Source of the DNA: Verrucomicrobiales bacterium
Lineage (GTDB): Bacteria > Verrucomicrobiota > Verrucomicrobiia > Limisphaerales > SXTU01
Reading direction: 5' to 3'
NCBI GenBank assembly: GCA_005791875.1
Contig: SXTU01000291.1
Coordinates: forward strand, 4,138-68,137
DNA: 64,000 nucleotides
Shown: positions 1 to 64,000 of the stretch, piece after piece
Layout: the number at the start of each line of letters is the position of its first letter
Numbering within the stretch: position 1 is the first letter of the stretch
Program-made: the position numbers and the translations under genes
Notes under the pieces: model-generated
The model's input: the letters and a program-made list of their open reading frames with translations, nothing else
What the model was told of the DNA's origin: nothing
The model's database searches: none

Positions 1-27
1 GATGAAGCTCGTGTCGGCGTAGTTCAC
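1..27 (-). CDS. PIN-domain (VapC-like) toxin, first 9 codons only; gene continues beyond the left edge
   Basis: GTG at 27-25 overlaps the TGA stop (26-24) of the upstream RHH gene (GTGA). The visible codons read V-N-Y-A-D-T-S-F-I, the xxDTSxxI opening typical of PIN toxins. Confidence 0.35.
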
Positions 28-257
28 CGCTCGCCGTCCTCCTCGCGCTGCCGGGCCACGATGCCGCAGGACGCGGGCTTCATGCCCATGCTGTCCAGCC
101 ATTCAAAGTGCTGCTTCCACGTGCGCCGCTTTGCCTGCGCGGCAGCGTCCTTCACCAACTCTTGAAGCAGGCTGTAGGGAGTGTGCCCGCGCACCTTCGC
201 CGCGCGAGCAAAGCTGCGCGCCGTCTTTTCATCCACCCGCGTCTGGAGGAGTGTCAT
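24..257 (-). CDS. Ribbon-helix-helix (CopG/Arc-type) antitoxin-like protein
   Basis: ORF track 24..329. I prefer the ATG at 257 (MTLLQTRVDEKTARSFARAAKVRGHTPYSLLQELVKD), which gives a strand-helix-helix pattern. Its stop overlaps the start of the PIN-like gene. Confidence 0.55.
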   Translation of the reverse strand: MTLLQTRVDEKTARSFARAAKVRGHTPYSLLQELVKDAAAQAKRRTWKQHFEWLDSMGMKPASCGIVARQREEDGER

Positions 258-409
258 ACGCGCGACTGTAATCCTGGAAGCAGCGGAGTCAACATTGCGG
301 CGGGACACCACGGACGCACGCCGAGTCATGGCGGATCACTTGGAGCACCTCTGTCGTGGCGCAAGTCCGGTGAACGCCGCCGCCACAACGATGGCTTCTC
401 CACAGAGTG

Positions 410-781
410 TCAGAGCGGGTGCTGTGCGAAGGTGAACTCTGACACGGGCCGTCCGCCGACGAGGTGTTCCTGGATGATGCGTTCCAAGACCACCGGAGTG
501 CACGAGTGATACCAGATGCCCTCGGGATACACGACCGCGATGGGACCGCGCGCGCAGACTTGGAGGCAGTTGGCCTTCGTGCGATAGACCAGCGCCTGCG
601 GGCCGACAAGGCCCAGCTCCTTCAGCCGGCGCTTGAGATAATCCCACGACTCGATGCTCGCCTCGCGCGGGCTGCACTTGGGCTTGGTCTGGTCTGCGCA
701 TAGGAAGATGTGGCGGCGGAACTTCTCCACGCCCAGCTCTGCGACGAGCCGCTGCAACTCAATTTGCAACTCTGTGTTCAT
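410..781 (-). CDS. Thioredoxin-like [2Fe-2S] ferredoxin family protein
   Basis: 123 aa. The Cys pattern is [11 protein letters not shown] ... NCLQVC (C-x7-C / C-x3-C), with overall resemblance to COG3411-type ferredoxins. The start overlaps the sixA stop by 4 nt. Confidence 0.7.
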
Positions 782-1272
782 GACTGGCGGGTGCCACCCA
801 CTCCGAGCGCTTTTGGGGTGATGAGGAAACTCAGCGAGCCTTCCAGTTTGTCGGAGGTCTTCACACAGGCGACTGCGCCCTTGGACAACTCCAGCGAGTC
901 CGCGCGATCCAAATCGAGCATTCGCCTCACCCGAGCGGAGAGCGACGGCTCGTGGCCGACGAGCAGAACATGGCTCGCCTCCGGGAGTCGGACTAGCCAG
1001 TCGGAAAAGGTGTCGGGGTCCGCCTCGTTCAGCAGGACCGAGACTTCCTGCGCCGTGACCGGCTGCAATTCGTTCGTGATGTCGAGCAGGATGGCCGTGG
1101 TCTGCTTCGCGCGCACGAGCGGGCTGGTGAATGCCAGATCGAAGGCGACTCCGGCACGACGCAGCAGCCGCGCGAGCTTGCGCGCCTGCCGTCGGCCGGT
1201 GGGCGAGAGCGGGCGCTTCGCGTCATCCGCGCCGTCCAGCGCGGCGGCGTGGCGGAGGAAGTAGAGTTTCAT
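778..1272 (-). CDS. sixA: Phosphohistidine phosphatase SixA
   Basis: The internal ATG at 1272 gives [11 protein letters not shown] (RHA catalytic motif), and LVGHEPSL (GHEP motif) follows later. The 28 upstream codons of the track ORF are a translated repeat. Confidence 0.75.
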
Positions 1273-1288
1273 CTCGGACACAAGATTT

Positions 1289-1431
1289 AGAATGACCAAA
1301 GACCAATGACGCAATGCCCAATGAATGCTCAATTTCCAATACCCAATGCCCGGCAAGCGTCTTGCGGCTCCCAGCGCTCCATTGGGCCTTGGTCATTTTT
1401 TGGGCATTGCGTCATTGAGAATTGGTCATTC
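1289..1431. repeat. Heptad-word palindrome, CAATGAC-type words (copy A1)
   Basis: The left arm is gaatgaccaaagaccaatgacgcaatgcccaatgaa... The right arm is ...ttgggcattgcgtcattgagaattggtcattcc, its imperfect reverse complement. It lies between the P1 stop (1436) and the sixA start (1272). Confidence 0.85.
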
Positions 1432-1435
1432 CCCG

Positions 1436-2854
1436 CTACGGCTGCGGCTGAAACACAATCCTGCTGAACGCCCTCGGCGCAAACTCCGCCTTTCCGAAGT
1501 TCGCGCTGCTCGCACGCACGGCCTTCTCTGTCCAGCTTTCCAGCGCAATCGTCAGGCTGCCGCGCCCGGCGAAGAACACGCGGATGTCGCCGGCCTGCAC
1601 CGGCGCGGTCTGCGCGCGGTCGGTGGCGAAGTCCACCTGCCCGATGCGGTCCATGGGTATCTCGATGAAGTTGTCCGCGACTGCGAAGCGCAGCTTGCCG
1701 TCCTTCAGCTCCACCAGGCGGCCTGCGATGGTATCGCGGTTCACCAGGCGACCCACGTCGTTCTTCACGTTGGGCACGAGCGCGGCGACGTTTTCATCGA
1801 GCCGCCCGTCCCACTCGCTGATGCGGAGGTTTGCCAGCCGCATTGGTCCCGAACCCTGATGCACGAGCCGGATGCCGGTGCCCTGGCCGCCGAAGCCCTC
1901 GGTGTCGACCCACTGCTTCGCCAGGACGCCGTTGATGAACACGGTGATGGTCTTCTGCTCGCGGCTGGTCTTGATGCCGATTCGCGCGCGGTTGGTCTGC
2001 TGGAGCTGCGGGATGACGGCCATGCCGAGCTGGCGCACCGGCTCCTTGTGCTTCACGAGCAGGAGCTGCGTGGAGTAGCTATTCAACTGAAGGCTGTAAA
2101 ACCCGCCGAACGGAGGCTCGTCCGCTGTCTGCGCGAGGCGCACGGGCTGGAGCGAATCCGTGTAGAGCGCGATGGCCAGCGCGAACTGCCCCTGCCACGC
2201 GAGGTCGAACTCCAGCGAGGAACTCGGCGGCAGCTTCACGTCGCGCGCGATGGACGCGGGCTGCGTTGCTACAAACGCGCCGTTCACGAAATGCCATTCC
2301 CCGGCAGCGATCACCCCGCCGAGCGCCTTGCCCATCGTCCAGCCTTCCAGCCCGTCCGGCCCGGCGAAGACCGCGCGCGGCGTCGGCCCAGCCGGGCGCA
2401 CGCTGGCGACGCGCGGACGCGGCACCGTCAACGTGCCAGCAAACCACGTCTCCAGCACGAGCTGCTGTTCATTGAGCGACTTGAGGTTGCCGGAGATCTC
2501 GTCGCCGTTGGTGAGGCGGACGAAGCAGAAGTTCGGAGAGTTCGCGGGCGGTGGCAACTGTGCACCGAGGTGGATTTCCGCCAGCGCGGCGGGCTGGAAC
2601 TCAATCGAAGCCGCCGCGTCCGTGTGCCGCCAGCGCAGGCCGGTCGCGGGCGAGATGGACTCAAGCTGGCCGGTGAGAAGGTCGCCGTTGCGGAAGAGGA
2701 GGGCCTGAGGGGTTGAGGCAGAGCCGGCGCCGAGGGTGAGGGCGCTGAGCAGGGCCAGGAGCGTGATGCGTGATGCGTGATGCGTGAATGACGCCGGACA
2801 CCCGCGAGCGACGGCACGCAACACGCAACACGCAACACGCAACACAGCTTTCAT
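1436..2854 (-). CDS. Secreted modular protein, paralog P1 (hypothetical)
   Basis: 472 aa. The ATG at 2854 overlaps the P2 stop (ATGA). The hydrophobic core is ITLLALLSALTLGAGSA. It shares four short modules with P2 and P3 (ETWFAG motif; NxDxxxGxL..DGKL....EIP) flanking a central GLEGW...WxFxNG region that resembles a concanavalin/DUF1080-type jelly roll (weak recall). Confidence 0.7.
   Translation of the reverse strand: MKAVLRVACCVLRAVARGCPASFTHHASRITLLALLSALTLGAGSASTPQALLFRNGDLLTGQLESISPATGLRWRHTDAAASIEFQPAALAEIHLGAQLPPPANSPNFCFVRLTNGDEISGNLKSLNEQQLVLETWFAGTLTVPRPRVASVRPAGPTPRAVFAGPDGLEGWTMGKALGGVIAAGEWHFVNGAFVATQPASIARDVKLPPSSSLEFDLAWQGQFALAIALYTDSLQPVRLAQTADEPPFGGFYSLQLNSYSTQLLLVKHKEPVRQLGMAVIPQLQQTNRARIGIKTSREQKTITVFINGVLAKQWVDTEGFGGQGTGIRLVHQGSGPMRLANLRISEWDGRLDENVAALVPNVKNDVGRLVNRDTIAGRLVELKDGKLRFAVADNFIEIPMDRIGQVDFATDRAQTAPVQAGDIRVFFAGRGSLTIALESWTEKAVRASSANFGKAEFAPRAFSRIVFQPQP
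2761..2845. repeat. Heptad-word palindrome, GCGTGAT / ACACGCA words (copy E1)
   Basis: gcgtgat x3-4, then spacer ..gacgccggacacccgcgagcgac.., then acacgca x4. There is one A:A (or U:U) mismatch per heptad. It lies inside the 5' coding end of P1. Confidence 0.9.
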
Positions 2855-4452
2855 CTCTCGAAAAATTGTTGCAGCTCGGCCCCCATGAACGGGAGGTCCA
2901 GCACCAGCGGTTCACGGCCCGGGTTGAAGCGCAGCATCCGCAGCCAGCGCGCGTCGAGCGCGAGCGGGCCGAAGTGCGGGCTGACGCCGGCAAGCTGCTT
3001 GCCGTCCCAGCGCGGCTGCGTGAACGCGACGGTCTCGCCGCTGCTCAGGTGTGCGTGCGCCTCGCCCGCCGGACGATTCGTTGCGGGCGGAGTGACTGGA
3101 GCGAGGACAACCTGCGTGATCCGGGTGAGGGGAATTTCCAGGCTGCCGGCGGTCGAGGTCAGCGTGAGCTTGCCGTCGCGGATGGCGCGCACGTCGCCCA
3201 ACGCGCGGTCCTGGTTCGCGAGGCGGACGAGATGGCCGGTGAAGTTCGTCGCGACGATTTCTGGCTCGCTGGGGCGGCCGTCCCACGCCGAGACCTTGAC
3301 GCCGCTCAACTGAATTCCGCCCTGGAGCATGTAGAACGAAATGCCCGTCCCCGGCAGTGCCGGGCCGCGCGCGGCAGCGGCGGCGCGAACCGCCTCGGCG
3401 ACGGTCGGCGGCAGATTCGGGTCGAGCGCTGGCACGGCGGGCTTCACTAGGTTCGGGTCGTTCCACTGCTGGATCACGTTGCCGTCCACCACCAGCGTGA
3501 CCGCGCCTGCCAGCAGGTCCGTGCGGATCTCGACACGCATCTTGCGACCCGGCAGCGGCACGGGGATCTGCGCCTGGCCGAGGTGCTGCATTCCGAACTG
3601 GCCCTGCCCGCGCATGAGGTTCACGTAGCCCAGACCGAGGTTGAACTGGTAGCCGCTGGCGGCAAAGTTGAAGCGCTCAACCGCGTCGGTGTAGAGGCTG
3701 AAGTAGAGGTTCAACGCCCCGCTGCTGCCCACCTCGAACTCCACGCGCGACTGCGGGGGGAGCTTGAGGTCGCGGCCCATGAAGGCGTTCGCGCTGCCGG
3801 AGAGCACGCCATCGCGGAACTGCCATGCGGCGGGCGTCGGCCCGGTGGCCCAGCCCTCCAGGCCGTTGGGTCCGTCGTAGAGCGTGGCGAATCCTCGTGC
3901 GAGGAACGCGAGCGACTGCACGCCCGCGCGCGGCGCGCGGAGCTTCCCAGCGAACCACGTCTCCAGCTCGATGTGCGAGGCGTCGAGCGACACGAGGTTG
4001 CCGGTCAGCTCGTCGCCGTTCACGAAGCGGAAGCGGCAGGTGTGGTGCGCGCTGGACTGTGCCGGGGGCGGTGCGGTTTGCGCGAAGCGAATAAGGTGCG
4101 CGTTGTTCGGCAGGAACGCGATGGGCGCAGCGGACGCCGGGTGTTTCCAGCGGATGCCAGCCGGGTCAATCGCCTGCAACGAGCCATGCAACCGGGAGCC
4201 ATCAAGGAACTGAAACACATCTCCATCGGGCGCTGCCGGGCCTGCGAGAGGCGCGAAAATCTGCGCATGGCCGGGCGGGGGAGCAAAAACCTTCGGTGCC
4301 GGGCGAGGGGCGGGAGGTTGGATCAAGTTCTGTGCGCAGAGCGGAAGTGCGGTGGCGAGCAGGAGCGCGGCGAGCAGGAAGTAATTAGTGATTACTGATA
4401 AGTAATTGGTGATCCGGGTCGAGAGCGGGCTGGCATCCGGCTGGTCACTCAT
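2851..4452 (-). CDS. Secreted modular protein, paralog P2 (hypothetical)
   Basis: 533 aa from ATG 4452 (MSDQPDASPLSTRITNYLSVITNYFLLAALLLATALPLCAQ); the track start is 4527. It has the same module order as P1 and P3 (FVNGDELTGNLVSLD...ETWFAG; NGLEGW; NQDRALGDVRAIRDGKL...EIPL). Confidence 0.7.
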   Translation of the reverse strand: MSDQPDASPLSTRITNYLSVITNYFLLAALLLATALPLCAQNLIQPPAPRPAPKVFAPPPGHAQIFAPLAGPAAPDGDVFQFLDGSRLHGSLQAIDPAGIRWKHPASAAPIAFLPNNAHLIRFAQTAPPPAQSSAHHTCRFRFVNGDELTGNLVSLDASHIELETWFAGKLRAPRAGVQSLAFLARGFATLYDGPNGLEGWATGPTPAAWQFRDGVLSGSANAFMGRDLKLPPQSRVEFEVGSSGALNLYFSLYTDAVERFNFAASGYQFNLGLGYVNLMRGQGQFGMQHLGQAQIPVPLPGRKMRVEIRTDLLAGAVTLVVDGNVIQQWNDPNLVKPAVPALDPNLPPTVAEAVRAAAAARGPALPGTGISFYMLQGGIQLSGVKVSAWDGRPSEPEIVATNFTGHLVRLANQDRALGDVRAIRDGKLTLTSTAGSLEIPLTRITQVVLAPVTPPATNRPAGEAHAHLSSGETVAFTQPRWDGKQLAGVSPHFGPLALDARWLRMLRFNPGREPLVLDLPFMGAELQQFFER

Positions 4453-4481
4453 CGCTAAACACTGATCACTTATTACTGAGC
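4379..4481. repeat. Heptad-word palindrome, AT-rich AGTAATT/AGTGATT words (copy F1)
   Basis: The left arm is agtaatt agtgatt actgata agtaatt ggtgatc. The right arm is ggtcactcatcgctaaacactgatcacttattactgagc. The palindrome spans the P2 start codon (4452-4450). Confidence 0.8.
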
Positions 4482-4511
4482 ATTTCTTCACGCGCGCGGG
4501 AATAGAAGCCC

Positions 4512-7241
4512 TCACGGCCCGCCCCATTCATCCACCGGACCGCGCGGCGTGGAGGGGTTGAAACGCAGCGCGCGGATGGACTCCGGCTTGAGCGTCAGCC
4601 GGCCAAACACGGGGCTGACGGCGGTGACCTCGCCCGGCCCCCACTTCTCCAGCGACAGCGTGAGCCGCTCGTTGCGGTGCAGTGTGACCTGGACGCCCTC
4701 GACCTTCGGCAGCTCCGGCGCAGCGTTTACCGGGAAGGCGATAAGCGCCGCGCGCGTCAGGGGAATCTCCAGCTTCGCGCCCGCCGGGTTGAACGCGAGC
4801 TTGCCATCACGAATGCCGTGCAGCGTGCCTGTCGCGCGGTCCTGGTTCACGAACTCCACGACGGCGGTGTCGGGCGGCGGCACTTCCACAAGCTTGTCAG
4901 GATCGGCTCCCGGCGCGCCCAGCGGTTCGCGATCGCGGTCCACGCGGCCGTCCCACGGCGTGATGCGGATGTCACTGACGCGGACGCGGGAGTTGGAGTT
5001 GTAGTTATAGAAGACTACGCCGGTGCCGGGACCGGGCGAGCCCATGCCCTTCCACTCGTGGACCTTCTCGCCGTCGGCCAGCATCGTGGTGATCTCGGTC
5101 TCCGTGTTGACGAGGAAGGTGAGGCGCACCGTGCTCTTGTTGAGCATCTGCGGCACGCGCGCCCCGCTGGAACTGGTGGCACCGGCACCGGAGCGGCGCA
5201 TCGAGTAGATGTAGCCGGAGGACGATGTGTAGAACTGCCAGCCGTCGCTGAAGTCGAACTGCTCCGTGTTGCGCGTGAAGAACGAGAAGCGGAAGAAGGG
5301 CTGGCCCTTCCACGCCATGTCGAACTCGATGCGCGCCTTCGTGGGCAGATTGCACTCGCGCCCGAGCGTGCCCACGGCAGTCCCGTAATACGCGCCGTCG
5401 CGGAAGGTCCACGCGGCGTTCGTGTTCGCGGTGGCGGCGCGGCCGGCGAGCGCGGCCTCTGCGCCGGCGGCCCCGACGACGTTCAGGTTGTTCAACTGCA
5501 ACGCACCGAGCGCGCGGACCCGCGCCTCGGCGAGCGCGTTGGCATGCGCCACCACGAGCGCGCCCATGCCGAGATCCGCCTGCGCCTGCGCAAGCTGCTG
5601 ATCAAGTTCACGCGTCTCGGCCACGCCAGCACCCGCCGCGAGCGTCTGCAAAAGCCGCGCGCCCAACTGCGCGGCCTCGGCCTTCATCAGAGACTTGAAG
5701 CGCGTCTCCTTTGCCTTGTCCCGCGCGACAGCGGCGGCGTCCGTGAAGTCCTCGAACCAACGCGAGAGCGCGCGTTCGGAGGCGACATCCGCGTCCACGG
5801 CGGCGCGCACCAGGTCGGATTTGATGAACTCGCCAGCCGCCGCGGCCTTCTGCGCGGTCTCGACGAACTTCATGATGGCGGCGACTGCGTGCGGCTGGAT
5901 GGCAGCGGGTGCCGCCGCTACTGCCCGCACGCCGCCGAGCAGGTCATAGGTCCGCGTGAGCGCGATGGCTGAAGGGTCGTTCTTCAAATGCGCCAACTCG
6001 CGCAGCAAACGGCTCGTGAGCAGCGCGCCTTCGCGGCGGATGACAGTGCGCTGATCGCTCCCGCCCTCGGCCTGCTTCTCCAAGTCAGCCTTAATGGCCG
6101 GCGCTTTGACCAGGCCGGCCTCGATTGCGAGCAGAACCAAATCGGTCTTCAGGTAGTCGGCCACCGTGGCGGCCAAGCGGGCGCGGGATGCCATCGTGGA
6201 AATCTCGGGCACTGTGGGCTTCTTGTTGAAGGCGGGCGCGGGCGCGGGGTCGCCGGGTGCAAGCTTCGGTGGCGGCAATGGCGGGCGCTCGCCGGGTTGG
6301 GGAAGCTCCTTGAGCTTGCGATCCACTTCCGCCTTCACTGCCTGCGCGGCTAGGTCCACGGCGGACGCTAGCGGAGGCTCGGCGCGTTTCGGTAGGACGC
6401 GGATGGGCAGGACGGGCCGCGGTGGCGCTTTCGGATCAACCGCGTTGGCCGGCTGCTTCGCCGCTGCCTCTTCCATTTCCTTCAGCCGCAATTCCAAAGC
6501 CTGCTTCAAGACGGGTGAGCCTTTCTCGCCGAGCTTCGCTATCTCCTCCTTGAGCTGGATCACGGCTTCCTGCGGCGTCGGCTCCACGACCGGCCGGGCT
6601 GGTGCCGCGAAGCGAATGGCGGGCATGAAATTCACATTGTTGCCGGCGGCATCGAACCCGATTCGGTTCACGGTGGCGGAGCCGGTGCTGACCTTCCACT
6701 CGTCCGCCGCGCGCGGGCCGTCGTAGAGCGCGGACTGGCTGCTGCCGTAGAAAGACAGGCTCGCCAGCCCCGAGCGCTGGCCGCGCAACCGCCCGGCGAA
6801 CCAGGTCTCGATCTCGAAGCTCTCGCCATCGAGCGACAGCAACTGCCCCTCGAACTCGTCGCCGCTGGCGAGCTGCACTCGGCAGACAGGCGCGGAATTG
6901 GTCGGCAGCGCCAGCGCGCGCGCGGGCATGCGGATGCTGTTCAGGTTCGTGGTGGTGAACTCGATGGGCTGCCGGGCGTTGGGATGCCGCCACTTGAGCG
7001 TCTCGCTGTTCAGAGACTCGATCTCCCCGCGCAGGAAGGAGCTGTCGAGGAAGGAGACGGTGGCGGGGGGGAGGTTGGTGGCGGGCAGGTTTGTTGAACC
7101 AGCCAGCAGCGCAAAAAGAAGATAACTTCCAATGTTCAACTTCCAACGCTCAACGTGCGAAGGCGCGCACTTGGACGTTGAACGTTGAACGTTGAGCGTT
7201 GAGCGTTTTCCGACTCCAAGTTGAAGCTTCCTACCGTTCAT
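4512..7241 (-). CDS. Secreted modular protein, paralog P3 (hypothetical), with long Ala/Pro/Lys/Glu-rich insert
   Basis: 909 aa. The ATG at 7241 overlaps the 3' end of the upstream gene by 11 nt. The core is SYLLFALLAGS. It has the same terminal modules as P1 and P2 (LASGDEFEGQLLSLD..ETWFAG; NQDRATGTLHGIRDGKL..EIPL) plus a ~400-aa low-complexity insert after module 2. Confidence 0.7.
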   Translation of the reverse strand: MNGRKLQLGVGKRSTLNVQRSTSKCAPSHVERWKLNIGSYLLFALLAGSTNLPATNLPPATVSFLDSSFLRGEIESLNSETLKWRHPNARQPIEFTTTNLNSIRMPARALALPTNSAPVCRVQLASGDEFEGQLLSLDGESFEIETWFAGRLRGQRSGLASLSFYGSSQSALYDGPRAADEWKVSTGSATVNRIGFDAAGNNVNFMPAIRFAAPARPVVEPTPQEAVIQLKEEIAKLGEKGSPVLKQALELRLKEMEEAAAKQPANAVDPKAPPRPVLPIRVLPKRAEPPLASAVDLAAQAVKAEVDRKLKELPQPGERPPLPPPKLAPGDPAPAPAFNKKPTVPEISTMASRARLAATVADYLKTDLVLLAIEAGLVKAPAIKADLEKQAEGGSDQRTVIRREGALLTSRLLRELAHLKNDPSAIALTRTYDLLGGVRAVAAAPAAIQPHAVAAIMKFVETAQKAAAAGEFIKSDLVRAAVDADVASERALSRWFEDFTDAAAVARDKAKETRFKSLMKAEAAQLGARLLQTLAAGAGVAETRELDQQLAQAQADLGMGALVVAHANALAEARVRALGALQLNNLNVVGAAGAEAALAGRAATANTNAAWTFRDGAYYGTAVGTLGRECNLPTKARIEFDMAWKGQPFFRFSFFTRNTEQFDFSDGWQFYTSSSGYIYSMRRSGAGATSSSGARVPQMLNKSTVRLTFLVNTETEITTMLADGEKVHEWKGMGSPGPGTGVVFYNYNSNSRVRVSDIRITPWDGRVDRDREPLGAPGADPDKLVEVPPPDTAVVEFVNQDRATGTLHGIRDGKLAFNPAGAKLEIPLTRAALIAFPVNAAPELPKVEGVQVTLHRNERLTLSLEKWGPGEVTAVSPVFGRLTLKPESIRALRFNPSTPRGPVDEWGGP
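7127..7207. repeat. Heptad-word palindrome, ACGTTGA words (copy D1)
   Basis: ttccaatgttcaacttccaacgctcaacgtgc, then spacer gaaggcgcgcac, then ttggacgttgaacgttgaacgttgagcgttgagcgtt. It lies inside the 5' coding end of P3. Confidence 0.85.
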
Positions 7242-8271
7242 AAATGGGCAGGAACCGGTAGTTCAACGCCAGCGACAGCAGCGACGCCGCCGTGCCGAAG
7301 GAATTTCCAAACGACCCGTCCCAACTCCCGTCCTTGTTCTGCGTGGCGGCGAGGGACTTGATGTTCGCGCCGTTCCACTTGCGCCACGCGTCCGGCGAGC
7401 TGTGGAAGTAAGCCTGCGCCGCGTAGTAGAGGTAGTATTGCTGGTAGTGCGCGTCGCCAGCGGCGGTCTGGAGATACTGCCACGCGCCCTTGAACTCCGC
7501 CGTGTCCTTCCGTTTCGCCAGCGCCTGGACGAGCACGCCGATGGCGCACCGCGTCGCGTTCGGCCCGCTCGCGCCGGTGTAGCCGTAACCGCCCTCGGGA
7601 GTTTTGCAGCTCGTGAAATACTTGAGGCCCTTCTGAATCGCATCCTCCGGCACCGCGAGGCCCGCGTTGCGCGCGGCGAACATCGCGACCATCTGCGCGC
7701 CACTCACGGTCGTGTCCGCGTCCGAGCTTTCCGGCGAGTAGCGCCAGCCGCCGTGTGGGTTGCGCGCCTGCGAGGCGACGATGAGGTTGATGGCGCGCTG
7801 GAGCGCCGGGCCGAGCCGGGCGTCCTCCACCGCACCGTAGGCTTCTGCTAGCGCGAGGGCACCGAAGCCGTGGTTATACATCGAGGTGCCGATGTAGCCG
7901 GTGTCCTTGTTCTGCTGCGCGAGCAGGGCGTTCAGCCCGCGTTTGATGGCCGACGCGTAAGGGCCCACGTTCGGGTCGTCGCCGTGCGCGAGCATCGCCA
8001 CCACGCACAGGCCGATGACGCCCGGCTGCCGCCCATACACATCCGCCCACGCGCCCTCCGCCGACTGCGACTTGATGAGATACTGCAAGCCCTTCACATA
8101 CATCACGTCAATCGCCGCCGGGCTGGCGTCGGACTTCTCGATGAAGAGCTGTTGGGCGGAGGCTTCGCAGAATGACCAAGGCCCAATGACCAAGGCCCAA
8201 AGAATAACCAATGACCGGAGCGCGGCGTTCACGCTGCAGAAGGTTCCGATCAGCAAAAGGCGCAAGGACAT
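7231..8271 (-). CDS. Prenyltransferase/squalene-oxidase-repeat (alpha/alpha-toroid) family protein, secreted
   Basis: I prefer ATG 8271 (MSLRLLLIG...). The track start, GTG 8334, overlaps the upstream stop as GTGA. Repeated motifs AEGAWAD, PHGGWRY, PEGGYGY and KDGSWDGSFG occur at roughly regular spacing, as in terpenoid-cyclase-like repeats. Confidence 0.65.
   Translation of the reverse strand: MSLRLLLIGTFCSVNAALRSLVILWALVIGPWSFCEASAQQLFIEKSDASPAAIDVMYVKGLQYLIKSQSAEGAWADVYGRQPGVIGLCVVAMLAHGDDPNVGPYASAIKRGLNALLAQQNKDTGYIGTSMYNHGFGALALAEAYGAVEDARLGPALQRAINLIVASQARNPHGGWRYSPESSDADTTVSGAQMVAMFAARNAGLAVPEDAIQKGLKYFTSCKTPEGGYGYTGASGPNATRCAIGVLVQALAKRKDTAEFKGAWQYLQTAAGDAHYQQYYLYYAAQAYFHSSPDAWRKWNGANIKSLAATQNKDGSWDGSFGNSFGTAASLLSLALNYRFLPIYER
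8171..8219. repeat. Single (unpaired) arm of CAATGAC-type heptads inside a CDS
   Basis: aatgacc aaggccc aatgacc aaggccc aaagaat aaccaat gaccgga. It translates as LVILWALVIGPWS within the signal-peptide region of the 7231..8271 gene. Confidence 0.8.
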
Positions 8272-8330
8272 ATTCAGACAGCCGGACGTTGCTGCGGCCT
8301 GAAGGCCGCGCTCCACTGACGCCTTCGCGC

Positions 8331-11300
8331 TCACGGCTTCGCCTCCACGGCCTTGAAGAAGTTCTCCAGCGCCTCGCGGAACTCCGCCGGCACCTGCCGC
8401 GTCACGCCGCTGCCTTTGCCGGTGCGGCGCGCCGCCGCCTCGGCTCCACGCGCGTCGCCAACCGTGCCCGCGCTGGCCTTGTCGGTGTTGCCGCCGTTTT
8501 GATTCGGACCGCCGGGCTGCTGGCCGGGCTTCATGCCGATTTGCGCCTCCTGCTGCGCCATCTGCATCATCATCTCGGCCTCCGCCTGCGCCTGCTGCTG
8601 TTGCTGGCCGTCCTTGGGCTTCTGCCGCTTGGCCTGCTCGTTGATGAGATTGATGAGGTCGGTCAAGTTCAGCAGCGCGTCGTTCTCCGGCTTCTGCGCG
8701 GGATCACCGGTGAGCTTGTCGAAGAGAGCTGACTCCGCGTCGCGCATGCCGTCCTGCGTGTTGAGCAAGAACTCCTTCGCCTCCTCGATGTCGTTGCTCA
8801 TCTGCAATTTGGTCAGGTCGCCGCGCAGCGCACGCTGTTGCTCCCCGACCTTCAGCGCCCCTTCGGCGTAGCGGGGGTTCTGCGCCTTCTCCTCTTCGAG
8901 CAGCATCGTCTGCTGCAACACCCGCATCTCGCCCCCGCGCAGCCGGATCGCCGCCATCAACATCTTGAGCAACTTGTCCTCCTTCGGCTGGCCCTCGCCT
9001 TCGCCTCCGCCGCTTTCCTCCTCCGGCGGCTCCAGCTTCTTCGACCAGCCGGCAAAGCGCTTCGTCCAAGTCGCGAGGTTGCCCATTGCGTCCATCGAGA
9101 TGTTCGCGTCAATCAGCCCGCGCACGCGGTCGAGCTCGTTGGGCGTGTTGACCTCCTTCATCTCCTTGGCGACCTCGCCGTAGTTCGCGCGCTGTGTGCG
9201 GTCGAAGAACCGGCTCATCTCCGCCACGACCTTCTCCGCCTCCACCTTCACGCCGCCTTGGTCGCCGGCCAGCGACGTGTTGATTTTCTTGTAACGCTCC
9301 GGCAGCTCGCTCGGCAGCAGGCCGATGGTCTCGCCCACCACCTTGCCGAGCTGCTCGCCCAGGCCCTTCTCCGACTCCGAAAGTTTCTTCAGCCGCTGTG
9401 ACAGCGTGAGCGCCTGCAAGTTGTCGAGGCCGTCGTTCATCTTCTTCTGGAGCGCCTGCAATTTCTCCAGCGCCTTCTCCTCCGCCTCAAGCGCCTTGGT
9501 CGCCTCGTCCGCGCGGTCCTTTGCCTCGCTGCTCTCCTGCGCTTTTTGGAGCGCTTGCTGCGCGTCCTTCATGTCCCCCTTCGCAAGCGACTTCATCTGC
9601 GCAAGGTTCTGCGTCCACTCGCGGAGCGTCTGCTGCGTGAGCGTCGGGTTGCGCATCGCCTCGCGCACGATGTCCTGACCCTGCTCCGCGATGCGGTCGA
9701 GTTGCGCGGCGTTGCGCGCCTGCTCGTCGGCCTGCTCGCCGGCCTTCTTCGCAGCCTCGTCGGACTTGAGCTTGTCCTCTGGCAATCCCATCAACTCGCG
9801 TGTCGCGGCGGTGATGGCTTCCTCCTTGCGCGTGACTTCCTCGACCTGTGCGAAGAGCGCGTCCAGCTGCTGCCGCACCAACTCTGCATGCTTGGAGAGG
9901 CTGACGATGTTGATGCGATGCGTGACTGACTCCGCCGGCTCGCGGCCCGGGAGGAAGTCCGTGGCCAGACCCTTCACCTCGACGACCGAGTCCGCCGGGA
10001 TGCGCATGACCGTGGGGCTGAACATGAACGTGTTCGTGAAGCGGCGCTCCTGCGCGCCCGTCGCCGACTTCCTGAACTGCGCAATCGCCGGCGTGTTCGT
10101 CGGGTCGAGCGACGCGACAATCTCGGAGGTGACTGCGCCTTCGCGCACGCCGAAGTCATCCGATGCGGAGAACCTCAGCGGCAGCACATCGGTCTCGAGA
10201 ATCGAAACCTCCATGCCGAGGTCGCCGAGGTCCACGCGTGGCGCGCCGTCCTTCATCGGGCGCAAGGCCAGCAGCCAAGGCGCGATGGGCTTCAGTCCGA
10301 ACTCATCCCGCCAATCGAACGTGGCCTGCGACGACGCGTCGAGCTTGAGCGAGCCACTATTGAACTTCTCGCCCGAGAGCAGCAGCGACACCGGCTCGGT
10401 CTTGTCCACCGTCACCTCCGCCGACGCAAGCGGGCGCGTGGCGGTGCCGGCCAGCGTGACGCGGCTGCCTTCGAGCACGGGCAACGTGGCGTTCTGCACG
10501 ACTTGGTTCGTCGCCGGGTATTGCAAGTAAGCCGGGAGTGCGACATTCGCCGCGAGCTGCTTGAGTGCGGGGCGGTGCAACGGCTTCACCGCGATGGTGT
10601 GCGTGGCGTCGCCGAGGCGGACGCGGAGCGAACCGTTCTGCGTCTGGCCGGGGATGGTGAGCTTGGCCGAGCCGTTCTTCACCGGCGCGGAAAGTTTGGA
10701 CTGCAACTCAAAGCGCCCGCTCGCGCTCGCGGGCTTCCAGAACGAGCGGTAAGTCACCTTGGCCACCAGCTCGAACGGCTCACCATGCGGCACGACGAGC
10801 TGCGCCGGCACGTTCTCGAGCGTGATGAACGTGTAGCGCGGAATGCCGGCGACCGGCACCGCCCAACGCTGAAGCGCGTTCCAACCCGCAGCTGGCGCGA
10901 CGGCGAACGCAAGCACCACCGGCACCAGCCCCGCCGCGAGCGCGATGCTCGCGAGCCGCGCGGGCCGGGAGTTCACCACCTCGAGGAAATCAAACTTCGC
11001 CGCGTCCGCCGAGACTTGCCGGATGGCCGCGCGGCAGAGCGCGAGCGACATGTTCTGCGGTCGCTGTTTCTCCTCCGCGAGTTCCACGATGCCCAGCAAC
11101 CGGTCGCCGAGCCGGCGATGCCCGTGCTGCACGACGTTCGACAACGCCCGCAAGTCGCGCCGCTGCCAAATCCAGCTCCGACACCACCGCACCGCAAACC
11201 ACGCCGCACCCGCGAGCCCCGCAAGCAACAGCGCCGTGCGCAGCGCCTTCGGCGTGTCCCCGACACGGTCGCACAGGAAGAGCAGCGCGAACGAAGCTGC

Positions 11301-11420
11301 CAGCGCCGCGACCCCGCCGGCCACCGCGTGCGTCGTCTCCGTCCGCCACAGCGCGCGCTCCAGCGCCGCGAACTGAGCGCGCAACGAGTCAGGCAGGGAG
11401 ATGCGGTTATCGGAGGCCAT
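8331..11420 (-). CDS. Large membrane protein with coiled-coil C-terminal half (DUF4175-like, unverified)
   Basis: 1029 aa from ATG 11420 (MASDNRISLPDS). It has three hydrophobic spans near the N-terminus, a beta-rich middle, and a ~450-aa Glu/Lys/Gln/Ala-rich region ending VPAEFREALENFFKAV. The track fuses it to the upstream gene as one 1285-aa ORF. Confidence 0.65.
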   Translation of the reverse strand: MASDNRISLPDSLRAQFAALERALWRTETTHAVAGGVAALAASFALLFLCDRVGDTPKALRTALLLAGLAGAAWFAVRWCRSWIWQRRDLRALSNVVQHGHRRLGDRLLGIVELAEEKQRPQNMSLALCRAAIRQVSADAAKFDFLEVVNSRPARLASIALAAGLVPVVLAFAVAPAAGWNALQRWAVPVAGIPRYTFITLENVPAQLVVPHGEPFELVAKVTYRSFWKPASASGRFELQSKLSAPVKNGSAKLTIPGQTQNGSLRVRLGDATHTIAVKPLHRPALKQLAANVALPAYLQYPATNQVVQNATLPVLEGSRVTLAGTATRPLASAEVTVDKTEPVSLLLSGEKFNSGSLKLDASSQATFDWRDEFGLKPIAPWLLALRPMKDGAPRVDLGDLGMEVSILETDVLPLRFSASDDFGVREGAVTSEIVASLDPTNTPAIAQFRKSATGAQERRFTNTFMFSPTVMRIPADSVVEVKGLATDFLPGREPAESVTHRINIVSLSKHAELVRQQLDALFAQVEEVTRKEEAITAATRELMGLPEDKLKSDEAAKKAGEQADEQARNAAQLDRIAEQGQDIVREAMRNPTLTQQTLREWTQNLAQMKSLAKGDMKDAQQALQKAQESSEAKDRADEATKALEAEEKALEKLQALQKKMNDGLDNLQALTLSQRLKKLSESEKGLGEQLGKVVGETIGLLPSELPERYKKINTSLAGDQGGVKVEAEKVVAEMSRFFDRTQRANYGEVAKEMKEVNTPNELDRVRGLIDANISMDAMGNLATWTKRFAGWSKKLEPPEEESGGGEGEGQPKEDKLLKMLMAAIRLRGGEMRVLQQTMLLEEEKAQNPRYAEGALKVGEQQRALRGDLTKLQMSNDIEEAKEFLLNTQDGMRDAESALFDKLTGDPAQKPENDALLNLTDLINLINEQAKRQKPKDGQQQQQAQAEAEMMMQMAQQEAQIGMKPGQQPGGPNQNGGNTDKASAGTVGDARGAEAAARRTGKGSGVTRQVPAEFREALENFFKAVEAKP

Positions 11421-11486
11421 TGGAATGTCTGACGGACTGTAACACCCGGTTGCTCCGTCACAATCCCCAAGTTCCCTGAGCCAGCG

Positions 11487-11590
11487 CCCGTGCCGGCGTG
11501 CTTCCAGCCGCCGTCTGCGGGCCACAGCAATTCGAGCGACGCTCAAGCACTCAACCCCCAACACGGCGGCTGGAAGCCGCCGGCACGGGC
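11487..11590. repeat. MITE-like unit with ~28-bp terminal inverted repeats carrying a mini-hairpin
   Basis: gcccgtgccggcgtgcttccagccgccgt ... acggcggctggaagccgccggcacgggc. It sits exactly between the DUF1501-like C-terminus and the next gene start. Confidence 0.85.
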
Positions 11591-12846
11591 CGCATCCCCA
11601 CAGCCCGCGCAGCTTCTCCTTCTCCGTCAGCCCCAGCGGGAATTTCTTCGCATGCGCGTGCGTGGCGATACCAGCGAACTCCCGCAATGCCTCGTGGATG
11701 TGCTCGGGGCGAATCTTCAGGCCCTTCTTCTTGTCCAGCGCAAGCGTCGCCGGGTTCAGGTTCACGCCGAACTGCTTCTCGTCCGTTGCGCCGATGACGC
11801 GGTTGCCCTTGATGCCGGGGGCGAGGAACATCACCGAGCCGATGGACCAGTAGTCTTTGCCGTTGCCCTTGTTGTAAGTCGGCGTGCGGCCCATCTCGCT
11901 CTGGATGACGATGACGAGCTTGTCCCGAATCTTCAGCGCCTCGGCCCGGCGGATGACGTAGGCGATGCCGGCGAGGAACTCGGGGATGAGCTTCATCTGG
12001 TCCACGTCGTTGTTCTGATGGCTGTCGAACTGGCCGATGCTCAGGTTCGCCGAGACGCAGACGCCGGCCTTGAACGACGCCAGCGCAATCTCCGCCTGCT
12101 GCGCGAGCCGCTCCTTGGGCACGTCCTTGGGAATGTGTGGCGTGACGCGCGCCATCGTCTTCGAGTTCACCTGCGCCGCGTAGAGCATGGACTCGGCGGC
12201 TCCGCAGCTCGCGCTGTTCCGCCAGCGCCTGCTCGATGCGCGTGAGCGCGAAGTCCTCGTGGTAGGGCGAGCGCAGGTTGCCCTCGATGTGGTCGGCGTT
12301 CGCGATTTTCTGGAGCGACGGCAGATACGGCACGCGCGACATCGCGACGACGTTGCCCGTGGCCGAGTAGTTGCCGAAGGTGAGGAACGAGAGCGGGCAG
12401 GTCGGCCCCTTCGCGGCGGCCACGAGCGCGGCGAAGGTCGGGTAGGCGAGGCTGTCGAGCTTGCCGGTGGCCATGTAGCGCGCGCCGGGCGCGTGGTTGT
12501 TCACCGAGTAGTCGAGGCCGTTGAACGTGAGCAGCTCGGAGCCGAACTCGGCGTAGAACTCCTCGTTGCTCATGCCGCCAGTCTTGTGCTTGTCCGTCGG
12601 CGCGAATTTGTCCGCGCCTTTCGTGAGGATGTCGCCCTCCTTGTAGAGGTGGTTCATCTCGTTGACGCCCTTGGGGTCAATCAAGTAGGTCGTGTCCCAG
12701 CCGCCCGAGGCGTTGAAGACGATGTAGAACAGCCCCTCGTAAGGAGGCTCCTCCTTCACCGCCGCGCGCAGCAGCGAGGTCATGCCACCGGGGCAGGCGA
12801 AGTCAAGGCCGGTGAGGGCGCAGAGTTTTAGGAAATCACGTCGCAT
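11591..12846 (-). pseudogene. DUF1501-like protein, disrupted by a +1 frame change and lacking its own stop
   Basis: It has a Tat-like start MRRDFLKLCALTG (ATG 12846). About 215 aa sit in one frame (FNASGGWDTTY ... SPYHEDFALTRIEQALAEQRELRS). The protein-like signal then moves to the frame of ORF 8331..12188 (YAAQVNSKTMARV ... QFDSHQNN ... SEMGRTPTYN), with the switch between about 12189 and 12215. Confidence 0.55.
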
Positions 12847-12979
12847 AAAAATCTGGCGTGATCGGCGTTGTTCCAAACGCTGGCCGTCAAGAAATACGCC
12901 GCCCGTTTCGGAGAATCAGAGGCTGGTCTGAGCAGGCACGCGGCTTGCCCGCAAGTGGCGGCGGGTGTAAAGAAGGTCC

Positions 12980-13120
12980 ATGCAAACAAGCATTGACCTC
13001 GACGAAGAGCTGCTTGACGAGGTGGCGAAGGCGGAAGGCCTGAACCTCAGGCCCACCCCGTCACGCTGCTGGCGGAGGCGAATCGGAAGCATGACCAATT
13101 ACCCAATGACCAATGAATGA
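12980..13120 (+). pseudogene. VapB-like (DUF2191-type) antitoxin fragment
   Basis: The 46-codon ORF MQTSIDLDEELLDEVAKAEGLN... matches the MxTxIDIDDELLxEA opening of VapB antitoxins. After about 22 aa it degenerates and runs into repeat A2. No toxin gene follows. Confidence 0.3.
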
Positions 13121-13247
13121 CCAATTGCCCAAGCCCAACCGGAGGGCGTCGTTGGGCGTTGACCTTGTGAAAACTCGTGGTTTTCGCATGGCCAGGGAGC
13201 ATTGGGCATTCTTTGGTCATTGAACATTGGGGACTGGTCATTCTCCC
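13091..13247. repeat. Heptad-word palindrome, CAATGAC-type words (copy A2)
   Basis: atgaccaattacccaatgaccaatgaatgaccaattgccc ... attgggcattctttggtcattgaacattggggactggtcattctccc. It ends 1 nt before the eda ATG. Confidence 0.85.
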
Positions 13248-13901
13248 ATGCGCAACCAATCTGAAATCTCCGCCCTCCTCACCCACCCCGGCGTCATCGC
13301 GGTGGTTCGCACGCAGCGGCCGGAGCAGGTGCTGCCGCTCTGCGCCGCGCTCGTGGACGGCGGCCTCACCGCGCTGGAAATCACCTTCACCGTGCCCAAC
13401 GCCTGCGAGGTTGTCGCGGCGGTGGTGAAGGAGTTCGGCGACCGCGCCACCGTCGGCGTCGGCACCGTGCTGACGGCGCTCCAGCTCCAGTCCGCGCTCG
13501 CCGCGGGCGCGGAGTTCTTCGTCACGCCCATCTGCCGGCCGGAGCTGGTGCCGCTGGCGCACGCGGCGGGCCGGCCCATCATGCTCGGCGCCTACACGCC
13601 CACTGAGGCGCAGCTCGCGCACGAGGCCGGCGCGGACTTCGTAAAACTCTTCCCCGCCGACAACCACGGCCCGAAAGGCGTCCGCGCCTTCCGCGCGCCG
13701 CTGCCGCACCTGCGCATCGTCCCCACCGGCGGCGCCACGCTGGCGAATGCGGGTGAGTTCATCAAAGCCGGCTGCGCCGCCGTGGGCGTCGGCAGCACCT
13801 TGCTCACGGCGGAAATCCTGGCGAAGAACGACTGGCCTGCGCTGCGAAAGCTCGCGGCGGATTACGTCGCGGCGGTGAAGGCGGCGCGTCAGCCCGCGTA
13901 G
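13248..13901 (+). CDS. eda: KHG/KDPG aldolase (4-hydroxy-2-oxoglutarate / 2-dehydro-3-deoxyphosphogluconate aldolase)
   Basis: ATG 13248; the track start, TTG 13227, lies in the repeat. The sequence IAVVRT...GGLTALEITFTVPNA...GVGTVL...FFVTP...GAYTPTEA...GADFVKLFPA is characteristic of Eda. Confidence 0.85.
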   Translation: MRNQSEISALLTHPGVIAVVRTQRPEQVLPLCAALVDGGLTALEITFTVPNACEVVAAVVKEFGDRATVGVGTVLTALQLQSALAAGAEFFVTPICRPELVPLAHAAGRPIMLGAYTPTEAQLAHEAGADFVKLFPADNHGPKGVRAFRAPLPHLRIVPTGGATLANAGEFIKAGCAAVGVGSTLLTAEILAKNDWPALRKLAADYVAAVKAARQPA

Positions 13902-13983
13902 GTGACGACGTGAGGAGTCTCTAACTTCTCCTCCGTGCGGGATTGGTCTCGGGCGTGGGAAAAAGGCAGAGACTCGTCACCTA
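13899..13983. terminator. Long inverted repeat embracing two convergent stop codons (possible bidirectional terminator)
   Basis: taggtgacga(cgtgag)gagtctct ... agagactcgtcaccta, with an inner gaggag/ctcctc stem at about 13912-13933. Both TAG stops (eda and the 13981..14640 gene) lie in the outer arms. There is no U-tract. Confidence 0.3.
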
Positions 13984-14640
13984 CTTCGCGACGGTCATCT
14001 CCGGGACTTGGCTTGCGAGCAGGCCGTTCACCGCGCCGGTCATGGGTGCGGCGGCTTCGGTGAAAACTTCATCGCACACGGCCACCGGCAGCCGCAACGT
14101 CGCTCCCGCCGAATCCAGAAATCCACGCACCGTCCGCTGTCCGTAAAGGATCAACCCTTGCCGCAGCGGCAGCGAATACTGCGCAAGGAACACTCCGAAG
14201 ACCAACGTGTGCCAGCCGTGCGCCTCGCCGTTCTCCACCGCTCGCAGGTAGCGCTGCACGAGCCGTTGGTCGCGGAGCGGGCGGAGCTTGCTGAGTTGGC
14301 GACGGCCCACGGCGGCACTGGCGGCGCGGAACTCGCGGAGCCGCGCGTCCGCCCCGAGCGCGCGGTCGAGGGCGACAAGTTCGCGGAGTTCACCCCGGCA
14401 CGCGTGGCCGTGCGCGGCGAGGATGGCGGGGAGTTCCACGGGCAGCAGGACTTGCTCACGATAGCCAGCGAGGAAGCGCCGGAGCGTCGCCTCGTCACGA
14501 ACGGCTTCCAGCGTCAGCGCGGAAGCGGCGAGGGAGAGTGAGGGCAGCGCCTCCGGTGCGCCGAGCTGTTCCAGCAGTTCGCGCGCGTCGCCGGTGAGTT
14601 CCGGGGCGAGCAGTTCGTTGGAGAGGGCGCTTTGGGTCAT
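13981..14640 (-). CDS. Hypothetical protein (faint UreF-like pattern only)
   Basis: 219 aa with protein-like composition. GWHTLVFGVFLAQYSLPLRQGLILYGQRTVRGFL vaguely recalls UreF, but no urease genes are present. Confidence 0.55.
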   Translation of the reverse strand: MTQSALSNELLAPELTGDARELLEQLGAPEALPSLSLAASALTLEAVRDEATLRRFLAGYREQVLLPVELPAILAAHGHACRGELRELVALDRALGADARLREFRAASAAVGRRQLSKLRPLRDQRLVQRYLRAVENGEAHGWHTLVFGVFLAQYSLPLRQGLILYGQRTVRGFLDSAGATLRLPVAVCDEVFTEAAAPMTGAVNGLLASQVPEMTVAK

Positions 14641-14685
14641 GCGACGGGCGGAAGATTCCTGAACGCGCGGGCAGGGCTGCCCGCG

Positions 14686-15573
14686 CTACGCGAGGTGGAG
14701 ATTCTGGAGGATACGCCTGGTGGCGAGGGCCTTGTTCAGCGTGTAGAAGTGGATGCCTTCGGCCCCGTTCTTGAGCAGGTCGGCGCATTGCGCGGTCGCG
14801 TATTCAATGCCGAACTCGGTTGCGGCCGCGTCGTCCGCGCCGCACTTGTCGAGGCCGGCGAGGAAAAGCGCGGGCAGTTGCGCGCCGCAGAGGGCGGTGA
14901 AGCGCTTCACCTGCGAGCCGCTCGACGCGGGCAGGATGCCGGGCACGAGCGGCACGGTGACGCCTTTCTTCGAGAGGTAATCGCGAAAGGCGTAGAAGTC
15001 GGCGTTGTCGAAGAAAAGCTGCGTCACGACGAAGTCCGCGCCGCAATCAATCTTGGCTTTGAGCCGGTCCCAGTCCACGAGCTTGCCTTCCTCGCACGCG
15101 ATGTGGCCTTCGGGGAAACCGGCGGTGCCGATGCCGAAACCGCGGAGTTCGCGCAGGTAGCTGACGAGCTGGTGGGAATACTCAAAGCCGCCGGGAGTCG
15201 CCTTGAACTCGCCACCGGCGGGCGGGTCGCCGCGCAGCGCGAGGATGTTTTTGATGCCGCGCTGCCGGGCCTCGGCGAGGACGGCAGTGAGTTCGTCCTT
15301 CGTCGCGTTGACGCAGGTGAGGTGCATCATCGTGGTGAGGCCGTGCTCGCGCTGGATGCGGTCCACGATGCCGATGGTCTTCTCCCGCGTGCTGCCGCCC
15401 GCGCCGTAGGTCACGGAGCAGAAGTCAGGGCGGAGCTTCATCAGCTCCGGGATGTGTTTCTCGAAGAGGTTCTTCTCGCCCTCGTTGGTCTTCGGCGGGA
15501 AGAACTCGAACGAGATGACGGGCTGGCCTAGAGCTTTTTTGGCCGCGTGGATGTCGCGGATGAACTGAATCAT
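14686..15573 (-). CDS. metF: Methylenetetrahydrofolate reductase
   Basis: ATG 15573 (MIQFIRDIHAAKKALGQPVISFEFFPPKT...SVTYGAGGSTR...). The 35 upstream track codons are a translated repeat. Confidence 0.9.
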   Translation of the reverse strand: MIQFIRDIHAAKKALGQPVISFEFFPPKTNEGEKNLFEKHIPELMKLRPDFCSVTYGAGGSTREKTIGIVDRIQREHGLTTMMHLTCVNATKDELTAVLAEARQRGIKNILALRGDPPAGGEFKATPGGFEYSHQLVSYLRELRGFGIGTAGFPEGHIACEEGKLVDWDRLKAKIDCGADFVVTQLFFDNADFYAFRDYLSKKGVTVPLVPGILPASSGSQVKRFTALCGAQLPALFLAGLDKCGADDAAATEFGIEYATAQCADLLKNGAEGIHFYTLNKALATRRILQNLHLA

Positions 15574-15625
15574 GGGCGGGAGAGTGCGGGGGGACGGCGC
15601 AGGCGGCAAGATTGCAGTGGGCCGT

Positions 15626-15695
15626 TCTGCGTGCTGCGTGTTCCGTGCTCGCGTTCGTGGCGTCCGGCGATGAAACACGCAACACGCAACACGCG
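15626..15695. repeat. Heptad-word palindrome, GCGTGNT / ACACGCA words (copy E2)
   Basis: ctgcgtgctgcgtgttccgtgctcgcg ... gaaacacgcaacacgcaacacgcg. The spacer contains gtccggcg, the reverse complement of cgccggac in E1. It lies between the lemA stop and the metF start. Confidence 0.85.
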
Positions 15696-15704
15696 TTCGC
15701 CGCC

Positions 15705-16268
15705 TCAGAACTTCACCTTCGGCGCATCCTTCTCGGTCGCTGGCGTCTCGAAGAACGGCTCTTCCTTGAAGCCGAGCATCCCGGCGATCAGCACGGCGGG
15801 GAAGGTCTGGATGCCGGTGTTTAGCTTGGTCACCGTGTCGTTGTAGGTCTGGCGTGAGAACGCGATGCGGTCTTCCGTGCCGGTCAGCTCCCCTTGGAGC
15901 GACGTGAAGTTCGTGTTCGCCTTCAGGTCGGGATACGCCTCGGAGACGACGAGCAGGCGCGCGAGCGCAGAGCTGACTTCGCCCTCGGCCTTGATCTTGT
16001 CGGCGGGCGTCGTGGCGCTGGTGGCGCGGGCGCGGGCGGCGATGACGCGCTCCAGGGTCTCCTTCTCGTGAGTGGCGTAGCCCTTGACGGTCTCGACGAG
16101 GTTCGGGATGAGGTCGTGGCGGCGCTTGAGCTGCACGTCAATCTGCGCCCAGGCGTTCTTCACGGCCTGGCGCAGCGCGACGAGGCCGTTGTAAATGCCC
16201 ACGCCCCACAGGCCGACCATGATGACGATGGCAACCACCACTGCGAGGAGGATCAGGAACGGAATCAT
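15705..16268 (-). CDS. lemA: LemA family protein
   Basis: 187 aa with an N-terminal TM span, then YNGLVALRQAVKNAWAQIDVQLKRRHDLIPNLVETVKGYATHE, the canonical LemA core. Confidence 0.9.
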   Translation of the reverse strand: MIPFLILLAVVVAIVIMVGLWGVGIYNGLVALRQAVKNAWAQIDVQLKRRHDLIPNLVETVKGYATHEKETLERVIAARARATSATTPADKIKAEGEVSSALARLLVVSEAYPDLKANTNFTSLQGELTGTEDRIAFSRQTYNDTVTKLNTGIQTFPAVLIAGMLGFKEEPFFETPATEKDAPKVKF

Positions 16269-16463
16269 GGCGCGAGCGTAACAGCGGCAGGCGGCTTGGC
16301 AATGGCGGGGAGGCTACAGGCCCGAGCGGGGTTTGTAGGTTGGGCCAGGGGTCTCGCCGCCGCTGTGGTGGCCATTCGATTCTTAAGCTCAGTGCCAACG
16401 CGGGGCTCCCATGGCCCGACTTTTTTCGTGCCTTTTCATCTGGGCAGCCAATAATCCCCTGCC

Positions 16464-17720
16464 ATGACCATTTCGATTCTAGCGGTGTTTCTGTTCGTGA
16501 CAGTCGGCGCTTTGGGGCGGCAAGTCGGAGCGCTGCGTATGAGCATTTCACTGGTGGGCGTGATTGTGGCGCTCTTCGTGGCGGGACCGCTCGCACCGTA
16601 TTTTCGCAAGGGCCTTGAGCTGGTGTCGAAAAGCCCCATCGTGATCTGGTCGCTCGCCGCGCCGCTGGCCTTCCTGGCGGTCATGCTGGTCTTCAACAGC
16701 ATCGCGGTGGCGGCGTATCTCAAGATCGGCAACTACTACAAATACCGCGCGAAGGACGACATCCGGATCCGCTGGGAACGCATGGACAGCCAGCTCGGCC
16801 TGTGCGTGGGCATTGTGGCCGCCGTGGTGTATCTGATCGCGGGCAGCGCGTATGTCTATCACGTCGGCTACGTCACCAAACAGGTGGAGTCGCCGGGCGA
16901 CAACCCGTTCTGGCTGGGCATGGCCAACAAGATGCGCGACGACCTCAGCAGCACGAAGTTCGACCGCGTGGCGGCGGCTGTGACGACGGCGTCGCCCAAG
17001 TTCACCGAGACTGCGGACCTGCTCGGGCTGCTGTATCACAACAAGGAATTGCAGTCGCGGCTCCCGGAATACCCGCTGTTCATGTCGCTCGCAGAGAACG
17101 GGGAATTGCAGAACTCCTTCACGAACGAGACCTACTCCGTGCTGCTGCCGGCCAAGACGAATGTCGCCGCCATCCTGAAGGATCCCACCACTGAGACGAT
17201 CCTCAACCACCCCGAGATCCGCCGGGTGATGGGCGAGGTGGACCTCGCCGACCTGCTCACCTACCTCAAGACGGGCAAGTCTGAGAAATACGCCAAGGAG
17301 CTGATGGTTGGCAAATGGCAGCTCGACATCAACAGCACGGTCAAGCAATACGCCCGCGCCGATCCCAAGCTCACGGTCCCCAACCAGAACCGGCTGCGCG
17401 GCATGCTGCGCTTCCGCATGGCGGATTACCTGCTCGTCACCACGCCCGACGAGAAGGTCTATGTGAAGGGCACGCAGAAGCCGCTCCCCGGCTTCGCCAG
17501 CCTGATGACCCAGCTCTTCCAAGTCCCCGTGCCGCCGCCGCCGCCCACCAAGCAGCCGCCGACTCTCTTCACCGGCTCATGGAAGAAAGAGGGCGACAAG
17601 TATCAGATCAGCATCCAGACCGAGCAGGGCGAGAAGACGGCCGACGCGAACTTCGTCGAGAACGGCAAGCTGTCGGCAGGCGTCGGCCCGAACACGCTCG
17701 TGTTCTACCGGATTGACTGA
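16464..17720 (+). CDS. Membrane protein with CvpA-like N-terminal region
   Basis: 418 aa with four hydrophobic spans in the first ~140 aa, arranged as in CvpA. The C-terminal soluble part has no recognisable family. Confidence 0.6.
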   Translation: MTISILAVFLFVTVGALGRQVGALRMSISLVGVIVALFVAGPLAPYFRKGLELVSKSPIVIWSLAAPLAFLAVMLVFNSIAVAAYLKIGNYYKYRAKDDIRIRWERMDSQLGLCVGIVAAVVYLIAGSAYVYHVGYVTKQVESPGDNPFWLGMANKMRDDLSSTKFDRVAAAVTTASPKFTETADLLGLLYHNKELQSRLPEYPLFMSLAENGELQNSFTNETYSVLLPAKTNVAAILKDPTTETILNHPEIRRVMGEVDLADLLTYLKTGKSEKYAKELMVGKWQLDINSTVKQYARADPKLTVPNQNRLRGMLRFRMADYLLVTTPDEKVYVKGTQKPLPGFASLMTQLFQVPVPPPPPTKQPPTLFTGSWKKEGDKYQISIQTEQGEKTADANFVENGKLSAGVGPNTLVFYRID

Positions 17721-17840
17721 GGCCCGGCGGGTTTCAACCGGCAGCGGGGCGATTTCGAGGCAGCACCAGCTTGCTTGCTCGCGTGAGATGGATCAGGAAT
17801 CCAAGTTGATTGCGACGCCGGGAATCAGCACGCTTGCGGA

Positions 17841-18077
17841 GTGAGCCAGCCCAACATCTCCCAGCGTTCTCCCCTCGTGCAAAAAGCCGAACCCGGCACC
17901 TGGTGGTGGTGCTCCTGCGGCCTCTCGAAGAGCCAGCCCTTCTGCGACGGCTCGCACAAGGGCACGGAGTTCAGCCCGACGAAGGTGGAGATCACGGAGG
18001 CGAAGCAGGTGGCGTGGTGCCTGTGCAAGCACTCGAAGACGGGCGCGTTCTGCGACGGCAGCCACAAGCAGGTGTGA
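17841..18077 (+). CDS. CDGSH iron-sulfur domain protein (two CDGSH motifs)
   Basis: CSCGLSKSQPFCDGSHKG and CLCKHSKTGAFCDGSHKQ. Confidence 0.85.
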   Translation: MSQPNISQRSPLVQKAEPGTWWWCSCGLSKSQPFCDGSHKGTEFSPTKVEITEAKQVAWCLCKHSKTGAFCDGSHKQV

Positions 18078-18092
18078 CGCGCGGGCGCGCCG

Positions 18093-18584
18093 CTATGACT
18101 CCGGCGGCGGCGTGCGACGGAAGAACTTCGTCACGTTGTCGGCGTCGGAGTCGGCGAAATCCACCGTGGCGCCGGGCGCGCGCTGGCGGGCAAGCTCCAT
18201 CATCGTGTGGAGGTTAATGACTGTTGGCACCGCCTTGTCCGCGACGATTTCAGGGGCGATCTGCGTGTCGAAGACCACAACGAGGAGGCAAGTGTCGTCC
18301 ACGTGGCGGATGAGCGTGTGGAAGCCGGTGCCGCTGATGCGCAACTGCGTGAAGAAGTTTTCCTTGAGCCGCTTCGACATGGCCTGGGCTGCGTTAAAGG
18401 CGTTCGAGGCGAGGCTGGCGAACTCGCGCACGTCACCGGGCAGCTCGCCGCCGGCGCGCTGGATGAGGTAGCCCGCGCTCTCGACGACCATGGCGGACAG
18501 CACGCCGCTGCGCGACACGAGATCCTTGAGCAGCACGTCGAGCTGCTGCACGTCCTCCGTGGTGAGCTGTGGAAAACCTTTCAT
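18093..18584 (-). CDS. mglB: Roadblock/LC7 domain protein, MglB-like GTPase-activating partner
   Basis: ATG 18584 (MKGFPQLTTEDVQQLDVLLKDLVSRSGVLSAMVVESAGYLI...). It has roadblock-fold pattern and lies immediately downstream of mglA. Confidence 0.7.
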   Translation of the reverse strand: MKGFPQLTTEDVQQLDVLLKDLVSRSGVLSAMVVESAGYLIQRAGGELPGDVREFASLASNAFNAAQAMSKRLKENFFTQLRISGTGFHTLIRHVDDTCLLVVVFDTQIAPEIVADKAVPTVINLHTMMELARQRAPGATVDFADSDADNVTKFFRRTPPPES

Positions 18585-18631
18585 GGGAACGCGGGGCGCG
18601 GAACGCGGAATGCCGCCAGCAGACCGCTTCA

Positions 18632-19234
18632 TCACTTGCCGCTGTTCAGATACTTGTTGAGCAGCAGGCCGGTGATGGCGTTGAGCGTCTCGAAGACGCC
18701 CTCGCACTTGGGCGCGATGGCGGGGAAGCTCGGCACCTGCACGTCGCGGTTGTTCAGGAGGAAGTCCATGTATTCGACCGGCGCGGGGTTGGCGGAGTCG
18801 CGCTTGTTGTATTGGAGGACGTAGGGGATGTCGGCCAGGTTGAGCTTCAGCGTCTTGAGGTTGTCCTCCATGTTTTTCAGGCTTTCGACGTTCTCCTCCA
18901 TCTTCTCGTAGGTGGAGTCGGCGACGAAGACCAGGCCGTCCACGCCGCGCAGCACGAGCTGGCGCGTGGTGTTGTAGATAACCTGGCCGGGGACTGTGTA
19001 GAGCTGGAACTTGGTCTTGTAGCCCTTGATGGTGACTGTCTCCAGCGGGAAGAAGTCGAAGAAGAGCGTGCGGTCCGAGCTGGTAGCCAGGGAGACGATC
19101 TTGGTCTTGCTCTCCGGGTTGGCGGTCTGGACGTTGCCGTAGATGGACTCGAGGTTGGTCGTCTTGCCGGACTTGGCGGGGCCGTAATAGACGATCTTGA
19201 CCTGCAGTTCCTTGGTGGCTTGGTGGTGAAACAT
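18632..19234 (-). CDS. mglA: MglA-type Ras-like small GTPase
   Basis: KIVYYGPAKSGKTTN (P-loop), YTVPGQ (Thr in place of the Ras Asp, the MglA hallmark) and YNKRD (NKxD). Confidence 0.85.
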   Translation of the reverse strand: MFHHQATKELQVKIVYYGPAKSGKTTNLESIYGNVQTANPESKTKIVSLATSSDRTLFFDFFPLETVTIKGYKTKFQLYTVPGQVIYNTTRQLVLRGVDGLVFVADSTYEKMEENVESLKNMEDNLKTLKLNLADIPYVLQYNKRDSANPAPVEYMDFLLNNRDVQVPSFPAIAPKCEGVFETLNAITGLLLNKYLNSGK

Positions 19235-19237
19235 AGG

Positions 19238-20644
19238 TTATTTGCGCTGGCGGGCGATTTCGGTGGCGATGGTCTGGAGCTGAGGCAGCGGAAGCAAGTG
19301 TCCTTTGCGGCCCATGACTGTGAAGAAGATTTTCTCGAGCTTGAAGACGGCCCAGTGGTGGCCGTCGGCGACGAGCGAGATCATCGTGGGATCGCCGAGC
19401 TTCATCTGGCGGGACTGCTCGCCTGTGAGGGAGAAGAGCTTGGGCAGCGCGTAGGCGAGCAGCTCCGGCGGCAACGTGGCCTGCATCTCGGCGGCGGCGA
19501 GGTGGCCTTCCTGCAACGAGAGCATCGCGCCGAAGACGCCGGGGAAGCCGATGACGGCGTGGATGATTTCCGCCGGCGTCCAGTGGGTTTTCTCGGGCTT
19601 GCCGAGCGCCTCGCCGAGCTTGGTGTCGGCGGCCACGGGCGCAGCAGGCGCGGGGGGCGGGATGGTCAACGAGGCGACCGGGGCGCGGTTCACGAACGTG
19701 GTCGAGCTACTGTCGCCGCCGGCGGCAGGAGACTTCGCGCCGCTCCTCATGTTCGACATGAAGGCCTCCACGAGCACGCGCAGGGGGAGTTGCAGCGATG
19801 TGCTGTCCACCGCCGAGGGGCCGACACCGGGCTTCATCCATGCGCGCAACTGGCCCCATGTGAAAATCACCTTGCCGCTCTTCATCGCGTTGCCGAGTTC
19901 CTCGCGCGGGAACTCCACCGAGACATCGCCGAGGTCGGTGGCTTCCTTGCGGACGTTCTCCGGCCAGCCCACGGTGAGGACGGAGAGCTTCACGAGCACG
20001 ACGCTTGAGGCGGGAGCCTCTCCGGCGGCAATCGGTCCAGATGGAGCGGGGGCGGACTCGACCGGCGCGAACGCGGGCTGAAAGGTCGTGAAGGTGGTGC
20101 CGCCCTTGGTCGCTTCCGGTGCGGTATGAAAGGAGGGCGCGAAGGGCGGGGCCGCTGGCGGCGCGGGCGCGAAGGCCGGCGGAGCGACGGGCGCGGGCGG
20201 CGTCACTGGTGCCGGAGCCGCAGCGGGTGTGGGGCCGAGGCCGGCGAAGAAGCTTCCAGCCGCCGGCTCGGCCTTCTGCGCGGGCTTGCGCTTGAGCAGC
20301 GGCCCGGCGACGCGCAGCACTTCCGGCAACGGCAAATCCACGAGCGCGTCGCCCTGGCCTCCGGGGCTGATCAACCCGGCAGGCGCGGCGGCGCGGAGTT
20401 CATCGAGCGTGATACGCACCGCGCCTGTGGCGAGCTGCGCAAGCACCTTGGCCGTTGGCACGTTTATTTTTTCGTCCGGGCTGGCGGCGCGGGTGGCGAG
20501 CGGTTTGAGGCCGACAGGCAGGCGGTCGAGGACGGACTTGAGCGAGATCGCGAGGGTCTCGGGCACGGCGTCCGAAGGCAGCGTGGCTGCACTGGCGGGT
20601 GGTCCCCCGCCCGCGGCTGAGAGTCCTTTGATGGAGTCCAACAT
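19238..20644 (-). CDS. Pro/Ala-rich protein with C-terminal roadblock-like domain (hypothetical, first gene of the mgl operon)
   Basis: 468 aa. A short module occurs twice (INVPTAKVLAQLATGAVRITLDEL; VEFPREELGNAMKSGKVIFTWGQL). Proline-rich linkers follow, and the C-terminal ~110 aa (HAVIGFPGVFGAMLSLQEGHL...) is roadblock-like. Confidence 0.65.
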   Translation of the reverse strand: MLDSIKGLSAAGGGPPASAATLPSDAVPETLAISLKSVLDRLPVGLKPLATRAASPDEKINVPTAKVLAQLATGAVRITLDELRAAAPAGLISPGGQGDALVDLPLPEVLRVAGPLLKRKPAQKAEPAAGSFFAGLGPTPAAAPAPVTPPAPVAPPAFAPAPPAAPPFAPSFHTAPEATKGGTTFTTFQPAFAPVESAPAPSGPIAAGEAPASSVVLVKLSVLTVGWPENVRKEATDLGDVSVEFPREELGNAMKSGKVIFTWGQLRAWMKPGVGPSAVDSTSLQLPLRVLVEAFMSNMRSGAKSPAAGGDSSSTTFVNRAPVASLTIPPPAPAAPVAADTKLGEALGKPEKTHWTPAEIIHAVIGFPGVFGAMLSLQEGHLAAAEMQATLPPELLAYALPKLFSLTGEQSRQMKLGDPTMISLVADGHHWAVFKLEKIFFTVMGRKGHLLPLPQLQTIATEIARQRK

Positions 20645-20745
20645 GCGGTTTTGGCCGTGATTTCACGCTGATTTTCGCGCGGAAATACGCCCAATATTCT
20701 CCCAAATCGCTTGAAGAGGCAAACAAAAAGGGCACACTCAAGCCC

Positions 20746-21813
20746 ATGCACATACAAAACAAAATTCTCATCCTCGACGACGAGCAGCAATTCATGGAGT
20801 TGTGCAAGGAGTTGCTGTCCACGTTGCCGGCGAAGCCCGACGTGCGCACCGCATCCTCCGGCGCGCACGCCATCGCACTGCTGGAGGCCGAGCCGTATTC
20901 GCTTCTCCTCACCGACCTGCGAATGCCGAACATAGACGGTTTCCAAGTGCTGGCCATCGTCCGGCGGCGCTTTCCTAGTCTGCGCACGATGGTGATGACG
21001 GGCGTGACCGAGGACGAGTATCGGACCCGCGCCTACGCGATGGGCATCGACATGTATCTGGAGAAGCCCAAAACCTCGCAGGACATCAAGATGTTTGTGG
21101 ACTGCGTCGAGTCGCTTCTGGCGCGCGAGGAGGCGGGCGGCTTCCGTGGCGTGCAGAGCAAGACGCTCACGGACATCGTGCAGATGGAAAGCCTTTCCCA
21201 AAGCTCCGTGACGCTCAAGTTCACCAACGGACCCTTTGTCGGAAAAATCTGGCTGCTCAACGGCGACCTCATGGATGCCGAGATGGGCGAGCTTCAAGGC
21301 GAGGACGCGTTCAAGAAAATCATGTCGTGGCGCGCGGGCACCTTTGAGCACCTGCCCGCCGACACCAAGCGCGAGCGCCGCATCATGAACTCCGTCCAGG
21401 GCCTCCTGCTCGACTCCGCGCAGATGCTCGACGAGATGGCCGCCGGCGAAGTCCCCGGCTCCGGCGGCGAGAAGGCCAAGGCCACATCGCCGCTCGCGGA
21501 GCTGGGCCGCAGCCCGGGCGTCGAGTTCGTGCTCACCACCGAGATGGGCAAGGGCAAGAAATTCGAGCACTTCGCCTGCGAGGCGCCCGACAAGACCGCC
21601 GCCTGGGCCGCGCGCGCCGCCGAGCGCTTCAACCACCTCGGCGAAAAGATCAAGGCCGGCACGCTCCAGCAGATCGTCACCACCGGCACGCAGCGCGGCA
21701 CGGGACTCGCTCCCAAGGGCGAGAAGGTTCTCTGCGCCGGCTTCCAGAGCGGACGCACAGCGGGCCAGATTTTGGAAACCCTCAAAAAAATGGCAGCACA
21801 ATGGGCCTCCTAG
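20746..21813 (+). CDS. Response regulator: receiver + PATAN (DUF4388) + roadblock-like C-terminus
   Basis: REC: ILILDDEQ...LLLTDLRMPNIDG...MDMYLEKP. PATAN-like: LTDIVQMESLSQSSVTLKFTNGPFVGKIWLLNGDLMDAEMGELQGEDAF. Confidence 0.8.
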   Translation: MHIQNKILILDDEQQFMELCKELLSTLPAKPDVRTASSGAHAIALLEAEPYSLLLTDLRMPNIDGFQVLAIVRRRFPSLRTMVMTGVTEDEYRTRAYAMGIDMYLEKPKTSQDIKMFVDCVESLLAREEAGGFRGVQSKTLTDIVQMESLSQSSVTLKFTNGPFVGKIWLLNGDLMDAEMGELQGEDAFKKIMSWRAGTFEHLPADTKRERRIMNSVQGLLLDSAQMLDEMAAGEVPGSGGEKAKATSPLAELGRSPGVEFVLTTEMGKGKKFEHFACEAPDKTAAWAARAAERFNHLGEKIKAGTLQQIVTTGTQRGTGLAPKGEKVLCAGFQSGRTAGQILETLKKMAAQWAS

Positions 21814-22091
21814 ATTTCTTTTCCTCGAAGAAGAACGCGCCGGCGATTGACCGCCTGCCCAGCGGCAGCTTCACCGTGGACCGCCACGGAAACGTCCTGA
21901 CCTCCACGCTCCCGCGCTCCTTCGACGAGGCAAACGTCCGCGAGATCGGCAAGACGGTGATGGAGGCGATGGTCTGCGCCCGCGAGGCAAACCTGCCCGT
22001 GACCGAGATGTCCATCCACTTCAGCGGCCTCAAGATCACCGCCAAGGAGCAGGGCGGCGGCGTCATGATTTTCCTTGCCCCCGTCCGTTGA
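21801..22091 (+). CDS. Small hypothetical protein
   Basis: 96 aa. The start overlaps the upstream stop by 13 nt, and third-position GC resembles neighbouring genes. Confidence 0.5.
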   Translation: MGLLDFFSSKKNAPAIDRLPSGSFTVDRHGNVLTSTLPRSFDEANVREIGKTVMEAMVCAREANLPVTEMSIHFSGLKITAKEQGGGVMIFLAPVR

Positions 22092-22123
22092 CGCGCACTA
22101 AATCGCCCCCCCGGAAGCTGCTT

Positions 22124-22528
22124 ATGCGCAAAAAGAAACTCGACCAGCTCATTCTCGAACTCGAAACCCACGTCGGGTGCTGGAAGCAGTTCAACCACTA
22201 CCTGTCCCTCGCCCGCTCGAAGAACTTCACCCCCGAGGACGAAAACCAGTTCCTCGAGATCAAGAGCAACATCGCCCAGGGCCTCCAGATGCTCATGAGC
22301 CAGATCGAGGGCGGCGGCGCTCCCCCGCGCGAGGAAGTCCAGGCCCTGCTCACCAACGCCCCCTCCATCCGCTACATGGGCGAGCTGGCCGACAACTCCC
22401 TGCGCGGCCTCGAAAACCAGTGGCACAAGATCTTCCTCGACTGGCAGAACGTCCTCGGCCAGCTCAAGGTCAAGCAGAAGGAGCTCGAGGGTCAGTCCTT
22501 CTTCGGCAGCCTCTTTGGGAAGAAGTAG
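22124..22528 (+). CDS. Hypothetical helical protein
   Basis: ATG 22124 (MRKKKLDQLILELE...). An alternative TTG at 22088 overlaps the upstream stop. It is 134-146 aa. Confidence 0.55.
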   Translation: MRKKKLDQLILELETHVGCWKQFNHYLSLARSKNFTPEDENQFLEIKSNIAQGLQMLMSQIEGGGAPPREEVQALLTNAPSIRYMGELADNSLRGLENQWHKIFLDWQNVLGQLKVKQKELEGQSFFGSLFGKK

Positions 22529-22538
22529 GCGAGACAGC

Positions 22539-22609
22539 GGAGTTGATAGAGGGAGAGTTGATAGTTGATGGCTTCCGACAGCCACTCGCCTCTATCAACT
22601 ATCAACTCC
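22539..22609. repeat. Heptad-word palindrome, AGTTGAT words (copy G1)
   Basis: ggagttgatagagggagagttgatagttgatgg ... cctctatcaactatcaactcc. It lies between convergent stops and overlaps the last codons of lipA. Confidence 0.85.
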
Positions 22610-23483
22610 CCGGGCTGAATTCCTCCGCGTGGTAGCTGCTGCGCACCATTGGTCCGCTGGCGACGTGGACAAAGCCCATCCCCTCCGCCCGCGCCCCCAG
22701 CTCTGCGAACTTCTCCGGATGCACAAACTCCACGACCGGCAGATGCTTCAGTGTCGGCTGGAGGTATTGGCCCAGCGTGAGGATGTCGCACTCTGAGCGG
22801 CGCAAGTCCTCCATCGCCGTGAGCACCTCCGCTTCCGTCTCGCCGAGGCCGAGCATGATGCCGGACTTTGTGAAAATGTCCGCCCGCCGCGCCTTCACCT
22901 TAGCCAGCACGGAGAGCGAACGGTCATAAGTCGCACGATGCCGCACGCTCGGCGTGAGGCGACGGACGGTTTCGAGGTTGTGGTTGTAAATCTCCGGGTT
23001 CGCCGTGAGCACGCACTCGATGGCATCGTCCTTGTCGAGGAAGTCCGGCACCAGCACCTCAATGACGATGCCGGGGTTCGCCGCGCGGGTGGCCTCGATG
23101 GTCTGCCGGAAATGCTCCGCGCCGCCGTCCGAGAGGTCATCGCGCGCCACCGCCGTGATGACGACGTGCTTGAGACCCATGCGCTTGGTCGCCTCGGCCA
23201 CGCGCTGCGGCTCGTCGGCTTCGAGCGCGAGCGGCCTGGCGGTGGAGACGGCACAAAACCCGCACGCGCGCGTGCAGCGGTCGCCGGCGATCATGAACGT
23301 CGCCGTGCCCTTGCTCCAGCACTCCCAATGATTCGGGCACTTGGCGCTCTCGCAGACGGTGTGGAGGCGCAGGTCGTTAAGCAGCTCGCGCGTCTTCGTG
23401 AACGCGCTGCTCGTCGGCAGCGAGAGGCGCAGCCACTCGGGCAGGCGCGTGCGCGCGGGAGGCAGGGCAGTGAGGGTTTCCAT
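22602..23483 (-). CDS. lipA: Lipoyl synthase
   Basis: CESAKCPNHWECW and the radical-SAM motif CTRACGFCAV; 293 aa. Confidence 0.9.
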   Translation of the reverse strand: METLTALPPARTRLPEWLRLSLPTSSAFTKTRELLNDLRLHTVCESAKCPNHWECWSKGTATFMIAGDRCTRACGFCAVSTARPLALEADEPQRVAEATKRMGLKHVVITAVARDDLSDGGAEHFRQTIEATRAANPGIVIEVLVPDFLDKDDAIECVLTANPEIYNHNLETVRRLTPSVRHRATYDRSLSVLAKVKARRADIFTKSGIMLGLGETEAEVLTAMEDLRRSECDILTLGQYLQPTLKHLPVVEFVHPEKFAELGARAEGMGFVHVASGPMVRSSYHAEEFSPGS

Positions 23484-23494
23484 CGGAGAAATCA

Positions 23495-23726
23495 GGAAAT
23501 GACCAATGACCCATGTTCAATGTCCAATGAATGACCAAGCCCGAATGACCAATGCTGGTAGGGCACGGTGTCCTCACCGCGCCGGTTGGGCGTTCGTCCG
23601 GTTCGGCGGCGGGCTGGGGATAGACGCGCCCTACCACGCCGCGTCCGAGCGCAAATGGGAGCCCCAAGCCGTCCACTGATCATTGGGCATTCTTTGGTCA
23701 TTGGGAATTGGACATTGGTCATTCCC
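23495..23726. repeat. Heptad-word palindrome, CAATGAC-type words (copy A3) with a foreign element in its spacer
   Basis: The arms are ggaaatgaccaatgacccatgttcaatgtccaatgaatgaccaagcccgaatgaccaatgc and tgatcattgggcattctttggtcattgggaattggacattggtcattccc. The spacer holds the 79-bp element at 23557-23635. Confidence 0.85.
23557..23635. mobile_element. 79-bp TIR element GGTAGGGC...GCGCCCTACC (copy B1), MITE-like
   Basis: It aligns without gaps to 57339-57417 (61 of 79 positions identical by hand count). The termini are ggtagggc(a/g)c and gacgcgccctacc. Confidence 0.8.
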
Positions 23727-23970
23727 ACCCATTCTTCTTCCACCACTTCTCAATCTCCGGCGGGCCGAAGTCCCCGAGCACCTTGCCATCCACCTCGATG
23801 GTGGGCGCGCAGGTCTGGCCGGAGAGGCGCTCCATCTCGTCGTAAGCCTTGTCGTCGGCCATGACGTTGAGCACCTCATACTCCACGCCCCGCGCGTCGA
23901 GCCAAGCCTCGGCCTTCGAGCACCACGGGCAATAGGGTTTGATGAAGAGGCGGACGCGGTTGGGTTTCAT
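23719..23970 (-). CDS. Glutaredoxin-like (NrdH/Grx family) protein
   Basis: ATG 23970; 83 aa with a CPWC active site (IKPYCPWCSKA) and TIEVDGKVLGDF. The upstream 135 codons of the track ORF are not protein-like. Confidence 0.75.
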   Translation of the reverse strand: MKPNRVRLFIKPYCPWCSKAEAWLDARGVEYEVLNVMADDKAYDEMERLSGQTCAPTIEVDGKVLGDFGPPEIEKWWKKNGWE

Positions 23971-24181
23971 GCGAAGGTTATTTGAGACTGCGGAGAGCCG
24001 CTTCCGAAATTCGGGACTGCCCGGGAATTTTGCTCGAAAGCCAGCCGCCGATTTTGGCGCTGGGATGGCCGGGGGTAGTCGTTGCGCGTCTGGCCTTGCG
24101 ATTTCACGGCGGAAAACTAACGCAGCAATTGCCGGGACGGAAGCGGAATGCCGCGCCTGGCGGCCAGCCCCGGGCTTGGGC

Positions 24182-25186
24182 CTATGCGGGTTGAGCCTCC
24201 AACGTCGTCCCACCCAGCGCTGCGGGCGTCTCGTTGAAGTGGCCGAAGTGCCGGAACTTCCCGTAGCGCTGCCGCAACCGCTCGCTGACCGAGAGCGCGT
24301 CCAGTTGCGCGAGGTTTTTGAGCAAGCGCTTCTGGACGGTCGCGGCGGTCGCCGCGGGATCGTTGTGAGCGCCACCCATAGGCTCGGGAACGATTTCGTC
24401 CACGAGGCCGAGTTCGAGCAAGTCCGTGGCCGTGATCTTCAGCGCCTCGGCGGCCTTCGGTGCGGCGGCGCGATCCTTCCACAGAATCGCCGCGCAACCT
24501 TCCGGGCTGATGACCGAGTAATACGCGTTCTCCAAAATCAAAACCCGGTCCGCCACGCCGATGCCCAGCGCCCCGCCGGAGCCGCCTTCGCCGATAACCA
24601 CGGCGATGATGGGGACTTCCAGCAACGTCATCTCGCGCAGGTTCACCGCGATGGCCTCGGCGATGTGCCGCTCCTCCGCGCCGATGCCGGGATACGCGCC
24701 CGCCGTGTCAATCAACGTGATGATGGGCATGCCGAACTTGTCCGCCAGCCGCATAAGCCTGAGCGCCTTGCGGTAGCCCTCGGGGTGCGCGGAGCCGAAG
24801 TTGCGCAGGATGTTTTCCTTCGTGTCGCGCCCCTTCTGCGTGCCAATGACCATGACGGGGCGTCCCGCCAGCTTGGCGAAACCGCAGACCATCGCGCGGT
24901 CGTCCGAGTAAAGCCGGTCGCCGTGCAGCTCGGAGAAGTCCGTGAAGACCGTGCGGAAATAGTCCAGCGTGTAAGGCCGCTTGGGATGGCGCGCGAGCAT
25001 CACCCGCTGCCACGGCGTGAGGTTCAGGTAAATCTGCCGCCGCGTCTCCTCCATCTTCCGCTCCATCTGCTGAACCTCCTCGTCGAGGTTGATGCCGATG
25101 GAATGCTTCTCCGGATGCTTCTTTAGCTCGTCGAGCTTGCGCTGCAACTCGAAGATGGGCTTCTCGAACTCGAGCTGATGTTTCAT
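24182..25186 (-). CDS. accA: Acetyl-CoA carboxylase carboxyltransferase subunit alpha
   Basis: MKHQLEFEKPIFELQRKLDEL...LTPWQRVMLARHPKRPYTLDY...GGSGGALGIGVADRV. Confidence 0.9.
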   Translation of the reverse strand: MKHQLEFEKPIFELQRKLDELKKHPEKHSIGINLDEEVQQMERKMEETRRQIYLNLTPWQRVMLARHPKRPYTLDYFRTVFTDFSELHGDRLYSDDRAMVCGFAKLAGRPVMVIGTQKGRDTKENILRNFGSAHPEGYRKALRLMRLADKFGMPIITLIDTAGAYPGIGAEERHIAEAIAVNLREMTLLEVPIIAVVIGEGGSGGALGIGVADRVLILENAYYSVISPEGCAAILWKDRAAAPKAAEALKITATDLLELGLVDEIVPEPMGGAHNDPAATAATVQKRLLKNLAQLDALSVSERLRQRYGKFRHFGHFNETPAALGGTTLEAQPA

Positions 25187-25295
25187 GCGGTGCTTATTTT
25201 AGGGAGCGTGCGCGGTAGTGGCAACGCGAATTCCCGCTCTCGGAAGCGTGCGTTGACAGTCGCCAGCCCCGACTCCTAGCCTGACCGCACCAGCC

Positions 25296-26237
25296 ATGAA
25301 AAATCTGCCGAGCATCCAGTCCCGCCGTGAGTTTCTCGCCTCCTCCACCGCCCTAACCTCCGGTGCGTTGGCGGGTTGTGCGACGCCCGACGGTTCCTTG
25401 AACCGGGGCTTCATTGACGCCCATGTCCACGTCTGGACACCCGACACCGCCGCCTTCCCGCTCGCGCCGGGCTACCAGCCATCCTCGATGCAGCCCCCAA
25501 GCTTCACGGCAGAGGAATTCCTCGCCCTCTCGCGCCCGCACGGCGTCACGCGCACCTTGCTCATCCAGATGAGTTTCTACCGCTTCGACAACCGCTACAT
25601 GACCGACACCATGCGCCGCTTCCCCGGCGTCTTCGCGGGCGTGGGCATCGTGGATGACAAGGCCGCGCGCCCGCAGGACGCGATGCGCGACTTGGCGAAG
25701 CAAGGCGTGCGCGGCTTCCGCATCAACCCTGGCGCGCAAACCGTGGACGCATGGCTCGGCTCGCCCGGCATGGCGGAAATGTGGAAGTGCGCCGGCGACG
25801 ACGGCCTCGCCCTCTGCCCGCTCATCGGCCCCAACGCGCTCCCCGGCATCGCCGCGATGTGCGCGAAGTTCCCGCGCACCCGCGTGGTGCTCGACCACTT
25901 CGCCCGCATCGGCGTGAGCGGCGAATTCCTCGAAGCCGACATCGCCGCCCTCTGCGCGCTGGCGAAGTTCCCGCATGTCCATGTAAAAGCATCCGCGTTC
26001 TACGCGTTCGGCCAGAAGCGCGCCCCCTACCTTGATTTCGGCCCGATGATTCGCCGCCTCCGCGACACCTTCGGCCCCCAACGCCTCATGTGGGCCACCG
26101 ACTGTCCCTACCAACTCCGCCCCGGCCACACCTACGCCGACTCCGTCGCCCTCATCCGCGACCGCCTCGACTTCCTCTCCGCCACCGACCGCGACTGGAT
26201 GCTCCGCCGCACGGCGGAGAAGGTGTTCTTCAGCTGA
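25296..26237 (+). CDS. Amidohydrolase-2 (TIM-barrel metal hydrolase) family protein with Tat-type signal
   Basis: SRREFLASSTALTSGALAGCA, then FIDAHVHVW, and DHFARIG later. Confidence 0.75.
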   Translation: MKNLPSIQSRREFLASSTALTSGALAGCATPDGSLNRGFIDAHVHVWTPDTAAFPLAPGYQPSSMQPPSFTAEEFLALSRPHGVTRTLLIQMSFYRFDNRYMTDTMRRFPGVFAGVGIVDDKAARPQDAMRDLAKQGVRGFRINPGAQTVDAWLGSPGMAEMWKCAGDDGLALCPLIGPNALPGIAAMCAKFPRTRVVLDHFARIGVSGEFLEADIAALCALAKFPHVHVKASAFYAFGQKRAPYLDFGPMIRRLRDTFGPQRLMWATDCPYQLRPGHTYADSVALIRDRLDFLSATDRDWMLRRTAEKVFFS

Positions 26238-26827
26238 TCGGCACAGGCCAAAACCACTCCCCAGAACACGCCCAGCCAGTGGCTCAAGTGGCTTGGCACA
26301 ACGTCGAAATCAAACGCCACGCTCGGCGCGCTCAAGCCCACCGAGTCGAACGCGAACTTCCCAATCGCACCCGCCAGCAGCAGCGCTCCGAACATTTGCT
26401 GCCGTCCACCCGCTCGCAGCCAACGCACCGCGAGCCAGCCCAGCAACAGCGCGTTGAAACCAGAAAGTCCGCCGTAGCGCGCCAGCGAACTATCGCAGAG
26501 CAACAGACTCACGCTCAAAACCGCCCCGCCGATAAGCAGCCCACGCCCAATCAAACGCCCACCCGCACGACGCAACGCAGCAGCCAGCAGCGCAAAAATC
26601 AGAGCATCCACGAGCAAGTGTTCCAACGAAAAGTGCGCGAGATGACTCGTCCACAACCGCCACCCCTCTCCCGCCGCCAGCGCGTCCCGATCCAGCAAGC
26701 ACCACGCATGGAATTCCGGATGAACAGTCGCCAGTAATGCGAGCAACACCAGACCACCAACGCCGTGCCGGCAGATTCCCGCCGCCGCGTTGCGCGCGAG
26801 CGGAGCGCGGCGTTCACGCCGCTTCAA
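26132..26827 (-). CDS. rrtA: Rhombosortase (rhomboid-family intramembrane serine protease)
   Basis: GEGWRLWTSHLAHFSLEHLLVDAL (WR..T..H....H motif), YGGLSGFNALL (GxSG serine) and a late SHLSHW histidine. The start is uncertain: TTG 26827 is proposed, and the track ORF extends to 26929 through a repeat. The 3' end overlaps the convergent amidohydrolase by 106 nt. Confidence 0.6.
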   Translation of the reverse strand: MKRRERRAPLARNAAAGICRHGVGGLVLLALLATVHPEFHAWCLLDRDALAAGEGWRLWTSHLAHFSLEHLLVDALIFALLAAALRRAGGRLIGRGLLIGGAVLSVSLLLCDSSLARYGGLSGFNALLLGWLAVRWLRAGGRQQMFGALLLAGAIGKFAFDSVGLSAPSVAFDFDVVPSHLSHWLGVFWGVVLACADQLKNTFSAVRRSIQSRSVAERKSRRSRMRATESA

Positions 26828-26873
26828 CGTGCGAACTACAAGTCGGCTGCGTATTCGCTGCACCACCGTATCT

Positions 26874-26908
26874 CGGACGCGGAAGCGGGCTGAAGCCCGC
26901 GCTCCGTC
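26874..26908. repeat. Mini-hairpin repeat (gcgggc-tgaa-gcccgc core)
   Basis: cggacgcggaagcgggctgaagcccgcgctccgtc, a nested stem. It lies between the rhombotarget stop and the rhombosortase start. Confidence 0.8.
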
Positions 26909-26971
26909 ATTGCATGGCGTAAGCCTCATTAGTGCATGTCAGTGCAAGTTAGTGGTTCACAGTCGCCGCCA

Positions 26972-27889
26972 TTACTTGCGCGGCCGTTGCAGCAGCATTC
27001 CGAGCAAAACCACGCTGCCCAACATCCCCGCGTGCTCCCAGCCGAACGCACCGCCACCCGTGTAGCCCTTCGATCGCACGATGCGGACGGTCTCGGGCTT
27101 CTCCTTGATGCGCTGCTGAAACGTGACCAGCTCCAACTGCAAGTTCGCCACCATGTTCGTCGCCGCCTGCGAGAAGCCCTGGTCGCTCTTCACGCGCAGG
27201 CGGTCACCCGTGCGGATGGGCGTCGCGAGGCCCTCGGACTTGCTCGTGCCCGGCGCGCGGAAGAGCATCTGCCGGCTGGCGACGTCGAACACCGCGGCGT
27301 CCACCATCGTGTGCGTGCGGTTCGCCTCGGCGGGAATCACGTAGGCCCCCACGATGGTCCAGTAGAGCACCGACAGCTCCGTGCTGTCCGAAGTCTGCAA
27401 CTGGTCGAAGGACAGCAGCACAACCACGTCCACGCCCAGCAACGCCTTGAGTTGCTCCAGGTTTTCAAACCCGCCGCCCGGCGTCAGATAGGCGGTGGGG
27501 ATAGTCTGGATGGAGCTGATGAACGGGTATTTCTTGAAGTGCGGGATGACCGCCTCGGCCAGCTCCTTACGCCGCGCCTCGGTCAGCACCGGATCCTGCC
27601 GGCGATGCTGGTCCCGGCTGCCGGTGGACTCCGGCACCCACGCGATGCCGACCTTCAACGGCAGCGTGAGCGTGGGCACCGAGGGCTTGGTGGGCTGGGT
27701 GTGATTGCCGCGCGGGTAGAGATAATCCACGAGGCTGGAGTTGTGCCGCTTCCGTGTGTTGCTGTGGTCCAGCGCGTGGCAGCCGACGGCAAGAAGCGCG
27801 GCGACTGCCAGCAACGCCATGAGCGGCAGGTGGAAGCGGGAGGACGATGGAGTTTGAGCCGAACGACTTGTTTTCATGCGCGCGAGCAT
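26972..27889 (-). CDS. Rhombotarget lipoprotein (lipobox N-terminus + GlyGly-CTERM sorting tail)
   Basis: The N-terminus is MALLAVAALLAVGC (lipobox AVGC). The C-terminus is GYTGGGAFGWEHAGMLGSVVLLGMLLQRPRK (GGG, hydrophobic helix, basic tail). It is adjacent to and co-directional with the rhombosortase. Confidence 0.75.
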   Translation of the reverse strand: MLARMKTSRSAQTPSSSRFHLPLMALLAVAALLAVGCHALDHSNTRKRHNSSLVDYLYPRGNHTQPTKPSVPTLTLPLKVGIAWVPESTGSRDQHRRQDPVLTEARRKELAEAVIPHFKKYPFISSIQTIPTAYLTPGGGFENLEQLKALLGVDVVVLLSFDQLQTSDSTELSVLYWTIVGAYVIPAEANRTHTMVDAAVFDVASRQMLFRAPGTSKSEGLATPIRTGDRLRVKSDQGFSQAATNMVANLQLELVTFQQRIKEKPETVRIVRSKGYTGGGAFGWEHAGMLGSVVLLGMLLQRPRK

Positions 27890-28004
27890 GAACGTCCGCG
27901 CGTGAGGTGCGTGAATCGAAGTTTCTGCGGCGACAGTCGAGCGAAACGATTGGCAGCTGATAGCCGCCGAAGTGAGAAGGCGGATTCCTTGAGTGACTCG
28001 GCGG

Positions 28005-29432
28005 CTACGCGAGCACTTCCTTCACCACGTGCCCATGCACGTCGGTGAGGCGGTAGTCGCGGCCGTCGAAGCGGTAGGTGAGCTTCTCGTGGTCGAGGCC
28101 GAGCTGGTGGAGAATCGTCGCGTGCAGGTCGTGCATGTGGACTTTGTTCTCGACCGCGAGGTGGCCCCACTCGTCGGTCGCGCCGAAGCTGGTGCCGGGC
28201 TTGAAGCCGCCACCCGCGAGCCAGACGGTGAAGCCGCCGGCGTTGTGGTCGCGGCCCGTGCCGTTCTTCTCCGCGTAAGGCGTGCGGCCAAACTCGCCGC
28301 CCCACCAGACGATGGTGTCTTCCAGCAAGCCGCGCGCCTTCAGGTCTTCTAACAGACCGGCGATGGGCTTGTCCACGGCGAGCGCGTGGTCCTTGTGCTT
28401 GGGCATGTTCGAGTGCTGGTCCCAAGCGGGGTTCGCGGTGTTGTCGCCGTAGGTGACCTGGATGTAACGCACGCCGGACTCGACGAGGCGGCGGGCCATG
28501 AGGCATTGGCGGCCGAAGTTGTCGGTCTTGGCGTCGCCGATGCCGTAGAGCGCCTTGGTGGCGGCGGTTTCCTTGCTGAGGTCGAGGGTGTCGGGCGCGT
28601 TGTTCTGCATGCGCCAGGCGAGTTCGTAGCTGGCGATGACGGCTTCCAGCTCAGCGTCGCCGGGGGATTTCTTGATCTGCTCGGCGTTCAGCTCTTGGAG
28701 GAAGTCGAAGTTTCGGCGCTGCTCGGCGGGGGAGAGTTTCGGGTTGGTCAGGTTGCGGATGGTAGCGTCGATGATGGGCGTGCCGGCCTTGCCGATGCCG
28801 GTGCCTTGGAAGACGGGCGGGAGGAAGGCGTTGCCGAAGTTGCGCGGGCCGCCGTTGCCGGCGCTGGGGCTGAGGGTGACGAAGGCGGGCAAATTATCGT
28901 TGGCTGCGCCGAGGCCGTAGCTGACCCACGAGCCCATGCTGGGGCGAATGAATTGCGTCGCGCCGCAGTGCAGGAAGAGGGTGGCGGGGCCGTGCGCGAT
29001 GCCTTCGGTGTGCATCGAGTGGATGAACGTGAGATCGTCCATGTGGCGGCACATCTCGGGGAAGAGCTGGCTGCCCCAGCGGCCGGTCTGGCCGTGCTGC
29101 GCGAAGTTCCAGAGGGGCTTCATCACGCGTTGGGTGGATTCCTCGCGCTTGCCGGAGTTGGCGATTTTGCGCGCGTCGTTGAACGGCATGAGCTGGGTGT
29201 CGCGCTCGGTGAGGATGGGCTTGTAGTCGAAGGAGTCCACGTGGCTCACGCCGCCCTGCATGAAGAGGAAGATGACGCTCTTGGCGCGCGGCTCGTGGTG
29301 CGGCGTGCGCGGTGCGAGGGGGTTCGCGGCGGCCTGCGCGCGCTGGGCGGTCATGCCGGCAAAGGCGAGCGAGCCGAAGCCACAGGCGAGGGATTGCAGC
29401 GCGTGGCGGCGGGTGAAGAGCGGGGCGTTCAT
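28005..29432 (-). CDS. DUF1501 (sulfatase-like) family protein
   Basis: ATG 29432 with a Tat-like start MNAPLFTRRHALQSLACGFGSLAFAG. Motifs are FMQGGVSHVDSFDYKP, WDQHSN and WWGGEFGRTP. Confidence 0.85.
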   Translation of the reverse strand: MNAPLFTRRHALQSLACGFGSLAFAGMTAQRAQAAANPLAPRTPHHEPRAKSVIFLFMQGGVSHVDSFDYKPILTERDTQLMPFNDARKIANSGKREESTQRVMKPLWNFAQHGQTGRWGSQLFPEMCRHMDDLTFIHSMHTEGIAHGPATLFLHCGATQFIRPSMGSWVSYGLGAANDNLPAFVTLSPSAGNGGPRNFGNAFLPPVFQGTGIGKAGTPIIDATIRNLTNPKLSPAEQRRNFDFLQELNAEQIKKSPGDAELEAVIASYELAWRMQNNAPDTLDLSKETAATKALYGIGDAKTDNFGRQCLMARRLVESGVRYIQVTYGDNTANPAWDQHSNMPKHKDHALAVDKPIAGLLEDLKARGLLEDTIVWWGGEFGRTPYAEKNGTGRDHNAGGFTVWLAGGGFKPGTSFGATDEWGHLAVENKVHMHDLHATILHQLGLDHEKLTYRFDGRDYRLTDVHGHVVKEVLA

Positions 29433-29470
29433 GTCAATGTGGCTTCGACGAAGCTTACCAGCGGGACGGT

Positions 29471-32377
29471 TCAGTTCAAGTAACGGAAATCCACCGAGGC
29501 AAAGAGCGCCTGGTAGAAGCGGCCCCATGCCTCGGCGCGTTTTGCAGACTCGCTCGCGGCAGATTCGACCGGGAGAAATTTAAGAGCGAGTGTGACTTCA
29601 CCGTCCGTTGGCGGGCGGCCCAAGACGAGGCGGTAGGCGTGGGCGACGCGCTCGCGGTCATCAGCCAGCTTTCCGGCCAGCAGCTTCTGCGCGGCGGACT
29701 GCGACTGCTCCATGACCCACGGGTGGTTCATCATGAACAGCGCCTGCGGGGCGACCGTGCTGTCGCTGCGCTTGCCCACGACGAGGCTGGGGTCCGCGAA
29801 GTCGAACGCCTCGAACAGCTCGGGCAGCGAGTTGCGCAGCACGGGCGAGTAAACGCTGCGGCGCGTGTCGGTGTGCTTGTAGTTGTAGTCGGCGCTGGTG
29901 CCGGCCTTGAGGAGCGGGCCACCCTGCGCGAGGTCGAGCTGGCCGCTGATTTGCAGGACGGTGTCGCGGATGGACTCGGCGTCGAGCTTCCGGCGGTTCG
30001 CGTGCCAGAGAAGTTTGTTCTCGGGGTCAGCCGCCAGACCAGCGGCGAGCTGGGGGCCGGCCAAGCCGACGGAAGCCTGCTGATAGGCCCGGCTCAAAAC
30101 CATTTCACGCACGAGTTTCTTCACGGACCATCCCTCGTCCATGAAGCGCACGGCAAGGTGGTCGAGCAACTCGGGATGCGTCGGCGCGTCGCCCGTGGTG
30201 CCGAAGTTGTCCGGGCTGCGCACGAGGCCGGTGCCGAAGAGCCACGTCCACGCGCGGTTCACGAAGACGCGGGCGGTGAGCGGGTTGTCGCGGCTGGCGA
30301 GCCAGTCGCCGAGTTCACGGCGGCCGCTTTCCTTCTCGGGAATCTTCGGCGCGGGGCCGTGGTTGGCGACTTGCAGGAAGCCGCGCGGGACTTTCGCGCC
30401 GAGGTTTTGCACGCTGCCGCGCACGTGGATTTGCGTGTCGGCCGGGTTCTCCTCCTTCACGGACATGAACATCGGGCGCTTGGAGCCGGCGGCTTCGAGT
30501 TTCTTCAACTCAGCTTCCAGCTTCCGCACCAACTCGGAGGCGTCGGGCTTGGCGGCGGCTTTCTTGCCGGCGTCGGTCGTGGCGGTGGTCGCGGTCGCAG
30601 CCTCGGCGAGCATTTCCACGGGCAGGAATTGCACGGCGTCCGCCGTCACGTGGCCCTTCGTGCCTTCGGTGCCGACGATGACAAAGCCCGCGCCGTTCTG
30701 CTCGAAGCGGAATTGCCCGAGCGAAACGAAGCGGCCTTCGATGGGCGGCTCGACGCTCTGGTCCACGCGAATCGTTTTCTCGCCGTCCGCGTTGAAGACC
30801 GTGACGGGCGTGTTTTGAGAGCGACCGCGACCGGGGCTGTAGGCGAGACGGACATCGTATTTGCCAGCCTTCAAACTCTCGGGTTGGAAGGTGATGGTCT
30901 TGGAGCCTTTGCCCTCGTTCAGGTCGTGCAAGTAGCCCTCGCCGATGAAGGTCTTCGTCGAGCGCGAGCCGGTCCACATGCCGACCTTCTTCGCCTGCTC
31001 ATCGTCAACCAACACACCGGCGAGCACCTTCGCATCAAGCGCGCCGCTGGGGAGCGTGGCCTGCTTCGCGACGGCGACGTTGGCCGATTCCTTGGCCGCT
31101 TTGATTTTGGCCTGCAATTGCGCGATGGCCTTGTCGTTCGCGGTGAACTCCTTGTCCTCGCCGGGCGGCATGGGCAGCGGGAACTCCAGCCACTTGCTCA
31201 CGTTCGAGTGTTCGAGAGTCTTGCTGCTCTTGAGGATGCCCGCGAGCGCGTAGTAATCGCGCGTGGGGATGGGGTCAAACTTGTGGTCGTGGCAACGGGC
31301 GCAGCCGATGGTCTGGCCGAGGAAGGCCTTGCCGATGGTGTCGAGCTGCTCGTCCACCACATCCATGTCGAGCTGCTTCTTCTCCTGCTCCTCGAAGTTC
31401 GTGTTCCCGAGCGTGAGGAAGGTCGTGGCCACGAGCTGCTGTTGGCGCTGCGGGACGTTCTGGTGTGGATGCAAATCGCCGGCGACCTGCTCGCGGAGGA
31501 AACGGTCGTAGGGCTTGTCCGCGTTGAAGCTGGCGATGACGTAATCGCGGTAGCGCCAGGCCTCCTTCATCACGAAGCCGCGCAGCGTGACGGATTCCGC
31601 GTAACGCACCACGTCCAGCCAGTGGCGGCCCCAGCGTTCGCCGAAGTGCGGGGAGACGAGGAGGGAGTCCACGAGCTTGGTGATTGCCGACTGCCGATTG
31701 CCGATTGCCGATTGGTGGTCGCGAACGAACGCGTCTATCTGCTCCGGCGTCGGCGGCAGACCGATGAGGTCGAAGTAGAGGCGGCGCACGAGCGTGACCG
31801 GGTCGGCGTCGGGCGCGGGGCGGAGGTTCTTCTCCTCCAACTTCGCGAGGAGGAACCGGTCGGCATCCGAGCGCGGCCAAGCGGCGTCCTTCGCGGGGGG
31901 CAGCGCGGGCTTCTTCGGGAGCTGGTAAGCCCAGTGTTTGCGGCCCTCAGCGATGCTTATTTCCTTCTTCGCCGCCACCGCGCCGCCCGTGCGCGGGTCC
32001 GGCGCGCCCATCTTCACCCACGCCTCGAAGTCGGCGATTTGGGAGTCCGAGAGCTTCCGCTTCGGCGGCATCTGGAACTGCTTGTCCTTGTAACGCACCG
32101 CCTTGATGAGCAGCGAAGCCTCGACATCGCCGGGCACGAGCGTCATGCCGGAATCGCCGCCCTTCTGCCAACCCTCGCGCGAGTCGAGCGCCAGCCCGCC
32201 CTTGGTCTTTTTTTCCACGCTATGACACTCGTAGCAATGCTCGGCCAGCAGCGGACGAATCTTCTTCTCGAAGAACGCGACGCCGTCGGGCTGACTCTGC
32301 GCCGTCGCGGACAGCGACAAACCGCCGGCGGCGCACGCCAGCACCAGCTTCGACACGATGGATTTCACGGTGGTCAT
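29471..32377 (-). CDS. PSCyt1 / DUF1549 / DUF1553 multidomain protein (planctomycete-type cytochrome c domain)
   Basis: ATG 32377 (signal MTTVKSIVSKLVLACAAGG). FFEKKIRPLLAEHCYECHS carries CxxCH. SPHFGERWGRHWLDVVRYAES is the DUF1549 signature. It has a long DUF1553-like C-terminus and is paired with the downstream DUF1501 gene. Confidence 0.85.
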   Translation of the reverse strand: MTTVKSIVSKLVLACAAGGLSLSATAQSQPDGVAFFEKKIRPLLAEHCYECHSVEKKTKGGLALDSREGWQKGGDSGMTLVPGDVEASLLIKAVRYKDKQFQMPPKRKLSDSQIADFEAWVKMGAPDPRTGGAVAAKKEISIAEGRKHWAYQLPKKPALPPAKDAAWPRSDADRFLLAKLEEKNLRPAPDADPVTLVRRLYFDLIGLPPTPEQIDAFVRDHQSAIGNRQSAITKLVDSLLVSPHFGERWGRHWLDVVRYAESVTLRGFVMKEAWRYRDYVIASFNADKPYDRFLREQVAGDLHPHQNVPQRQQQLVATTFLTLGNTNFEEQEKKQLDMDVVDEQLDTIGKAFLGQTIGCARCHDHKFDPIPTRDYYALAGILKSSKTLEHSNVSKWLEFPLPMPPGEDKEFTANDKAIAQLQAKIKAAKESANVAVAKQATLPSGALDAKVLAGVLVDDEQAKKVGMWTGSRSTKTFIGEGYLHDLNEGKGSKTITFQPESLKAGKYDVRLAYSPGRGRSQNTPVTVFNADGEKTIRVDQSVEPPIEGRFVSLGQFRFEQNGAGFVIVGTEGTKGHVTADAVQFLPVEMLAEAATATTATTDAGKKAAAKPDASELVRKLEAELKKLEAAGSKRPMFMSVKEENPADTQIHVRGSVQNLGAKVPRGFLQVANHGPAPKIPEKESGRRELGDWLASRDNPLTARVFVNRAWTWLFGTGLVRSPDNFGTTGDAPTHPELLDHLAVRFMDEGWSVKKLVREMVLSRAYQQASVGLAGPQLAAGLAADPENKLLWHANRRKLDAESIRDTVLQISGQLDLAQGGPLLKAGTSADYNYKHTDTRRSVYSPVLRNSLPELFEAFDFADPSLVVGKRSDSTVAPQALFMMNHPWVMEQSQSAAQKLLAGKLADDRERVAHAYRLVLGRPPTDGEVTLALKFLPVESAASESAKRAEAWGRFYQALFASVDFRYLN
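31682..31716. repeat. Tandem heptads GATTGCC x5 inside the PSCyt/DUF1553 CDS
   Basis: gattgcc gactgcc gattgcc gattgcc gattggt. It translates as HQSAIGNRQSAIT in the linker just before KLVDSLLVSPHFGERW. Confidence 0.9.
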
Positions 32378-32486
32378 TTTTTGGCCATGTCTTCGACGCG
32401 CCCGGTTGAAACGATGTTTCAAGTATTTCCCCGAACCAGGTGCCACGCAAGCGCGCTGCCGACCTCACGCCCCCTCAGCGCGTGGC

Positions 32487-33455
32487 TCACCAGGGCGTGA
32501 AGCGCAGGCCGAAGAGGGCTAGCACGCTCAGGGCGAGCAGGGCGAGGGCGGGGGCGAAGAAGGGGTCGAAGTGGTCGGCGACGCGGGGTTGCTTCTCCAG
32601 CACGACGCCTTTCTTCATCGCATCAATGCTCCGGAAAACGGTGTGCAGCGCCTCGGGCGTCGCGGCGTTGAAGACATCGCCGCCGGTCGCGCGCGCAATG
32701 CCGACCAGCGCGGGTTCAATCTGCTCTTCCGAGAGCATGATGGCGAAGACGGTGATGTTCTGCGCGCGCAACGCGGAGATGACGGCTAGGTCTTTCGGGG
32801 ACTTGATGTCGCTGCTTTCGCCGTCGGTGAGCAGGATGACCATGCGGTCGCCGCTGGGCCGCGCGGCGAGCAGGTCGGCGACGCCGTAGAGCGCCTTGCC
32901 GATGTAGGTGATGCCCCAGAGTGCGACGGGCAGGCCCTTGCGGACCATCGTGGGTGGGTCGAGGCGCGGGTTGTCCGGCTGGATGAAGGGCCGTGCGAGC
33001 ATGATGGATTGCGTGTCGAGCGTGAGCGGCACCCAGTGGATGAAGTGGCGCGAGAAGATGGTCAGGCCGTAGGCGTCGCCTTTGCGGGCGTTGATGAACT
33101 TCTCGATGGCGTCCATCGCCGAGTCGAAGCGGCGGTGGCGACCGTTGGCTTGCGAGCCGTGGTTCTCGGCCATGCTGCCGGAGGTATCGAGGAGGATTTG
33201 GATGTTGGTGAGCTTCCGCTCCACTTCCGGCGGCGTGAAGGTGATGGGGTGCGCGAGGAAGAGAATCGCCAGCGCGAGCAAGCCGGCGGGCAGGCAGTTG
33301 GCGCACAGCACGAGGAAGTGCAACACCCGCCCGCGTCGCTGCTGGCCGTGGTCGAAGGGCAGCGCGATAGGTTGGCCGCGCCGGACCCATTCCCAGAAGG
33401 CGAGGCACACCGGGAGCGCGAGGAGCGCGAGCCATTGGGGGTGGAGGAAGGTCAT
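32487..33455 (-). CDS. VWA domain membrane protein (BatA-like)
   Basis: Two N-terminal TM spans, then the MIDAS motif ILLDTSGSM and LLTDGES. Confidence 0.8.
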   Translation of the reverse strand: MTFLHPQWLALLALPVCLAFWEWVRRGQPIALPFDHGQQRRGRVLHFLVLCANCLPAGLLALAILFLAHPITFTPPEVERKLTNIQILLDTSGSMAENHGSQANGRHRRFDSAMDAIEKFINARKGDAYGLTIFSRHFIHWVPLTLDTQSIMLARPFIQPDNPRLDPPTMVRKGLPVALWGITYIGKALYGVADLLAARPSGDRMVILLTDGESSDIKSPKDLAVISALRAQNITVFAIMLSEEQIEPALVGIARATGGDVFNAATPEALHTVFRSIDAMKKGVVLEKQPRVADHFDPFFAPALALLALSVLALFGLRFTPW

Positions 33456-33467
33456 TGGGGAAGTAAT

Positions 33468-33547
33468 CAGTGTTCAGTGTTCAGCGTTCGGGGGGCGGTG
33501 GTCAGCAGGTCGCGCTCGGGCAACTGAATGCTGAATACTGAATACTC
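33468..33547. repeat. Heptad-word palindrome, AGTGTTC / GAATACT words (copy C1)
   Basis: cagtgttcagtgttcagcgttc, then spacer gggggg...gggcaact, then gaatgctgaatactgaatactc. The arm mismatches are G:T on the + strand. It lies between an upstream stop (33550) and the VWA start (33455). Confidence 0.9.
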
Positions 33548-33549
33548 TT

Positions 33550-34380
33550 TCACAGCCGCACCTCCGCGCTGTCCGTGTAGGGCCTGATAACAGCCGCAAT
33601 CTCCTCCCGCCGCACCGCCGAGGCGGGGTGATGCAGCCAGTGTTGCAACTGGCGCAATGGTTGGCTGGTCTTCGCGTCGCGGGCGATGGTGTCGAGCGCG
33701 CGGTGCATGGGGGCGTCGGCCACGGCGAGGTCTTCGCGCCAGCGGCGGAGGAGGAGCATTTCGAGCTGGGCCTTCGCGGCGGCGTCGAGCGTGCCGGCGT
33801 CGAGGCGGGCGAGGAGCGCGCGCAACTGTTCCGCCAGCGTCGGCTCAGGTGGCGTGACGGCGGGCGGGGCGGGCTTGGCGCGACCGTAGAAGATGAGCAG
33901 CAGCAGCCACACAACCCACAGCACGCCCAGCGCGGCGAGCGTGAGGTAGTAGTAGCCGCCCACGCTCACGCCAGCGGCTTCGGTCTCCTGGATGCGCGCG
34001 TCGAGGTGCTTCGAGAGCTTCGGGTCGCCGTGGAACTTGAACGACGGCAGGCCATCGAGGCGTCCGCCGTCCTCCGCCGTGAGGTAGTCCTTCAGGTCGA
34101 ACGTGCCGGCGCGGTTCACGAGGTAGCGCACGTCGTAGATGCGCGTGCCGGGCTGCTCGGTGACGCGCGCGATGCGCACGTTCACCGCCACGCCCCACTT
34201 GTAAGGCATCACCGCGATGGGCGGCCCGCTGTAGGTCACAATGGCCGCCTGTTCCACGCCCAGCGGGACGTTGAGCGAGTCCCGCCCGTCGCGCGGCCAG
34301 AAACAAACGGCGAGCAACACGACCGTGCAGAGCGCGAGGAGCGCGGGGCGGGTGAGGCGTTGAGAGAATGCTGGGTTCAT
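33550..34380 (-). CDS. Hypothetical membrane protein of the MoxR/VWA block
   Basis: 276 aa with an N-terminal TM span, a second TM span (YYYLTLAALGVLWVVWLLLLIFY) and a C-terminal helical tail. Confidence 0.6.
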   Translation of the reverse strand: MNPAFSQRLTRPALLALCTVVLLAVCFWPRDGRDSLNVPLGVEQAAIVTYSGPPIAVMPYKWGVAVNVRIARVTEQPGTRIYDVRYLVNRAGTFDLKDYLTAEDGGRLDGLPSFKFHGDPKLSKHLDARIQETEAAGVSVGGYYYLTLAALGVLWVVWLLLLIFYGRAKPAPPAVTPPEPTLAEQLRALLARLDAGTLDAAAKAQLEMLLLRRWREDLAVADAPMHRALDTIARDAKTSQPLRQLQHWLHHPASAVRREEIAAVIRPYTDSAEVRL

Positions 34381-34384
34381 CGCG

Positions 34385-35245
34385 TCACCTCACCTTGCTC
34401 CCGAAGCCGCGTCGCCCGAGGAAATGCCGGAGCTTGTCGAGAATCGGCTCGTCCGTCGGCAGGTGCAGATAATCAATGCCGAAGCGGGTCAACTCGCTCT
34501 TCCAGCCTTCCGCGTCCACCCACGCGCGCCGCCCGTGGCCGATGAACGCGCGGCCCGATTCAGCCTCGACGCCGCGAAACAAACCCGCGCCGCGCACGCC
34601 CAACTCCGCCGGGTCTTGCAGGTGCAGCACGATAACGTCGTGCTCCTGCGCGAGCACTTGCAACGCGGGAAACGCCTCGGGGTCGTGCAGGTCGCTCAAC
34701 ACGATGACCATCGTGCGGCGCTTCAAGGACGGCGCGACCTCGCGGGCGCGGGCGGCGAGCGAGGTGTCTTCGAGGAAATCATGATGGCGGAGCTGGTGCG
34801 ACCATTCCATCACGACGTTGCGCGAGAGCGTCGGGCGCACGTGCAGTTCTCGCGCGCCGCAGCCGAGCAGGCCGACGGGCGTGACGTTCCCCTGCGCCGC
34901 GAGCGCGATGCCCGTGGCGATTTGCACGGCCCACGCGTATTTACTCATGGGCTGCGACGTGACGCACATGGACGCCGAGGTGTCGAGTAGCAGGTAGAGC
35001 GGCATCTGCTTCGGCTCCTGATACTCCTTGATGAAGAGCTTGCCGACGCGCGCCGAGACCTTCCAGTCAATGGCCTTCACCGGGTCGCCCGCCACGTAGA
35101 GCCGCGACTGCGCGAACTCCAGCCCGCTGCCGTGGAAAACGGATTCCTCCTGGCCGAAGTTGAGGCTATTCGCGAGGTGCTTCACCGCGACCTCGAACTG
35201 CCGGGCGTCCACCGGCTCGGAACTGAGTTGAACCTTGCGCTGCAT
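34385..35245 (-). CDS. DUF58 domain protein
   Basis: FHGSGLEFAQSRLYVAGDPVKAIDWKVSARVGKLFIKEYQEP...LLLDTSASM. It lies directly downstream of MoxR, as usual. Confidence 0.8.
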   Translation of the reverse strand: MQRKVQLSSEPVDARQFEVAVKHLANSLNFGQEESVFHGSGLEFAQSRLYVAGDPVKAIDWKVSARVGKLFIKEYQEPKQMPLYLLLDTSASMCVTSQPMSKYAWAVQIATGIALAAQGNVTPVGLLGCGARELHVRPTLSRNVVMEWSHQLRHHDFLEDTSLAARAREVAPSLKRRTMVIVLSDLHDPEAFPALQVLAQEHDVIVLHLQDPAELGVRGAGLFRGVEAESGRAFIGHGRRAWVDAEGWKSELTRFGIDYLHLPTDEPILDKLRHFLGRRGFGSKVR

Positions 35246-35254
35246 GAACGGAAA

Positions 35255-36259
35255 TCAGCCGAGGGTGCCGAGAATTCCTTCGAGCACCTGCTTGCCCGTG
35301 TGGCCGGCGGCGGATGCCTCGTAGCTCACGCGGATGCGGTGGAGCACTACGTCCTCGGCGAGGTCGAACAAATCCTCCGGCGTCACGAAGTCGCGGCCGT
35401 GGATGACGGCGCGGGCACGCGAGGCGTTGACCAGCGCGAGGCCGGCGCGCGGGCTGCAACCGAAGTCGAGCAGCTTGGATTCGCGCGTGCGGCGGACCAG
35501 CTCGACGCAGTGCTTCACGATGACTTCGCTGACGTGGACGGCCTGCACGGCTTCCATCGCGGTGACGAGGTCTTCCACGGACGCGCCAGGGTTGTCCTCA
35601 ATCATGTCGAAGGCCGAGCGCGGGACTGCGCCGCCGTCCTCGCGCCGCAAGCCCATGCCGAGCTGGCGCTGGAGAATCATCTGCTCGTCGTCGCGGCCCG
35701 GATAGCCGAGCCGGTGCAGCAGCATGAAGCGGTCGAGCTGCGCCTCGGGCAGCTCGAACGTGCCGGACTGCTCGACCGGGTTCTGCGTCGCGATGACCAG
35801 GAACGGCGTGGGCAGCTTCAGGTTCTGCCCGCCGATGGTGACCTTGCGCTCCTGCATCGCCTCGAGCATCGCGCCCTGCACCTTGGGCGCGGCGCGGTTG
35901 ATTTCGTCGGCAAGCAGCAGGTTGGTGAAGACCGGGCCGCGGTGGATGCGGAAGTCGCCGCTCTTCTGGTCGATGATTTCCGAGCCGATGATGTCGGACG
36001 GGAGCATGTCCACGGTGAACTGCACGCGTTTGAAGTCGAGGTGAATGGCCTTCGCGACGGCGTTGACGAGGAGCGTCTTCGCGAGGCCGGGCAGCCCTTG
36101 CAGCAGCAGGTGACCGCCCGTGAGCAGCGCAATCATCACGCGCTCAACAACGACATCCTGGCCGACGACGATTTTGCCGACGCGCTCGCGGACGCCGCCG
36201 GCAAATTGCTCGGCGGTCTTGGCAGCAGCGGGGTTGGGGGAGGGTTGGGTGGTTTGCAT
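35255..36259 (-). CDS. MoxR-family AAA+ ATPase
   Basis: ATG 36259 (MQTTQPS...). Motifs are Walker A GLPGLAKT, LLADEINRAAPKVQGAMLEAMQE and ATQNPVEQSGTFELPEAQLDRF. The 203 upstream track codons are Arg/Ala-rich junk. Confidence 0.9.
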   Translation of the reverse strand: MQTTQPSPNPAAAKTAEQFAGGVRERVGKIVVGQDVVVERVMIALLTGGHLLLQGLPGLAKTLLVNAVAKAIHLDFKRVQFTVDMLPSDIIGSEIIDQKSGDFRIHRGPVFTNLLLADEINRAAPKVQGAMLEAMQERKVTIGGQNLKLPTPFLVIATQNPVEQSGTFELPEAQLDRFMLLHRLGYPGRDDEQMILQRQLGMGLRREDGGAVPRSAFDMIEDNPGASVEDLVTAMEAVQAVHVSEVIVKHCVELVRRTRESKLLDFGCSPRAGLALVNASRARAVIHGRDFVTPEDLFDLAEDVVLHRIRVSYEASAAGHTGKQVLEGILGTLG

Positions 36260-36291
36260 CAAATGTGAGTTCGGTTCTGAAGGGGTTGAGA

Positions 36292-39200
36292 TTAACAAGC
36301 TGCGCGCAGCCACTTCTCCGCCACGCCGCGCAGGTCCGCCTCGGTCATCTTGCTGCCGTTGCTGCCGAAGCACGTCTGTTGCACGCGCTGGAGGTCTTGC
36401 TGGAGTTCCTGCCGTTGCGGCTCGCGCAGCGTGGCCAGCGGGCTCGCATGCAAGCGCCGCAGCAGCGCGACCACCGCGAAGCCATCCACGTCGGCGGGCA
36501 TCTTGAAGACATCGCGCGCGCGCAGCGGCTTTTCGCTGTCGTCCGCACTGCGCCGAACCAGCAGGTAAATTAGCCCGACGACGAGCAGCGCAGCCCCAGC
36601 TCCGACACCCGGCCACAGGTAAGGATTCCGCGCCGGCTTCAGCACCACGCCGCCAGCCGCAGCAGCGACCGTGCGACCGAGCCGCACGGTTGGCTGCGGG
36701 AGCGTGGCGAGGTCCATGTCCTTGTAGGTCTGGTAAACGGCGACGACGTCCGTCGTCTTCGGCAGCGGGAAATGGAAGTCCACCGGCCCCTCCGCCGCGC
36801 GAATCACGTCGCCGTTGAGCGAGAGCGTCCACAGCCGTTCGGTGCGCGGCGCGACGCGGTCGCCCCACGTGTTGATTTCCTTCACCTGCAAACCCTCGTG
36901 CGCGTTCGTCTGGCGGATGCCCACGGCCTTCGCGAGCGCGGCGAGGTCGAGCAACTCGTTCAGCTCCGGCACCAGCCCGGTCGCGGTGGCTTTGACCTCG
37001 AGCACCAGCGCGCCGTTGATGCCGAACTGCCGCGTGTCCAACGTCTGCGTGACCTCCACCTTCTGCGCCGGGCGCGGCGGTGCGTTGGCCGCGACCTTAA
37101 TCACCGTCTCCGCCGACTGCGCGGGAATGGTCACCGGGCCGGTCAGGTCCACGAACTTCAACTCCAGTTCCACCGGCGGCACCTTGTCCACGCTCGCGTC
37201 CTTCGGGCGCACGAGCAGATAGGCCAAGACCGTTTCCTCCCAGCCGGGCTGCGCGGTCGCGCGCGGCTTCACGTCGGTCGAGGCGAAGGTGATGGACTTC
37301 ACATCGAAGAACGGCGTGAGGCTCTCCATAAGACTCAGCTCGAACTCATCGCGCGGCCCCTGCGCCTCGCGCATCTTGCGCGCGAACGGCGACTTCCGCC
37401 GCGCCTTGCCCGGGCCCGCGCCGGGGTCGTTGCTGAGATACTGGCCGAACTGCCCGACGCGGCCCATCGCCTCCGTGTGGACGAGGCTCACGATGAGGCC
37501 GAACTCTTGGTCGCGGCCCACGGTGTTCGGCCCGTCCACGCGCGTCTGGAGCCGCAGCTCGCTCAACAGCTCGTCGAAATACCCGACCTTCTTTTCCGCG
37601 CCCAACGTGAACGGGTTGTCCTTCGTGATGACCAGCGCGCTGGCGAGGTAGCGGTATTTCAAATCCTCGTGCAACGGGTCGCGCTCATCCGCGAGCCGCG
37701 CGTTCACCGTCTTCGCGAACAACGTCAGGTGCACCTGCGCCGCCTTGCCGGGCAAAGCCAGCAGGCTCTCGCGAATCTTCGTCAACGCCGCGCGGTTCAT
37801 CGCCTTCGAGAGGTTGAGTTGGCCGCCGGAGCCAATGCCGATGAGGCCGTGGAACCAACCCAGGTGCGCATCAATCGAGTGTTCAGCCGGCGCGAGCTTC
37901 GCGACTTCCTTCGCGTAAGCCGCCGTGCCGCGCTGGAAATAATCCTGCGCCTGCAAGTTCTTCTCCTTGTAGCCGACCATCCGCTTCTTCGCATCGCCGG
38001 AGACCAACTCCTGGAAATACTCGAAGTCGCCCCAGTCCATGAGCAACGTGCCGCCGAGCGTGAGCGCGCGTGAGCCCTCAGCGTGGCCGGTGAGCCAGTC
38101 ATCAATCATCTGGAGCGCCCCTGCGTAGCCCGCGCGCACCATCTCGAGCGTCTGCGTTTCGTTGCGGCGGGTGAGACCGGCTTTCTGCACGTCCATCTTG
38201 CGCCAGCGCTCGGTGAGGTTCGCGTGCATACGCGAGAGGATGAGGAAGAAGAGTTGCTCGTCCATCTTCGCCAGCGGGCCGAACACCTTCTCGATGTGCG
38301 TCGTGCGATAAGCCTCGGCGTTGCTGTAGGCGAGGTCGAAGGCGGCGACGACTTTCTGATAGTCCTTCGGCGCAATGCCCGCTTGGCGAAACAGCGCCAT
38401 CATCCGCGCCAGGCTCTGGATGTTCTTCTCCATCATGATGGGCGTGACGGGAATCCGCGCGTCGTCGGGCAACGAGTATTTCCTCCGCATCGCCTCGGAG
38501 AGCGTTGGGTTGTGCGTCTGCGCCCAGACGGTGAGGAAGTCCTCGGCGAGCGCCACGCCTGCGCCCGGCGAACGCTTGCCAATCTCCACGATGCGCTCGG
38601 CGGCAGAGTCGAAGTTCGCGCTGGCGAGAATGATTTTGGAAAGCCCCACATCAAGCCGCTCGCGCAGGCTCGCGGGCAACGCAGCGGACCACTTGCCCGA
38701 CGGCGCGTTCGCCAACAAGTCCTCGGGCGCGACCAGCTTCGGCTTCGAGCTGGAGGGCGATGTCTTCTGCGTGAACGTGTTTTCCGCCTCGACCAACCAG
38801 TGCTCGGCCATCATCTGCGCCAGCTGATTCCAAGGCTGCGCGCGCAGGTCCGCGTTCTCGCCGAGCATCGTGGCAACGGAAGTCTGCGCCTTCAGGTTCT
38901 CCGTTCGCACGGCTGGCTCGCCGCGAATCTCGCTCTGGAGCTTGCGCCCGAAACCGCTGACGAGCCGCACCGCGCTCTCGGGCTGGCTCTTCACCATGTC
39001 CGCGAAGACCGGCCCGAGCGTGCCCGGCGGGATTTGCATCATGACGCGCGCGAGCGCCGCGCCGGCCTTGGTTTTCTCCCAGTCGTTGACCTTGGTGAGC
39101 GTGAGGATGCGGAGGTTCTCGTCCCAAATCTTCTGCACCTGCGCGCGCTGCGTGGCCTCGGTCTCCTGCTGCGACGCGAGGAAAGCCGTCAGCTCGTTGC

Positions 39201-39879
39201 GCAAACCCTCGTCGGCCAACTGCTCCACCTGCGCGAGCGACGGCAGGTAAGTGCGCGCTAATTCCTTGAAGCCGCCAGCGAGCAACACACGCCCGGCGAG
39301 CAAGCGCTTGGCCGGGTCGCTGCCGCCGAGTTTGGCCGTTCCCTTCGCGAGGCGGTCGGCAATCCAGTAGCTCTCGTTCGCAGGCACGGCGAGGCTCAAG
39401 AGCTGGCCGAGCTTGCGGAGGTTATCGCCGGTCAGTTCGCCCGGCACGGCGTCGGCGAGACCGAGCACGTCATCGAGGCGGACGTTGGGCTTTTGCTTCT
39501 CGGTGAGGTCGCCGAGCATCTTGTCGTAAACCTTGCGCGCCAACTCCGGCGGCATCACGCCCAGCTCGGCGCGGACCTTCGCCCAATCGCCGGTGCGGAA
39601 GAGGTAGAAGAACCGGTCGCTCGCGGTCTGCGACGCGGGGTCGGTGCGCTCGGCCTTTTCGAGCGCGCTGAAGATGTCCGTCAGCTCGCGCGAGAACTTG
39701 TGAGTGAGAATGGACTCGTATTGCTTGAGCACCTTGGCGTCGAGCGCCGCGGGTTGCTGGGCGTGGGCGGGCGCAACGGCTGCGAGGACGCACACCGTGA
39801 GCAGGAGCGCGGCGTTCACGCCGCAGAAGTGTGCGAACGAAGACGCGCGCGAAGCAATGCGTCGCCCGCCATGAACCAC
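36292..39879 (-). CDS. Very large secreted, C-terminally membrane-anchored protein (hypothetical)
   Basis: About 1195 aa if GTG 39879 is the start (alternative GTG 39819). The signal core is VNAALLLTVCVLAAVAPAHA. There is a single C-terminal TM span (GVGAGAALLVVGLIYLLV) plus a cytoplasmic tail. The track start at 40371 requires translating a palindromic repeat. Confidence 0.6.
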   Translation of the reverse strand: MVHGGRRIASRASSFAHFCGVNAALLLTVCVLAAVAPAHAQQPAALDAKVLKQYESILTHKFSRELTDIFSALEKAERTDPASQTASDRFFYLFRTGDWAKVRAELGVMPPELARKVYDKMLGDLTEKQKPNVRLDDVLGLADAVPGELTGDNLRKLGQLLSLAVPANESYWIADRLAKGTAKLGGSDPAKRLLAGRVLLAGGFKELARTYLPSLAQVEQLADEGLRNELTAFLASQQETEATQRAQVQKIWDENLRILTLTKVNDWEKTKAGAALARVMMQIPPGTLGPVFADMVKSQPESAVRLVSGFGRKLQSEIRGEPAVRTENLKAQTSVATMLGENADLRAQPWNQLAQMMAEHWLVEAENTFTQKTSPSSSKPKLVAPEDLLANAPSGKWSAALPASLRERLDVGLSKIILASANFDSAAERIVEIGKRSPGAGVALAEDFLTVWAQTHNPTLSEAMRRKYSLPDDARIPVTPIMMEKNIQSLARMMALFRQAGIAPKDYQKVVAAFDLAYSNAEAYRTTHIEKVFGPLAKMDEQLFFLILSRMHANLTERWRKMDVQKAGLTRRNETQTLEMVRAGYAGALQMIDDWLTGHAEGSRALTLGGTLLMDWGDFEYFQELVSGDAKKRMVGYKEKNLQAQDYFQRGTAAYAKEVAKLAPAEHSIDAHLGWFHGLIGIGSGGQLNLSKAMNRAALTKIRESLLALPGKAAQVHLTLFAKTVNARLADERDPLHEDLKYRYLASALVITKDNPFTLGAEKKVGYFDELLSELRLQTRVDGPNTVGRDQEFGLIVSLVHTEAMGRVGQFGQYLSNDPGAGPGKARRKSPFARKMREAQGPRDEFELSLMESLTPFFDVKSITFASTDVKPRATAQPGWEETVLAYLLVRPKDASVDKVPPVELELKFVDLTGPVTIPAQSAETVIKVAANAPPRPAQKVEVTQTLDTRQFGINGALVLEVKATATGLVPELNELLDLAALAKAVGIRQTNAHEGLQVKEINTWGDRVAPRTERLWTLSLNGDVIRAAEGPVDFHFPLPKTTDVVAVYQTYKDMDLATLPQPTVRLGRTVAAAAGGVVLKPARNPYLWPGVGAGAALLVVGLIYLLVRRSADDSEKPLRARDVFKMPADVDGFAVVALLRRLHASPLATLREPQRQELQQDLQRVQQTCFGSNGSKMTEADLRGVAEKWLRAAC

Positions 39880-39891
39880 AACGCGCTCCTC

Positions 39892-40017
39892 CTCCCTCTC
39901 CCTTCCTCGGAGGAGGGGAGAGGGTTGGGGTGAGGGGTTCTGTGCGTCGGCGCAAGTGGCCCCACCCCTCATCCGGCCTGCGGCCACCTTCTCCCCTCCT
40001 CCGAGGAAGGGAGAAGG
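39892..40017. repeat. Nested palindromic repeat (CTCCCTTCCTCGGAGGAGGGGAG core + GGGGTGAGGGG/CCCCACCCCTC)
   Basis: Two inverted copies of a core that is itself self-complementary. When translated it gives PSPxLRGxGE-type low-complexity peptide. It lies upstream of the signal core of the 36292..39879 gene. Confidence 0.8.
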
Positions 40018-40117
40018 CGCGTGGCGTGGCGTCTGGTTGGTAGCGAGGCTGGCAGTGGAGCGAAGTGATTTCATGGACTGGAAAATCTGGCAGGCGATGA
40101 AGTGAATGGGAACCCCG

Positions 40118-40762
40118 TCAGGAACCTTTGTTCGGCAGCTTCTCGAACTCCTGGAAAACATCCCGGCCGTCTTTCTTCGTCCCGGCCTTGGGACCGACGC
40201 CGGGGCCGAGCAACTCGGCGGCGGCCTTGGCTTTGCCGGGGCCTTCGGGCGTGGGGCTGTGCTTGATTTGCAACGCGGTCTCGAGGTTCTGCAACTTCGC
40301 CGCGTTGATGCCCGCGACGCCGTTGACCGCGCGGATGCTGCCGCCCGCACCGACGGTCCCACCACCGACATTGACCGCCGTGCCCTTCACGCCCACGACG
40401 GGCGGGGCCTTCGGCGGCGGGGGCGGAGGCGGAGGTTGCACGGGTGGTGGCGGCAGGACCGGCGCGCGGCCATCGGCCTTCACGCCGTTGATGGTGTCGA
40501 TGCCATCAATCTTGTTCACGCCCTGCGCCGCGTTCTTCGGCGGCGGCGTGACCGTCGGCTCGATGGGTTTCACCTTCGCGGCGGCTTCTTCCCTCACGCC
40601 TTTGACGGCGGAGACGGCGGCGGCGGGTGGTGGGGCTTTCTCTTGCGCGACGGCGAGGCCGGCCAGGCACAGGAGCACGGACGCCCACGTCCGCAGCACG
40701 CAGCGCGGACGTGGGCGTCCGTGCTCCTCGACTTGGGGTGAGTGAAACAAACTTGGATTCAT
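40118..40762 (-). CDS. Secreted proline-rich protein (hypothetical)
   Basis: The ATG at 40762 overlaps the upstream stop (ATGA). An alternative GTG at 40699 gives MLRTWASVLLCLAGLAVAQE. A PPPPVQPPPPPPPP tract follows. Confidence 0.5.
   Translation of the reverse strand: MNPSLFHSPQVEEHGRPRPRCVLRTWASVLLCLAGLAVAQEKAPPPAAAVSAVKGVREEAAAKVKPIEPTVTPPPKNAAQGVNKIDGIDTINGVKADGRAPVLPPPPVQPPPPPPPPKAPPVVGVKGTAVNVGGGTVGAGGSIRAVNGVAGINAAKLQNLETALQIKHSPTPEGPGKAKAAAELLGPGVGPKAGTKKDGRDVFQEFEKLPNKGS
40671..40728. promoter_or_regulatory. Perfect 24-bp stem / 10-nt loop hairpin across the start region of the Pro-rich gene
   Basis: aggagcacggacgcccacgtccgc, loop agcacgcagc, then gcggacgtgggcgtccgtgctcct. The in-frame GTG (40699-40697) is in the loop, and on the mRNA strand the 5' arm begins AGGAG. 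Confidence 0.6.
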
Positions 40763-41322
40763 TGCGTTTTGCGTTGGAGAGTCTTCTCAAACTCCGCCTC
40801 GACGCGCCGCTCGTATTGAGCCAGCGCCGCCGGGTCCTGGTGCTCGGCGAGGTAGCGGAAGATTTGCCGGGTGCGTTCGGCGAAGGGCCGCCATTCCTCC
40901 TCCGTCGCGCCGTTGGTCTTCAGCAGATACGTGGCGTAATAGTTCGCCTTGCCCAGTTGCTCGCGGATGGCGCGCGTGACCTTCGCGTCGTCGCCGTGAA
41001 CCTGCGCGGCTTCCTGGAGCAGCTCGTTCAAGTCGGTGATGGAGCCGACGACATCCAGCATCCCGAGCCGGGCCTTGGCCTTCGCGAGGCGAATCTGGTG
41101 GCGGACCAGCGGCGTCTCCTGCGCGGGTAACTCGGCGGTGAGCTTGTCGTATTCTTCGAGCACGCGTTCCCAATCCGGCTCCTTGGCCCGCTCCAGCTCG
41201 CGGATGGTCACGACGCGGGCGTGGGCCTTCTCGCGCGCGACTTGGACCTGCCCTTGATTGAAGTGGTAGTAGAGCACCGCCACTGGGAAGAGCAGCCAGA
41301 GCAGGGTGAAGAACTTTCTCAT
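40759..41322 (-). CDS. Membrane-anchored helical protein (hypothetical)
   Basis: ATG 41322 (MRKFFTLLWLLFPVAVLYYHF); 187 aa. There are 4-nt overlaps with both neighbouring genes. Confidence 0.6.
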   Translation of the reverse strand: MRKFFTLLWLLFPVAVLYYHFNQGQVQVAREKAHARVVTIRELERAKEPDWERVLEEYDKLTAELPAQETPLVRHQIRLAKAKARLGMLDVVGSITDLNELLQEAAQVHGDDAKVTRAIREQLGKANYYATYLLKTNGATEEEWRPFAERTRQIFRYLAEHQDPAALAQYERRVEAEFEKTLQRKTQ

Positions 41323-42332
41323 CGCGCGCCTGCCCTCGCTTCCTGCGGCTGCGGCTGGCTCGCGTCCTCGCGCTCGGGATGGCTCACGCGCCAATCGCTG
41401 CCGAAATATTCGAGCGCCACGGGAATCAACGCCAACACCGTCGCACCCAAGGCCATTGCCATGACTGCCAGCTCGGCGAGCGTGAAGCCCTTGCGCGGCG
41501 GGGCCATCGTGACGACGAGGTCGCCGAGCGCGGTGGTGGGCAGATGCTTCTCGTTCACATCGGTGTAAGTGCCCTGGAGCGCCGAGGCCACGGCGCGCAA
41601 GGTGTCGCCTTCCTGGCGCGATTGATGGCCGTCAATGAACGTGCCCTTCTGCGGGTTGCCCACGCCCAGCACGAAGACTTCCTTCACCGACTTGGGCCGG
41701 GGCGCGATGGGCGCGAGGCTCACGCAATCGCCGTCGGTGACGACGATGAGCCGCGTGCTGCCATCGGGGAAATCAGCGACCAGCTTGACCGCCTCGTTGA
41801 GGGCCTTGCCGAGGTCGGTCGGGCCGTCACGCATCGCGTAACTCAGCGGCAGACCGTTGAAGACATTGCGGACCAGCTCTGGGTCGCGCGCCTCCATGAC
41901 CACCGGCTGCGAATCCGTCCAGAAGCCGATGACGCCGAAGCGCAGGTTCCCACTCACGCGGTGGAGGATGCCCTCGACCACCTCGCGCACGCGCACGGCG
42001 CGCGTCTGCTTGCCCTCCGGTCCCGCATCGGTGAGGTGCATGCTGGGCGAGAGGTCCGCGACGAACACGAGCCGCGTGGCGTCCTTGTCCGCACCGGACT
42101 TGCGGTTGCCGCCCTCCTTCTCCGCGAGCTTGAGCAGGAACAACGTCACCAACCCCCAAGTGAAGGCCGCGAGCGCAAGCGACCGCAGCAACGGCACCCC
42201 GCGCGTCCAGCCATGCGGCTGGCCCGCCGGCCCGAACGCCAGTCGCCCCACCGCGCGGATGCGCCGCACGTGCAGCCACTCGGCGAGTGACGCAAGCAGC
42301 AGGACGGCCAGCGCGGCAAGCAGCGGCGTCAT
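41319..42332 (-). CDS. VWA domain membrane protein (BatB-like)
   Basis: ATG 42332 (MTPLLAALAVLLLASLAEW). MIDAS-like VFVADLSPSM, VVTDGD, and a C-terminal TM span. Confidence 0.75.
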   Translation of the reverse strand: MTPLLAALAVLLLASLAEWLHVRRIRAVGRLAFGPAGQPHGWTRGVPLLRSLALAAFTWGLVTLFLLKLAEKEGGNRKSGADKDATRLVFVADLSPSMHLTDAGPEGKQTRAVRVREVVEGILHRVSGNLRFGVIGFWTDSQPVVMEARDPELVRNVFNGLPLSYAMRDGPTDLGKALNEAVKLVADFPDGSTRLIVVTDGDCVSLAPIAPRPKSVKEVFVLGVGNPQKGTFIDGHQSRQEGDTLRAVASALQGTYTDVNEKHLPTTALGDLVVTMAPPRKGFTLAELAVMAMALGATVLALIPVALEYFGSDWRVSHPEREDASQPQPQEARAGAR

Positions 42333-42706
42333 GCGGGGAAAACGGTCGGGGCCATGCCGTTCACCGCGCACCACGGCGCGAGGCAAGACCGGGGCCGCCG
42401 TTGCGGGCAAGCCCTCGCGGTGTCAGGCAGCACAGGATAGTCATTCAATGGAGTCCGGGTTTTGGAATCGGCCGCGTGTTCTTGCTTCACCACCCCTCGA
42501 AAAAAAACGCTTTCACACTGGACGCGCCCCGCGTCTGGATTATTGAAAGTTTCCCGGTCAATTCCGCCCCGCGTCAAACTCGCCCGGCGCTCGGAACGGC
42601 TCGCCACATCTGGGCAGCTGCCTCCCGGGCGGGCCAAACCACAGGAAAACTTTGACACGCCCACGCCGTTTGACCAGCCTCGCCGCGAAATTCAACTGAC
42701 TACATT

Positions 42707-43558
42707 ATGAGATTCGGCATCAATTCCTTCCTCTACACCTCCCCGTTCACCACCGACAGCGTGAAGCTGTTCCCCAAGTTCAAGAAGTGGGGCTTCGACA
42801 CCGTCGAGATTCCGGTCGAGGCGCCGGAGCACATTGACCCGGCGAAGGTGAAGGCCGCCGCCGACAAGGCCGGCCTCGCCATTGGTTCCATCTGCGCCTG
42901 CATGGGCCCGGGCCGCGACTTCCGCGGCACGCCCGAAGAGCAGGCCACCGGCATGGCCTACTGCAAGGCGCTCGTGGATCAGGCCGCCATCATGGGCTGC
43001 CCACGCCTCATCGGCCCAATTTACTCCGTCGTAGGCAAGGCCGACGCTGTGGAGCCGGCGCAACAAAAGATCGAGTTCGCGCTCGTCGTGAAGAACTTGA
43101 AGGAACTCGCCGCCTACGCCGGCGCGAAGGGTGTGACGCTGTGCATCGAGCCGCTGAATCGCTTCGAGACCGACTTCCTCAACACCACCGACAAGGGCCT
43201 CGCGCTCATCAAGGCCGTCGGTGCCAAGAACGTCGTCCTGCACCTCGACACGTTCCACATGAACATCGAGGAGAAGAACCAAGCCGCCGCCATCCTCAAG
43301 GCGGGCAAGACGCTGGGCCACTTCCACGCCTGCGGCAGCGACCGCGGCACGCCCGGCGGCGACCACATTGACTGGAAGCCCATTGTTGCCGCACTCAAGA
43401 AGATCAACTACCAGGGCGACGTGGTCATCGAGAGCTTCACCACCGACGTGAAGGTCATCGCCCGCGCCGCCGCCATCTGGCGCAAGATCGAACCCAAGCG
43501 CGACGACATCGCCGTGAAGGGCCTCGCGAACCTTAAGCGCCTCTTCGGTAAGAAGTAG
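42707..43558 (+). CDS. Sugar phosphate isomerase/epimerase (xylose-isomerase-like TIM barrel)
   Basis: MRFGINSFLY...GFDTVEIP...CIEPLNRFETDFLNT...LHLDTFHMNIEE...VVIESF. Confidence 0.8.
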   Translation: MRFGINSFLYTSPFTTDSVKLFPKFKKWGFDTVEIPVEAPEHIDPAKVKAAADKAGLAIGSICACMGPGRDFRGTPEEQATGMAYCKALVDQAAIMGCPRLIGPIYSVVGKADAVEPAQQKIEFALVVKNLKELAAYAGAKGVTLCIEPLNRFETDFLNTTDKGLALIKAVGAKNVVLHLDTFHMNIEEKNQAAAILKAGKTLGHFHACGSDRGTPGGDHIDWKPIVAALKKINYQGDVVIESFTTDVKVIARAAAIWRKIEPKRDDIAVKGLANLKRLFGKK

Positions 43559-43649
43559 GCCGCGACGAAAGTCTTTTGCGCGAAAGCCGCTGGAATAGTC
43601 CGGCGGCTTTCCGCTTTCTATTCCCCACAGTCCAAAAGCGAGCGGCCGC

Positions 43650-44717
43650 TCACATCAGCTCCATCTGCACGCCACCCGGCCGACGAAATGCGGCCGTTGT
43701 AAGTGCCAGCGCCACGCGGTTCAGTCCGGCCTTGCGACATCCAACCTCGAAGAGCTTCTCAATCTGGTCCGCCCGCTGGCCGCTGCCGCGCATCCGCGTG
43801 CCGAACTCGGTGCTGTTCAAGTCGCCCTCCCGCACGGCGCGGATGCCGGCGAGCACCTTGTCCTTCCGCAGCGGGAAATGCTCCGTAAGCCATTGCTCGA
43901 ACAGCGCCTTGTTCTGCCACGGCAGCCGAAGCGTGACGTAGCCAGCGAACTGCGCGCCCGCGTCCGCCGCCGCGCCGAGCAGATTCGGCAGCTCGTGGTC
44001 ATTCAGGCCGGGAATCATCGGCGCGGTCAGCACGCCGACAGGGATGCCGGCGCGTGCGAGGGCGGCGATGGTCGCGAGCCGCGCGGCGGGCGGCGATGTG
44101 CGCGGCTCCATCACGCGGCGGAGTTCGGTGTCGAGCGTGGTGAGCGAGATGAAGACTACGACGGCGTTGTGCTGCGCGAGTTCCTGCAAGAGGTCAAGGT
44201 CCCGCGTGACGAGCCGGTTCTTGGTCACGATGGCGACCGGGTTGCGGAACTCCGCGAGCACCGCGAGACAGCGGCGCGTGAGTTCCAGCTTCCGCTCGAC
44301 GGGCTGATAGGAGTCCGTCACGCCGCTCATCGCGATGACTTGTGGCTCCCACTTCGACGACTCCAGCTCCGCGCGCAGCAGCTCCGGCGCACGTTCCTTC
44401 ACCATGATGCGCGTCTCGAAGTCGAGGCCGCTGGAGAAGCCGAGATACTCATGCGTGGGCCGCGCGTAGCAGTAGATGCAGCCGTGCTCGCAGCCGCGAT
44501 AGGGATTGAGGCTCGCGCGGAAGCCGATGTCCGGGCTGTCGTTCCAGGCGATGGCCGTCAGCGAATGGTCCGGGAGAAATTGCGTGCGCGGCAGCGGCTC
44601 CTCGGAGTCGTCGAACTCCTCGTCCTGCTCCCGCGCGGTGGCGACGAAGCGGTTCGTCGGCTGCGTGAGCGCGCCGCGAGCGGGGCTTGTGGAAGGGGTA
44701 TTCTGCCCCGTGTTCAT
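43650..44717 (-). CDS. Radical SAM protein (PA0069-type)
   Basis: NPYRGCEHGCIYCYARP (CxxxCxxC); 355 aa. The overall pattern matches the PA0069 / SPL-related family. Confidence 0.75.
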   Translation of the reverse strand: MNTGQNTPSTSPARGALTQPTNRFVATAREQDEEFDDSEEPLPRTQFLPDHSLTAIAWNDSPDIGFRASLNPYRGCEHGCIYCYARPTHEYLGFSSGLDFETRIMVKERAPELLRAELESSKWEPQVIAMSGVTDSYQPVERKLELTRRCLAVLAEFRNPVAIVTKNRLVTRDLDLLQELAQHNAVVVFISLTTLDTELRRVMEPRTSPPAARLATIAALARAGIPVGVLTAPMIPGLNDHELPNLLGAAADAGAQFAGYVTLRLPWQNKALFEQWLTEHFPLRKDKVLAGIRAVREGDLNSTEFGTRMRGSGQRADQIEKLFEVGCRKAGLNRVALALTTAAFRRPGGVQMELM

Positions 44718-44793
44718 GGAGGCCAGCGTTGCGGCGAGAGGAACTCGTGGCGAGTCGAATCAAGTGGAGGAGGCTGCAAACCCATGAGCCCGT

Positions 44794-44882
44794 GCGGCGG
44801 TTTGCAACCGCCGCCCGTGGGAGGCAGAAGTTCGAACCGGCCCCGAGCAGTCCACCTGAAACGCGGCGATTGCAAATCGCCG
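44794..44882. repeat. Two mini-hairpins of the GCGGCG-NTT-loop-AAN-CGCCGC type
   Basis: gcggcggtt-tgc-aaccgccgc (44794-44814) and gcggcgatt-gca-aatcgccg (44863-44882). The G>A change in one arm is matched by C>T in the other. Confidence 0.8.
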
Positions 44883-44925
44883 GCACAGGTTCGGCGCGCA
44901 ACCGCGGGACTCTGCCGCTACTAGG

Positions 44926-46437
44926 CTACTTCCCCGCCATCGCGGCCACGTAGTCGCTCAACGCTTCGAGATTCCGGTTGAACACTTCCCTGGCGAGAAA
45001 CTTGAAGCCGGTCGCGAACTTGGGCTGGCCGACGAGCTTCATCCCCTCGGTGGCGGTGCTCACCCAGCGGCCTTCACTGTCGAGGTCGCGGAGGATTTGG
45101 CGGACGTGAGCTTCGGTGGGGGCTTTGGGCTGCGGAGCTTTCGCCTTCCCCGACTCCGCGGCGGCGAGGGACTTCTCCAACTGCTCGATGTGCGCCTCGT
45201 GCTTCCAGCCGTAGTGCGCGGGGACGTTGCCGTCGTCGTGCGTGAGCTGGCAGTCGGCGGTCATGAAAAGCGGCTTGTTCGTCCGCAGCTCGTAGTAGCG
45301 GGCAAGGCGGCCGTCGGGGAGATGCGAGCGCTTGAGCCAGTCGAGCGCGCGCGGGATCGGCTCCAGATATTTCGCGTCGCCGGTGTCCCGGTGGACTTGC
45401 AGCAACGTCTCGATCGCGCCCTCGGATTCACGGCCAGCCAGCGCGGGCGACTCGAACTTGCGCGCCCAGATCGGCCGCATCTTGAAATCATATTGCTGCG
45501 CCCAGCCCGGCTGCGGCTCGGGCAACTGCGCGAGGAGGAGAAAATCCCCGAGCCGCGCGAGCGCCGTGCAGCAGCGCACGTCTTTGTAAATCGTCCAGCT
45601 GTCCTCCAGCGTGCGCGCGATGTCGGGGCAGAGAGCGTCGTTGAGCGTCGGCATGTCGTATTAGTTCTTGAGGCGGTTCTCCATGCGCCACTCATAGTCG
45701 GGGAAGCTGGCTTTCACCGTCGGATACTGCGGCGCGGGGCCGGTCCAGACCTGCGGGAACGCGCCGGTGGGATGCTGCGCGGCCACCACGGCCTTCCGCG
45801 CGAACTCGCTGGCCTCGTGAATCGCCGCGTGCTTGAACCCAAGCGCCTTGTCCGTGTGCATCAGGAAACTCAGCGCGCTCTGCGTGATGCCGGCGTCGAG
45901 CGTCGAGTAGTTGCGCCCGTGCGATTTCCCATCGCGATAGAGGCCGGCCTTCGCGCCGTGCGGGTCGAAGTCAATTACCTGCGCCCAGCCACCGGGCTGA
46001 AGTTGCCCGTAAACGAGCGCCTCGGCAGCGGCTTGCGCGGCGTCGAGGTAGAACTTGTCACCGGTTGCGGCGTGCGCTTTGAGGAAGGCCAGGCCGACGG
46101 CAGGTGTGCCGGAAGGCTGGATGAAGATTTGGTCTGCCGTTGCCTTGCCCTCGCCCCAGCGCTGGGTGAGATCGAGCGAGTGGTAATAGACGTAGCCGCC
46201 GTGCGACGCGGCCTTCGCGCGGAAGAACTCGGCGGCGCGCTTCATCCCTGTGGTCGCCTGATCGCGGAGCGACGGCTCGGCGGCGGGCGAGACGGATGGG
46301 AGGAGGAGAATCCACGCCGTAACGGGGACACTCCTGTCCCTGACGCGCGGCGCGAACCCGGCGAAGTCGCCAAAACAAAGGGGACAAGAGTGTCCCCTCC
46401 ACGACGGGTTCATGAACAGGGCAGCGCGCGACTTCAT
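44926..46437 (-). pseudogene. PL10-like (PelA/Pec_lyase-type alpha/alpha-toroid) polysaccharide lyase interrupted by one in-frame TAA
   Basis: The two track ORFs (45661..46671 and 44926..45654) are in the same frame, separated only by TAA (45663-45661) plus two codons: ...MENRLKN*YDMPTLND. GGWAQVIDFD and PGWAQQYDF repeats occur on either side. The family call is from memory. Confidence 0.5.
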
Positions 46438-46522
46438 GGCACCGAGTTCTCCGTCGGCCGCGCGAGCTGTCGAGCGTGCCTTTCCGGTTGACTCACCTGC
46501 GGCCTTCGCTTGTATTTCCGCC

Positions 46523-48130
46523 ATGCACAAACGCACGTTCCGCGCCCTCGTCACCTCACCACTTCGTTCCATCGCCACCGGTCTCGCGCTGCTGGCCGCC
46601 GCTCTCAGCCTTCGCGCGGAGGTCAAGCTGCCGACGATCTTCTCCGACCACATGGTGCTCCAGCAGGGCATCAGCGTGCCCGTCTGGGGCTGGGCGGATG
46701 ACGGCGAACTGGTCGTCGTTCACTACCGCGACCAAGTCGTGCAGACGCGCGCGAAGAACGGCAAGTGGCAGGTGAAGCTCGCGGCGATGAAGGCAGACTC
46801 GAAGCCCGCGAATCTCCTCGTGCTCGGCAGCAACCGCATCGAGTTGAAGAACGTCGTGGTCGGCGAGGTGTGGCTGGCGAGCGGGCAGTCGAACATGCAG
46901 TGGGCGCTGCGCCAGTCCGCGAACTGGCAGGCCGCCGCCGCCGCGTCAGCGAACCCAAACCTCCGCCTCTTCTACGTCCCGCGCGTGAAGTCGCCGCAGC
47001 CTGTCGCCGACATCCAGGGCCAATACAACAACGCCAAGCCCGTGTGGCTGGTCGCCAGCCCGGAGACGACGCCGGACTTCTCGGCGGTCGCTTATTACTT
47101 TGGGTGCGACTTGCAGAAGGCGCGCGGCGTGCCGGTGGGCATCATCCACACGAGCTGGGGCGGCTCGCCCGCCGAGGTCTGGATGAGCGAGCGCGTGCTG
47201 GCCGGAAACCCCGGTTACAAGAAGGATATTCTAGACAGCTATCAGGTCGGGATGAAGAACTTCGAGACAGCCAAGGCCCGCTTTCCCGAACAGCTCGCCA
47301 AGGCGAAGCAGTCCGGCGCGAAGGTGTTGCCCCAGGCCCCGCGCGAGCCGTGGAGGCCCACCGAGCTCTACAACTCAATGATCCATCCGCTCATCCCGTT
47401 CGCGATCAAGGGCGCGATCTGGTATCAGGGCGAGTCCAACGCGGGCCGCGCGTGGCAGTATCGCACGCTCTTCGCGGACATGATCCAGAACTGGCGGCAG
47501 GATTGGGGTCAGGGGAGTTTCACCTTCCTCACGGTGCAGCTCGCGCCGTTCACGAAAATTCTGCCTGAGCCGGCGGACAGCAACTGGGCCGAGCTGCGCG
47601 AGGCGCAAATCGTCGCGAGCAAGAACGTCGGCAACGCGGGGACCGTGGTCATCACGGACGTGGGCGAGGAGGCCGACATCCATCCGCAGAAGAAGGAGCC
47701 GGTCGGCGCACGGCTGGCGTTGCAGGCACGCAAGCTGGCGTATGGCGAGAGCATCGTCGCCAGCGGCCCGACGTTTAAGAACGTGAGCTTCAGCGCCGGC
47801 AAGGCGACCGTGACGTTCGCCGATGTGGGCAAGGGACTCGAAGCGCGCGACGGCGACCTGAAGGGATTTTCGATCTGCGGCGCGGACGGCAAGTTCGTCT
47901 GGGCCAGCGCGAAAATCGTCGGCGCGGACAAGGTCGAGTTGTCCAACTCCATGCCCAACTCCCTCGTGAAGCAACCGACGGCGGTGCGTTTCGGCTGGGC
48001 GAACTTCCCGGTGGTCAACCTCTGGAACAAGGACGGCCTGCCTGCGAACCCGTTCCGCACGGACAGCTTCCCGGTGACCACGATGCCGAAGCGCGCCGTC
48101 GCGGCGAAGGCGGACGCGCAGAAGAAGTAG
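46523..48130 (+). CDS. Sialate O-acetylesterase-like SGNH hydrolase (paralog 1)
   Basis: ATG 46523. The signal is followed by VKLPTIFSDHMVLQQG, then WLASGQSNMQWAL (GQSNM), WGGSPAEVW and IKGAIWYQGESN. Confidence 0.8.
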   Translation: MHKRTFRALVTSPLRSIATGLALLAAALSLRAEVKLPTIFSDHMVLQQGISVPVWGWADDGELVVVHYRDQVVQTRAKNGKWQVKLAAMKADSKPANLLVLGSNRIELKNVVVGEVWLASGQSNMQWALRQSANWQAAAAASANPNLRLFYVPRVKSPQPVADIQGQYNNAKPVWLVASPETTPDFSAVAYYFGCDLQKARGVPVGIIHTSWGGSPAEVWMSERVLAGNPGYKKDILDSYQVGMKNFETAKARFPEQLAKAKQSGAKVLPQAPREPWRPTELYNSMIHPLIPFAIKGAIWYQGESNAGRAWQYRTLFADMIQNWRQDWGQGSFTFLTVQLAPFTKILPEPADSNWAELREAQIVASKNVGNAGTVVITDVGEEADIHPQKKEPVGARLALQARKLAYGESIVASGPTFKNVSFSAGKATVTFADVGKGLEARDGDLKGFSICGADGKFVWASAKIVGADKVELSNSMPNSLVKQPTAVRFGWANFPVVNLWNKDGLPANPFRTDSFPVTTMPKRAVAAKADAQKK

Positions 48131-48185
48131 GCGCATCCGAGTTTTCCCTGAGCACGCCAGACACCGCGCGACGCGTCCGAACTCC

Positions 48186-49685
48186 ATGGTCACGACCATT
48201 CAGCCCGAACTCCGAAGTCGAGCTGCCCAGTGCCGTAGCGCAGACTTGCAGTCGGCAGGGCATCCGGCAATCAGCCACGTTCAGAAAGGTGCGTGGCGTC
48301 TGCGGGTTGAAAACCGGCGAAACAGCAGGCTGCAAGCCTGCGCTACCGGTGGCGTCAGGCTTTGGAGCGCGGGCTTGGCGCTGCTGTCGTTGGCCCTGCC
48401 TCTGGCCTTGTCCGCCGGCGAAATCCACGAGGCTGTCCTCGCGCACGACCTTGACCGCGTGAAGCAGTTGCTCCTGGAGCAGCCGGACTTGGTCAACGCC
48501 CGCACCGAGAAGGGCGACACGCCGCTCTACATCGCATCGTTCCGCGGCTACAAGCAGATGGTTCCGCTGCTTCTACAGTTTGGCGCGGACCCGAATCCCG
48601 CGCCCAATCTCCGCAACGAGACCCCGCTCTCCATCGCGCGCGAGCTGAACAAGAAGCTGACCGCCACGACGCTGCTGAAGGCCGGTGCCGTGGAGGACGA
48701 CCGCTCGCGCGGCGCGGAGATCCGTTACCTGACGCAGAAGCGGGAAACAGCGGCCTTGGGCGAGCGACTCCAGCAGTTTCCGAAGCTGATCAACGCCCGC
48801 AACGCATTCGGCCAGACGCCGCTGGCGCTCGCATTGTCCTCGGACTCGACGGACATAAACATCGTGCTCGCGCTGCTGAACCGGAACGCGGACCCGAACG
48901 CGACGAATCTGTTTGGCGGCACGCCTTACTCCATCGCGGTCGAGCGTGAGCAGGCACTCTTCGTTCCGCTCTTGGGCAAGCACGGCGGAAAGGAAAACGC
49001 CATGTCCCGCTCCGCGCCGTTGCGGATCGCCGCGCGCAAGAACCTGCTGCCGGAGGCCACGGAGCTTTTGAAGAAGAACCCCGCGATGGTGAACGAACCT
49101 GACGACTTGCGCCGCGCGCCGCTGCACTTCGCCTGCTTGCAGGGCGGCTTGCCGCTGGTCGAGGTGCTGCTCCAGCACGGGGCCGATGCGAACGCCCGTG
49201 ACTTCGCCGACAGCACGCCGCTCCACAACGCCGCCACCGCTGGCAAGGCGGACATCGTGGCGGCGCTGCTGGCGAAGAAGGCTGATCCGAACGCAGCCAA
49301 CCGCCAGCGTGCCACGCCGTTGATCCTCGCGGCGACGGCGGGATCGTTCCCCGCCGTCGAGGCTCTGCTGGGCGCAGGCGCGGACGTGAAGCTGTCTGAC
49401 AACGTGGGCGAGACCGCCCTGCACCGCGCCGCGACCGGCGGCCACCTCGCGGTGATGAAGCTGCTGCTGGACCGTGGCGTGGACTTGAATCTCCGCGACC
49501 GCCAGCGGCAGACGCCGTTGCACCAGGCCGCGCAGAATGGCCGCGTGGACGCGGTGAAGCTCCTGCTCTCGCGCAACGCGAACCTGGCCTACACGGATGT
49601 TTCCGGTTCCACCGCGCTCGCGCTGGCCGAGAAGCGCAAGCACGAGGAAATAGTGAAGCTCCTCCGCGCCGGGCCGGGCAAATAG
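48186..49685 (+). CDS. Ankyrin-repeat protein with signal-like N-terminal core
   Basis: At least 10 ANK repeats (GDTPLYIASFRGY..., RAPLHFACLQGGLPLVEVLLQHGADANA, etc.). The core is LWSAGLALLSLALPLALSA. The start is uncertain because ATG 48186 forces translation of the repeat at 48233-48349. In-frame TTGs lie at 48375 and 48390. Confidence 0.75.
   Translation: MVTTIQPELRSRAAQCRSADLQSAGHPAISHVQKGAWRLRVENRRNSRLQACATGGVRLWSAGLALLSLALPLALSAGEIHEAVLAHDLDRVKQLLLEQPDLVNARTEKGDTPLYIASFRGYKQMVPLLLQFGADPNPAPNLRNETPLSIARELNKKLTATTLLKAGAVEDDRSRGAEIRYLTQKRETAALGERLQQFPKLINARNAFGQTPLALALSSDSTDINIVLALLNRNADPNATNLFGGTPYSIAVEREQALFVPLLGKHGGKENAMSRSAPLRIAARKNLLPEATELLKKNPAMVNEPDDLRRAPLHFACLQGGLPLVEVLLQHGADANARDFADSTPLHNAATAGKADIVAALLAKKADPNAANRQRATPLILAATAGSFPAVEALLGAGADVKLSDNVGETALHRAATGGHLAVMKLLLDRGVDLNLRDRQRQTPLHQAAQNGRVDAVKLLLSRNANLAYTDVSGSTALALAEKRKHEEIVKLLRAGPGK
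48233..48349. repeat. MITE-like unit with CCGTAGCGCAG...CTGCGCTACCGG termini and mini-hairpins
   Basis: ccgtagcgcagacttgcagtcggc ... agcaggctgcaagcctgcgctaccgg. The inner mini-hairpin gcaggc-tgcaa-gcctgc is at 48325-48341. Confidence 0.8.
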
Positions 49686-49829
49686 GTTGACGAGACTCCG
49701 CCCGCCGGGCTGCATCGTCGCCGGACGGATTCGCGGGGCGATGCGAGGAACGGAGGAATGCTTTCACCCCAGCGGAGGAAAAGCACGCTCGACACGCGCG
49801 CATTTCCCGTGCGACATAACGCACAGCAA

Positions 49830-50678
49830 ATGGCCACCCTGTCTCCCGGCGAAGAATCCCAGTTGCGGCAGACGATTGAGATGTTCCGTTTGATCACTCA
49901 GTCGCAGCCGATCGACTATCAGTCGCTGGAAATCCTCAAGGAAGCCTACATGAAGCTGGGGCTTCAAGAGGACGTGGTGGAGACCTCTAAGCGCATCGCC
50001 AAGGCCTACGTCCAGCTCGGACAGCTTTCCTCGGCGATCATGGAGTATGAGACAATCCTCCAGCGCTTCCCTGACGATCCCGACGTGCGCAAGGCGCTCA
50101 ACGAGATCGAGAACAAGACCAACAGCTTCGCCGGGCGCTCCCCGATGCCTGATTCGGCAGGGGGCAATGCCCTTGCCACCGAGCCGGGCAAGCCCCGTGC
50201 CGACAGCCACGCCGCCAAGGCCGGGGCCGAGGCGGACGACGGCAAGGCCGCCATGCAGCGCATCTTCGTGGACGGCAAGCACGTCAACGCCGCGGACTTC
50301 GGCCGGCTCTGGTTCACCCCCGGCGCGGAGCCGGGCATGCAGGCCAACGAGCCTTTCCTCCAAGTGATGGCGGACAAGGGCGTCATGGGCCTAGACAAGT
50401 CCCTCAAGCTCGTCATCGAGCGCGCCCGCATCGGCTACCTGCCGCTGGACCGCTACGAGCTGGACAACGAGCTGGGCAAGTCCTTCCCCCGCGCCATCTG
50501 CCTCAAGTGGTGCATCCTGCCCTTCGACCGCATGAGCAAGTCCGTGCTCGTCGCCACCGCCAACCCCTTCAACAAGCAGGCCGCCGCCGAGCTTCAGGCC
50601 GCCACGCCCAACCGCCTCATCTGGTATATGACCTCCCCGCCAGACCTCGTGAAGGCCCTGAAGAAAGTCTTCCGCTAA
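49830..50678 (+). CDS. TPR-like N-terminus + T2SSE_N/MshEN-type C-terminal domain protein
   Basis: ATG 49830. The C-terminal 80 aa (IGYLPLDRYELDNELGKSFPRAICLKWCILPFDRMSKSVLVATANPFNKQAAAELQ...) follows the GspE/PilB N-terminal domain pattern. Its stop is 5 nt before pilB. Confidence 0.7.
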   Translation: MATLSPGEESQLRQTIEMFRLITQSQPIDYQSLEILKEAYMKLGLQEDVVETSKRIAKAYVQLGQLSSAIMEYETILQRFPDDPDVRKALNEIENKTNSFAGRSPMPDSAGGNALATEPGKPRADSHAAKAGAEADDGKAAMQRIFVDGKHVNAADFGRLWFTPGAEPGMQANEPFLQVMADKGVMGLDKSLKLVIERARIGYLPLDRYELDNELGKSFPRAICLKWCILPFDRMSKSVLVATANPFNKQAAAELQAATPNRLIWYMTSPPDLVKALKKVFR

Positions 50679-50682
50679 ACCC

Positions 50683-52422
50683 GTGAGCAACCTCGCCCCC
50701 GTCAAATCCTTCGGCGAACGCATCGCCGACGCGCTCGTCGAGGACAACCTTCTGACCACCCAGCAGGTCGAGGAACTCGCCGCGCTTCAGAAGAAGGAAG
50801 GCACACGCCTCCTCAAGCTTCTGATCGAAAAGGCCTACGTCAACGATGTGGACATGGTCGTCGCCATGGGCCGCGTGCTCAACACCCCGCCCGTCAACGT
50901 CGCCCGCGCCGGCATCCCCCCCGAGATCGCCGGCCTCGTCCCGCGCGAGGTCGCCCTCAACTACAAGGTCCTCCCCGTCGCACGCCTTGAGAACAAGCTT
51001 TTCCTGGCGATGGCCGACCCGCTCAACGTCCTGGCCCTCGACGACGTCAAGCGCATCACCAAGCTCGACGTAACCCCCATGATCGCCTCCGAGAAGGCGA
51101 TCCTCGACAAGCTCAACAACCTCGAGACCTCCAAGGGCGGCGGCATGGAGGAGATCATCAAGAAGTCGGCCGAGATGGACGCCGACGCCGAGGGGGCCGA
51201 ACTCGTCGCCGAAGCGGCCGACGAATCCAGCGTGGACGCCCTCGCCGCCGCCGGCGAGGAAGCCCCCGTCATCAAGCTCGCCAACCTCATCCTCGTCCAG
51301 GCCATCCGCGACCGCGCCTCCGACATCCACATCGAGCCGTTCGAGAAGTCCGTCCGCCTCCGCTACCGCGTGGACGGCGCGCTGATGGACATGCCCCCGC
51401 CGCCCAAGTCCCTCCAGATGGCGCTCACCTCGCGCATCAAGATCATGTCGAACCTCGACATCGCCGAGCGCCGACTCCCGCAGGACGGCCGCATGAGGAT
51501 GCGCGTCTCCGGCAAGGACATTGACCTCCGCGTCTCCTTCCTCCCCGTTGTCCACGGCGAGAAGTGCGTGCTCCGCGTCCTCGACAAGTCGAACCTCACC
51601 GCCAGCATTGACAAGCTCGGCCTCGACGCCGAGTCCTTCAAACGCTTCAAGACCGCCGTGGACGCCCCGCACGGCCTCATCCTCGTCACCGGCCCCACCG
51701 GCTCAGGCAAGACCACCACGCTCTACTCCGCCCTCAACGAGCTTAACAACCCTGACTACAACATCGTCACCGTCGAGGACCCCGTCGAGTTCCAGATCCC
51801 CGGCATCAACCAAGTCCCCGTGCGCAAGGAGATCGGCCTCTCCTTCGCCGCCGCCCTGCGCTCCATCCTGCGCCAGGACCCCGACATCATCATGCTGGGC
51901 GAAATCCGCGACGAGGAGACCGCCGAGATCGCCGTCGAGGCCGCGCTCACCGGCCACCAGGTGCTCTCGACGATGCACTGCAACGACGCCCCCGGCGCCA
52001 TCTCGCGCCTCGACGACATGGGCATCGCGCCCTTTCTCATCTCCAGCTCCGTGATCCTCGCCTGCGCCCAGCGCCTCATGCGCCGCATCTGCCCCGCGTG
52101 CAAGGAGCCGGTGAACTACCCGCCCAAGATTTACGAGCAGCTCGACCTCGACCCGAAGTTCTTTGCCGGCGCGCAGATCTTCAAGGGCAACGGCTGCGAG
52201 CGCTGCAAGAACTCCGGCTACGCGGGCCGCTGCGCCATCATCGAGATCATGACCGTCAGCGACGACATCCGCAAACTGGTCATCGCCCGCTCCAGCGCCG
52301 CCGAGATCGCCAAGGTCGCCGTCTCCCAAGGCATGAAGAACCTCCGAGCCGTCGCCCTCGACAAGGTCCGCGAAGGCATCTCCACCCTCGAGCAGGTCCT
52401 CGTGCTCACATCGAGCCACTGA
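50683..52422 (+). CDS. pilB: Type IV pilus / T2SS assembly ATPase (PilB/GspE family)
   Basis: GTG start; 579 aa with Walker A GPTGSGKTTTLYS, VEDPVEF, IMLGEIRD and the tetracysteine CPACKE...CERCKNSGY. Confidence 0.9.
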   Translation: MSNLAPVKSFGERIADALVEDNLLTTQQVEELAALQKKEGTRLLKLLIEKAYVNDVDMVVAMGRVLNTPPVNVARAGIPPEIAGLVPREVALNYKVLPVARLENKLFLAMADPLNVLALDDVKRITKLDVTPMIASEKAILDKLNNLETSKGGGMEEIIKKSAEMDADAEGAELVAEAADESSVDALAAAGEEAPVIKLANLILVQAIRDRASDIHIEPFEKSVRLRYRVDGALMDMPPPPKSLQMALTSRIKIMSNLDIAERRLPQDGRMRMRVSGKDIDLRVSFLPVVHGEKCVLRVLDKSNLTASIDKLGLDAESFKRFKTAVDAPHGLILVTGPTGSGKTTTLYSALNELNNPDYNIVTVEDPVEFQIPGINQVPVRKEIGLSFAAALRSILRQDPDIIMLGEIRDEETAEIAVEAALTGHQVLSTMHCNDAPGAISRLDDMGIAPFLISSSVILACAQRLMRRICPACKEPVNYPPKIYEQLDLDPKFFAGAQIFKGNGCERCKNSGYAGRCAIIEIMTVSDDIRKLVIARSSAAEIAKVAVSQGMKNLRAVALDKVREGISTLEQVLVLTSSH

Positions 52423-52529
52423 GGCCGGGTTCCCGGTCGCAGTTTCCCCTGTCTTTCCCGCCTGTCCGGCCACAGTGGCCGCTTGGTCTGTTCACCCGGA
52501 CAATCCACGGCCAGATGAGCTGCAAGTTT

Positions 52530-52713
52530 TCCCGGTCTGGGCTGCTCCTTCAACAGTCTGGGAGGCAACTCGGCTGTCCGGGAAGGCTTCTTGGGCAGTC
52601 CGGGCCATCCGATCGAGGCAAACTCCCATCCAGTCTTGCCAAGGTGTGACCCAGTCGAGGGAAGGTGTGACCCAGTCGGCCAAAGTTGTCATCCGGTCGG
52701 GCCAAGGAATGCT
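52530..52713. repeat. Degenerate ~21-nt tandem array (core CCAGTC...), best five units 52609-52713
   Basis: The units are ccgatcgaggcaaactcccat / ccagtcttgccaaggtgtgac / ccagtcgagggaaggtgtgac / ccagtcggccaaagttgtcat / ccggtcgggccaaggaatgct. Weaker units extend back to about 52530. The array lies in the 450-bp gene-free gap after pilB. Confidence 0.75.
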
Positions 52714-52873
52714 CCTAGAAACGGCACTTTAGCGCAGAGGCGCGAAGGCGCGGGGGAAGAGAGGGGGTGGAGCCGAGGCTATTCGCTATCCTCCATCCTC
52801 TATCCTCCTGCTTTCTCGTGGTTCTGCGTCTGTGCGCCTTTGCGCCACCACATCTCAACCGCAGGAACCAGAG

Positions 52874-54088
52874 TTACTTGCCCAGCCCCGCCGCCACCGT
52901 CTCCTGAAACGCCTTGCGGATGTCGGAGGCGTCGCCGTTCGCCATCTTCGCGCGTTGGATCATCAGGATGTAGATCGTCCCGCTCTTCGGGTCACCCCAG
53001 CTTTGCGTCCCGTAAGCGCCGCCGTGGCCGTAGGTGCCGGGCGCGAGCATCGCCGTCACGCCGATGGGTTGCTTTACGACTTGGAAGCCGAAGCCCCAGC
53101 TCATGCCCTCGGTGAAGCCGGTCTTAATCTCGCCGGTCTGCGTGCTCGTGAGCTGCTGGTGCGCGGCGGCGGAGAGGTAGCGCCTGCCGCTGGCCGTGCC
53201 GCCGTTGAGCAGCATCTGGTAGAACTTCGCCATGTCCGCCGCCGTCGAGTAGAGGCCGCCCGCCGGGCTGGCCGTGCGCCAGCGCGCGGTGAGCGGCAGG
53301 CCCTTGAGGAAATAGTTGTCCACCTCGGCCAGGCCCTTGTTCTCCGGGCCGGGCTGGTAGGCCTTCGCCACGCGACGCGCCTGCGCTTCCGTGGGCCAGA
53401 AGGTTGTGTCCTTCATGCCGAGCGGCTTGATGAGCCGCGCGTCGAGGAAGTCCGCGAAGCTCTGCCCGGACACAACCTCGACGATGCGGCCCAGCGTGTT
53501 GATGCCGGGGTTGCTGTATTGCCACTTGCTGCCGGGCTCGAAGGACAGGGGCTGGAGCGCGTAGGCCAGCGTGCGCTCACCGAGCATGAGGTCGCGGCCC
53601 GTCTCGGGAATGTCGCTGTTCAGACCGGCCGTGTGCGTGAGCAGGTCGCCCAACGTGATGCGGCGCGAAGGTTTCTTCAGGACCGTGGCCTCGGCGTTCT
53701 TCGTCGCGAGCAGCATCTGGCCCTTGAACTCCGGCAGGAACTTCTCCACCGCGTCGTCCACGGAGAGCTTGCCCTCGTCCTGCAACATCAGGATGGCGAC
53801 GCCAGTGAGCGGCTTGGTCATCGAGGCGATCCAGAACAAGTCGTCCGTCCGCATCGGCTTCTTCGCCGCGAGATCGGAGTAACCGACGGCGTCAAGCGCG
53901 AGCACCTTGCCGCCGTTCGCCACGAGCGTGACCGCGCCGGCGACGACCTGCTTGTCCACGAACTCCTGCATCCGCGTAGGGATGGCCTTGAGCGGAGCAG
54001 ACGCCGCGTCTGGCTTGGCAGCGGCGAAGGCGGTGGAGAGGACGCAAGGCGCAACGAGCGCGGCGAGGAGGAAATGGCGGCGAATCAT
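52874..54088 (-). CDS. Serine hydrolase (beta-lactamase / PBP4*-type family)
   Basis: Signal MIRRHFLLAALVAPCVLSTAFAAA. S-x-x-K motif FWIASMTKPLTG, and YSN later. Confidence 0.85.
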   Translation of the reverse strand: MIRRHFLLAALVAPCVLSTAFAAAKPDAASAPLKAIPTRMQEFVDKQVVAGAVTLVANGGKVLALDAVGYSDLAAKKPMRTDDLFWIASMTKPLTGVAILMLQDEGKLSVDDAVEKFLPEFKGQMLLATKNAEATVLKKPSRRITLGDLLTHTAGLNSDIPETGRDLMLGERTLAYALQPLSFEPGSKWQYSNPGINTLGRIVEVVSGQSFADFLDARLIKPLGMKDTTFWPTEAQARRVAKAYQPGPENKGLAEVDNYFLKGLPLTARWRTASPAGGLYSTAADMAKFYQMLLNGGTASGRRYLSAAAHQQLTSTQTGEIKTGFTEGMSWGFGFQVVKQPIGVTAMLAPGTYGHGGAYGTQSWGDPKSGTIYILMIQRAKMANGDASDIRKAFQETVAAGLGK

Positions 54089-54146
54089 GGCGGGAGGTTA
54101 GGAAGCGACGGTGAAGCAGGCCAGTCTGTTTTCAGAGGAGGGGGAA

Positions 54147-54214
54147 AGTGTTCAGTGTTCAGTGTTCAGCGGGGCGTGCGGAGGCAGGGCAACTTTCTGA
54201 ACACTGAACACTGC
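54147..54214. repeat. Heptad-word palindrome, AGTGTTC / GAACACT words (copy C2)
   Basis: agtgttc x3, then spacer ggggcgtgcggaggcagggcaactttc, then ctgaacactgaacactgc. The spacer ends resemble those of C1. It fills the gap between the ceramidase-like stop and the hydrolase start. Confidence 0.9.
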
Positions 54215-55633
54215 TTACTTCCCCTTCAGCTCCCCCAGCATCTCCAGCAGCGCCGTGACGATCTTCGTCGAGGCCTGCTCCTCCAACCGGTTCGTTCCCA
54301 TCCACGTCTCGTAACCGCCCAGGCGATGGTGCGCGGGCGTGGGCAGGTAGCCGTAGTAGCCGTTGGCAATCGAGTGCGTGAAGCTCGGCTTGAAGGGATT
54401 GCGCGCCTTCAGTTCCAGTCCCGTCTCCACAAACGTCTCGCACGGAATCCCCGTGAGGCCCACGTCGCCGACGCGCAGCGCCTGAATCGGAATCGCCAGC
54501 CGCGCCGGATACTCCGCCATGCCCAGCGTGCGCTCGGCGTAAATCTCCTCCAGCGTCGCCGGGCGCGGCAGGCTCTTCGGGCGGCCGAGCACTTCCTTCG
54601 CGCGGGCGATTTGCTCGGGCGTCGGGCGGCGTGTGCCGACTTCGAGTTCGCGCAACTGCCCGCCCAGCGGAACCCAGTCGCGATACTGGATGCCTTGCAG
54701 CGCCTTGAACGCGACTGCCGCCACGTCATTGGCCACGAGTTGCATCCGCGCGTAAGGCTCGTCGCGCGTGCCAGGCTTGGAGAAATCAATGTTGTTGATG
54801 TTGCCGCTCGTGCCATTGGCCAGCATCGCGACGAACGCCGGGCGCTGCCGGTCCGCGCCGAGGAGTTGCTGGAGCCGGTCGCAGAACAGCGCGAAGTAAT
54901 CCGCCGAGATGTGCCCGTTGCCGACGCCGCCGACGTAGTGCAGCGAGTAGTTCGCCAGCACCGCGATGGGCCGGCCCTGGGGCGACTGCACGGACACGAG
55001 GCAGATTTCCGGGTCGGTCGGGCCGGAGGGTCGGTCGAGGCTTGGGCTGGCGCGCCCCGGGTTCATCTTCACGAGGTCGTTCGTGCTGCCGAAGGGATTC
55101 ACCGGCATCGTGCCGGGCTTGAGGAACCACCGGCGGTTGAAGACATGGTTCGGTTCCTGCCCCGTCGCCCAGCCGATGCGCGCGGGCGCGAGGTTGTTCA
55201 TCGCGCGGCGCACGCCGTCTGCGATGCGCCGCGCGACGAACTGCTGATACTCATCGAGCGGCGTGTGGATGCGGAAGCGGTTCGTGCCCAGCGCGCTTGT
55301 CGCCGAGTGCGTGTGCGTCGAGGACATGAAGAGATTCGCGCCGGGCAGTCCGGTCTCCTCCGTCACCAGCCGCCGCGCCGCGTCATAGACTTCCCGCGAG
55401 GCCCCGAGCAAGTCGCACACGACGATGGCCAGCCGCGTCTCGCCGTTGTCCAGCGCGAGGCAGCGCGCGTGCAGCTCGTCGTGGATGTGCGTGGAGGGAA
55501 TAGGGTGGAAGCCGCCGATGATGCCGCCGCCGAGCGGGGGCGTGAGGTTGCTCAAGGCCGCGCCGGCACGGAGGATTTGGGGCTTGTCCGCCGCAGTGAC
55601 GGGCAGGGCGATGAGGGAGAGAAACAAAATCAT
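54215..55633 (-). CDS. Neutral/alkaline ceramidase-like hydrolase
   Basis: ATG 55633 (MILFLSLIALPVTAA). LGGGIIGGFHPIPSTHIHDELHARCLALDNGETRLAIVVCDLLG and SSTHTHSA resemble the ceramidase_alk N-domain (from memory). Confidence 0.6.
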   Translation of the reverse strand: MILFLSLIALPVTAADKPQILRAGAALSNLTPPLGGGIIGGFHPIPSTHIHDELHARCLALDNGETRLAIVVCDLLGASREVYDAARRLVTEETGLPGANLFMSSTHTHSATSALGTNRFRIHTPLDEYQQFVARRIADGVRRAMNNLAPARIGWATGQEPNHVFNRRWFLKPGTMPVNPFGSTNDLVKMNPGRASPSLDRPSGPTDPEICLVSVQSPQGRPIAVLANYSLHYVGGVGNGHISADYFALFCDRLQQLLGADRQRPAFVAMLANGTSGNINNIDFSKPGTRDEPYARMQLVANDVAAVAFKALQGIQYRDWVPLGGQLRELEVGTRRPTPEQIARAKEVLGRPKSLPRPATLEEIYAERTLGMAEYPARLAIPIQALRVGDVGLTGIPCETFVETGLELKARNPFKPSFTHSIANGYYGYLPTPAHHRLGGYETWMGTNRLEEQASTKIVTALLEMLGELKGK

Positions 55634-55638
55634 GATGG

Positions 55639-55738
55639 CACCGCAGAGGCGGGACGGACGCAGAGGAGCGGCGGAAGAACTTAGAGATCCGCTCTTCTGG
55701 TTCCAGTCTTCCTCTGCGGCTGTCCCGCCTCTGCGGTG
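55639..55738. repeat. ~100-bp palindrome in the divergent ceramidase-like / esterase intergenic region
   Basis: caccgcagaggcgggacggacgcagagg (55639-55666) pairs with cctctgcggctgtcccgcctctgcggtg (55711-55738). Confidence 0.8.
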
Positions 55739-55813
55739 CAAATCCCCGGCGGTGTAACCAAAGCGGTGGAGGTGAAGTCCAGTCATACGCAAATTCTCTG
55801 TGTTGCTCTCGCC

Positions 55814-57331
55814 ATGAAACGCCTCGCCCTTCTCCTTGTCACGTCTGCATTCCTCACCTTCACCGACGCCGTCGTGCGTGCTGACGTGAAGCTCCCGGCC
55901 ATCTTCGGCGACCACATGGTTCTACAGCGTGACACCGTCGTGCCCGTCTGGGGCACCGCTTCTCCCGGCGAGGAGGTCACCGTGTCCCTTGCTGGACAGA
56001 CTGCGAGCGCGAAGGCCGGCGCGGACGGCAAGTGGTCCGTAAAGCTCACCAAGCTGTCCGCCGCGGGTCCGCACACACTCACGGTGAAGGGCAAAAACAC
56101 CGTGACGCTTTCCGACGTGCTCGTCGGCGAGGTCTGGCTCGGCTCCGGCCAATCCAACATGGCGATGACCGTGAACCGTGCGAAGGACTTCGCCCAGGAG
56201 CAGGGAACTGCGAAATTCCCGCAGGTCCGCATGTTCACCGAGGCGTCCGGCGGGGCTGGCAGCGCGCAGTCCGAGGGCAAAGGCAAGTGGGTCGTCTGCG
56301 CGCCAGAGTCAGTCGGGTCCTTCTCGGCCACGGCATATTTCTTTGGCCGCGAGATTCACAAGGCGCTCGGCGTGCCCGTTGGCCTCATTAACTCCTCCGT
56401 CGGCGGCACGCCCATCGAGTCGTGGATTGCGCCCGGTGCGCAGACGGCGGCACCCGAGTTGAAGGGATTCTTCGAGTCCGCTCGCAACGCGAAGAAGGCC
56501 GTCGACCCCACGCAGGCAAAGGCGAAGTTCGATGCCGACCTCGCCAAGTGGCAGGAGGCAGCGAAGAAAGCGAAGGCCGACGGCAAGCCCGCGCCGAAGC
56601 GTCCACAAGACCCCGTCGCGCTCGCCGAACGCAAGGGCAACGTGGGCGGCCTCTTCAACGGGAAGATTTCCGCGCTCATCCCCTACGCCATTCGCGGCGC
56701 ACTGTGGTATCAGGGCGAGGCAAACTCCGCGCCGGAGAAGGCGCAGTTCTACGAGGCGCAGCTCAAGCTCCTCGTGAGCGACTGGCGGAAGCTCTGGGGC
56801 TACGAGTTTCCGTTCGCGTGGGTGCAGCTCCCCAACTTCGGCGGCGCGGGCCGCGACTGGCCGCTCGTGCGCGAGGCGATGCTCAAGACACTTGCGCTGC
56901 CGAAGACCGGCATGGCCATCACGATAGACATCGGCGAGGAGAAGGACATCCACCCGAAGAACAAACAGGACGTGGGCCGCCGTCTCGCCGTGTGGGCGCT
57001 TGGCTCGGTGTATGGGCAGAAAGTCGCAACGAGCGGCCCGCTTCCCGCGGGCCATCAAGTGCGTGGGAGCGAAATCGTCTTGAGCTTCAAGCACACTGAC
57101 GGGGGCCTCACCGCGAAGGGCGGCGAGCTGAAAGGCTTCGTCATCGCCGGCGCAGATCAGCAGTGGAAGCCCGCGACCGCGCGCATCGAAGGCGACAAAG
57201 TCATCGTCACCAGCGCGGACGTGAAGCAACCCACCGCCGCGCGCTACGCGTGGGAGAACTGGCCGACGTGCAACCTCTTCAACGGTGCCGGTCTGCCCGC
57301 TTCGCCCTTCCGCACGGATGATTGGAAGTAG
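55814..57331 (+). CDS. Sialate O-acetylesterase-like SGNH hydrolase (paralog 2)
   Basis: ATG 55814 (MKRLALLLVTSAF...). It carries VKLPAIFGDHMVLQRD, WLGSGQSNMAMTV and IRGALWYQGEAN, and is collinear with the 46523..48130 protein. Confidence 0.8.
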   Translation: MKRLALLLVTSAFLTFTDAVVRADVKLPAIFGDHMVLQRDTVVPVWGTASPGEEVTVSLAGQTASAKAGADGKWSVKLTKLSAAGPHTLTVKGKNTVTLSDVLVGEVWLGSGQSNMAMTVNRAKDFAQEQGTAKFPQVRMFTEASGGAGSAQSEGKGKWVVCAPESVGSFSATAYFFGREIHKALGVPVGLINSSVGGTPIESWIAPGAQTAAPELKGFFESARNAKKAVDPTQAKAKFDADLAKWQEAAKKAKADGKPAPKRPQDPVALAERKGNVGGLFNGKISALIPYAIRGALWYQGEANSAPEKAQFYEAQLKLLVSDWRKLWGYEFPFAWVQLPNFGGAGRDWPLVREAMLKTLALPKTGMAITIDIGEEKDIHPKNKQDVGRRLAVWALGSVYGQKVATSGPLPAGHQVRGSEIVLSFKHTDGGLTAKGGELKGFVIAGADQQWKPATARIEGDKVIVTSADVKQPTAARYAWENWPTCNLFNGAGLPASPFRTDDWK

Positions 57332-57338
57332 TGGCGCA

Positions 57339-57417
57339 GGTAGGGCGCGTCTGTCCCGGCGCGCCGGTTGGGCTTTCGGATGGTCTGGCGGCGCGCTGGG
57401 GACGGACGCGCCCTACC
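57339..57417. mobile_element. 79-bp TIR element GGTAGGGCGCGTC...GACGCGCCCTACC (copy B2), MITE-like
   Basis: It folds as a ~27-bp imperfect stem and lies between convergent stops (57331 and 57425). It is homologous to 23557-23635. Confidence 0.85.
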
Positions 57418-57424
57418 TCATGAC

Positions 57425-58546
57425 TCAGGGAATCTGCGCTTCCAACAGCATGCCGTCCGCTCCCGCCGTCACCACGCAGAAATCCGCCGGCTGGCCGACC
57501 TCGATTTCGTTGCGCAGGCCCATGAGTTCCGCCGGGCGTTGGGAAAAGTGCGGCCAGACGTCGCGCCAGGATTTGCCGAGCATCTGCGCGGCGCGGGTGA
57601 TGCCATCAACCGGCTTGAGCGCCGAGCCGGCGAAGTTGGGCTTGCCCGGCTGGCGCACGATCTGGTCCGCGCCGACTTCGAGCTCGATGCTGCCAATCGT
57701 GTAGCGGCCCGGCGGCGCGCCGGCGGCGGACATCGCATCCGTCGTGTAGTAGATGCGCTCTGGTGGCAGGGCGCGATGCATGTGCCGGAAGAGCAGCGGC
57801 GAGACGTGGTGCGTGTCCGGAATGAGACTGGGCATGAGACCGGGCGTGTCGAAGACGCGCCAAAGGATGTTGTCGTGCCGGTCAAGCTGCTGCGGAATAC
57901 CGTTGCCCAGATGCGTGAAGCCGCGTGCGCCAGCGGCCACCGCCGCACGCATCGTGTCCGCCGAGACATTCGTGTGCCCCAAGCTCACCACGATGCCAAG
58001 CGAGGTCGAGAGCCGGATGGCTTCGAGCGAACCGCCGCGCTCCGGCGCGAGTGTGAGCAGGACGGGGTCGCAGCCGGTGACGGCGCGCAGTTCGCGGATG
58101 TCGGCCTCGGTCGCATCGCGCATGACGGCGGGATTGTGCGCACCCTTGAAGCCGACTTCCGGGGAGAGAAACGGGCCTTCAATGTGCCAGCCCACCAGTG
58201 CCGTGCGGAGTTCGGGACTTGCATCACGGATCGCCTTCGCCCGGCGCACCCGTGACATGAGCTTGGGCCACTCGTCCGTGATGAGGGTGAAGAAGAAACG
58301 CCCGCAGCCATCACGGCGCATCTGGCGCGCAGCGGAGAGAAGATGCGCCTCGGTGAGATGGTCGTCGCGCTGGAAGTCCACGCCACCGTAGCCGTTGATT
58401 TGGAGGTCAAGCAGCGTGGGCGCGAGCCAAGTGCCGGACATGTCCGCTGGACCGGCGCTGACTTCCGAGATGACGCCGTCGCTCCATTTCAAGCGCAGCG
58501 GCTGGCCGCTAGCGAAGTGGCGTCCGCACATTTGACCGTGGTGCAT
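57425..58546 (-). CDS. nagA: N-acetylglucosamine-6-phosphate deacetylase
   Basis: LDLQINGYGGVDF, GWHIEGPFLS, SLGHTN, and YYTTDAMSAAG. Confidence 0.85.
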   Translation of the reverse strand: MHHGQMCGRHFASGQPLRLKWSDGVISEVSAGPADMSGTWLAPTLLDLQINGYGGVDFQRDDHLTEAHLLSAARQMRRDGCGRFFFTLITDEWPKLMSRVRRAKAIRDASPELRTALVGWHIEGPFLSPEVGFKGAHNPAVMRDATEADIRELRAVTGCDPVLLTLAPERGGSLEAIRLSTSLGIVVSLGHTNVSADTMRAAVAAGARGFTHLGNGIPQQLDRHDNILWRVFDTPGLMPSLIPDTHHVSPLLFRHMHRALPPERIYYTTDAMSAAGAPPGRYTIGSIELEVGADQIVRQPGKPNFAGSALKPVDGITRAAQMLGKSWRDVWPHFSQRPAELMGLRNEIEVGQPADFCVVTAGADGMLLEAQIP

Positions 58547-58594
58547 GGCTGATTCCTAGCGTGAGGAGTGGCGGGGAACGAGCAAAATTCCCAA

Positions 58595-59458
58595 TCAGCC
58601 TGCGCTGCGTTGCAACTGTCGGCGGTAGTCGCGTGGGGTCAGGCGCGTGATCTCGCGGAAGCGGCGGTTGAAGTTCGCGAGGTTGCGGAAGCCGCAGTCC
58701 AGTGCGATGTCGGTGACCTTGCGCTCCTCGTTGGCGAGCAGACGGCACGCGCGGCCAACGCGCAGCTCGTTCACGTATGCGGGCAGCGTCTTGCCGGTGC
58801 GCAGCTTGAAGAAGCGGCTGAACGCGCCCTCGCTCAGGTGCGCCGCGCGCGCAACGGTGGCGCGGTCAATGGTGTCCGTGAGGTGCGTGTGGATGTGCGC
58901 CGTGACGCGAGCCATGCGGCCTTGGTCTTCGCTGGAAAGGCTCGGCACGAAGCCGGCGCTGGCGATGGGCTGGAGTTCGCGCGATTGGGCGAGCGTTTCT
59001 AGAATGCCGAGCAGCTCGGCGATGCGGTTCAAGCCCTTCGCCTCGACCAACCGGTGCAGCCGCTCCGCCGCTGCGTCGCGCGTGCGGCCCGTGACGCGCA
59101 GGCCACGCGCGGCGCGGCGGAGGAGCCGCTTCACGGCCGCTGCCTCGGGGATCTCCAGGAAGTCGCGGCCCAGCAGCGTATCGAGGAAGCGCACGACAAC
59201 GGCGTGGACCGCAGCGCGGCCACCCCCGGCATCCTGCTGCCAGACGTGCGGGAGATTGGAGCCGACCAGCACGAGGTCGCCGGGCCCGAGCGGTGTGATG
59301 TTGTCGCCGACAAGCCGGTAGCCGCTGCTCTTGAGGACGAGGGTGATCTGAAACTCAGGGTGAAAGTGCCACGTCGCGCCGTAGCCCGGCCCGCGCACGA
59401 CCTCGCAGTGGAAGCATTCCCACTGGCGCTGCGGCGTCTGCTCGAAGACGGGTTTCAC
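58595..59458 (-). CDS. AraC-family transcriptional regulator (cupin + HTH)
   Basis: The N-terminal cupin-like half contains WHFHPEFQ. The C-terminal half (LSEGAFSRFFKLRTGKTLPAYVNELRVGRACRLL...DIALDCGFRNLANFNRRF) is AraC-type. Confidence 0.85.
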   Translation of the reverse strand: MKPVFEQTPQRQWECFHCEVVRGPGYGATWHFHPEFQITLVLKSSGYRLVGDNITPLGPGDLVLVGSNLPHVWQQDAGGGRAAVHAVVVRFLDTLLGRDFLEIPEAAAVKRLLRRAARGLRVTGRTRDAAAERLHRLVEAKGLNRIAELLGILETLAQSRELQPIASAGFVPSLSSEDQGRMARVTAHIHTHLTDTIDRATVARAAHLSEGAFSRFFKLRTGKTLPAYVNELRVGRACRLLANEERKVTDIALDCGFRNLANFNRRFREITRLTPRDYRRQLQRSAG

Positions 59459-59553
59459 GTCGTCAGCTTAATGGCGGATCAAGCCAGCCGGAAGCTTCTC
59501 CTGATGGGAGATGGCGGGCTTGCAGTCGGCGGTGGAATGCAGACACTGCGGCC

Positions 59554-59913
59554 ATGCGTCCATTCCAAATCATCTTCACGCCGACCGGGGCCGCCGAGCT
59601 GTCCAAGATGCCCAAGGAGCTGCAGCTCCAGATCCTCGGTGAGTTTCGCGGCCTGCCACAGGAGGTCATCAGCACGGAGCTGGAGCGCTTCGGCAAGCTG
59701 GAGCGCGACGGCCATGTGCTGCACCGCTTCCGCGTGGGCGACTACCGGATCTACTTCGAACGCCACGAGCTGGGCGTGCTGGTGCAGCGCATCCTGAGCA
59801 AGAACTCGCTGAAGGATTTTCTCTTCCGCTCCAGCCTGCCGCTGGGCGAGGACGAGGCGTTGCAGGACAACCCGAAGTTCTGGGAGCTGATGCAGTCGGC
59901 GAAGGCGAAGTAA
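59554..59913 (+). CDS. RelE/ParE-fold toxin-like protein with ~35-aa C-terminal extension
   Basis: IIFTPTGAAELSKMPKELQLQILGEF ... HRFRVGDYRIYFERHELGVLVQRI follows the ParE/RelE pattern (RVGDYRIIY). No adjacent antitoxin ORF is present. Confidence 0.55.
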   Translation: MRPFQIIFTPTGAAELSKMPKELQLQILGEFRGLPQEVISTELERFGKLERDGHVLHRFRVGDYRIYFERHELGVLVQRILSKNSLKDFLFRSSLPLGEDEALQDNPKFWELMQSAKAK

Positions 59914-59915
59914 AG

Positions 59916-59984
59916 GGAAAGTAACTAGTAATTAGTGCTCAGTCCCACTGGGGGCGTGCCTTCACTAAATACTAATCACTTTCC
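59916..59984. repeat. Heptad-word palindrome, AT-rich GTAATTAGTG-type words (copy F2)
   Basis: ggaaagtaactagtaattagtg pairs with cactaaatactaatcactttcc (19 of 22 by hand). It lies between convergent stops 59913 and 59994. Confidence 0.8.
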
Positions 59985-59993
59985 GCCTCCCAC

Positions 59994-60605
59994 TCAGTCC
60001 CCCAGCTCGACGTTCCAGTAGGCGAGGTCGAGGAAGTGTTTCCAACTGTCGTGGTATTCCACGCCGAAGTTGAGCTGCACGAAGGGCCGCCACTTGGGCT
60101 TCTTGGGCTTGCGGATGAGGTGCATGCCACACTCGGACGGCGAATGGTTGCTCTTGCGTGTGTTGCAGGGCACGCAGGAGCACACGATGTTTTCCCAAGT
60201 CGTCGGCCCGCCGCGATCGCGCGGGACGACGTGGTCGAGGTTCAGGTCCTTCCGGTCGAGGGTCTGGCCGCAGTATTGGCAGGTGTTCTTGTCGCGCTCG
60301 AAGATGTTGTGCCGGGTGAACTTCACTTCCTTGCGCGGCAGGCGGTCGAACACCGCGAGCATGATGACGCGCGGCACACGGATCCGGAACGAGATGCCGC
60401 GCACGGACTCCGGGTGCGGCTCGCGGCGTGAGAAGTCTGCCCACTCTGGGAAGTCGTAGGTCTGAAACGCGCCGTCCTGGTCGCCGAGCACCACTTGGGC
60501 GTGGCCTTGAAACAAAAGGGAGAGCGCCCGCCGCGCGGTGCAGATGTTCACTGCCTGCCACAAACGGTTCAGCACGAGCACTGGTTGGTTGAGTAGCGTA
60601 GTCAT
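59994..60605 (-). CDS. HNH endonuclease
   Basis: ATG 60605. CQYCGQTLDRKDLNLDHVVPRDRGGPTTWENIVCSCVPCNTRK. Confidence 0.8.
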   Translation of the reverse strand: MTTLLNQPVLVLNRLWQAVNICTARRALSLLFQGHAQVVLGDQDGAFQTYDFPEWADFSRREPHPESVRGISFRIRVPRVIMLAVFDRLPRKEVKFTRHNIFERDKNTCQYCGQTLDRKDLNLDHVVPRDRGGPTTWENIVCSCVPCNTRKSNHSPSECGMHLIRKPKKPKWRPFVQLNFGVEYHDSWKHFLDLAYWNVELGD

Positions 60606-60754
60606 AACCGCCGCAATGCCCGCGGAAACTAGCAACGCCGCTTCCATCGTGTCAATGGTGGCGAAGCGGCGTTAAGGAGGAAAAACCCGCTTGGAATGGG
60701 GTCGGAACGTGCGTGCCCACCTGGCTGCAGCAGCTCAACTTGGATGGCTCCAGC

Positions 60755-60946
60755 TCACGCGTTGTCCTGCCCCTTCACGCCCTTGCCGTGCTGGCGCTGG
60801 CGGTTGGGGCGGAACGCGCGGTCGGGGCCTTCGGTGCCATTGGCCTCGCCCATGTAGAGGCTCAGGAGATAGGCGCGCTTGGTCTGCTGCGCCTGCTGCT
60901 GGCGGCGACCTCGGATCAGTTCGGCAATTCTGGCAAGCAAGCGCAT
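60755..60946 (-). CDS. Small basic hypothetical protein (63 aa), weak call
   Basis: MRLLARIAELIRGRRQQQAQQTKRAYLL... Third-position GC is gene-like, but the family is not recognisable and a + strand ORF competes. Confidence 0.3.
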   Translation of the reverse strand: MRLLARIAELIRGRRQQQAQQTKRAYLLSLYMGEANGTEGPDRAFRPNRQRQHGKGVKGQDNA

Positions 60947-61033
60947 CGGCTGTCGTGACGACAGCGGCGAGCTTGCGGGAAACCGGGCCTGGCTGAAAGT
61001 GGAAATCCTCAGCCAGCACGATGCAGTTGGAGC

Positions 61034-61172
61034 GCCGGCTTCCAAGCCGGCTTAACGCATCCGAACACGAGGAAGTGCATGTGATCGGTCGCGGAGTCGG
61101 TTTTGGAGGAGGCATCAAACTGCTGACACGCCTCATTCAACCCATCACGCGTAAGCCGGCTTGGAAGCCGGG
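61034..61172. repeat. MITE-like unit with ~24-bp terminal inverted repeats each containing gccggctt-NN-aagccgg(c)
   Basis: gccggcttccaagccggcttaacgc (61034-61058) and gcgtaagccggcttggaagccggg (61149-61172). Confidence 0.8.
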
Positions 61173-61181
61173 GCTCCACCC

Positions 61182-62738
61182 TCAGGCCACCGCGTCGGGC
61201 GTCGGGGGCTTGAGGCTCGCGTCCTGCGGGTGCTCGCCCACGTCGCCGTGATAGGCGGTCTGGCGGCGGAAGCGCAGTTCCGCCGCGCGCGTGTCGTCGC
61301 CGGCGGCGGAGGTGGCGATGGCGGGCAGATCAAACTTCCCGTCCGGCAGCGCGAAGCGATAGCTGAACGTGCCATCGGGGCGCAGGCGGATCTTCCGTCC
61401 GCCGATGGTCACGGTCGCGTCCGGCGCGGTCGCACCGTAGAGGATCAGCTCGGCATTGAGGTTGAACCAGAAGCCGCGCGCCGTCTCCCCGCCTCCAAAG
61501 CCAGCGCCCAAACTGCCGAGCGCGCCAAACGGGCTGCTGCGCGAGCCGAGGCCGAGCGCACCCTGTCCGGCGGCGAGCTGTGCGGCAGTCTGATCGGAGA
61601 GCCGCTTCACGAACTGGCGGCGGACAAGCTCCGTGATTTCCATCGAGCCGATCCAGACGCGGCGCACCTCGTCCATCGTGATGGCTTCGGCCAGCGCCTG
61701 GGCCTGCGCGGGCGTCCAGACGGGCGCGGGCGCGGGGCCGGCGGCTGCGGCGGGAGCGGAGGACTTCTTGGGCCGCACATCCAGCTCCGCGCGTGGCGGG
61801 GCGAAGGTGTCGGCGGCGGGCAGGTTCGGATGGCCCTTCTCGCGCAACTGCGCCAGCGCCTCCATCAGCGGCACGTGCTGGCTGATGACGGTCTTGACCA
61901 TCTCGACGAGCTGGTCGAAGGGCACCTCCACCGGCAGCGTGGCGAAGTCCGCGCTCGTGTCATCGGACAGGCTGTCCGGCGGGGTGACCGTGGCGGCGGA
62001 GACGGCGATGGTCTGCCAGCGCTCCTTGCGGTCGAAGTAGCCGAGCTGCGCAACGAACTTCGTCACGCCCCGCCCGACGTGGACGAACCAGTTGCGCGAT
62101 TCGGGATGAACGTGCTGCGTGACGAGCGGCTCGCCGAGGACTTCCTTTTCGAACACGCGGACGATGAGGTGGCCATCGTCGGAATCCGCGTTGAAGTCAC
62201 GTTGTTGAGCAGTGGACAAATCCCAGTGTGCGTAGAGCCACTGCGGGTCGCGCGCGGTGAGCCAGAGCCTCGCAGTGCCGTAGGACTCAGGGAGCTCGCC
62301 GCGTTCCTCCGCAGGGCCGGCGTGCGTGGGTGGCGGCGTTGGCCCGAGCGCGTAACGCTGGCCGGGACCGCTGACTCCCGCCGTCGAGGCGGTGTCACCG
62401 ACGAGTAGAATGGGCGGGATCTCGAGCTTGGGGTGGCGGACCCTGCGCGGCGCGGCGGGGCGCTTGGACTTCATCGCGGTGGCGGCGATGCGTGCAGGGC
62501 GTTTAACCTTGGTGGCCAGCTCGGGCTTGGCGGCGGCCTGGGGCTGCGCCTGCGTGGCAGTCTTGGCCGTGCGTCTGGGCGCGGCCTGGGGCTGAACGGC
62601 GGCCACGGTCTTGGCAGTGCGCCTGGCCTTGGCGGGCGCTTCCGCAGCGGATGCGACGGCAACGGGACGTGTGACGGCGGCGGGCGTAATCGTCCGTGTC
62701 TTGAGGGCGCGACGGGTCGGTTTCTTTTCCAGCTTCAT
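61182..62738 (-). CDS. DUF4912 domain protein with basic Ala/Pro/Lys-rich N-terminus
   Basis: LPESYGTARLWLTARDPQWLYAHWDL is the DUF4912 opening signature (from memory); 518 aa. Confidence 0.65.
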   Translation of the reverse strand: MKLEKKPTRRALKTRTITPAAVTRPVAVASAAEAPAKARRTAKTVAAVQPQAAPRRTAKTATQAQPQAAAKPELATKVKRPARIAATAMKSKRPAAPRRVRHPKLEIPPILLVGDTASTAGVSGPGQRYALGPTPPPTHAGPAEERGELPESYGTARLWLTARDPQWLYAHWDLSTAQQRDFNADSDDGHLIVRVFEKEVLGEPLVTQHVHPESRNWFVHVGRGVTKFVAQLGYFDRKERWQTIAVSAATVTPPDSLSDDTSADFATLPVEVPFDQLVEMVKTVISQHVPLMEALAQLREKGHPNLPAADTFAPPRAELDVRPKKSSAPAAAAGPAPAPVWTPAQAQALAEAITMDEVRRVWIGSMEITELVRRQFVKRLSDQTAAQLAAGQGALGLGSRSSPFGALGSLGAGFGGGETARGFWFNLNAELILYGATAPDATVTIGGRKIRLRPDGTFSYRFALPDGKFDLPAIATSAAGDDTRAAELRFRRQTAYHGDVGEHPQDASLKPPTPDAVA

Positions 62739-62912
62739 AAGGATTTCCGTGGCGAGCGGGTCGGAAGGGCAGCGCCTTTTCTAAGGTCAGGCACTTTGCG
62801 CCCAAGCCTCTGGCCCGTGCAATGGAAATTTCGGCGGCGCAAACATAGACCGAATTTCCGCCGAGCGCCCGGCGTCATTTTTATACAGCCGCAGTTCGTC
62901 ACCACCACCGTC

Positions 62913-64000
62913 ATGCTCAAGATTCTGGCTCCAGCCGACCGCCGCCGTCAGTTCTGCGACGGCGTGTCGCGGCGCAACTTCCTCAAGATCGGCGGCCTCG
63001 GCGCGGCGGGCCTTTCGCTCCCGCACCTGCTCGCGCTCGAGGCGCAGGCGGGCATCCGCAACTCCCACAAGTCCGTCATCCTCATCTACCTCGTCGGCGG
63101 CCCGCCGCACCAGGACATGTTCGATCTTAAGCCCAACGCGCCCAGCGACGTCGCCGGGCCGCACCGGCCAATTGGCACGAACGTGGACGGCATCGAGATC
63201 TGCGAGCTGTTCCCACGCATGGCGAAGATGATGGACAAGTTCGCCCTCATCCGGTCGCTCGTCGGCGCGCAGAACGATCACGACGCCTTCCAATGCTACA
63301 CCGGCCACAGCCGCACGGAGATGGCTCCGGCGGGCGGTTGGGCGCCGTTCGGCAGCATCGTGAGCAAGGTCCAAGGCCCGGTGAATGCCGCGACCCCGCC
63401 GTTCATGAGCATGTGCTACGAATGCACGCACGGCCCCTACAACGAGCCCGGCTCCGGCATGGTCAACGTGGCGCACTCCGGCTTCCGGCCCGTCGGTCCG
63501 ACCCGCGCGGACATGAAGCTGCAAGGCATCACCTACGACCGGCTTGCGGATCGGACGCGTTTGCAGGCGAGCATGGACCAGTTCCGCCGCGATGTGGACG
63601 CGAGCGGCCAGATGCAAGGGCTGGACTCTTTCACGCAGCAGGCGATGGGGATGCTCACGTCGTCGAAGCTGGTCGAGGCGCTGGACCTCTCGAAGGAAGA
63701 CCCGCGCATCGTGGCTCGCTACGGTCGGGGCGATGAGGTGAAGCGCATTGACGAGAACGGCGCACCCCGCGTGCCGCAAAGTTTTCTCGCCGCCCGCCGC
63801 CTCGTGGAAGCAGGCGCGCGCGTGGTGACCGTGAACTACAGCAAGTGGGATTGGCACGGCGGCCCCGGCAACGACATTTTCACCCGCGAGCGCGAGGACT
63901 TCCCGATCTTCGATCAGGCCATCACCGCGCTCGTCGAGGACCTGCATCAGCGCGGCATGGACAAGGACACCACGGTCTTGGTCTGGGGCGAGTTCGGGCG
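62913..64000 (+). CDS. DUF1501 family protein, 3' end beyond the window
   Basis: ATG 62913. MLKILAPADRRRQFCDGVSRRNFLKIGGLGAAGLSLP (Tat-like), SVILIYLVGGPPHQDMFDLKP, and it ends in the window at ...VLVWGEFGR. There is no stop before 64000, so it is absent from the ORF track. Confidence 0.85.
   Translation, partial: MLKILAPADRRRQFCDGVSRRNFLKIGGLGAAGLSLPHLLALEAQAGIRNSHKSVILIYLVGGPPHQDMFDLKPNAPSDVAGPHRPIGTNVDGIEICELFPRMAKMMDKFALIRSLVGAQNDHDAFQCYTGHSRTEMAPAGGWAPFGSIVSKVQGPVNAATPPFMSMCYECTHGPYNEPGSGMVNVAHSGFRPVGPTRADMKLQGITYDRLADRTRLQASMDQFRRDVDASGQMQGLDSFTQQAMGMLTSSKLVEALDLSKEDPRIVARYGRGDEVKRIDENGAPRVPQSFLAARRLVEAGARVVTVNYSKWDWHGGPGNDIFTREREDFPIFDQAITALVEDLHQRGMDKDTTVLVWGEFG

Follow-up and report, generated by a model that had tools for sequence, protein, structure and literature searches.

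Inverted tandem-heptamer arrays at gene boundaries of a Limisphaerales-type genome: candidate families of dispersed hairpin repeats

The 64,000-nucleotide stretch of DNA analyzed here (the window) contains eleven inverted pairs of tandem heptamer arrays, at coordinates that agree exactly or to within a few bases with those in an earlier note on this DNA. We consider it rather probable that these elements are lineage-wide, short, non-autonomous, hairpin-forming dispersed repeats, which resemble REP and MITE sequences and are shaped by slippage. We observed their structure and family relationships, a site that is occupied in some genomes and empty in others, orthologous junctions where one family has replaced another, arms that vary in length by a unit, and compensatory changes. 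How they spread we can only infer, because no transposase or RAYT-type gene was found in the part of the genome searched; no gene was enclosed there between copies 0.3-5 kb apart, either. The source of the window is a Limisphaerales-type Verrucomicrobium from soil or freshwater.

The period-7 arrays were found unprompted by Tandem Repeats Finder (GCGTGAT x3.9 at 2761-2787, CACGCAA x4.4 at 2815-2845 and AGTGTTC x3.3 at 54147-54169, each 100%; GATTGCC x4.7 at 31682-31714). Under a fixed rule (at least three units with at least 85% lag-7 identity), the window contained 11 period-7 arrays as against 0.6 in 20 dinucleotide shuffles, and no arrays with periods of 8-15. The sequence AATGACCAATG, allowing at most one mismatch, gave 19 matches where 0.37 were expected. 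The constant architecture with a changing word described in the earlier note is real and, by the shuffle comparison, far above chance. Fold z-scores, computed without the 23495-23726 element, ranged from -2.3 to -8.3. Ten of 11 elements were more stable than all 200 shuffles, and 2 of 200 shuffles were as stable as the - strand of 4379-4481. The elements covered by several strain assemblies, among which 1289-1431 and 2761-2845 do not fall, are identical in them except for one heptamer unit at 15674-15695; the assembly artefact that had been named as a possible refutation is therefore excluded for these elements. The features are as follows, with the strand where one is assigned.

1289..1431: AATGACC-family palindrome between the stop of a 472-aa ORF (1436, - strand) and a SixA-like ATG (1272); arms 1290-1340 and 1381-1431 78% complementary; fold -73.2 kcal/mol, z -8.3
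2758..2847: palindrome of GCGTGAT x4 and CACGCAA x4, each heptamer with one mismatch, in the open 5' leader of ORF 1436-2854 (its ATG and the upstream stop share ATGA); z -5.0
4379..4481: AGTAATT/AGTGATY palindrome in the open 5' leader of ORF 2851-4527
7124..7208: AACGYTC/ACGTTGA palindrome in the open 5' leader of ORF 4512-7241; z -3.4
8171..8219, - strand: AATGACC-family "lone arm", coding for the signal-peptide hydrophobic core SLVILWALVIGPWSF
13091..13247: AATGACC-family palindrome in a divergent intergenic region, abutting the KDPG-aldolase ATG (13248, + strand); z -4.0
15623..15696: CTGCGTG/AACACGC palindrome between the LemA stop (15705) and the MTHFR gene; z -5.1
18586..18610, - strand: unpaired heptamer array of the ATTCCGC type just upstream of a Robl/MglB-like start, absent from the earlier list
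22539..22609: AGTTGAT palindrome between convergent genes
23495..23726: palindrome of the AATGACC family in the grx-lipA gap
31682..31716, - strand: unpaired GATTGCC x5 array within a coding region, encoding HQSAIGNRQSAI in a PSCyt2/PSD1 protein
33462..33547: AGTGTTC-family palindrome between stop 33550 and ATG 33455 (both - strand)
52785..52808: weak unpaired CTATCCT-like array (three copies, 85%) in a repeat-rich convergent spacer
54142..54224: AGTGTTC-family palindrome, with the last codons and TAA of a ceramidase-like gene forming part of the stem; z -8.2
59916..59984: AGTAAYT/AGTGMT palindrome between convergent stops 59913 and 59994; z -4.5

The words had been regarded as locus-specific, which was taken to argue against a mobile MITE family. 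Each word instead marks a small dispersed family, whose members have their termini, spacer motifs and order of units in common and occur in either orientation relative to transcription. The families in the window are AATGACC, GCGTGWT and AGTGWTY/AGTAATT, and ACGTTGA and AGTTGAT are represented once each. Eight AATGACC-type arms align colinearly, with an irregular 11-nt unit at the identical position, and the spacers of the 13091..13247 and 23495 copies have GTTGGGCGTT in common. The AGTGTTC pair and the GCGTG pair each share spacer and terminal sequence; the 33462 and 54142..54224 copies have matching termini and spacer ends, both spacers opening with a G run and closing with GGGCAAC, as had been noticed. 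In mixed-unit arms, the true mirror register scored above the 7-nt-shifted one (0.80 vs 0.51 and 0.78 vs 0.61). Several related MITE/REP-like families fit these data well, and the same families occur at different junctions in two related genomes, L187 and L188, so that the elements may be mobile. In favour of spread, moreover, the relatives L001 and L002 have no element at the grx-lipA site, the element 23495..23726 contains a nested repeat, and short-read contigs L087-L089 break off within it.

The same observations bear on the idea that each locus acquired its heptamers by slippage, followed by inverted duplication or fold-back template switching, and that the words are alike through a common mutational bias rather than dispersal. 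Unit-length slippage is indeed seen directly, some arrays lack a partner (33 of 83 in the census described below; 18586 and 31682 in the window), and in many bacteria no long simple-sequence repeat is reported to be as abundant as the heptanucleotide type (cited in PMC4679880). This local origin, however, is improbable in the face of the colinear arms with their shared irregular unit, the spacers and termini common within the AGTGTTC and GCGTG pairs, and the occurrence of these families at other junctions of L187 and L188.

A census of 161 related loci (1.86 Mb), in which a partner was defined as an inverted array within 250 nt, showed that 62 of 97 period-7 arrays were paired, as against one in a reverse-only control; 13 of 24 arrays with period 8 and 9 of 15 with period 10 were also paired. 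More than a dozen distinct words occur in this lineage. The paired elements (n = 50) included 24 between co-directional, 11 between convergent and 5 between divergent genes. Slippage was evident in the right arm of 15623..15696, which has AACACGC x3 or x4 among strains that are 99.7-99.96% identical. Between these near-identical strains the difference is exactly one heptamer, and it is the sole indel in L081 and in L083, which are each about 18-20 kb long. Complementarity of the arms at orthologous loci, proposed earlier as a refutation test, was retained in comparisons of two to four species: 86% of cells were paired, as against 29-55% with slid partners, and six pairs were altered on both sides. 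These six compensatory pairs belong to the orthologous hairpins of 2758..2847 in L187 and L188, which are as long as the one in the window. In L003, the lipA 3' element corresponding to 22539..22609 consists of AGTTGAG/AGTTGAA with arms still pairing, and the ortholog of 18586..18610 is CATTCCG x4 adjoining a non-complementary CAGCGRW array.

We propose that each genome would hold a few related families with several copies apiece, their arms being runs of a short word, usually of 7 nt and sometimes of 8 or 10. Copies would persist solely at cistron boundaries, the tolerated sites of a compact genome: at stop codons, in stop-start gaps, between convergent stops or in an unconstrained 5' leader before a signal peptide. 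Established arms would alter by replication slippage, whole units at a time, and unit variants would then propagate within one arm, which would explain why all units of an arm can agree with one another while each departs from the partner arm at a single position. In the right arm of 33462..33547, every unit carries a C-to-T change. That the arms remain complementary across species may be due to templated correction or to the hairpin being under selection. The dispersed-repeat reading does not explain why 7 predominates over 8 and 10, and this counts against it.

One operon allowed five junctions to be compared. An element is present at nearly each of them in the window, L187, L188 and L189 (the last compared at two junctions only), and its family varies by species. 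At the 4379..4481 junction, the L188 element is of the AGTGTTC type and that of L187 is decayed; at the 7124..7208 junction, the left arm is kept in L189, and CGTGTTY and AATGACC elements occupy L187 and L188, respectively. L187 has no element at junction 1-2. Downstream of 1289..1431, the SixA-like start MKLYFLRHA is conserved in L187 and L188. That nearly every compared junction has an element could mean that a hairpin is selected for, and not that selfish DNA is tolerated.

This persistence raises the alternative that a long stem-loop is required at every junction of the polycistronic mRNA, where it would protect the upstream cistron, offer an RNase III site or tune translational coupling, its sequence drifting freely while pairing is kept. 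The same junctions do keep hairpins in three to four species though the family changes, orthologous arms show compensatory changes, and co-directional or convergent gene ends account for 35 of the 40 paired elements that were classified. We nevertheless judge this explanation unlikely. The 33462 and 4379 elements are far more stable on the antisense strand, and 1289 and 15623 slightly more so on the sense strand; copies of one family lie in both orientations relative to transcription; L001 and L002 do without any grx-lipA spacer element, the site being just TGA, 7-8 nt and ATG; U-tracts are absent, with no element in 1-20000 flagged as terminator-like; and the shared termini and spacers at unrelated junctions are left unaccounted for. 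Stem-loops of dispersed repeats may still influence mRNA stability, processing or translational coupling. An asymmetry between strands from G:T arm mismatches had been predicted for two loci; it was borne out at 33468 (-42.9 kcal/mol on the + strand, -24.1 on the - strand) but not at 7127 (-34.1 vs -32.6).

The placement at gene boundaries noted earlier held, but not the claim of exclusively intergenic sites. The 2761, 4379 and 7127 elements lie inside the open 5' leaders of downstream ORFs rather than in plain stop-to-start gaps, 13091 is in a divergent region, and 8171 and 31682 are coding. As had been claimed, elements supply stop codons: the grx TGA is in the first AATGACC unit and the lipA TGA in the first AGTTGAT unit. 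The 8171..8219 "lone arm" belongs to its family, and its DNA can be aligned colinearly with the family's other six 3' arms, but it is not a gap element: it encodes the hydrophobic core (SLVILWALVIGPWSF) of the signal peptide of a prenyltransferase/squalene-cyclase-like protein. In the protein alignment, this peptide is conserved in close relatives, and the mature proteins begin AQQLFIEK. Homologous 3' arms encode the signal peptides of two different proteins. The GATTGCC x5 array is likewise present and unpaired as described, but codes for HQSAIGNRQSAI instead of filling a gap, and the possible CTATCCT locus proved a weak array with no inverted partner; 21-nt and 9/10-nt repeats beside it differ between strains. 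With a period indivisible by three, all three frames would read as the identical peptide or stop, and such frame-independent reading may allow elements to provide stops, starts or even a signal peptide.

The leaders also suggest phase variation, in which each heptamer gained or lost would shift the frame by one base and switch downstream secreted-protein genes on or off. In the window, L187, L188 and L189, the three leaders are open and in frame from an ATG overlapping the upstream stop despite element turnover, and are presumably translated. The 105-nt leader at junction 4-5 has no indels with about 34% of its sites changed, showing no codon-position bias, and one array is polymorphic by one unit. 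That array, however, lies upstream of the gene-caller MTHFR start, outside the three leaders; the 4379 and 7127 elements show no copy-number variation among 5-7 strain assemblies (2761-2845 being outside the coverage); the arrays are short (3-5 units); and the majority of elements are outside coding leaders. We thus hold phase variation to be very unlikely.

Tandem heptamers are known from cyanobacteria as short tandemly repeated repetitive (STRR) sequences, STRR2 being TTGGTCA. The suggested link to them is supported by the Nostoc recO array GAC(C/T)AAT x8, a cyclic form of AATGACC. Both systems have intergenic tandem heptamers near start codons, but the arrays of Nostoc, which belongs to another phylum, are mostly unpaired, with few pairs reported, and common descent is unlikely. 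Correia/NEMIS MITEs and Rickettsia palindromic elements are non-autonomous inverted repeats present in many copies at gene ends, sometimes in frame, and can add coding or regulatory sequence. The window elements are likewise inverted repeats of 70-230 bp in many copies, but their terminal repeats are slipping tandem arrays, and they have no autonomous partner or clear target-site duplication: the only comparable flanks were TGA around the 23495 copy and CGTGA around a non-heptamer palindrome at 8217-8314.

Paired inverted heptamer arrays are known in Xanthomonas (PMC4692102) and Geobacter metallireducens (PMC2700814); the earlier note knew of no description of them in a PVC-type genome, and none was found in the literature searched. 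The Xanthomonas GGGAATC repeats consist of 2-26 units, about 90% of arrays being intergenic at a mean of 28 nt from the upstream stop, mostly between co-directional genes (convergent 16%, divergent 7-8%), with 70-75 convergent opposite-strand pairs per genome that can form stem-loops; species differ in array length but not in whether arrays are single or paired (Rehm et al. 2015, PMC4692102). Tandem heptamers, inverted pairs and near-stop intergenic placement are also features of the window. In contrast, the single word of Xanthomonas is G-rich and has been interpreted as forming G-quadruplexes, whereas the window has many words without G-runs, and its lineage has several families per genome, with some copies inside 5' leaders. 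The multicopy class-3 "global regulator" sites of G. metallireducens (PMC2700814) have five tandem MTYCTGA units and are drawn as looped strand-switching pairs, but involve a single word and are interpreted as IHF/HU-binding sites. Following these proposals, the elements might be protein-binding arrays or non-B DNA, the architecture resembling the class-3 sites and the GGGAATC pairs. We give this hardly any credence: more than a dozen words in one lineage argue against a sequence-specific binder, quadruplex-compatible G-runs are absent, and compensatory changes indicate base pairing, not a recognized sequence.

The dispersed repeats proposed here are comparable to REP/BIME/REPIN sequences, abundant extragenic palindromes at gene 3' ends and within operons that form mRNA stem-loops and also fall into genome-specific families. 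A REP unit, however, is a 20-40 nt palindrome that bears a tag (GTAG or CGTC) and has a RAYT gene as partner, whereas the window arms are non-palindromic, untagged and internally tandem. A GTAG-tagged REP-type repeat (PMC3733652) coexists in the window at 57338-57418, and a nested copy lies in the spacer of 23495..23726 at 23623, with an exact GGTAGGGCGCGTC at 23623-23635.

All of the paired loci listed in the earlier note are present in the window, and Tandem Repeats Finder independently called the arrays, several of them with 100% unit identity. Under one fixed rule, 11 period-7 arrays were found in the window compared to 0.6 in dinucleotide shuffles, in agreement with the expectation that they would exceed shuffled controls. 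The 7-nt units are arranged head to tail in non-coding DNA, and the same rule detected no arrays with periods of 8–15 in the window. The fold z-scores of the elements (the palindromes with tandem-heptamer arms) ranged from −2.3 to −8.3, and 10 of 11 elements beat all 200 shuffles. An exact-protein look-up provided several independent same-species assemblies (99.7–99.96% identical), which cover the elements other than 1289–1431 and 2761–2845. The elements represented in several strain assemblies were unchanged except for one heptamer unit at 15674–15695, the right arm of the element between the LemA stop and the MTHFR gene, and an assembly artefact is thereby excluded for the covered elements. 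The heptamer palindromes are genuine and clearly exceed chance expectation.

No match to Rfam 15 was obtained at the gathering score over the whole window, and a tRNA/tmRNA scan of the window found none. The earlier note had described G:T arm mismatches favoring opposite strands at two elements. The wobble-pair asymmetry is indeed strong at 33462, as well as at 4379 (the antisense strand folds better), but is weak at the other elements, and does not hold at 7127. A G:U strand bias was also considered as a sign of RNA-level selection, but its direction differs among elements. The asymmetry thus indicates no consistent RNA sense and gives no verdict on RNA-level selection.

The placement of the elements needed some correction. 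Many of them do lie in the gaps between genes, as proposed, but those at 2761, 4379, and 7127 are located 3' of an ATG overlapping the upstream stop and 5' of a signal-peptide hydrophobic core, and are therefore inside open 5' leaders. Consequently, gene callers differ on the ORF length between assemblies; the ORF ending at 2851 was called as 533, 558, and 562 aa. The GATTGCC x5 array, which had been listed as tandem-only, is present but coding. The supposed lone arm at 8171–8219 is also coding sequence. Homologs of the 7231–8334 protein are approximately 330 aa in length with a mature part beginning AQQLFIEK, which is preceded in the window and close relatives by the signal peptide ...LRSLVILWALVIGPWSFCEASA; translation of the heptamer arm yields the hydrophobic core of this peptide. 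The element at 13091–13247 lies in a divergent region and adjoins the ATG of the aldolase gene.

The heptamer word had been regarded as specific to each locus. In fact, copies with the same word form families with a common unit order, termini, and spacers. Eight AATGACC-type 3' arms (six from three full copies, the coding arm 8171, and one from the relative L188) align colinearly, and an irregular unit of 11 nt (CATTCTTTGG / CATTCATTGG) occupies the same position in them. Two AATGACC spacers have GTTGGGCGTT in common, both AGTGTTC copies possess GGGGAAGTAAK termini and common spacer ends, and the spacer of both GCGTG copies is centred on CGCCGGAC, although these two copies are oppositely oriented while each lies within a minus-strand operon. 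Judged from these alignments, the heptamer words evidently mark families, not loci. Where arms are composed of mixed units, the mirror register clearly beats one shifted by 7 nt, indicating that the arms are mirror images rather than independent arrays. Each arm of the 2761 and 33462 elements is uniform, and its partner differs at one position per unit, a difference that may be read as spread within an arm.

Orthologous junctions revealed presence or absence and turnover of the elements. The gap between grx and lipA is a TGA plus 7–8 nt in the relatives L001 and L002, compared to a 224-nt element in the window, where grx stops on the first unit of this AATGACC palindrome (the 23495 copy). Relative to the empty site of L001/L002, a TGA flanks the 23495 copy, and no consistent duplication was found at the other copies. 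The same spacer in other species carries the CATTCAA, CAACCTT, AATGACG, 8-nt AATTGTTG, or 10-nt CACRGATGAA family. We further compared the operon 12188–778 with relatives at five junctions for L187 and L188 (approximately 90% protein identity) and two for L189 (82%). A palindromic element occurs at almost every compared junction, L187 lacking one at junction 1-2, and its family varies by species.

Element families at junctions of operon 12188–778
Junction 2-3: window, AACGYTC; L187, CGTGTTY; L188, AATGACC; L189, AACGYTC
Junction 3-4: window, AGTAATT-type; L187, decayed; L188, AGTGTTC; L189, not compared
Junction 5-6: window, AATGACC; L187, GGGAA...TTCCC palindrome without a clear heptamer word; L188, GCGTGTT; L189, not compared

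At junction 4-5, the three orthologs align without gaps, and 86% of the cells pair compared to 29–55% with the partners slid; both sides have changed in six pairs. At the lipA 3' end, the element is built of AGTTGAT in the window and AGTTGAG/A in the relative L003, and each folds at approximately −33 kcal/mol. The arms therefore stay complementary across orthologous loci at both places, as had been predicted. Unit-number polymorphism was observed among close strains: one AACACGC unit at 15674–15695 is the only indel between the closest assemblies, L081 and L083 (approximately 18–20 kb each), and the x3 and x4 alleles were each found in several assemblies. This variable array lies upstream of the MTHFR start as assigned by the gene callers. 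No variation was found in the leader elements 4379 and 7127 among the covering strain assemblies.

Coding sequences make use of the elements. Both grx and lipA terminate at TGAs supplied by elements. In L188, gene 3 of the operon takes its start codon from the ATG in the final AATGACC unit, and its signal peptide, MTGARFVIRHSSLVILWSLVIGHWSFA, is encoded entirely by the spacer and the 3' arm; the encoding DNA is homologous to the signal-peptide-encoding stretch of a different window protein. The signal peptide derived from the element was not found on many other proteins in a database search, which returned five short ORFs (78–98 aa), one with an E value of 9e-6 and the others with 0.4 or worse. 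At junctions 2-3, 3-4, and 4-5, the leader remains open in the frame set by the overlapping ATG in 9 of 10 cases; the exception is junction 2-3 of L188, whose frame is closed by the element. In the 105-nt leader at junction 4-5, about a third of the sites have changed with zero indels, and the changes are unbiased by codon position (13, 10, and 13, compared to 40, 16, and 167 in the rest of the gene). We infer that these leaders are probably translated, with length alone constrained.

A rule that 5' arms always provide stops and 3' arms are always open was rejected, as the reverse was observed in the AGTGTTC and AACGTTC families. The stop content of the arm words was 24% vs. 32%, with a random expectation of 21.5%. 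The sole enrichment in 5'-arm words was that of ATGA/GTGA/TTGA (24/100 vs. 8/100, with 5.9% expected at random), which is a lead only because the families are not independent.

A census of 161 lipA-centred loci from related genomes and metagenomes (1.86 Mb) showed that such elements occur throughout the lineage. An inverted partner was present within 250 nt for 62 of the 97 period-7 arrays, compared to 1 in the reverse-only control. Arrays with periods of 8 (13/24 paired) and 10 (9/15) behaved similarly, whereas those with a period of 9 rarely paired (2/9). The dominant families are genome-specific, such as TTTACGA in L050, CATTCGT in L054, and GAGTGCGA in L003. Fifty paired period-7 elements were located between co-directional (24), convergent (11), or divergent (5) genes, or in an unclear context (10).

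The window comes from a Limisphaerales/Pedosphaera-type Verrucomicrobium. The G+C content of the window is 63–69%, its PSCyt1/PSCyt2/PSD1 and DUF1501 genes are typical of the PVC group, and the best matches of lipA (90–94% amino-acid identity) are metagenome-assembled Verrucomicrobiota/Limisphaerales genomes. The short tandemly repeated repetitive sequences (STRRs) of cyanobacteria share with the window arrays the tandem 7-nt units in non-coding DNA. AATGACC is the reverse-complemented and rotated form of TTGGTCA, one of the canonical STRR words, whereas the other window families use other words. Nostoc carries many heptamer arrays, and its recO word GACCAAT equals AATGACC cyclically. STRRs belong to heterocystous cyanobacteria, however, and common descent with the arrays of this Verrucomicrobium is unlikely.

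Xanthomonas carries GGGAATC heptamer arrays, with 70–75 convergent pairs per genome, which are intergenic and near the upstream stop (Rehm et al., PMC4692102). As in the window, arrays of the same heptamer are close and convergent, and the placement (intergenic, near the upstream stop, mainly co-directional or convergent) is also that of the window and census elements. In contrast, the G-rich, quadruplex-capable unit of the Xanthomonas type is absent here, no word having three or more consecutive G. In Geobacter metallireducens, multicopy sites of five tandem heptanucleotides are drawn as looped pairs (PMC2700814). Heptanucleotide repeats are reported to be over-represented in bacteria (Mrazek et al. 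2007) and to be the commonest long simple-sequence repeat in many of them (cited in PMC4679880). Given the Xanthomonas, Geobacter, and Nostoc precedents, the architecture is not new in kind. What is new is the host phylum, the several related families per genome, the turnover at conserved junctions, the evidence for conserved pairing, and the recruitment into coding sequence.

The REP/REPIN unit is an imperfect palindrome of 20–40 nt tagged with GTAG or CGTC, whereas the arms here are tandem words, untagged and non-palindromic. The gene tables for approximately 100 kb of this genome list no partner RAYT (Y1 transposase). The elements resemble MITEs in being small, dispersed, and multicopy with terminal inverted repeats, and their families recur in L187 and L188, but a clear target-site duplication and an autonomous partner have no counterpart here. 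A search of approximately 1.9 Mb of loci for such a partner (an inverted partner 0.3–5 kb off, enclosing a gene) found none, all matches being neighboring small elements. The possibility of intrinsic terminators was rejected: no element was flagged in 1–20000, the flanks lack T runs and a U-tract, and a consensus scan of this region gave 16 sites compared to 15.6 expected. The elements are best read as dispersed REP/MITE-like hairpin repeats, with arms built and reshaped by slippage.

A wider reading is that they are frame-neutral junction cassettes, recruited as stops, starts, and signal peptides, with leader slippage switching genes; we consider this whole reading improbable. Since the period is indivisible by three and the elements read the same on either strand, coding signals could come from a copy whatever its frame or orientation. 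A cassette that lands at a cistron boundary could supply stop codons, stop-start overlaps of the NTGA kind, and an open 3' arm coding for hydrophobic residues. Stop codons, start codons, and signal peptides would then be taken repeatedly from elements, and one-unit slippage in 5' leaders could turn secreted-protein genes on or off.

Heptanucleotide repeats are without an agreed function or origin. This lineage offers many families side by side, together with strain-level polymorphism and orthologous junctions that span a range of divergence, so that dispersal, slippage, and pairing constraints should be separable here. Annotation is also affected, as repeat DNA makes up part of the gene starts and stops and of the sequences for N-terminal signal peptides of secreted proteins in these genomes, and gene callers disagree exactly at the element-built starts and stops.

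Other repeats occur in the lineage. A palindrome family with a 10-nt period is widespread. It is found between grx and lipA, at the 3' end of lipA, and in the spacer preceding gcvT, and other repeats are often nested within it. One carrier, L107, was the only further close relative yielded by the metagenome scan.

Carriers of the 10-nt-period family
CCACAGATGAACACRGATGAA ... TTCATCTGTGTCCATCTGTGGCTAAA: L003–L005, L107, L013, L019, L022, L066, L124, L134, L150, L164

Upstream of gcvH, the 8-nt family (AATTGTTG) and TCTTGGCG arrays are recurrent. A non-heptamer palindrome family beginning GGAGCGCGGCGTTCAC has three exact window copies (8217–8314, 26801–26906, and 39804–39819). Its reverse complement, GTGAACGCCGCGCTCC, provides a GTG start and NAAL(R) at the 5' ends of minus-strand ORFs. 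Compared to L187, the 8217 copy is an approximately 114-nt insertion with CGTGA on its flanks, and the motif adjoins heptamer arrays in L044 and L045. A REP-like GTAG-tagged palindrome (AGGTAGGGCGCGTCTGTCCC ... GGGACGGACGCGCCCTACCT) lies at 57338–57418, and an exact GGTAGGGCGCGTC is nested within the spacer of the 23495 element (23623–23635); GTAG repeats have been reported in the verrucomicrobium Opitutus terrae (PMC3733652). Strong non-heptamer palindromes with arms of 24–32 nt (93–100% complementary) were also found at gene boundaries (39894–40017, 40671–40728, 55638–55739, and 61028–61178), and the 39894 type (CCCTCTCCC...GGAGGAGGGGAGAGGG) is similar to the CTCTCCCCTCCGAGGGGAGAGGG repeat of many related loci.

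Strain differences were observed at other repeats as well. Within a repeat-rich 450-nt convergent spacer, a 21-nt tandem repeat (52630–52707) has one additional unit in one strain, and beside it, at 52763, all other strains carry a 9- or 10-nt TAGAAGAGA(G) insertion. An 11-nt indel at 46353 lies between the arms of another palindrome (46315–46406), and a coding-region polymorphism at 3384 is a 12-nt in-frame tandem duplication.

The 1285-aa ORF (8331–12188) is approximately 250 aa longer than its orthologs in L187–L189 (1030–1033 aa), and the match of its N-terminus to DUF1501 is confined to the middle of that domain. The exact-protein look-up with this ORF gave no match, and no gene was called in the 1,060 nt upstream (12189–13247). 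Fusion to a gene fragment may account for this ORF, or its start may be mis-set. Finally, a 4.4-kb segment (17983–22377) containing a zf-CDGSH gene, a Robl/MglB-like and Arf/MglA-like pair, a 468-aa gene, a PatA-type response regulator, and two small genes is missing from three strain assemblies (L084, L085, and L099), where the junction left is a fused 74-aa ORF.

Follow-up and report, generated by a model that had tools for sequence, protein, structure and literature searches.

Tandem heptanucleotide palindromes lie in frame within the putative signal-peptide leaders of overlapping genes in a Limisphaerales bacterium

Short tandemly repeated repetitive (STRR) sequences of filamentous cyanobacteria were described in 1990 and have lacked an explanation ever since; Mazel and colleagues reportedly gave TTGGTCA as the unit of STRR2 in that year. 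Other small repeats are likewise found close to or within genes. REP/BIME elements are thought to stabilise upstream mRNA, and REPs are associated with RAYT transposases, while the CTCTT repeat of the Neisseria opa genes lies in the signal-peptide region. STRRs consist of tandem 7-nt units in many dispersed copies and form hairpins between hupS and hupL (PMC2670836). These hairpins have no established function; suggestions include effects on the stability of the transcript and on translational coupling (PMC2670836). Rickettsia palindromic elements (RPE) and other MITEs can be fused in frame to ORFs, and one MITE, the Yersinia YPAL/RU-2 element, forms part of a signal peptide (PMC2229807). Heptanucleotide repeats can also act as true switches, as in neuO, whose repeat number ranges from 3 to 53 (most commonly 20) and which is OFF in 65.6% of 64 genomes (PMC13001214).

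The locus analyzed here was found in a 64-kb stretch of DNA, hereafter the window, from a freshwater Verrucomicrobium of the order Limisphaerales. It comprises three minus-strand paralogs, P1, P2 and P3 (32% and 24% identity), downstream of PT, a prenyltransferase-like gene (Table 1). No Pfam matches were obtained for P1–P3; the core domain of P2 is a concanavalin/CBM66-like beta-sandwich. A first-pass annotation had proposed that in each of the three paralogs a heptad palindrome separates the start codon from the hydrophobic core. For P1 and P3, this was borne out by TRF; for P2, the inverted repeat is present, while TRF did not call its 7-nt periodicity. The arms of P1 (26 nt in the inverted-repeat search) are 88% complementary and the palindrome RNA folds with −52.8 kcal/mol (z = −3.0); those of P3 are 71–83% complementary (fold z = −2.7). 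In P2, the inverted repeat spans 33 nt with only 73% complementarity and folds no better than shuffled sequences (z = −1.2; 28 of 200 shuffles fold as well), making this palindrome a degenerate member of the heptad class.

Table 1. Features of the PT-P3-P2-P1 genes and of further heptad elements in the window (window coordinates).
Feature	Position	Strand	Basis
Untranslated hairpin (AATGACC)n...(GGTCATT)n, 3 nt past P1 stop, spacer before SixA-like gene	1286..1435	(-)	
P1 gene, secreted paralog, 472 aa	1436..2854	(-)	ORF list
P1 hydrophobic core and probable cleavage region (ITLLALLSALTLGAGSA / STPQ)	2717..2767	(-)	translation
P1 leader 3' arm (TCACGCA)x3.9, FTHHASRIT	2761..2787	(-)	TRF, 100% regular
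P1 leader loop between arms, G+C-rich	2788..2814	(-)	
P1 leader 5' arm (GTGTTGC)x4.4, VLRVACCVLR	2815..2845	(-)	TRF, 100% matches
P1 start ATG / P2 stop, ATGA overlap	2854-2852 / 2853-2851	(-)	
P2 gene from ATG 4527, 558 aa	2851..4527	(-)	
P2 hydrophobic core and probable cleavage region (FLLAALLLATALPLCA / QNL)	4333..4380	(-)	translation, hydropathy
P2 3' arm TCACCAA TTACTTA TCAGTAA TCACTAA TTACTT, ITNYLSVITNY	4380..4412	(-)	inverted repeat
P2 degenerate 5' arm, units AGTAATA/AGTGATC/AGTGTTT, in frame, SVISDQCLAMS	4445..4477	(-)	inverted repeat
P2 alternative in-frame starts GTG, GTG, ATG	4515-4513, 4491-4489, 4452-4450	(-)	
P3 gene, 909 aa	4512..7241	(-)	ORF list
P3 hydrophobic core and probable cleavage region (SYLLFALLAGSTNLPA / TNLPPA)	7080..7127	(-)	translation, hydropathy
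P3 3' arm GAGCGTT GGAAGTT GAACATT GGAAGTT, VERWKLNIG	7124..7154	(-)	
P3 5' arm (AACGCTC / AACGTTC)x5.3, 93% matches, RSTLNVQRSTS	7171..7207	(-)	TRF
P3 ATG inside last codons of upstream PT gene / PT stop	7241-7239 / 7233-7231	(-)	
PT (TTGGTCA)-type heptad arm encoding signal-peptide hydrophobic core (RSLVILWALVIGPWSF)	8171..8200	(-)	
Untranslated (AATGACC)n...(GGTCATT)n, divergent intergenic region	13091..13222	(+)	
Untranslated (GTGTTGC)n...(GCAGCAC)n, unit as in P1 element, 8 nt past upstream stop	15622..15697	(-)	
Untranslated (AATGACC)n...(TTGGTCA)n, stops in all frames	23498..23723	(-)	
Untranslated (TATTCAG)n...(CTGAACA)n, 2 nt past stop codon, stops in all three frames	33461..33548	(-)	
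Untranslated (CAGTGTT)n...(AACACTG)n, adjoins upstream stop codon, fold z = −7.2	54143..54219	(-)	

The ATGA overlap between the P1 start and the P2 stop, described earlier, agrees with the coordinates of both genes. The last in-frame canonical start of P1 is a TTG at codon 12, which sits within the 5' arm; therefore, the loop and the 3' arm must be translated, and the earlier observation that no ATG, GTG or TTG lies between the distal arm and the core holds for P1. Some orthologs, L006 among them, are likewise devoid of canonical starts from the 5' arm to the hydrophobic core. The sole basic residue directly ahead of the P1 core (best 11-residue Kyte-Doolittle window 2.26) comes from the 3' arm, and the cleavage site is a putative one. 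For P2, ATG 4452 had been taken as the only canonical start, with a translated distal arm and a proximal arm covering the ribosome-binding region. This is incorrect as regards the start, since the same ORF also offers ATG 4527, GTG 4515, which overlaps the P3 stop as GTGA, and GTG 4491. Since these three further in-frame starts precede the palindrome, both arms would be translated. In the P2 leader of the window, the gene frame is free of stop triplets, against 11 in the other two frames together, and the peptide LITNYF, homologous to its 3' arm, recurs in many orthologs.

The palindromes of P1–P3 belong to a lineage-wide class of tandem heptads arranged as inverted repeats, present both in the window and in the orthologous loci. 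In the window, the same type occurs at at least 10 places, and nine of ten palindromes begin 1–31 nt past the stop of a co-directional upstream gene; all elements lie at gene boundaries, except for one in-frame tract. TRF detected period 7 at 2761-2787, 2815-2845, 7171-7207, 15674-15694, 33467-33546 and 54147-54213. Eleven period-7 tracts were found in the window versus none in a codon-shuffled control, and no tracts of periods 8–12; in the orthologous loci, the period-7 count was 77 versus 6 in the control. The sequence (TTGGTCA)x2, allowing up to 3 mismatches, matched 22 times against 2.2 expected. Most window elements fold with z-scores from −2.7 to −8.4, the extreme being the hairpin behind P1 (1286..1435; inverted repeat of 51 nt, −74.7 kcal/mol, z = −8.4); P2 is weak. 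No Rfam family matched anywhere in the window, and no terminator-like site or U tract was found at the palindromes. Inspection of the copies showed units and loops varying from one to the next, with neither terminal inverted repeats nor a target-site duplication apparent, and no transposase was identified; the patchy distribution suggests that the elements may be mobile or selfish.

Like STRRs, these elements are tandem 7-nt repeats, dispersed, placed at gene boundaries, inverted and capable of forming hairpins. The peptide encoded by the TTGGTCA/AATGACC sub-family, the only unit compared in this way, matched only short, mostly cyanobacterial ORFs (Nostoc, Anabaena, Nodularia, Coleofasciculus and similar). 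In contrast to the cyanobacterial STRRs, they reside in a Verrucomicrobium (Limisphaerales) of 66% G+C, the units GTGTTGC, CAGTGTT, AACGTTC, TCACTAA, CAGCGGT and CAACTTT coexist, and elements are read through in signal peptides under a visible constraint on the frame. The resemblance to RPE/MITEs lies in palindromic repeats that are in frame, occupy a permissive part of the protein and are patchy among orthologs. However, no conserved consensus of 100–150 bp was apparent here on inspection, terminal inverted repeats and target-site duplications were not recognized, the elements are built of short tandem heptads, and they are concentrated in a presumably cleavable leader after overlapping stop and start codons rather than in surface loops of mature proteins. 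With REP/BIME of enterobacteria and pseudomonads they share the form of short, imperfect, numerous palindromes just after stops and between cistrons, but REPs have a family consensus, are extragenic and untranslated, and have no heptad substructure.

Reading frames were compared across about 35 related loci from Limisphaerales/Pedosphaera MAGs of Verrucomicrobiota. The overlapping stop and start codons are conserved in these loci, and each displayed P2–P1 junction has the ATGA overlap, with the P1 frame open from there onward. From start to mature protein, the P1 leaders measure 96–345 nt across 23 distinct leaders, all 23 of which are a multiple of 3 and free of in-frame stops, whereas the other frames contain 1–3 stops each. 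At P2, the main ATG (the ATG of ATGAATGG) is in frame in 31 of 33 loci; in the remaining two, the in-frame start is an ATG lying 4 nt upstream. The related loci are non-independent samples, so these counts overstate the number of independent events. Because the leaders are in frame and stop-free and the start overlaps are conserved, translation through the palindromes, between the start codons deduced from sequence and the signal-peptide core, is well supported. This bears out the earlier statement that part of each palindrome is translated. A P1 leader with a different unit further illustrates the constraint. In locus L073, the 5' arm is (GTGATGC)n, and the only copy that would place a TGA in frame reads GTGTTCC; in the window, all four copies read GTGTTGC, at the cost of one U-U mismatch per unit. 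Selection on the reading frame overrides pairing of the arms.

In P1–P3 of the window, the repeated palindromic element lies inside the ORF, in frame and stop-free, and among orthologs the inserts are polymorphic for presence and absence. Loci L010–L013 have no P1 insert and encode ordinary signal peptides of roughly 30 aa; similarly, L014, L017 and L023 are without the P3 insert and use the same ATG with an ordinary signal peptide of roughly 30 aa. A single arm is retained in P1 of L017. Mature P2 proteins of L073 and L074 are at least 90% identical, but their leaders are completely different, and other repeat families are nested in frame within leaders. This pattern reflects a fast turnover of elements by insertion, replacement, nesting of other repeats, arm loss and occasional slippage by one unit.

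Based on these results, we favor, with a probability of roughly 0.6, the reading that STRR-like heptad elements placed after overlapping stops are translated and frame-filtered within cleavable signal-peptide leaders, and are not dedicated switches. In PT-P3-P2-P1, each downstream start codon overlaps the 3' end of the gene before it (ATGA, GTGA/ATG..TGA, ATG..TAG). As the cistrons overlap, an element landing “after the stop” falls inside the next gene, where its translation lengthens the n-region in front of the hydrophobic core. This portion should be cut off by signal peptidase, so the mature protein would stay unchanged and the insertion may be neutral. Selection retains only stop-free variants with a length divisible by 3, even at the expense of hairpin complementarity. 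The hydrophobic windows of the putative signal peptides reach 2.0–2.8 (Kyte-Doolittle), A-x-A-like sites are recognizable by eye, and the n-regions are unusually long (29–49 aa).

An extension of this reading, which we advance only tentatively, is that the heptad palindromes are ready-made export signals and that signal peptides have time and again been replaced and rebuilt by selfish repeats. Since complementary codons have opposite hydropathy, a CCAA.../...TTGG palindrome codes first for hydrophilic, basic residues and then for hydrophobic ones, and in AATGACC-type palindromes the first arm also contains ATG codons. In P3 of seven relatives, the sole hydrophobic core before the mature domain is the 3' arm (HWSLVILWSLVIGHWSFA/Q), and the same is true for PT in most relatives including the window (KSSKSQIPNSK...WSLVFLWSLGFGIWSFA); in several orthologs, the entire putative signal peptide is repeat-encoded. 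More distant relatives have ordinary signal peptides of 20–30 aa at the P3 and PT positions. A search of the protein database for long proteins with an N-terminal leader encoded by (AATGACC)n/(TTGGTCA)n yielded only ORFs of 42–84 aa. As just short ORFs matched, use as a signal peptide is seen for this operon only; a scan of all examined loci for tract-encoded N termini also recovered almost only this operon.

According to another explanation, the hairpins are adaptive intercistronic RNA structures in PT-P3-P2-P1, acting in coupling or in mRNA stability and processing, and their translation is incidental. The hairpins do begin 4–30 nt past start codons that overlap the upstream stop, nine of ten window elements lie right behind a stop codon, and the same roles were proposed for the STRR hairpins between hupS and hupL (PMC2670836). 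Such strict placement hints at a role, for instance in 3'-end protection or coupling. Complementarity is kept across differing units, including some double changes; compensatory changes at the variable heptad position are few, and the arms stay complementary, which could reflect a function of the hairpin rather than neutrality. However, neither an excess of G-U pairs nor a more stable sense strand was found as a mark of mRNA-specific selection, and at P2 the antisense strand was the more stable one in 26 of 28 leaders. Several orthologs possess no hairpin or a single arm while their genes are intact, the P2 hairpin does not exceed shuffled sequence, pairing yields to the coding constraint, and neither an Rfam family nor a terminator-like U tract accompanies the elements. 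Taken together, we consider an adaptive RNA structure rather unlikely as the reason for these repeats. A modulation of translational coupling, which the first-pass annotation had offered as a fallback, is nevertheless plausible: a hairpin of −40 to −50 kcal/mol, 4–30 nt past the start, would block independent 30S initiation, so that each downstream cistron could be expressed only by ribosomes that come from the cistron before it. On the preferred reading, this coupling is likely a side effect of the inserted repeats.

The annotation's central proposal was that the tracts are slipped-strand contingency loci, in which gain or loss of one heptad toggles each paralog and allows combinatorial expression. 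Like the AAGACTC repeat of neuO in E. coli K1 and CTCTT in Neisseria opa, the unit is not divisible by 3 and lies in the 5' coding region, where slippage shifts the frame. Copy number differs between species (3, 4 or 5), and slippage does occur, since among strains at least 97% identical L005 has three TCAACTT units and L007 and L076 have four. Yet this was the only 7-nt variant seen when tract length was followed across relatives, and the variant allele can be read in frame from an ATG located 4 nt upstream. Tract length does not vary between independent assemblies of one species: the window agrees with L072 and with four other cluster members, and L007, L076, L077 and L081 likewise agree. 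Neither the 23 P1 leaders nor the 33 P2 loci contain the many out-of-frame whole-unit alleles expected of a contingency locus; the two P2 exceptions use the alternative ATG and, unlike neuO, each assembly examined can be read in frame from a usable start codon. Instead of a long uninterrupted tract (3–53 units in neuO), we find inverted repeats of 3–5 units (3.9–5.3 copies), with interruptions in the arms of P2 and P3. Further, identical palindrome types occupy untranslated spacers and are, therefore, not devices dedicated to P1–P3. Phase variation is thus not supported, and we regard it as very unlikely. Truncated gene calls starting with MDVFQ or MFQFLDG were considered as OFF alleles and rejected; the leaders of L074–L082 are all in frame at the DNA level, so these calls are gene-caller artefacts.

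Finally, it is highly improbable that the palindromes are untranslated, with non-canonical starts downstream of the 3' arms and accidentally open frames upstream: accidental ORFs become longer at high G+C, downstream starts are frequently chosen by gene callers and the frame through the untranslated element at 15622-15697 is open too, but leaders differing in length from 96 to 345 nt are without exception multiples of 3, A+T-rich units carrying many off-frame TAA/TGA/TAG contribute no in-frame stop, it is specifically the TGA copy falling in frame that is mutated, and insert-free orthologs, whose signal peptides are normal, also start at this overlapping ATG.

The STRR architecture together with at least one apparently identical unit in Verrucomicrobiota indicates that the phenomenon is not specific to cyanobacteria. 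Because overlapping cistrons force the repeats into coding sequence, frame selection can be observed here against pairing, and the operon offers an unusually clean natural experiment on frame selection versus hairpin complementarity and on the rate of element turnover. For calling a phase-variation switch, it is insufficient that a non-triplet repeat lies in 5' coding sequence, and relatives provide a cheap test. The elements explain why start codons are systematically mis-annotated in these genomes. They further suggest repeats as a source of signal peptides; should the palindromes indeed be ready-made export signals, repeats could confer export on new proteins.

The ORF list and Pfam searches show that the region is made up of five genes, all co-directional on the minus strand, namely a prenyltransferase-like gene (PT), the secreted-protein paralogs P3, P2 and P1, and a SixA-like phosphatase gene. 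P1, P2 and P3 (paralogy at 32% and 24% identity) have no Pfam match; the AlphaFold model of P2 predicts a confident beta-sandwich core, which is concanavalin/CBM66/galectin-like. The start codon of each downstream gene overlaps the end of the gene before. As the first-pass annotation had stated, the P1 start overlaps the P2 end as ATGA (2854-2851); the P2 start is ATG 4527 or GTG 4515, with the P3 stop at 4514-4512, and the P3 start, ATG 7241, sits within the last PT codons. The end of P3 (codons D-E-W; ATGAATGG at 4524-4531) contains, as in its orthologs, two ATGs 4 nt apart in different frames. A very long ORF at 8331-12188 (minus strand, 1285 aa from the first ATG) matches the C-terminal part of DUF1501 (profile positions 247-348 of 390) with its N-terminal approx. 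150 aa only, which suggests gene fusion or truncation, or else an overlooked gene boundary.

Genes and repeat elements of the window; L handles denote related Limisphaerales loci
Feature	Position	Strand	Remark
PT	stop at 7231	minus	prenyltransferase/squalene-cyclase-like
P3	4512-7241	minus	
P2	2851-4527	minus	
P1	1436-2854	minus	
SixA-like phosphatase	778-1272	minus	
Heptad element	1286-1435		
Heptad element	8171-8200		
Heptad element	13091-13222		
Heptad element	15622-15697		
Heptad element	23498-23723		
Heptad element	33461-33548		
Heptad element	54143-54219		
Single in-frame heptad tract	31677-31719	minus	(AATCGGC)x4.7 on coding strand, inside DUF1549-like gene
Second family, GGAGCGCGGCGTTCACGC...GCGGCCTGAAGGCCGCGCTCC	8217-8314, 26801-26906, 39804-39821; L012 1050-1230		
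Third family, CCCTCTCCC...GGGGAGAGGG	39894-40017		also P1 leaders of L006, L027, L029; PT leaders of L002, L016, L047

Palindromes with arms of 7-nt units had been described between the start codon and the signal-peptide core of the tandem paralogs, and this description is largely right. P1 is a textbook case: TRF finds two perfectly regular arms, (GTGTTGC)x4.4 and (TCACGCA)x3.9, with 88% complementarity between them, and the element folds at -52.8 kcal/mol (z = -3.0). The P3 element is clear (5.3 copies, 93% matches; fold z = -2.7). The P2 element is related to these two but degenerate, with arms of 33 nt at 73% complementarity, no TRF call and a fold that does not beat shuffled sequence (z = -1.2). 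P1 and P2 indeed have no in-frame ATG, GTG or TTG from the 3′ arm to the hydrophobic core. However, ATG 4452 is not the sole P2 start, as had been claimed, since ATG 4527, GTG 4515 and GTG 4491 lie upstream in the same frame and, consequently, the entire P2 palindrome is inside the ORF.

Loci for comparison were gathered by scanning genome and metagenome collections and by looking up single proteins. P2 homologs were found only in Limisphaerales/Pedosphaera MAGs, and the gene order PT-P3-P2-P1-SixA is conserved in approx. 35 loci. Several MAG records with this Limisphaerales-type operon (L003, L007-L009, L012, L016 and L017) carry the titles Klebsiella pneumoniae, “uncultured Klebsiella sp.” or Akkermansia muciniphila and are evidently mislabelled. 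In all loci displayed, the P2-P1 junction keeps the ATGA overlap, and P1 has an open frame starting there. The distance from this ATG to the conserved FRNGD motif (96-345 nt) is a multiple of 3 in 23/23 distinct P1 leaders, which contain 0 in-frame stops vs. 1-3 stops in each other frame. P1 of four genomes (L010-L013) is without the insert and has ordinary signal peptides of approx. 30 aa, L017 kept the 5′ arm alone, and P1 leaders of other genomes carry different heptads or extra nested repeat families with the frame preserved. In L073, the P1 5′ arm is (GTGATGC)n with perfect complementarity to the 3′ arm, and GTGTTCC replaces exactly the one copy whose TGA would be in frame; this copy change is the most direct sign of coding constraint. 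In the window, every copy is GTGTTGC, leaving one U-U mismatch per unit.

Of the 33 loci compared at the P3-P2 junction, 31 have a P2 leader that shares its frame with the second ATG of the conserved ATGAATGG; the leaders of L005 (-7 nt) and L009 (-1 nt) are in frame and open from the first ATG. In the P2 leader of the window, the gene frame contains 0 stop triplets and the two other frames together contain 11. P2 of L006 and similar orthologs offers no canonical start from the 5′ arm to the hydrophobic core, and translation must therefore begin upstream of the entire palindrome. These stop-free, in-frame leaders bear out the proposal that the palindromes are at least partly translated.

Tandem and inverted-repeat scans revealed the same architecture at seven further sites of the window. 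Period-7 tracts number 11 in the window vs. 0 in the shuffled control and 77 vs. 6 in the related loci; the same scan gave almost no tracts for periods 8-12. GTGTTGC is common to P1 and 15622-15697, CAGTGTT to 33461-33548 and 54143-54219, and AATGACC/TTGGTCA occurs at five sites (22 matches vs. 2.2 expected). Elements outside the operon are untranslated, often with stops in every frame; 9/10 elements start 1-31 nt past the stop of an upstream gene in the same orientation and one is in a divergent intergenic region. Heptad palindromes are a genome-wide class whose unit types recur at unrelated sites. The tract at 31677-31719, without an inverted partner, is in frame within its gene and is therefore a translated heptad tract in a mature protein.

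Other repeats were seen as well. The second inverted-repeat family (4 matches vs. 0.7 expected) has one copy in the PT leader and another inserted into the L012 P2 leader with the frame preserved. The third, with arms 94% complementary in the window, is nested in frame in heptad-palindrome leaders of relatives and translated as ...SPSPFAEQGERAGVRG... A perfect 24-nt inverted repeat without heptad structure, its arms 10 nt apart (AGGAGCACGGACGCCCACGTCCGC / GCGGACGTGGGCGTCCGTGCTCCT), lies at 40671-40728, and a tandem repeat (21-nt unit, 3.7 copies, 74% matches) at 52630-52707 in a spacer between convergent genes.

Arm complementarity persists across different units, and a five-sequence alignment of the P1-type element has double changes in three pairs at the variable heptad position, which fits either stem selection or arm-to-arm templated repair. 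Stability is no higher for the sense than for the antisense strand (the latter is more stable in 26/28 P2 leaders), no Rfam family matches and terminator-like tails are absent; these results speak against an mRNA-level role. L073 and L074 have leaders wholly different from that of the window at ≥90% identity of the mature proteins, and in-frame indels of 9 and 159 nt separate strains ≥97% identical in mature coding DNA. Based on this turnover and the results against an mRNA role, we favor fast-turning-over repeats which are tolerated in this operon. Translational coupling enforced by the hairpin is a plausible candidate by-product.

The interpretation of the tracts as slipped-strand on/off switches is not supported. 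neuO was taken as the appropriate benchmark for phase variation; its heptanucleotide repeat in the 5′ coding region has repeat numbers of 3-53 and the gene is OFF in 65.6% of 64 complete genomes (PMC13001214). In contrast, every leader examined here is in frame with a start codon and the tracts have just 3-5 units, often interrupted. Tract lengths are identical in independent assemblies of one species, both in the window, L072 and four further cluster members and in L007, L076, L077 and L081. The one 7-nt variant is L005: over 230 nt, precisely one TCAACTT unit and a single SNP set it apart from L007 and L076; thus, slippage happens, and the L005 allele is in frame with an ATG 4 nt upstream. 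That such elements are also found in untranslated spacers argues against dedicated switches, and the sequences give no sign of ON/OFF switching as a maintained property.

Gene calls seemingly without a leader proved to be caller artefacts. In public gene calls (clusters of the protein matches P0001, P0015, P0025 and others), starts are often placed within the palindrome or where the mature domain begins, with called lengths of 455-458 aa vs. 500-562 aa, though an open stretch in the gene frame runs from the overlapping start. The start codons annotated in these genomes are systematically unreliable.

The 3′ arm, of the TTGGTCA, TTGGAGC or TTGGGAT type, encodes the sole hydrophobic core ahead of the mature domain in P3 of seven relatives and in PT of most relatives, the window among them (e.g., HWSLVILWSLVIGHWSFA|Q and WSLVFLWSLGFGIWSFA). 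The 5′ arm contributes a hydrophilic, basic stretch as well as ATG or GTG codons. The hydropathy of arm-encoded cores (1.9-2.8) matches that of ordinary cores, and short signal peptides of the ordinary kind are present here in more distant relatives. The arrangement results from complementary codons being opposite in hydropathy and suggests that signal peptides may have been rebuilt from repeats. Searched against the database, such a leader matched only short, mostly cyanobacterial ORFs, with no wider use; this would link the TTGGTCA unit with the STRR-like arrays of cyanobacteria. The (TTGGTCA)n peptide (...LVIGHWS...) matches dozens of short hypothetical ORFs (P0129-P0198) of Nostoc, Anabaena, Nodularia, Aphanizomenon, Coleofasciculus, Microcoleus and Symploca, and also of Nibricoccus (Verrucomicrobiota) and Mucilaginibacter (Bacteroidota); hence, the same heptamer array is present in distant phyla.

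The closest known kind is the cyanobacterial STRR hairpin, with 7-bp repeats between cistrons and unknown function (PMC2670836); in many bacteria, heptanucleotide repeats are the most frequent class of long SSR (PMC4679880). Palindromic repeats are translated in frame in Rickettsia RPEs and other MITEs as well, and in Yersinia one MITE adds to a signal peptide (PMC2229807). Overall, the initial observation was largely right. What is new is the combination, i.e., heptad-built inverted repeats in Verrucomicrobiota, placed systematically after overlapping stop/start codons, apparently read through as signal-peptide leaders and under measurable frame selection.

Follow-up and report, generated by a model that had tools for sequence, protein, structure and literature searches.

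A conserved gene unit of Verrucomicrobiota as a candidate extracytoplasmic half of a MoxR/Bat-type envelope system

The minus strand of the window – the whole stretch of 64,000 nucleotides from a Verrucomicrobiales bacterium that was analysed – carries a unit of five intact co-oriented genes, encoding a DUF4175-like protein, PREN, P3, P2 and P1 (Table 1). Drawing on sequence, structural models and analogy, we propose with moderate confidence that this unit (1436–11420) is the extracytoplasmic half of a Verrucomicrobial MoxR/Bat-type envelope system in which the P proteins would be ligand-binding adaptors. The P proteins themselves belong to a large unnamed family of export-type proteins, with a lectin-like domain predicted to lie between four Hfq-like barrels.

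Composition and conservation of the unit

The original prediction was of a six-gene operon. The unit comprises five genes and not six because the first, while indeed of the DUF1501 family, is a pseudogene that stands beside the DUF4175-like gene in no other species among 80 species loci. An extra base shifts its frame, and TGC occupies the position at which intact 427-aa orthologues have a stop. The frame-corrected protein is 78–91% identical to intact orthologues (mostly 427–430 aa), independent assemblies carry the identical lesion, and an intact orthologue is located elsewhere, adjoining its usual PSD-type partner. What remains of the DUF1501 gene upstream is a decayed passenger, outside the unit. 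It also enters into the "coiled-coil membrane giant" of the original prediction: the long ORF upstream of PREN (8331–12188, 1285 aa) is a composite whose first ~190 aa belong to the DUF1501 gene and make up its C-terminal half (PF07394, 1.2e-12). The true start of the DUF4175-like gene is the ATG at 11420, and its orthologues measure 1028–1036 aa.

Within the unit the predicted overlaps are present: 4 nt (GTGA, 8331–8334) between the DUF4175-like and PREN genes, 11 nt (7231–7241) between PREN and P3, and 4 nt (ATGA, 2851–2854) between P2 and P1. One orthologous locus (L087), whose proteins are ~43–64% identical to those of the window, has the identical 4-, 11- and 4-nt overlaps. Because overlapping junctions are kept in distant orthologous loci, co-transcription of the five genes, as had been claimed, is plausible.

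Synteny was followed in 80 species-representative Verrucomicrobiota loci, with denominators that differ by gene. Most of these species keep the order DUF4175-like, PREN, P2-like, P1-like, which supports the functional association that had been proposed: the DUF4175-like gene is found in order in 47/52 species, PREN lies upstream of the P genes in 64/67, a second P paralogue is present in 73/74, and a P2-like copy directly precedes a P1-like copy in 73/74. One locus (L090) reads PREN-P-P::P and has no DUF4175-like gene. Where enough flank was available, 12 of 29 loci (~40%) have, directly upstream of the unit, BatA and X730, a protein of 730 aa that gives weak VWA and GATase1-like matches. Both loci read further upstream (L087 and L088) continue into genes for MoxR (AAA_3) and DUF58, giving the full order MoxR-DUF58-BatA-X730-DUF4175L-PREN-P(-P). 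The window contains no MoxR, DUF58, BatA or X730 gene belonging to this operon, and the unit stands alone in about 60% of species; coupling to MoxR is therefore not obligatory. The position of the unit at the tail of a MoxR-DUF58-BatA operon in many relatives had been overlooked by the original prediction.

Table 1. Features of the minus-strand locus (window coordinates; residues are those of the protein named)
Feature	Position	Strand	Description
P1 (472 aa)	1436..2854	-	Signal-like N-terminus; ConA-like jelly roll with two Sm/SH3-like barrels on either side (predicted)
P1 module C2 (residues 420-470)	1445..1597	-	Divergent fourth barrel (predicted)
P1 module C1 (residues 362-411)	1622..1771	-	Repeat type of N1 and N2
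P1 central domain (residues 158-361)	1772..2383	-	ConA-like lectin/glucanase jelly roll (predicted; Foldseek against PDB)
P1 module N2 (residues 106-157)	2384..2539	-	Predicted Sm/SH3-like small beta-barrel with 'VRLTNGDEISGNL...ETWFAG' motif
P1 module N1 (residues 47-98)	2561..2716	-	Predicted Sm/SH3-like small beta-barrel
P2 (558 aa; 533 aa from ATG at 4452)	2851..4527	-	P1-type architecture; strongest N-terminal hydrophobic segment
P3 (909 aa)	4512..7241	-	Third paralogue, only in close clade
P3 insert, ~420 aa (residues 193-612)	5406..6665	-	Ala/Pro/Lys/Glu-rich; inside jelly roll, after first strand
PREN (367 aa)	7231..8334	-	Exported-type single alpha/alpha toroid, prenyltransferase/terpene-cyclase type
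DUF4175-like protein (1029 aa)	8331..11420	-	Three TM segments, beta-rich ~190-500, charged helical/coiled-coil ~500-960, Q-rich tail
DUF1501-family pseudogene	11595..12846	-	Twin-arginine-type start, +1 frameshift at 12201, stop changed to TGC at 11592-11594; outside conserved unit

Architecture of the P proteins

The three terminal genes do share one architecture, as predicted. They are paralogues, P2 and P3 being 32% and 23% identical to P1 (tblastn E of 1e-64 and lower), and when the whole window was translated in six frames, HMMs for the core and for the individual modules matched P1, P2 and P3 and nothing else. The family lies outside every Pfam-A and NCBIfam model; at E<=1e-30 it is matched by 954 clusters at 50% identity. 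P1, the distal paralogue, is the best conserved (42–52% across the phylum), and its 349 homologues all bear hypothetical labels. Natural P2::P1 fusions exist (P0241, P0244, P0245 and P0257), and multi-unit variants reach 1850 aa (P0376). The Ala/Pro/Lys/Glu-rich insert described for P3 is real (23% Ala; Ala, Pro, Lys and Glu together 43% versus 24% elsewhere) but does not lie between domains: the core HMM matches P3 only from position 8 on, beyond the insert. It was detected in 12 of the 80 loci, in each of which P1 identity reaches at least 63%, and even among close relatives its identity is only 31–58%.

The central domain had been described as jelly-roll-like, and the AF2 model of P1 (pLDDT 89.4, pTM 0.75) indicates a ConA-like lectin/glucanase jelly roll. 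Over some 200 residues (TMt 0.57–0.68) its PDB matches are YesU/DUF1961 (1oq1, TMt 0.63), CBM66 (4b1m, TMt 0.67), the L-type lectin Emp46p (2a6w), the putative glycosyl hydrolase BT3469 (4jqt) and the lectin-like subdomain of clostridial neurotoxin (Hcn), all listed matches having E of 1e-7 to 1e-5. The P core differs from these domains in being assigned by predicted fold: in sequence it matches neither a Pfam family nor a PDB chain, and no catalytic motif was identified in it. Its strand pattern 'GW...WxFxDG...EFD' resembles that of DUF1080.

Such folds raise the question of whether the P proteins serve nutrient acquisition, as exported carbohydrate-active or carbohydrate-binding proteins (DUF1080/GH16/CBM-like) with PREN as an alpha/alpha-barrel glycan-processing partner and the MoxR/Bat link incidental. 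Besides CBM66, BT3469 and YesU, the closest folds of the core include the accessory domain of the BT1760 endo-levanase, and PREN has a weak Pec_lyase match; in one locus (L002) the P2-P1 pair, here without PREN or the DUF4175-like gene, adjoins a CBM9-domain protein, and rhamnosidase or GH95 genes occur near two others (L090 and L001). We nonetheless consider this explanation unlikely. The 78 P members examined gave no GH, CBM or DUF1080 Pfam match, even at E<=1, and the genes that flank the unit vary from locus to locus. Moreover, a membrane coiled-coil gene kept in order, and BatA, X730, MoxR and DUF58 genes upstream, are atypical for polysaccharide-utilisation genes.

The small modules, which the original prediction could assign to no family and divided into N- and C-terminal kinds, can be both assigned and unified. 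N1, N2 and C1 are by sequence comparison one homologous repeat type (hhalign probabilities: N1~C1 96.7%, N1~N2 93.8%, N2~C1 97.1%), and the C1 HMM matches the N2 position at 1.2e-7. C2 shows a five-strand pattern in the P1 model; its hhalign comparisons with the other P1 modules were not significant, and a weak C1-HMM match falls at the C2 position in L090 (7.9e-4). A model of the module tandem (pLDDT 90.9) has only Hfq among its top 50 Foldseek matches and superposes on Hfq with an rmsd of 1.5–1.9 A over 49–51 residues, sharing the five-strand bent barrel of Sm/LSm/Hfq and RimP C-terminal domains. The modules carry an Sm1-like motif, 'h-x-L-x-N-G-D-x-h-x-G-x-L', at which the best PDB sequence match, an archaeal Lsm protein, is found (E 0.19). 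Pfam matches recur among the 78 members (RimP_C-SH3 in 17, Hfq in 15, LSM in 13), all below the Pfam cut-off. Together, sequence and models point to divergent Sm/Hfq/SH3-like small beta-barrels.

Does kinship with Hfq make the P proteins cytoplasmic RNA-binding proteins? The Foldseek result and the recurrent Hfq and LSM matches lean that way, and one JGI record names a homologue (P0055) 'sRNA-binding regulator protein Hfq'. We regard the idea as extremely improbable: an N-terminal export-type hydrophobic region is present in 76 of 78 members, preceded by Lys or Arg in 74 of the 76, whereas Sm/LSm/Hfq proteins are cytoplasmic. The module model lacks the N-terminal helix of Sm proteins, four copies per chain surround a lectin-type domain, the neighbouring genes encode membrane and periplasmic partners, and there is no sign of ring formation or RNA binding by the modules. 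The functional analogy drawn for the P modules is with secreted bacterial tandem SH3-fold barrels (SH3b, bacterial chromo-like). Peptidoglycan or peptides of the matrix have been proposed as the ligands of these barrels, and anchorage of partner domains as a further role (PMC5906684). Like the P modules, they are small beta-barrels that occur in tandem within exported proteins; the likeness is drawn as an analogy, and the weak matches of the P modules point to Sm-like families instead.

Predicted envelope partners and the MoxR/Bat connection

Localisation of the P proteins, PREN and the DUF4175-like protein was judged by a hydropathy heuristic, by which PREN and the P proteins appear to carry N-terminal export-type segments, that of PREN being a hydrophobic anchor at residues 26–60. 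The assignment of PREN as a prenyltransferase-type toroid holds: it matches PF13243 at 1.6e-10 (41 bits, where the cut-off is 26.1) and, in the PDB, residues 467–600 of squalene-hopene cyclase (7e-6). PREN differs from the cyclase: it consists of one toroid of ~300 residues and has an export anchor, its score lies far under the equivalog cut-off (40 versus 431 bits), and the match leaves out the cyclase region bearing the DxDD motif (residues 374–377). Most probably PREN serves as a binding scaffold without catalytic activity.

The DUF4175-like protein, whose TM segments and regions were taken from hydropathy and composition, looks to be a remote, sub-threshold relative of DUF4175. PF13779 is the top weak match in 8 of 30 orthologues (best 4e-5); the window protein matches neither TIGR02302 nor, with the threshold relaxed to E<=10, PF13779, and its PDB matches are coiled-coil designs. 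In common with DUF4175/TIGR02302 proteins it has N-terminal TM segments followed by a long low-complexity/coiled-coil region, and its gene comes after a BatA-type gene in a MoxR operon; an additional ~300-residue beta-rich region sets it apart.

The operons in question – MoxR (MRP subfamily)-DUF58-BatA/VWA, as in Bacteroides Bat aerotolerance, Rhizobium leguminosarum RL3499-RL3502 and Borrelia bb0170-bb0176 – resemble the orthologous loci, in which the unit is contiguous with MoxR (AAA_3), DUF58/VWA_2, a protein with a BatA N-terminal domain and a further weak-VWA membrane protein; in both, components are membrane-anchored and periplasm-facing. RL3502 is presumably a DUF4175/TIGR02302 protein. 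The differences are that the window locus lacks MoxR, DUF58 and BatA, that the unit is often detached from MoxR genes, and that TPR (BatC), BatD and SH3 (BatE) proteins were not seen here; we know of no described MoxR/Bat operon with a PREN toroid or P-family proteins. An envelope-integrity or stress role has been reported or proposed for MoxR-DUF58-BatA operons (PMC3893208, PMC5700661), and BB0173, a BatA-type protein, sits in the inner membrane with its VWA domain in the periplasm (PMC5700661).

MoxR-VWA modules also occur in some NTP-dependent biological-conflict systems (PMC7159879), and the bpMoxR Pfam model matches the MoxR proteins of L087 and L088. That the unit belongs to such a conflict or anti-phage system is nevertheless highly unlikely, given that PADLOC returned no match for any of the five proteins, that no effector-type domain (nuclease, protease or pore-former) was recognised, and that the order is kept phylum-wide in varied chromosomal, housekeeping contexts and not patchily in defence islands.

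A proposed envelope complex

The five-gene unit probably builds a cell-envelope complex. The DUF4175-like protein would be anchored in the inner membrane by its three TM helices, with its beta-rich region and a coiled coil of ~450 residues reaching into the periplasm. P2 and P1, joined by P3 in the clade of the window, may form a hetero-oligomeric adaptor, as the fusions and the conserved gene order suggest, and this adaptor could dock, together with PREN, on the coiled-coil stalk. In each P protein the predicted lectin domain and the four Sm/SH3-like barrels around it might bind glycan and peptide ligands of the cell wall or outer membrane; through such binding, we propose, the complex would tie one envelope layer to another. 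Its assembly or remodelling from the membrane side would fall to MoxR and the VWA proteins.

The same components could instead be arranged with the P proteins as surface cargo – an adhesin or coat component, for example, chaperoned by MoxR and VWA proteins – and not as periplasmic tethers. Export-type N-termini, an adhesin-like combination of lectin and tandem small barrels with its very long variants, and the fast-evolving low-complexity insert of P3 would all suit an end product of this kind, and the maturation of dedicated complexes is a chaperone role ascribed to MoxR proteins (PMC3893208). Against this, no secretion-system genes, PEP-CTERM, T9SS C-terminal domain, autotransporter signals or lipobox were seen in the unit, P1 is highly conserved for a protein exposed at the surface, and the partner proteins are anchored in the inner membrane; we see it as a minority possibility that keeps some weight.

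The phenotype to be expected has a parallel in Rhizobium, whose RL3499 MoxR operon is reported to be of importance both to membrane integrity and to cell morphology (PMC3893208; Vanderlinde 2011, cited in PMC5118466 and PMC5700661). Were the proposal correct, the unit would be expected to affect envelope integrity and cell shape in Verrucomicrobiota, as the RL3499-RL3502 operon is reported to do in Rhizobium.

Genes of the unit and a decayed DUF1501 gene

The open reading frames between 1436 and 12876, all on the minus strand (see the table), have in every case the high third-position GC of real genes of this genome, and the region of the window that holds them has a GC content of ~64-70%. At the nucleotide level the window is 99.8% identical to two public Limisphaerales-type metagenome assemblies (GCA_005801235.1 and ERZ27257033). 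The original prediction described a six-gene operon with overlapping genes. The overlaps are correct – 4 nt (8331-8334), 11 nt (7231-7241) and 4 nt (2851-2854) – and the operon comprises five genes plus a pseudogene, on the evidence of a frameshift, a lost stop codon and synteny. A scan of positions 1-13500 for promoter and terminator consensus sequences returned nothing exceeding shuffled expectation.

The pseudogene is the supposed first gene. This DUF1501-type sequence starts at 12846 with a twin-arginine-type N-terminus (seen in three-frame translation), shifts frame at 12201 through one extra base and continues in the frame of the long composite ORF. With the extra base removed its product aligns over 100% of its length with intact orthologues that carry PF07394, at 78-91% identity; these are mostly 427-430 aa long and end in LRGLWG. 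In the window the codon after LRGLWG is TGC (11592-11594) instead of a stop, so that the DUF1501 frame runs a further 58 codons into the next gene. With both lesions the sequence falls short of an intact full-length DUF1501 gene: it is a pseudogene. The frameshift cannot be put down to a sequencing error, since the 12201 site is common to two other assemblies that are separated from the window by 12-27 differences in 12.8 kb, and the composite ORF is recorded on further contigs; the same lesion in independent assemblies marks a real lesion, not a read error.

Together the frameshift and the loss of the stop produce the 1285-aa composite ORF, and the "giant" coiled-coil protein originally described is this composite, which joins the C-terminal half of DUF1501 to a DUF4175-like membrane protein of 1029 aa. 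The DUF4175-like gene proper starts at ATG 11420, and its orthologues measure 1028-1036 aa. In a relative whose DUF4175-like protein is 91% identical (89% in DNA), nucleotide homology sets in only ~60 nt 5′ of this ATG.

Synteny and gene decay also rule out DUF1501 as an operon member: in no other species among 80 loci does a DUF1501 gene adjoin the unit. One intact orthologue lies elsewhere, behind a 791-aa PSD-type partner and beside ribosomal genes; the usual PSD-type partner of the remnant is missing at the window locus. A separate part of the window holds a canonical planctomycete-type pair, an intact PSCyt1/PSCyt2/PSD1 protein followed by an intact DUF1501 gene, in contrast to the orphan remnant. 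The window contains a second decayed gene, a Pec_lyase-like (alpha/alpha toroid) gene interrupted by an in-frame TAA (45661-45663), with Pfam model positions 1-88 before the stop and 127-219 after it. Elsewhere, a small Ras/Arf-like GTPase gene adjoins a gene for a 468-aa protein without a Pfam match. Downstream of P1, on the same strand, lie a histidine-phosphatase gene and a gene for a 123-aa protein; both keep this position only in the close clade, and at one locus (L012) they are found upstream on the opposite strand.

Coordinates of features in the window
Feature	Position	Strand	Product or remark
123-aa gene	410-781	minus	downstream of P1
Histidine phosphatase	778-1356	minus	downstream of P1
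P1	1436-2854	minus	472 aa, ORF list
P2	2851-4527	minus	558 aa; 533 aa from ATG at 4452
P3	4512-7241	minus	909 aa, ORF list
PREN ORF	7231-8334	minus	367 aa
Long composite ORF	8331-12188	minus	1285 aa
Overlapping ORF	11551-12876	minus	441 aa
DUF1501-family pseudogene	11592-12846	minus
GTPase, Ras/Arf-like	18632-19234	minus	200 aa
PSCyt1/PSCyt2/PSD1, then DUF1501	28005-32446	minus	991 aa with Golvesin_C; 507 aa
VWA	32487-33455	minus	second MoxR cluster
DUF58	34385-35245	minus	second MoxR cluster
MoxR AAA_3	about 35255-36250	minus	second MoxR cluster
1359-aa protein	36292-40371	minus	second MoxR cluster; no Pfam match
VWA_2 gene	41319-42410	minus	second MoxR cluster
Two ~210-aa proteins	between 32487 and 42410	minus	second MoxR cluster
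276-aa protein	between 32487 and 42410	minus	second MoxR cluster
Pec_lyase-like	44926-46671	minus	split gene

Folds of the encoded proteins

P1, P2 and P3 are paralogues in which a central jelly roll is flanked by small modules (N1 and N2 before it, C1 and C2 after it). They belong to a large, unmodelled, abundant protein family. P1 has 349 matches in a 90%-clustered protein collection, the named ones being "hypothetical", and a P-family profile searched against 1.84 billion representatives recovers 3601 clusters at E<=1e-3 and 954 (clusters at 50% identity) at E<=1e-30. Pfam and NCBIfam gave nothing for P1-P3 at E<=0.1, and their thresholds were reached by none of P1-P3 and by none of 78 aligned family members; the profile also found nothing meaningful among PDB sequences. 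Natural P2::P1 fusions occur among the representatives, with a linker between the halves and without a second signal segment, and one representative packs four units into 1850 aa. A hydrophobic segment precedes the first module in 76 of the 78 members, and in 74 of these 76 it is itself preceded by Lys or Arg; judged from sequence, such N-termini appear typical of export signals. The P3 insert (residues 193-612), placed within the jelly roll behind its first strand, is fast-evolving. Residues invariant in the family include W172, W187, F216, Y253, W315 and W348. A role as surface adhesin or as cargo is one rival explanation for the P proteins.

The AlphaFold2 model of P1, built from the 78-sequence alignment (pLDDT 89.4, pTM 0.75) and compared with the PDB by Foldseek, shows a ConA-like lectin/glucanase fold for the central ~200 residues and so bears out the predicted jelly-roll-like domain. 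This two-sheet jelly roll has 191 PDB matches at E<=1e-3, among them YesU, CBM66, Emp46p, BT3469 and the lectin-like subdomain of clostridial neurotoxins. The compact matches 1oq1, 4b1m and 2a6w superpose with an rmsd of 3.8-5.2 A (TMt 0.57-0.68); long multi-domain alignments superpose poorly overall, and thus only the jelly roll of P1 is matched. No named ConA family (DUF1080, Laminin_G, GH16, CBM66) has a Pfam match in the 78 members at E<=1, and the core has no PDB sequence match. A second rival explanation is the binding or hydrolysis of nutrient glycans by the P proteins.

The flanking modules had been described as two types, N-terminal and C-terminal, assignable to no family. Profile-profile comparison instead unites N1, N2 and C1 in a single repeat type (probability 94-97%); C2 has diverged too far to score against the others, and the C1 profile touches the C2 position in one distant homologue. 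No match reaches a database threshold, but the modules can be assigned by their recognisable fold. The N1-N2 tandem model (AlphaFold2, pLDDT 90.9) is a five-strand bent barrel whose best 50 PDB matches are all Hfq, with an rmsd of 1.5-1.9 A over 49-51 residues (TMt 0.58-0.69, E 6e-3 to 1.5e-2); DSSP finds no helix before strand 1. One JGI record names a P1 homologue Hfq. Sequence matches to Hfq and LSM are all sub-threshold: the commonest weak Pfam matches in the family are the RimP C-terminal SH3 (17/78), Hfq (15/78, best 1.5e-4) and LSM (13/78, best 5e-3), and among PDB sequences the tandem profile matches best, at the Sm1-like motif, an archaeal Lsm protein (E 0.19). The tandem model retrieves Hfq and three sequence-level results agree with it, so the modules are divergent small beta-barrels of the Sm/SH3 type and do not belong to the Hfq family. 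Cytoplasmic RNA binding by the P proteins is an unlikely explanation given the export-type signals of nearly all members, which would argue against a cytoplasmic location. For secreted tandem SH3-fold barrels, peptidoglycan or matrix peptides are the proposed ligands (PMC5906684).

PREN exceeds the gathering score of PF13243, the squalene-hopene cyclase C-terminal model (41.0 bits against a cut-off of 26.1, residues 112-250), in agreement with the predicted prenyltransferase-like alpha/alpha toroid. It falls well short of a full two-domain cyclase with the catalytic DxDD region (TIGR01507: 40 bits, cut-off 431). PREN is a single toroid with an N-terminal anchor, 367 aa in all, and its alignment to squalene-hopene cyclase in the PDB covers cyclase residues 467-600 only.

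The relationship to DUF4175 is a distant one, below threshold. The window protein has no PF13779 (DUF4175) match at E<=10; yet PF13779 is the commonest weak Pfam match among its orthologues (8/30, best E 4e-5), one 85%-identical homologue has a precomputed match, and the expected layout is present. Transmembrane segments occupy residues 32-50, 59-77 and 156-174, and E/K/Q/R/D make up 34-45% of residues 500-1000; besides a beta-rich region there is a long charged helical region that matches designed coiled coils in the PDB. A MoxR/BatA neighbourhood accompanies the gene in two orthologous loci. The literature on DUF4175, DUF4159 and the TIGRFAM names held tangential mentions only, of A. baumannii AdvA and of R. 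sphaeroides RSP_0730, the latter among CenR binding-motif sites.

Gene order across species and attachment to MoxR/Bat-type genes

The proposed functional association is upheld by gene order. In a scan of one genome per GTDB species, which returned 80 loci and was counted only where the flank sufficed, a second paralogue lies immediately upstream of the P1-like gene in 73 of 74 species, PREN upstream in 64 of 67 and a DUF4175-like gene in 47 of 52. Nearly always the upstream copy best matches P2 and the downstream copy P1, which indicates that the duplication is old and the order fixed; the insert-bearing P3 is confined to the close clade (12 loci). Nearly all record titles name Verrucomicrobiota or its subgroups. 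Some read "uncultured Klebsiella sp.", "Akkermansia muciniphila", "Proteobacteria bacterium" or "Methylomirabilota" (within L007-L086); gene content and order there match Verrucomicrobiota loci, and these titles are probably mislabels or misbinning. The sole clear exception to synteny is L002 (7730-11356), where a P2-P1 pair adjoins a CBM9-domain protein without toroid or DUF4175-like genes. A further locus (L090, 6344-11832) carries a toroid gene, a 500-aa P protein and a 943-aa double-P fusion without DUF4175-like upstream, an arrangement that points to toroid and P proteins as the tightest linkage.

Further upstream, a BatA-domain protein (~670 aa) and a ~730-aa protein with weak VWA and GATase1-like matches directly precede the unit on the same strand in 12 of the 29 loci where 3.5 kb or more of upstream sequence is visible; upstream neighbours at the remainder are unrelated. 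Two long contigs, L087 and L088, show the full order: MoxR (AAA_3/bpMoxR), DUF58/VWA_2, BatA, the 730-aa protein, DUF4175-like, PREN and one or two P genes. On one of the two contigs the genes overlap by 4, 11 and 4 nt, just as in the window.

In the window, by contrast, MoxR, DUF58 and BatA-N-terminal/VWA genes are not adjacent to the unit, and tblastn with the BatA (670 aa) and 730-aa proteins of L001 found no homologue there. The MoxR gene at about 35255-36250 belongs to a different cluster 20 kb away. This second cluster is at most a candidate for the missing partner of the unit: it shows no detectable homology to BatA or the 730-aa protein of orthologous operons. Four features – conserved order, overlapping junctions, fusions and frequent attachment to MoxR-DUF58-BatA genes – establish the unit as a functional module linked to a MoxR/Bat-type system.

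A possible role in the envelope

One article links MRP-type MoxR operons to membrane integrity and morphology in Rhizobium, citing Vanderlinde 2011, and to stress tolerance in Francisella (PMC3893208); elsewhere they are linked to aerotolerance in Bacteroides, and a Borrelia BatA-type protein is placed in the inner membrane with a periplasmic VWA domain (PMC5700661). From the tie to the MoxR/Bat system, and from the literature on MoxR, BatA and SH3 barrels, we infer that the unit may form an envelope complex. In it the DUF4175-like protein would serve as a stalk anchored in the membrane, and ligands in the wall or outer membrane would be bound by PREN and a P2/P1(/P3) hetero-oligomer. A defence system is an unlikely alternative, PADLOC having given no matches for the unit.

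A bolder and, in our judgement, improbable extension of the envelope complex is that the P family constitutes an undescribed class of exported Sm-like proteins, whose 8-12 barrels (from P2, P1 and P3) might join edge-to-edge, as in Sm/Hfq, into a closed or helical periplasmic hetero-oligomer that sets the lectin domains around a DUF4175-like stalk: a new Verrucomicrobiota-specific envelope-spanning structure assembled by a MoxR AAA+ chaperone.

The finding is real and biologically coherent, and needs trimming and re-labelling: the unit is the tail of a known, poorly understood operon class, with five genes plus a pseudogene and one module type. MoxR/Bat-type operons are widespread, and their mutants in several bacteria have stress or envelope phenotypes. 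In Verrucomicrobiota the operon is lengthened by a conserved exported module, made up of a membrane protein with a coiled coil, an alpha/alpha toroid and a pair of lectin/Sm-like proteins, that supplies concrete candidate interaction partners and ligands. If the localisation is confirmed, an exported setting would be added for the Sm-like barrel; and the envelope tether, if true, would help to account for how the envelope is built in a soil and freshwater phylum that is abundant and poorly cultured.
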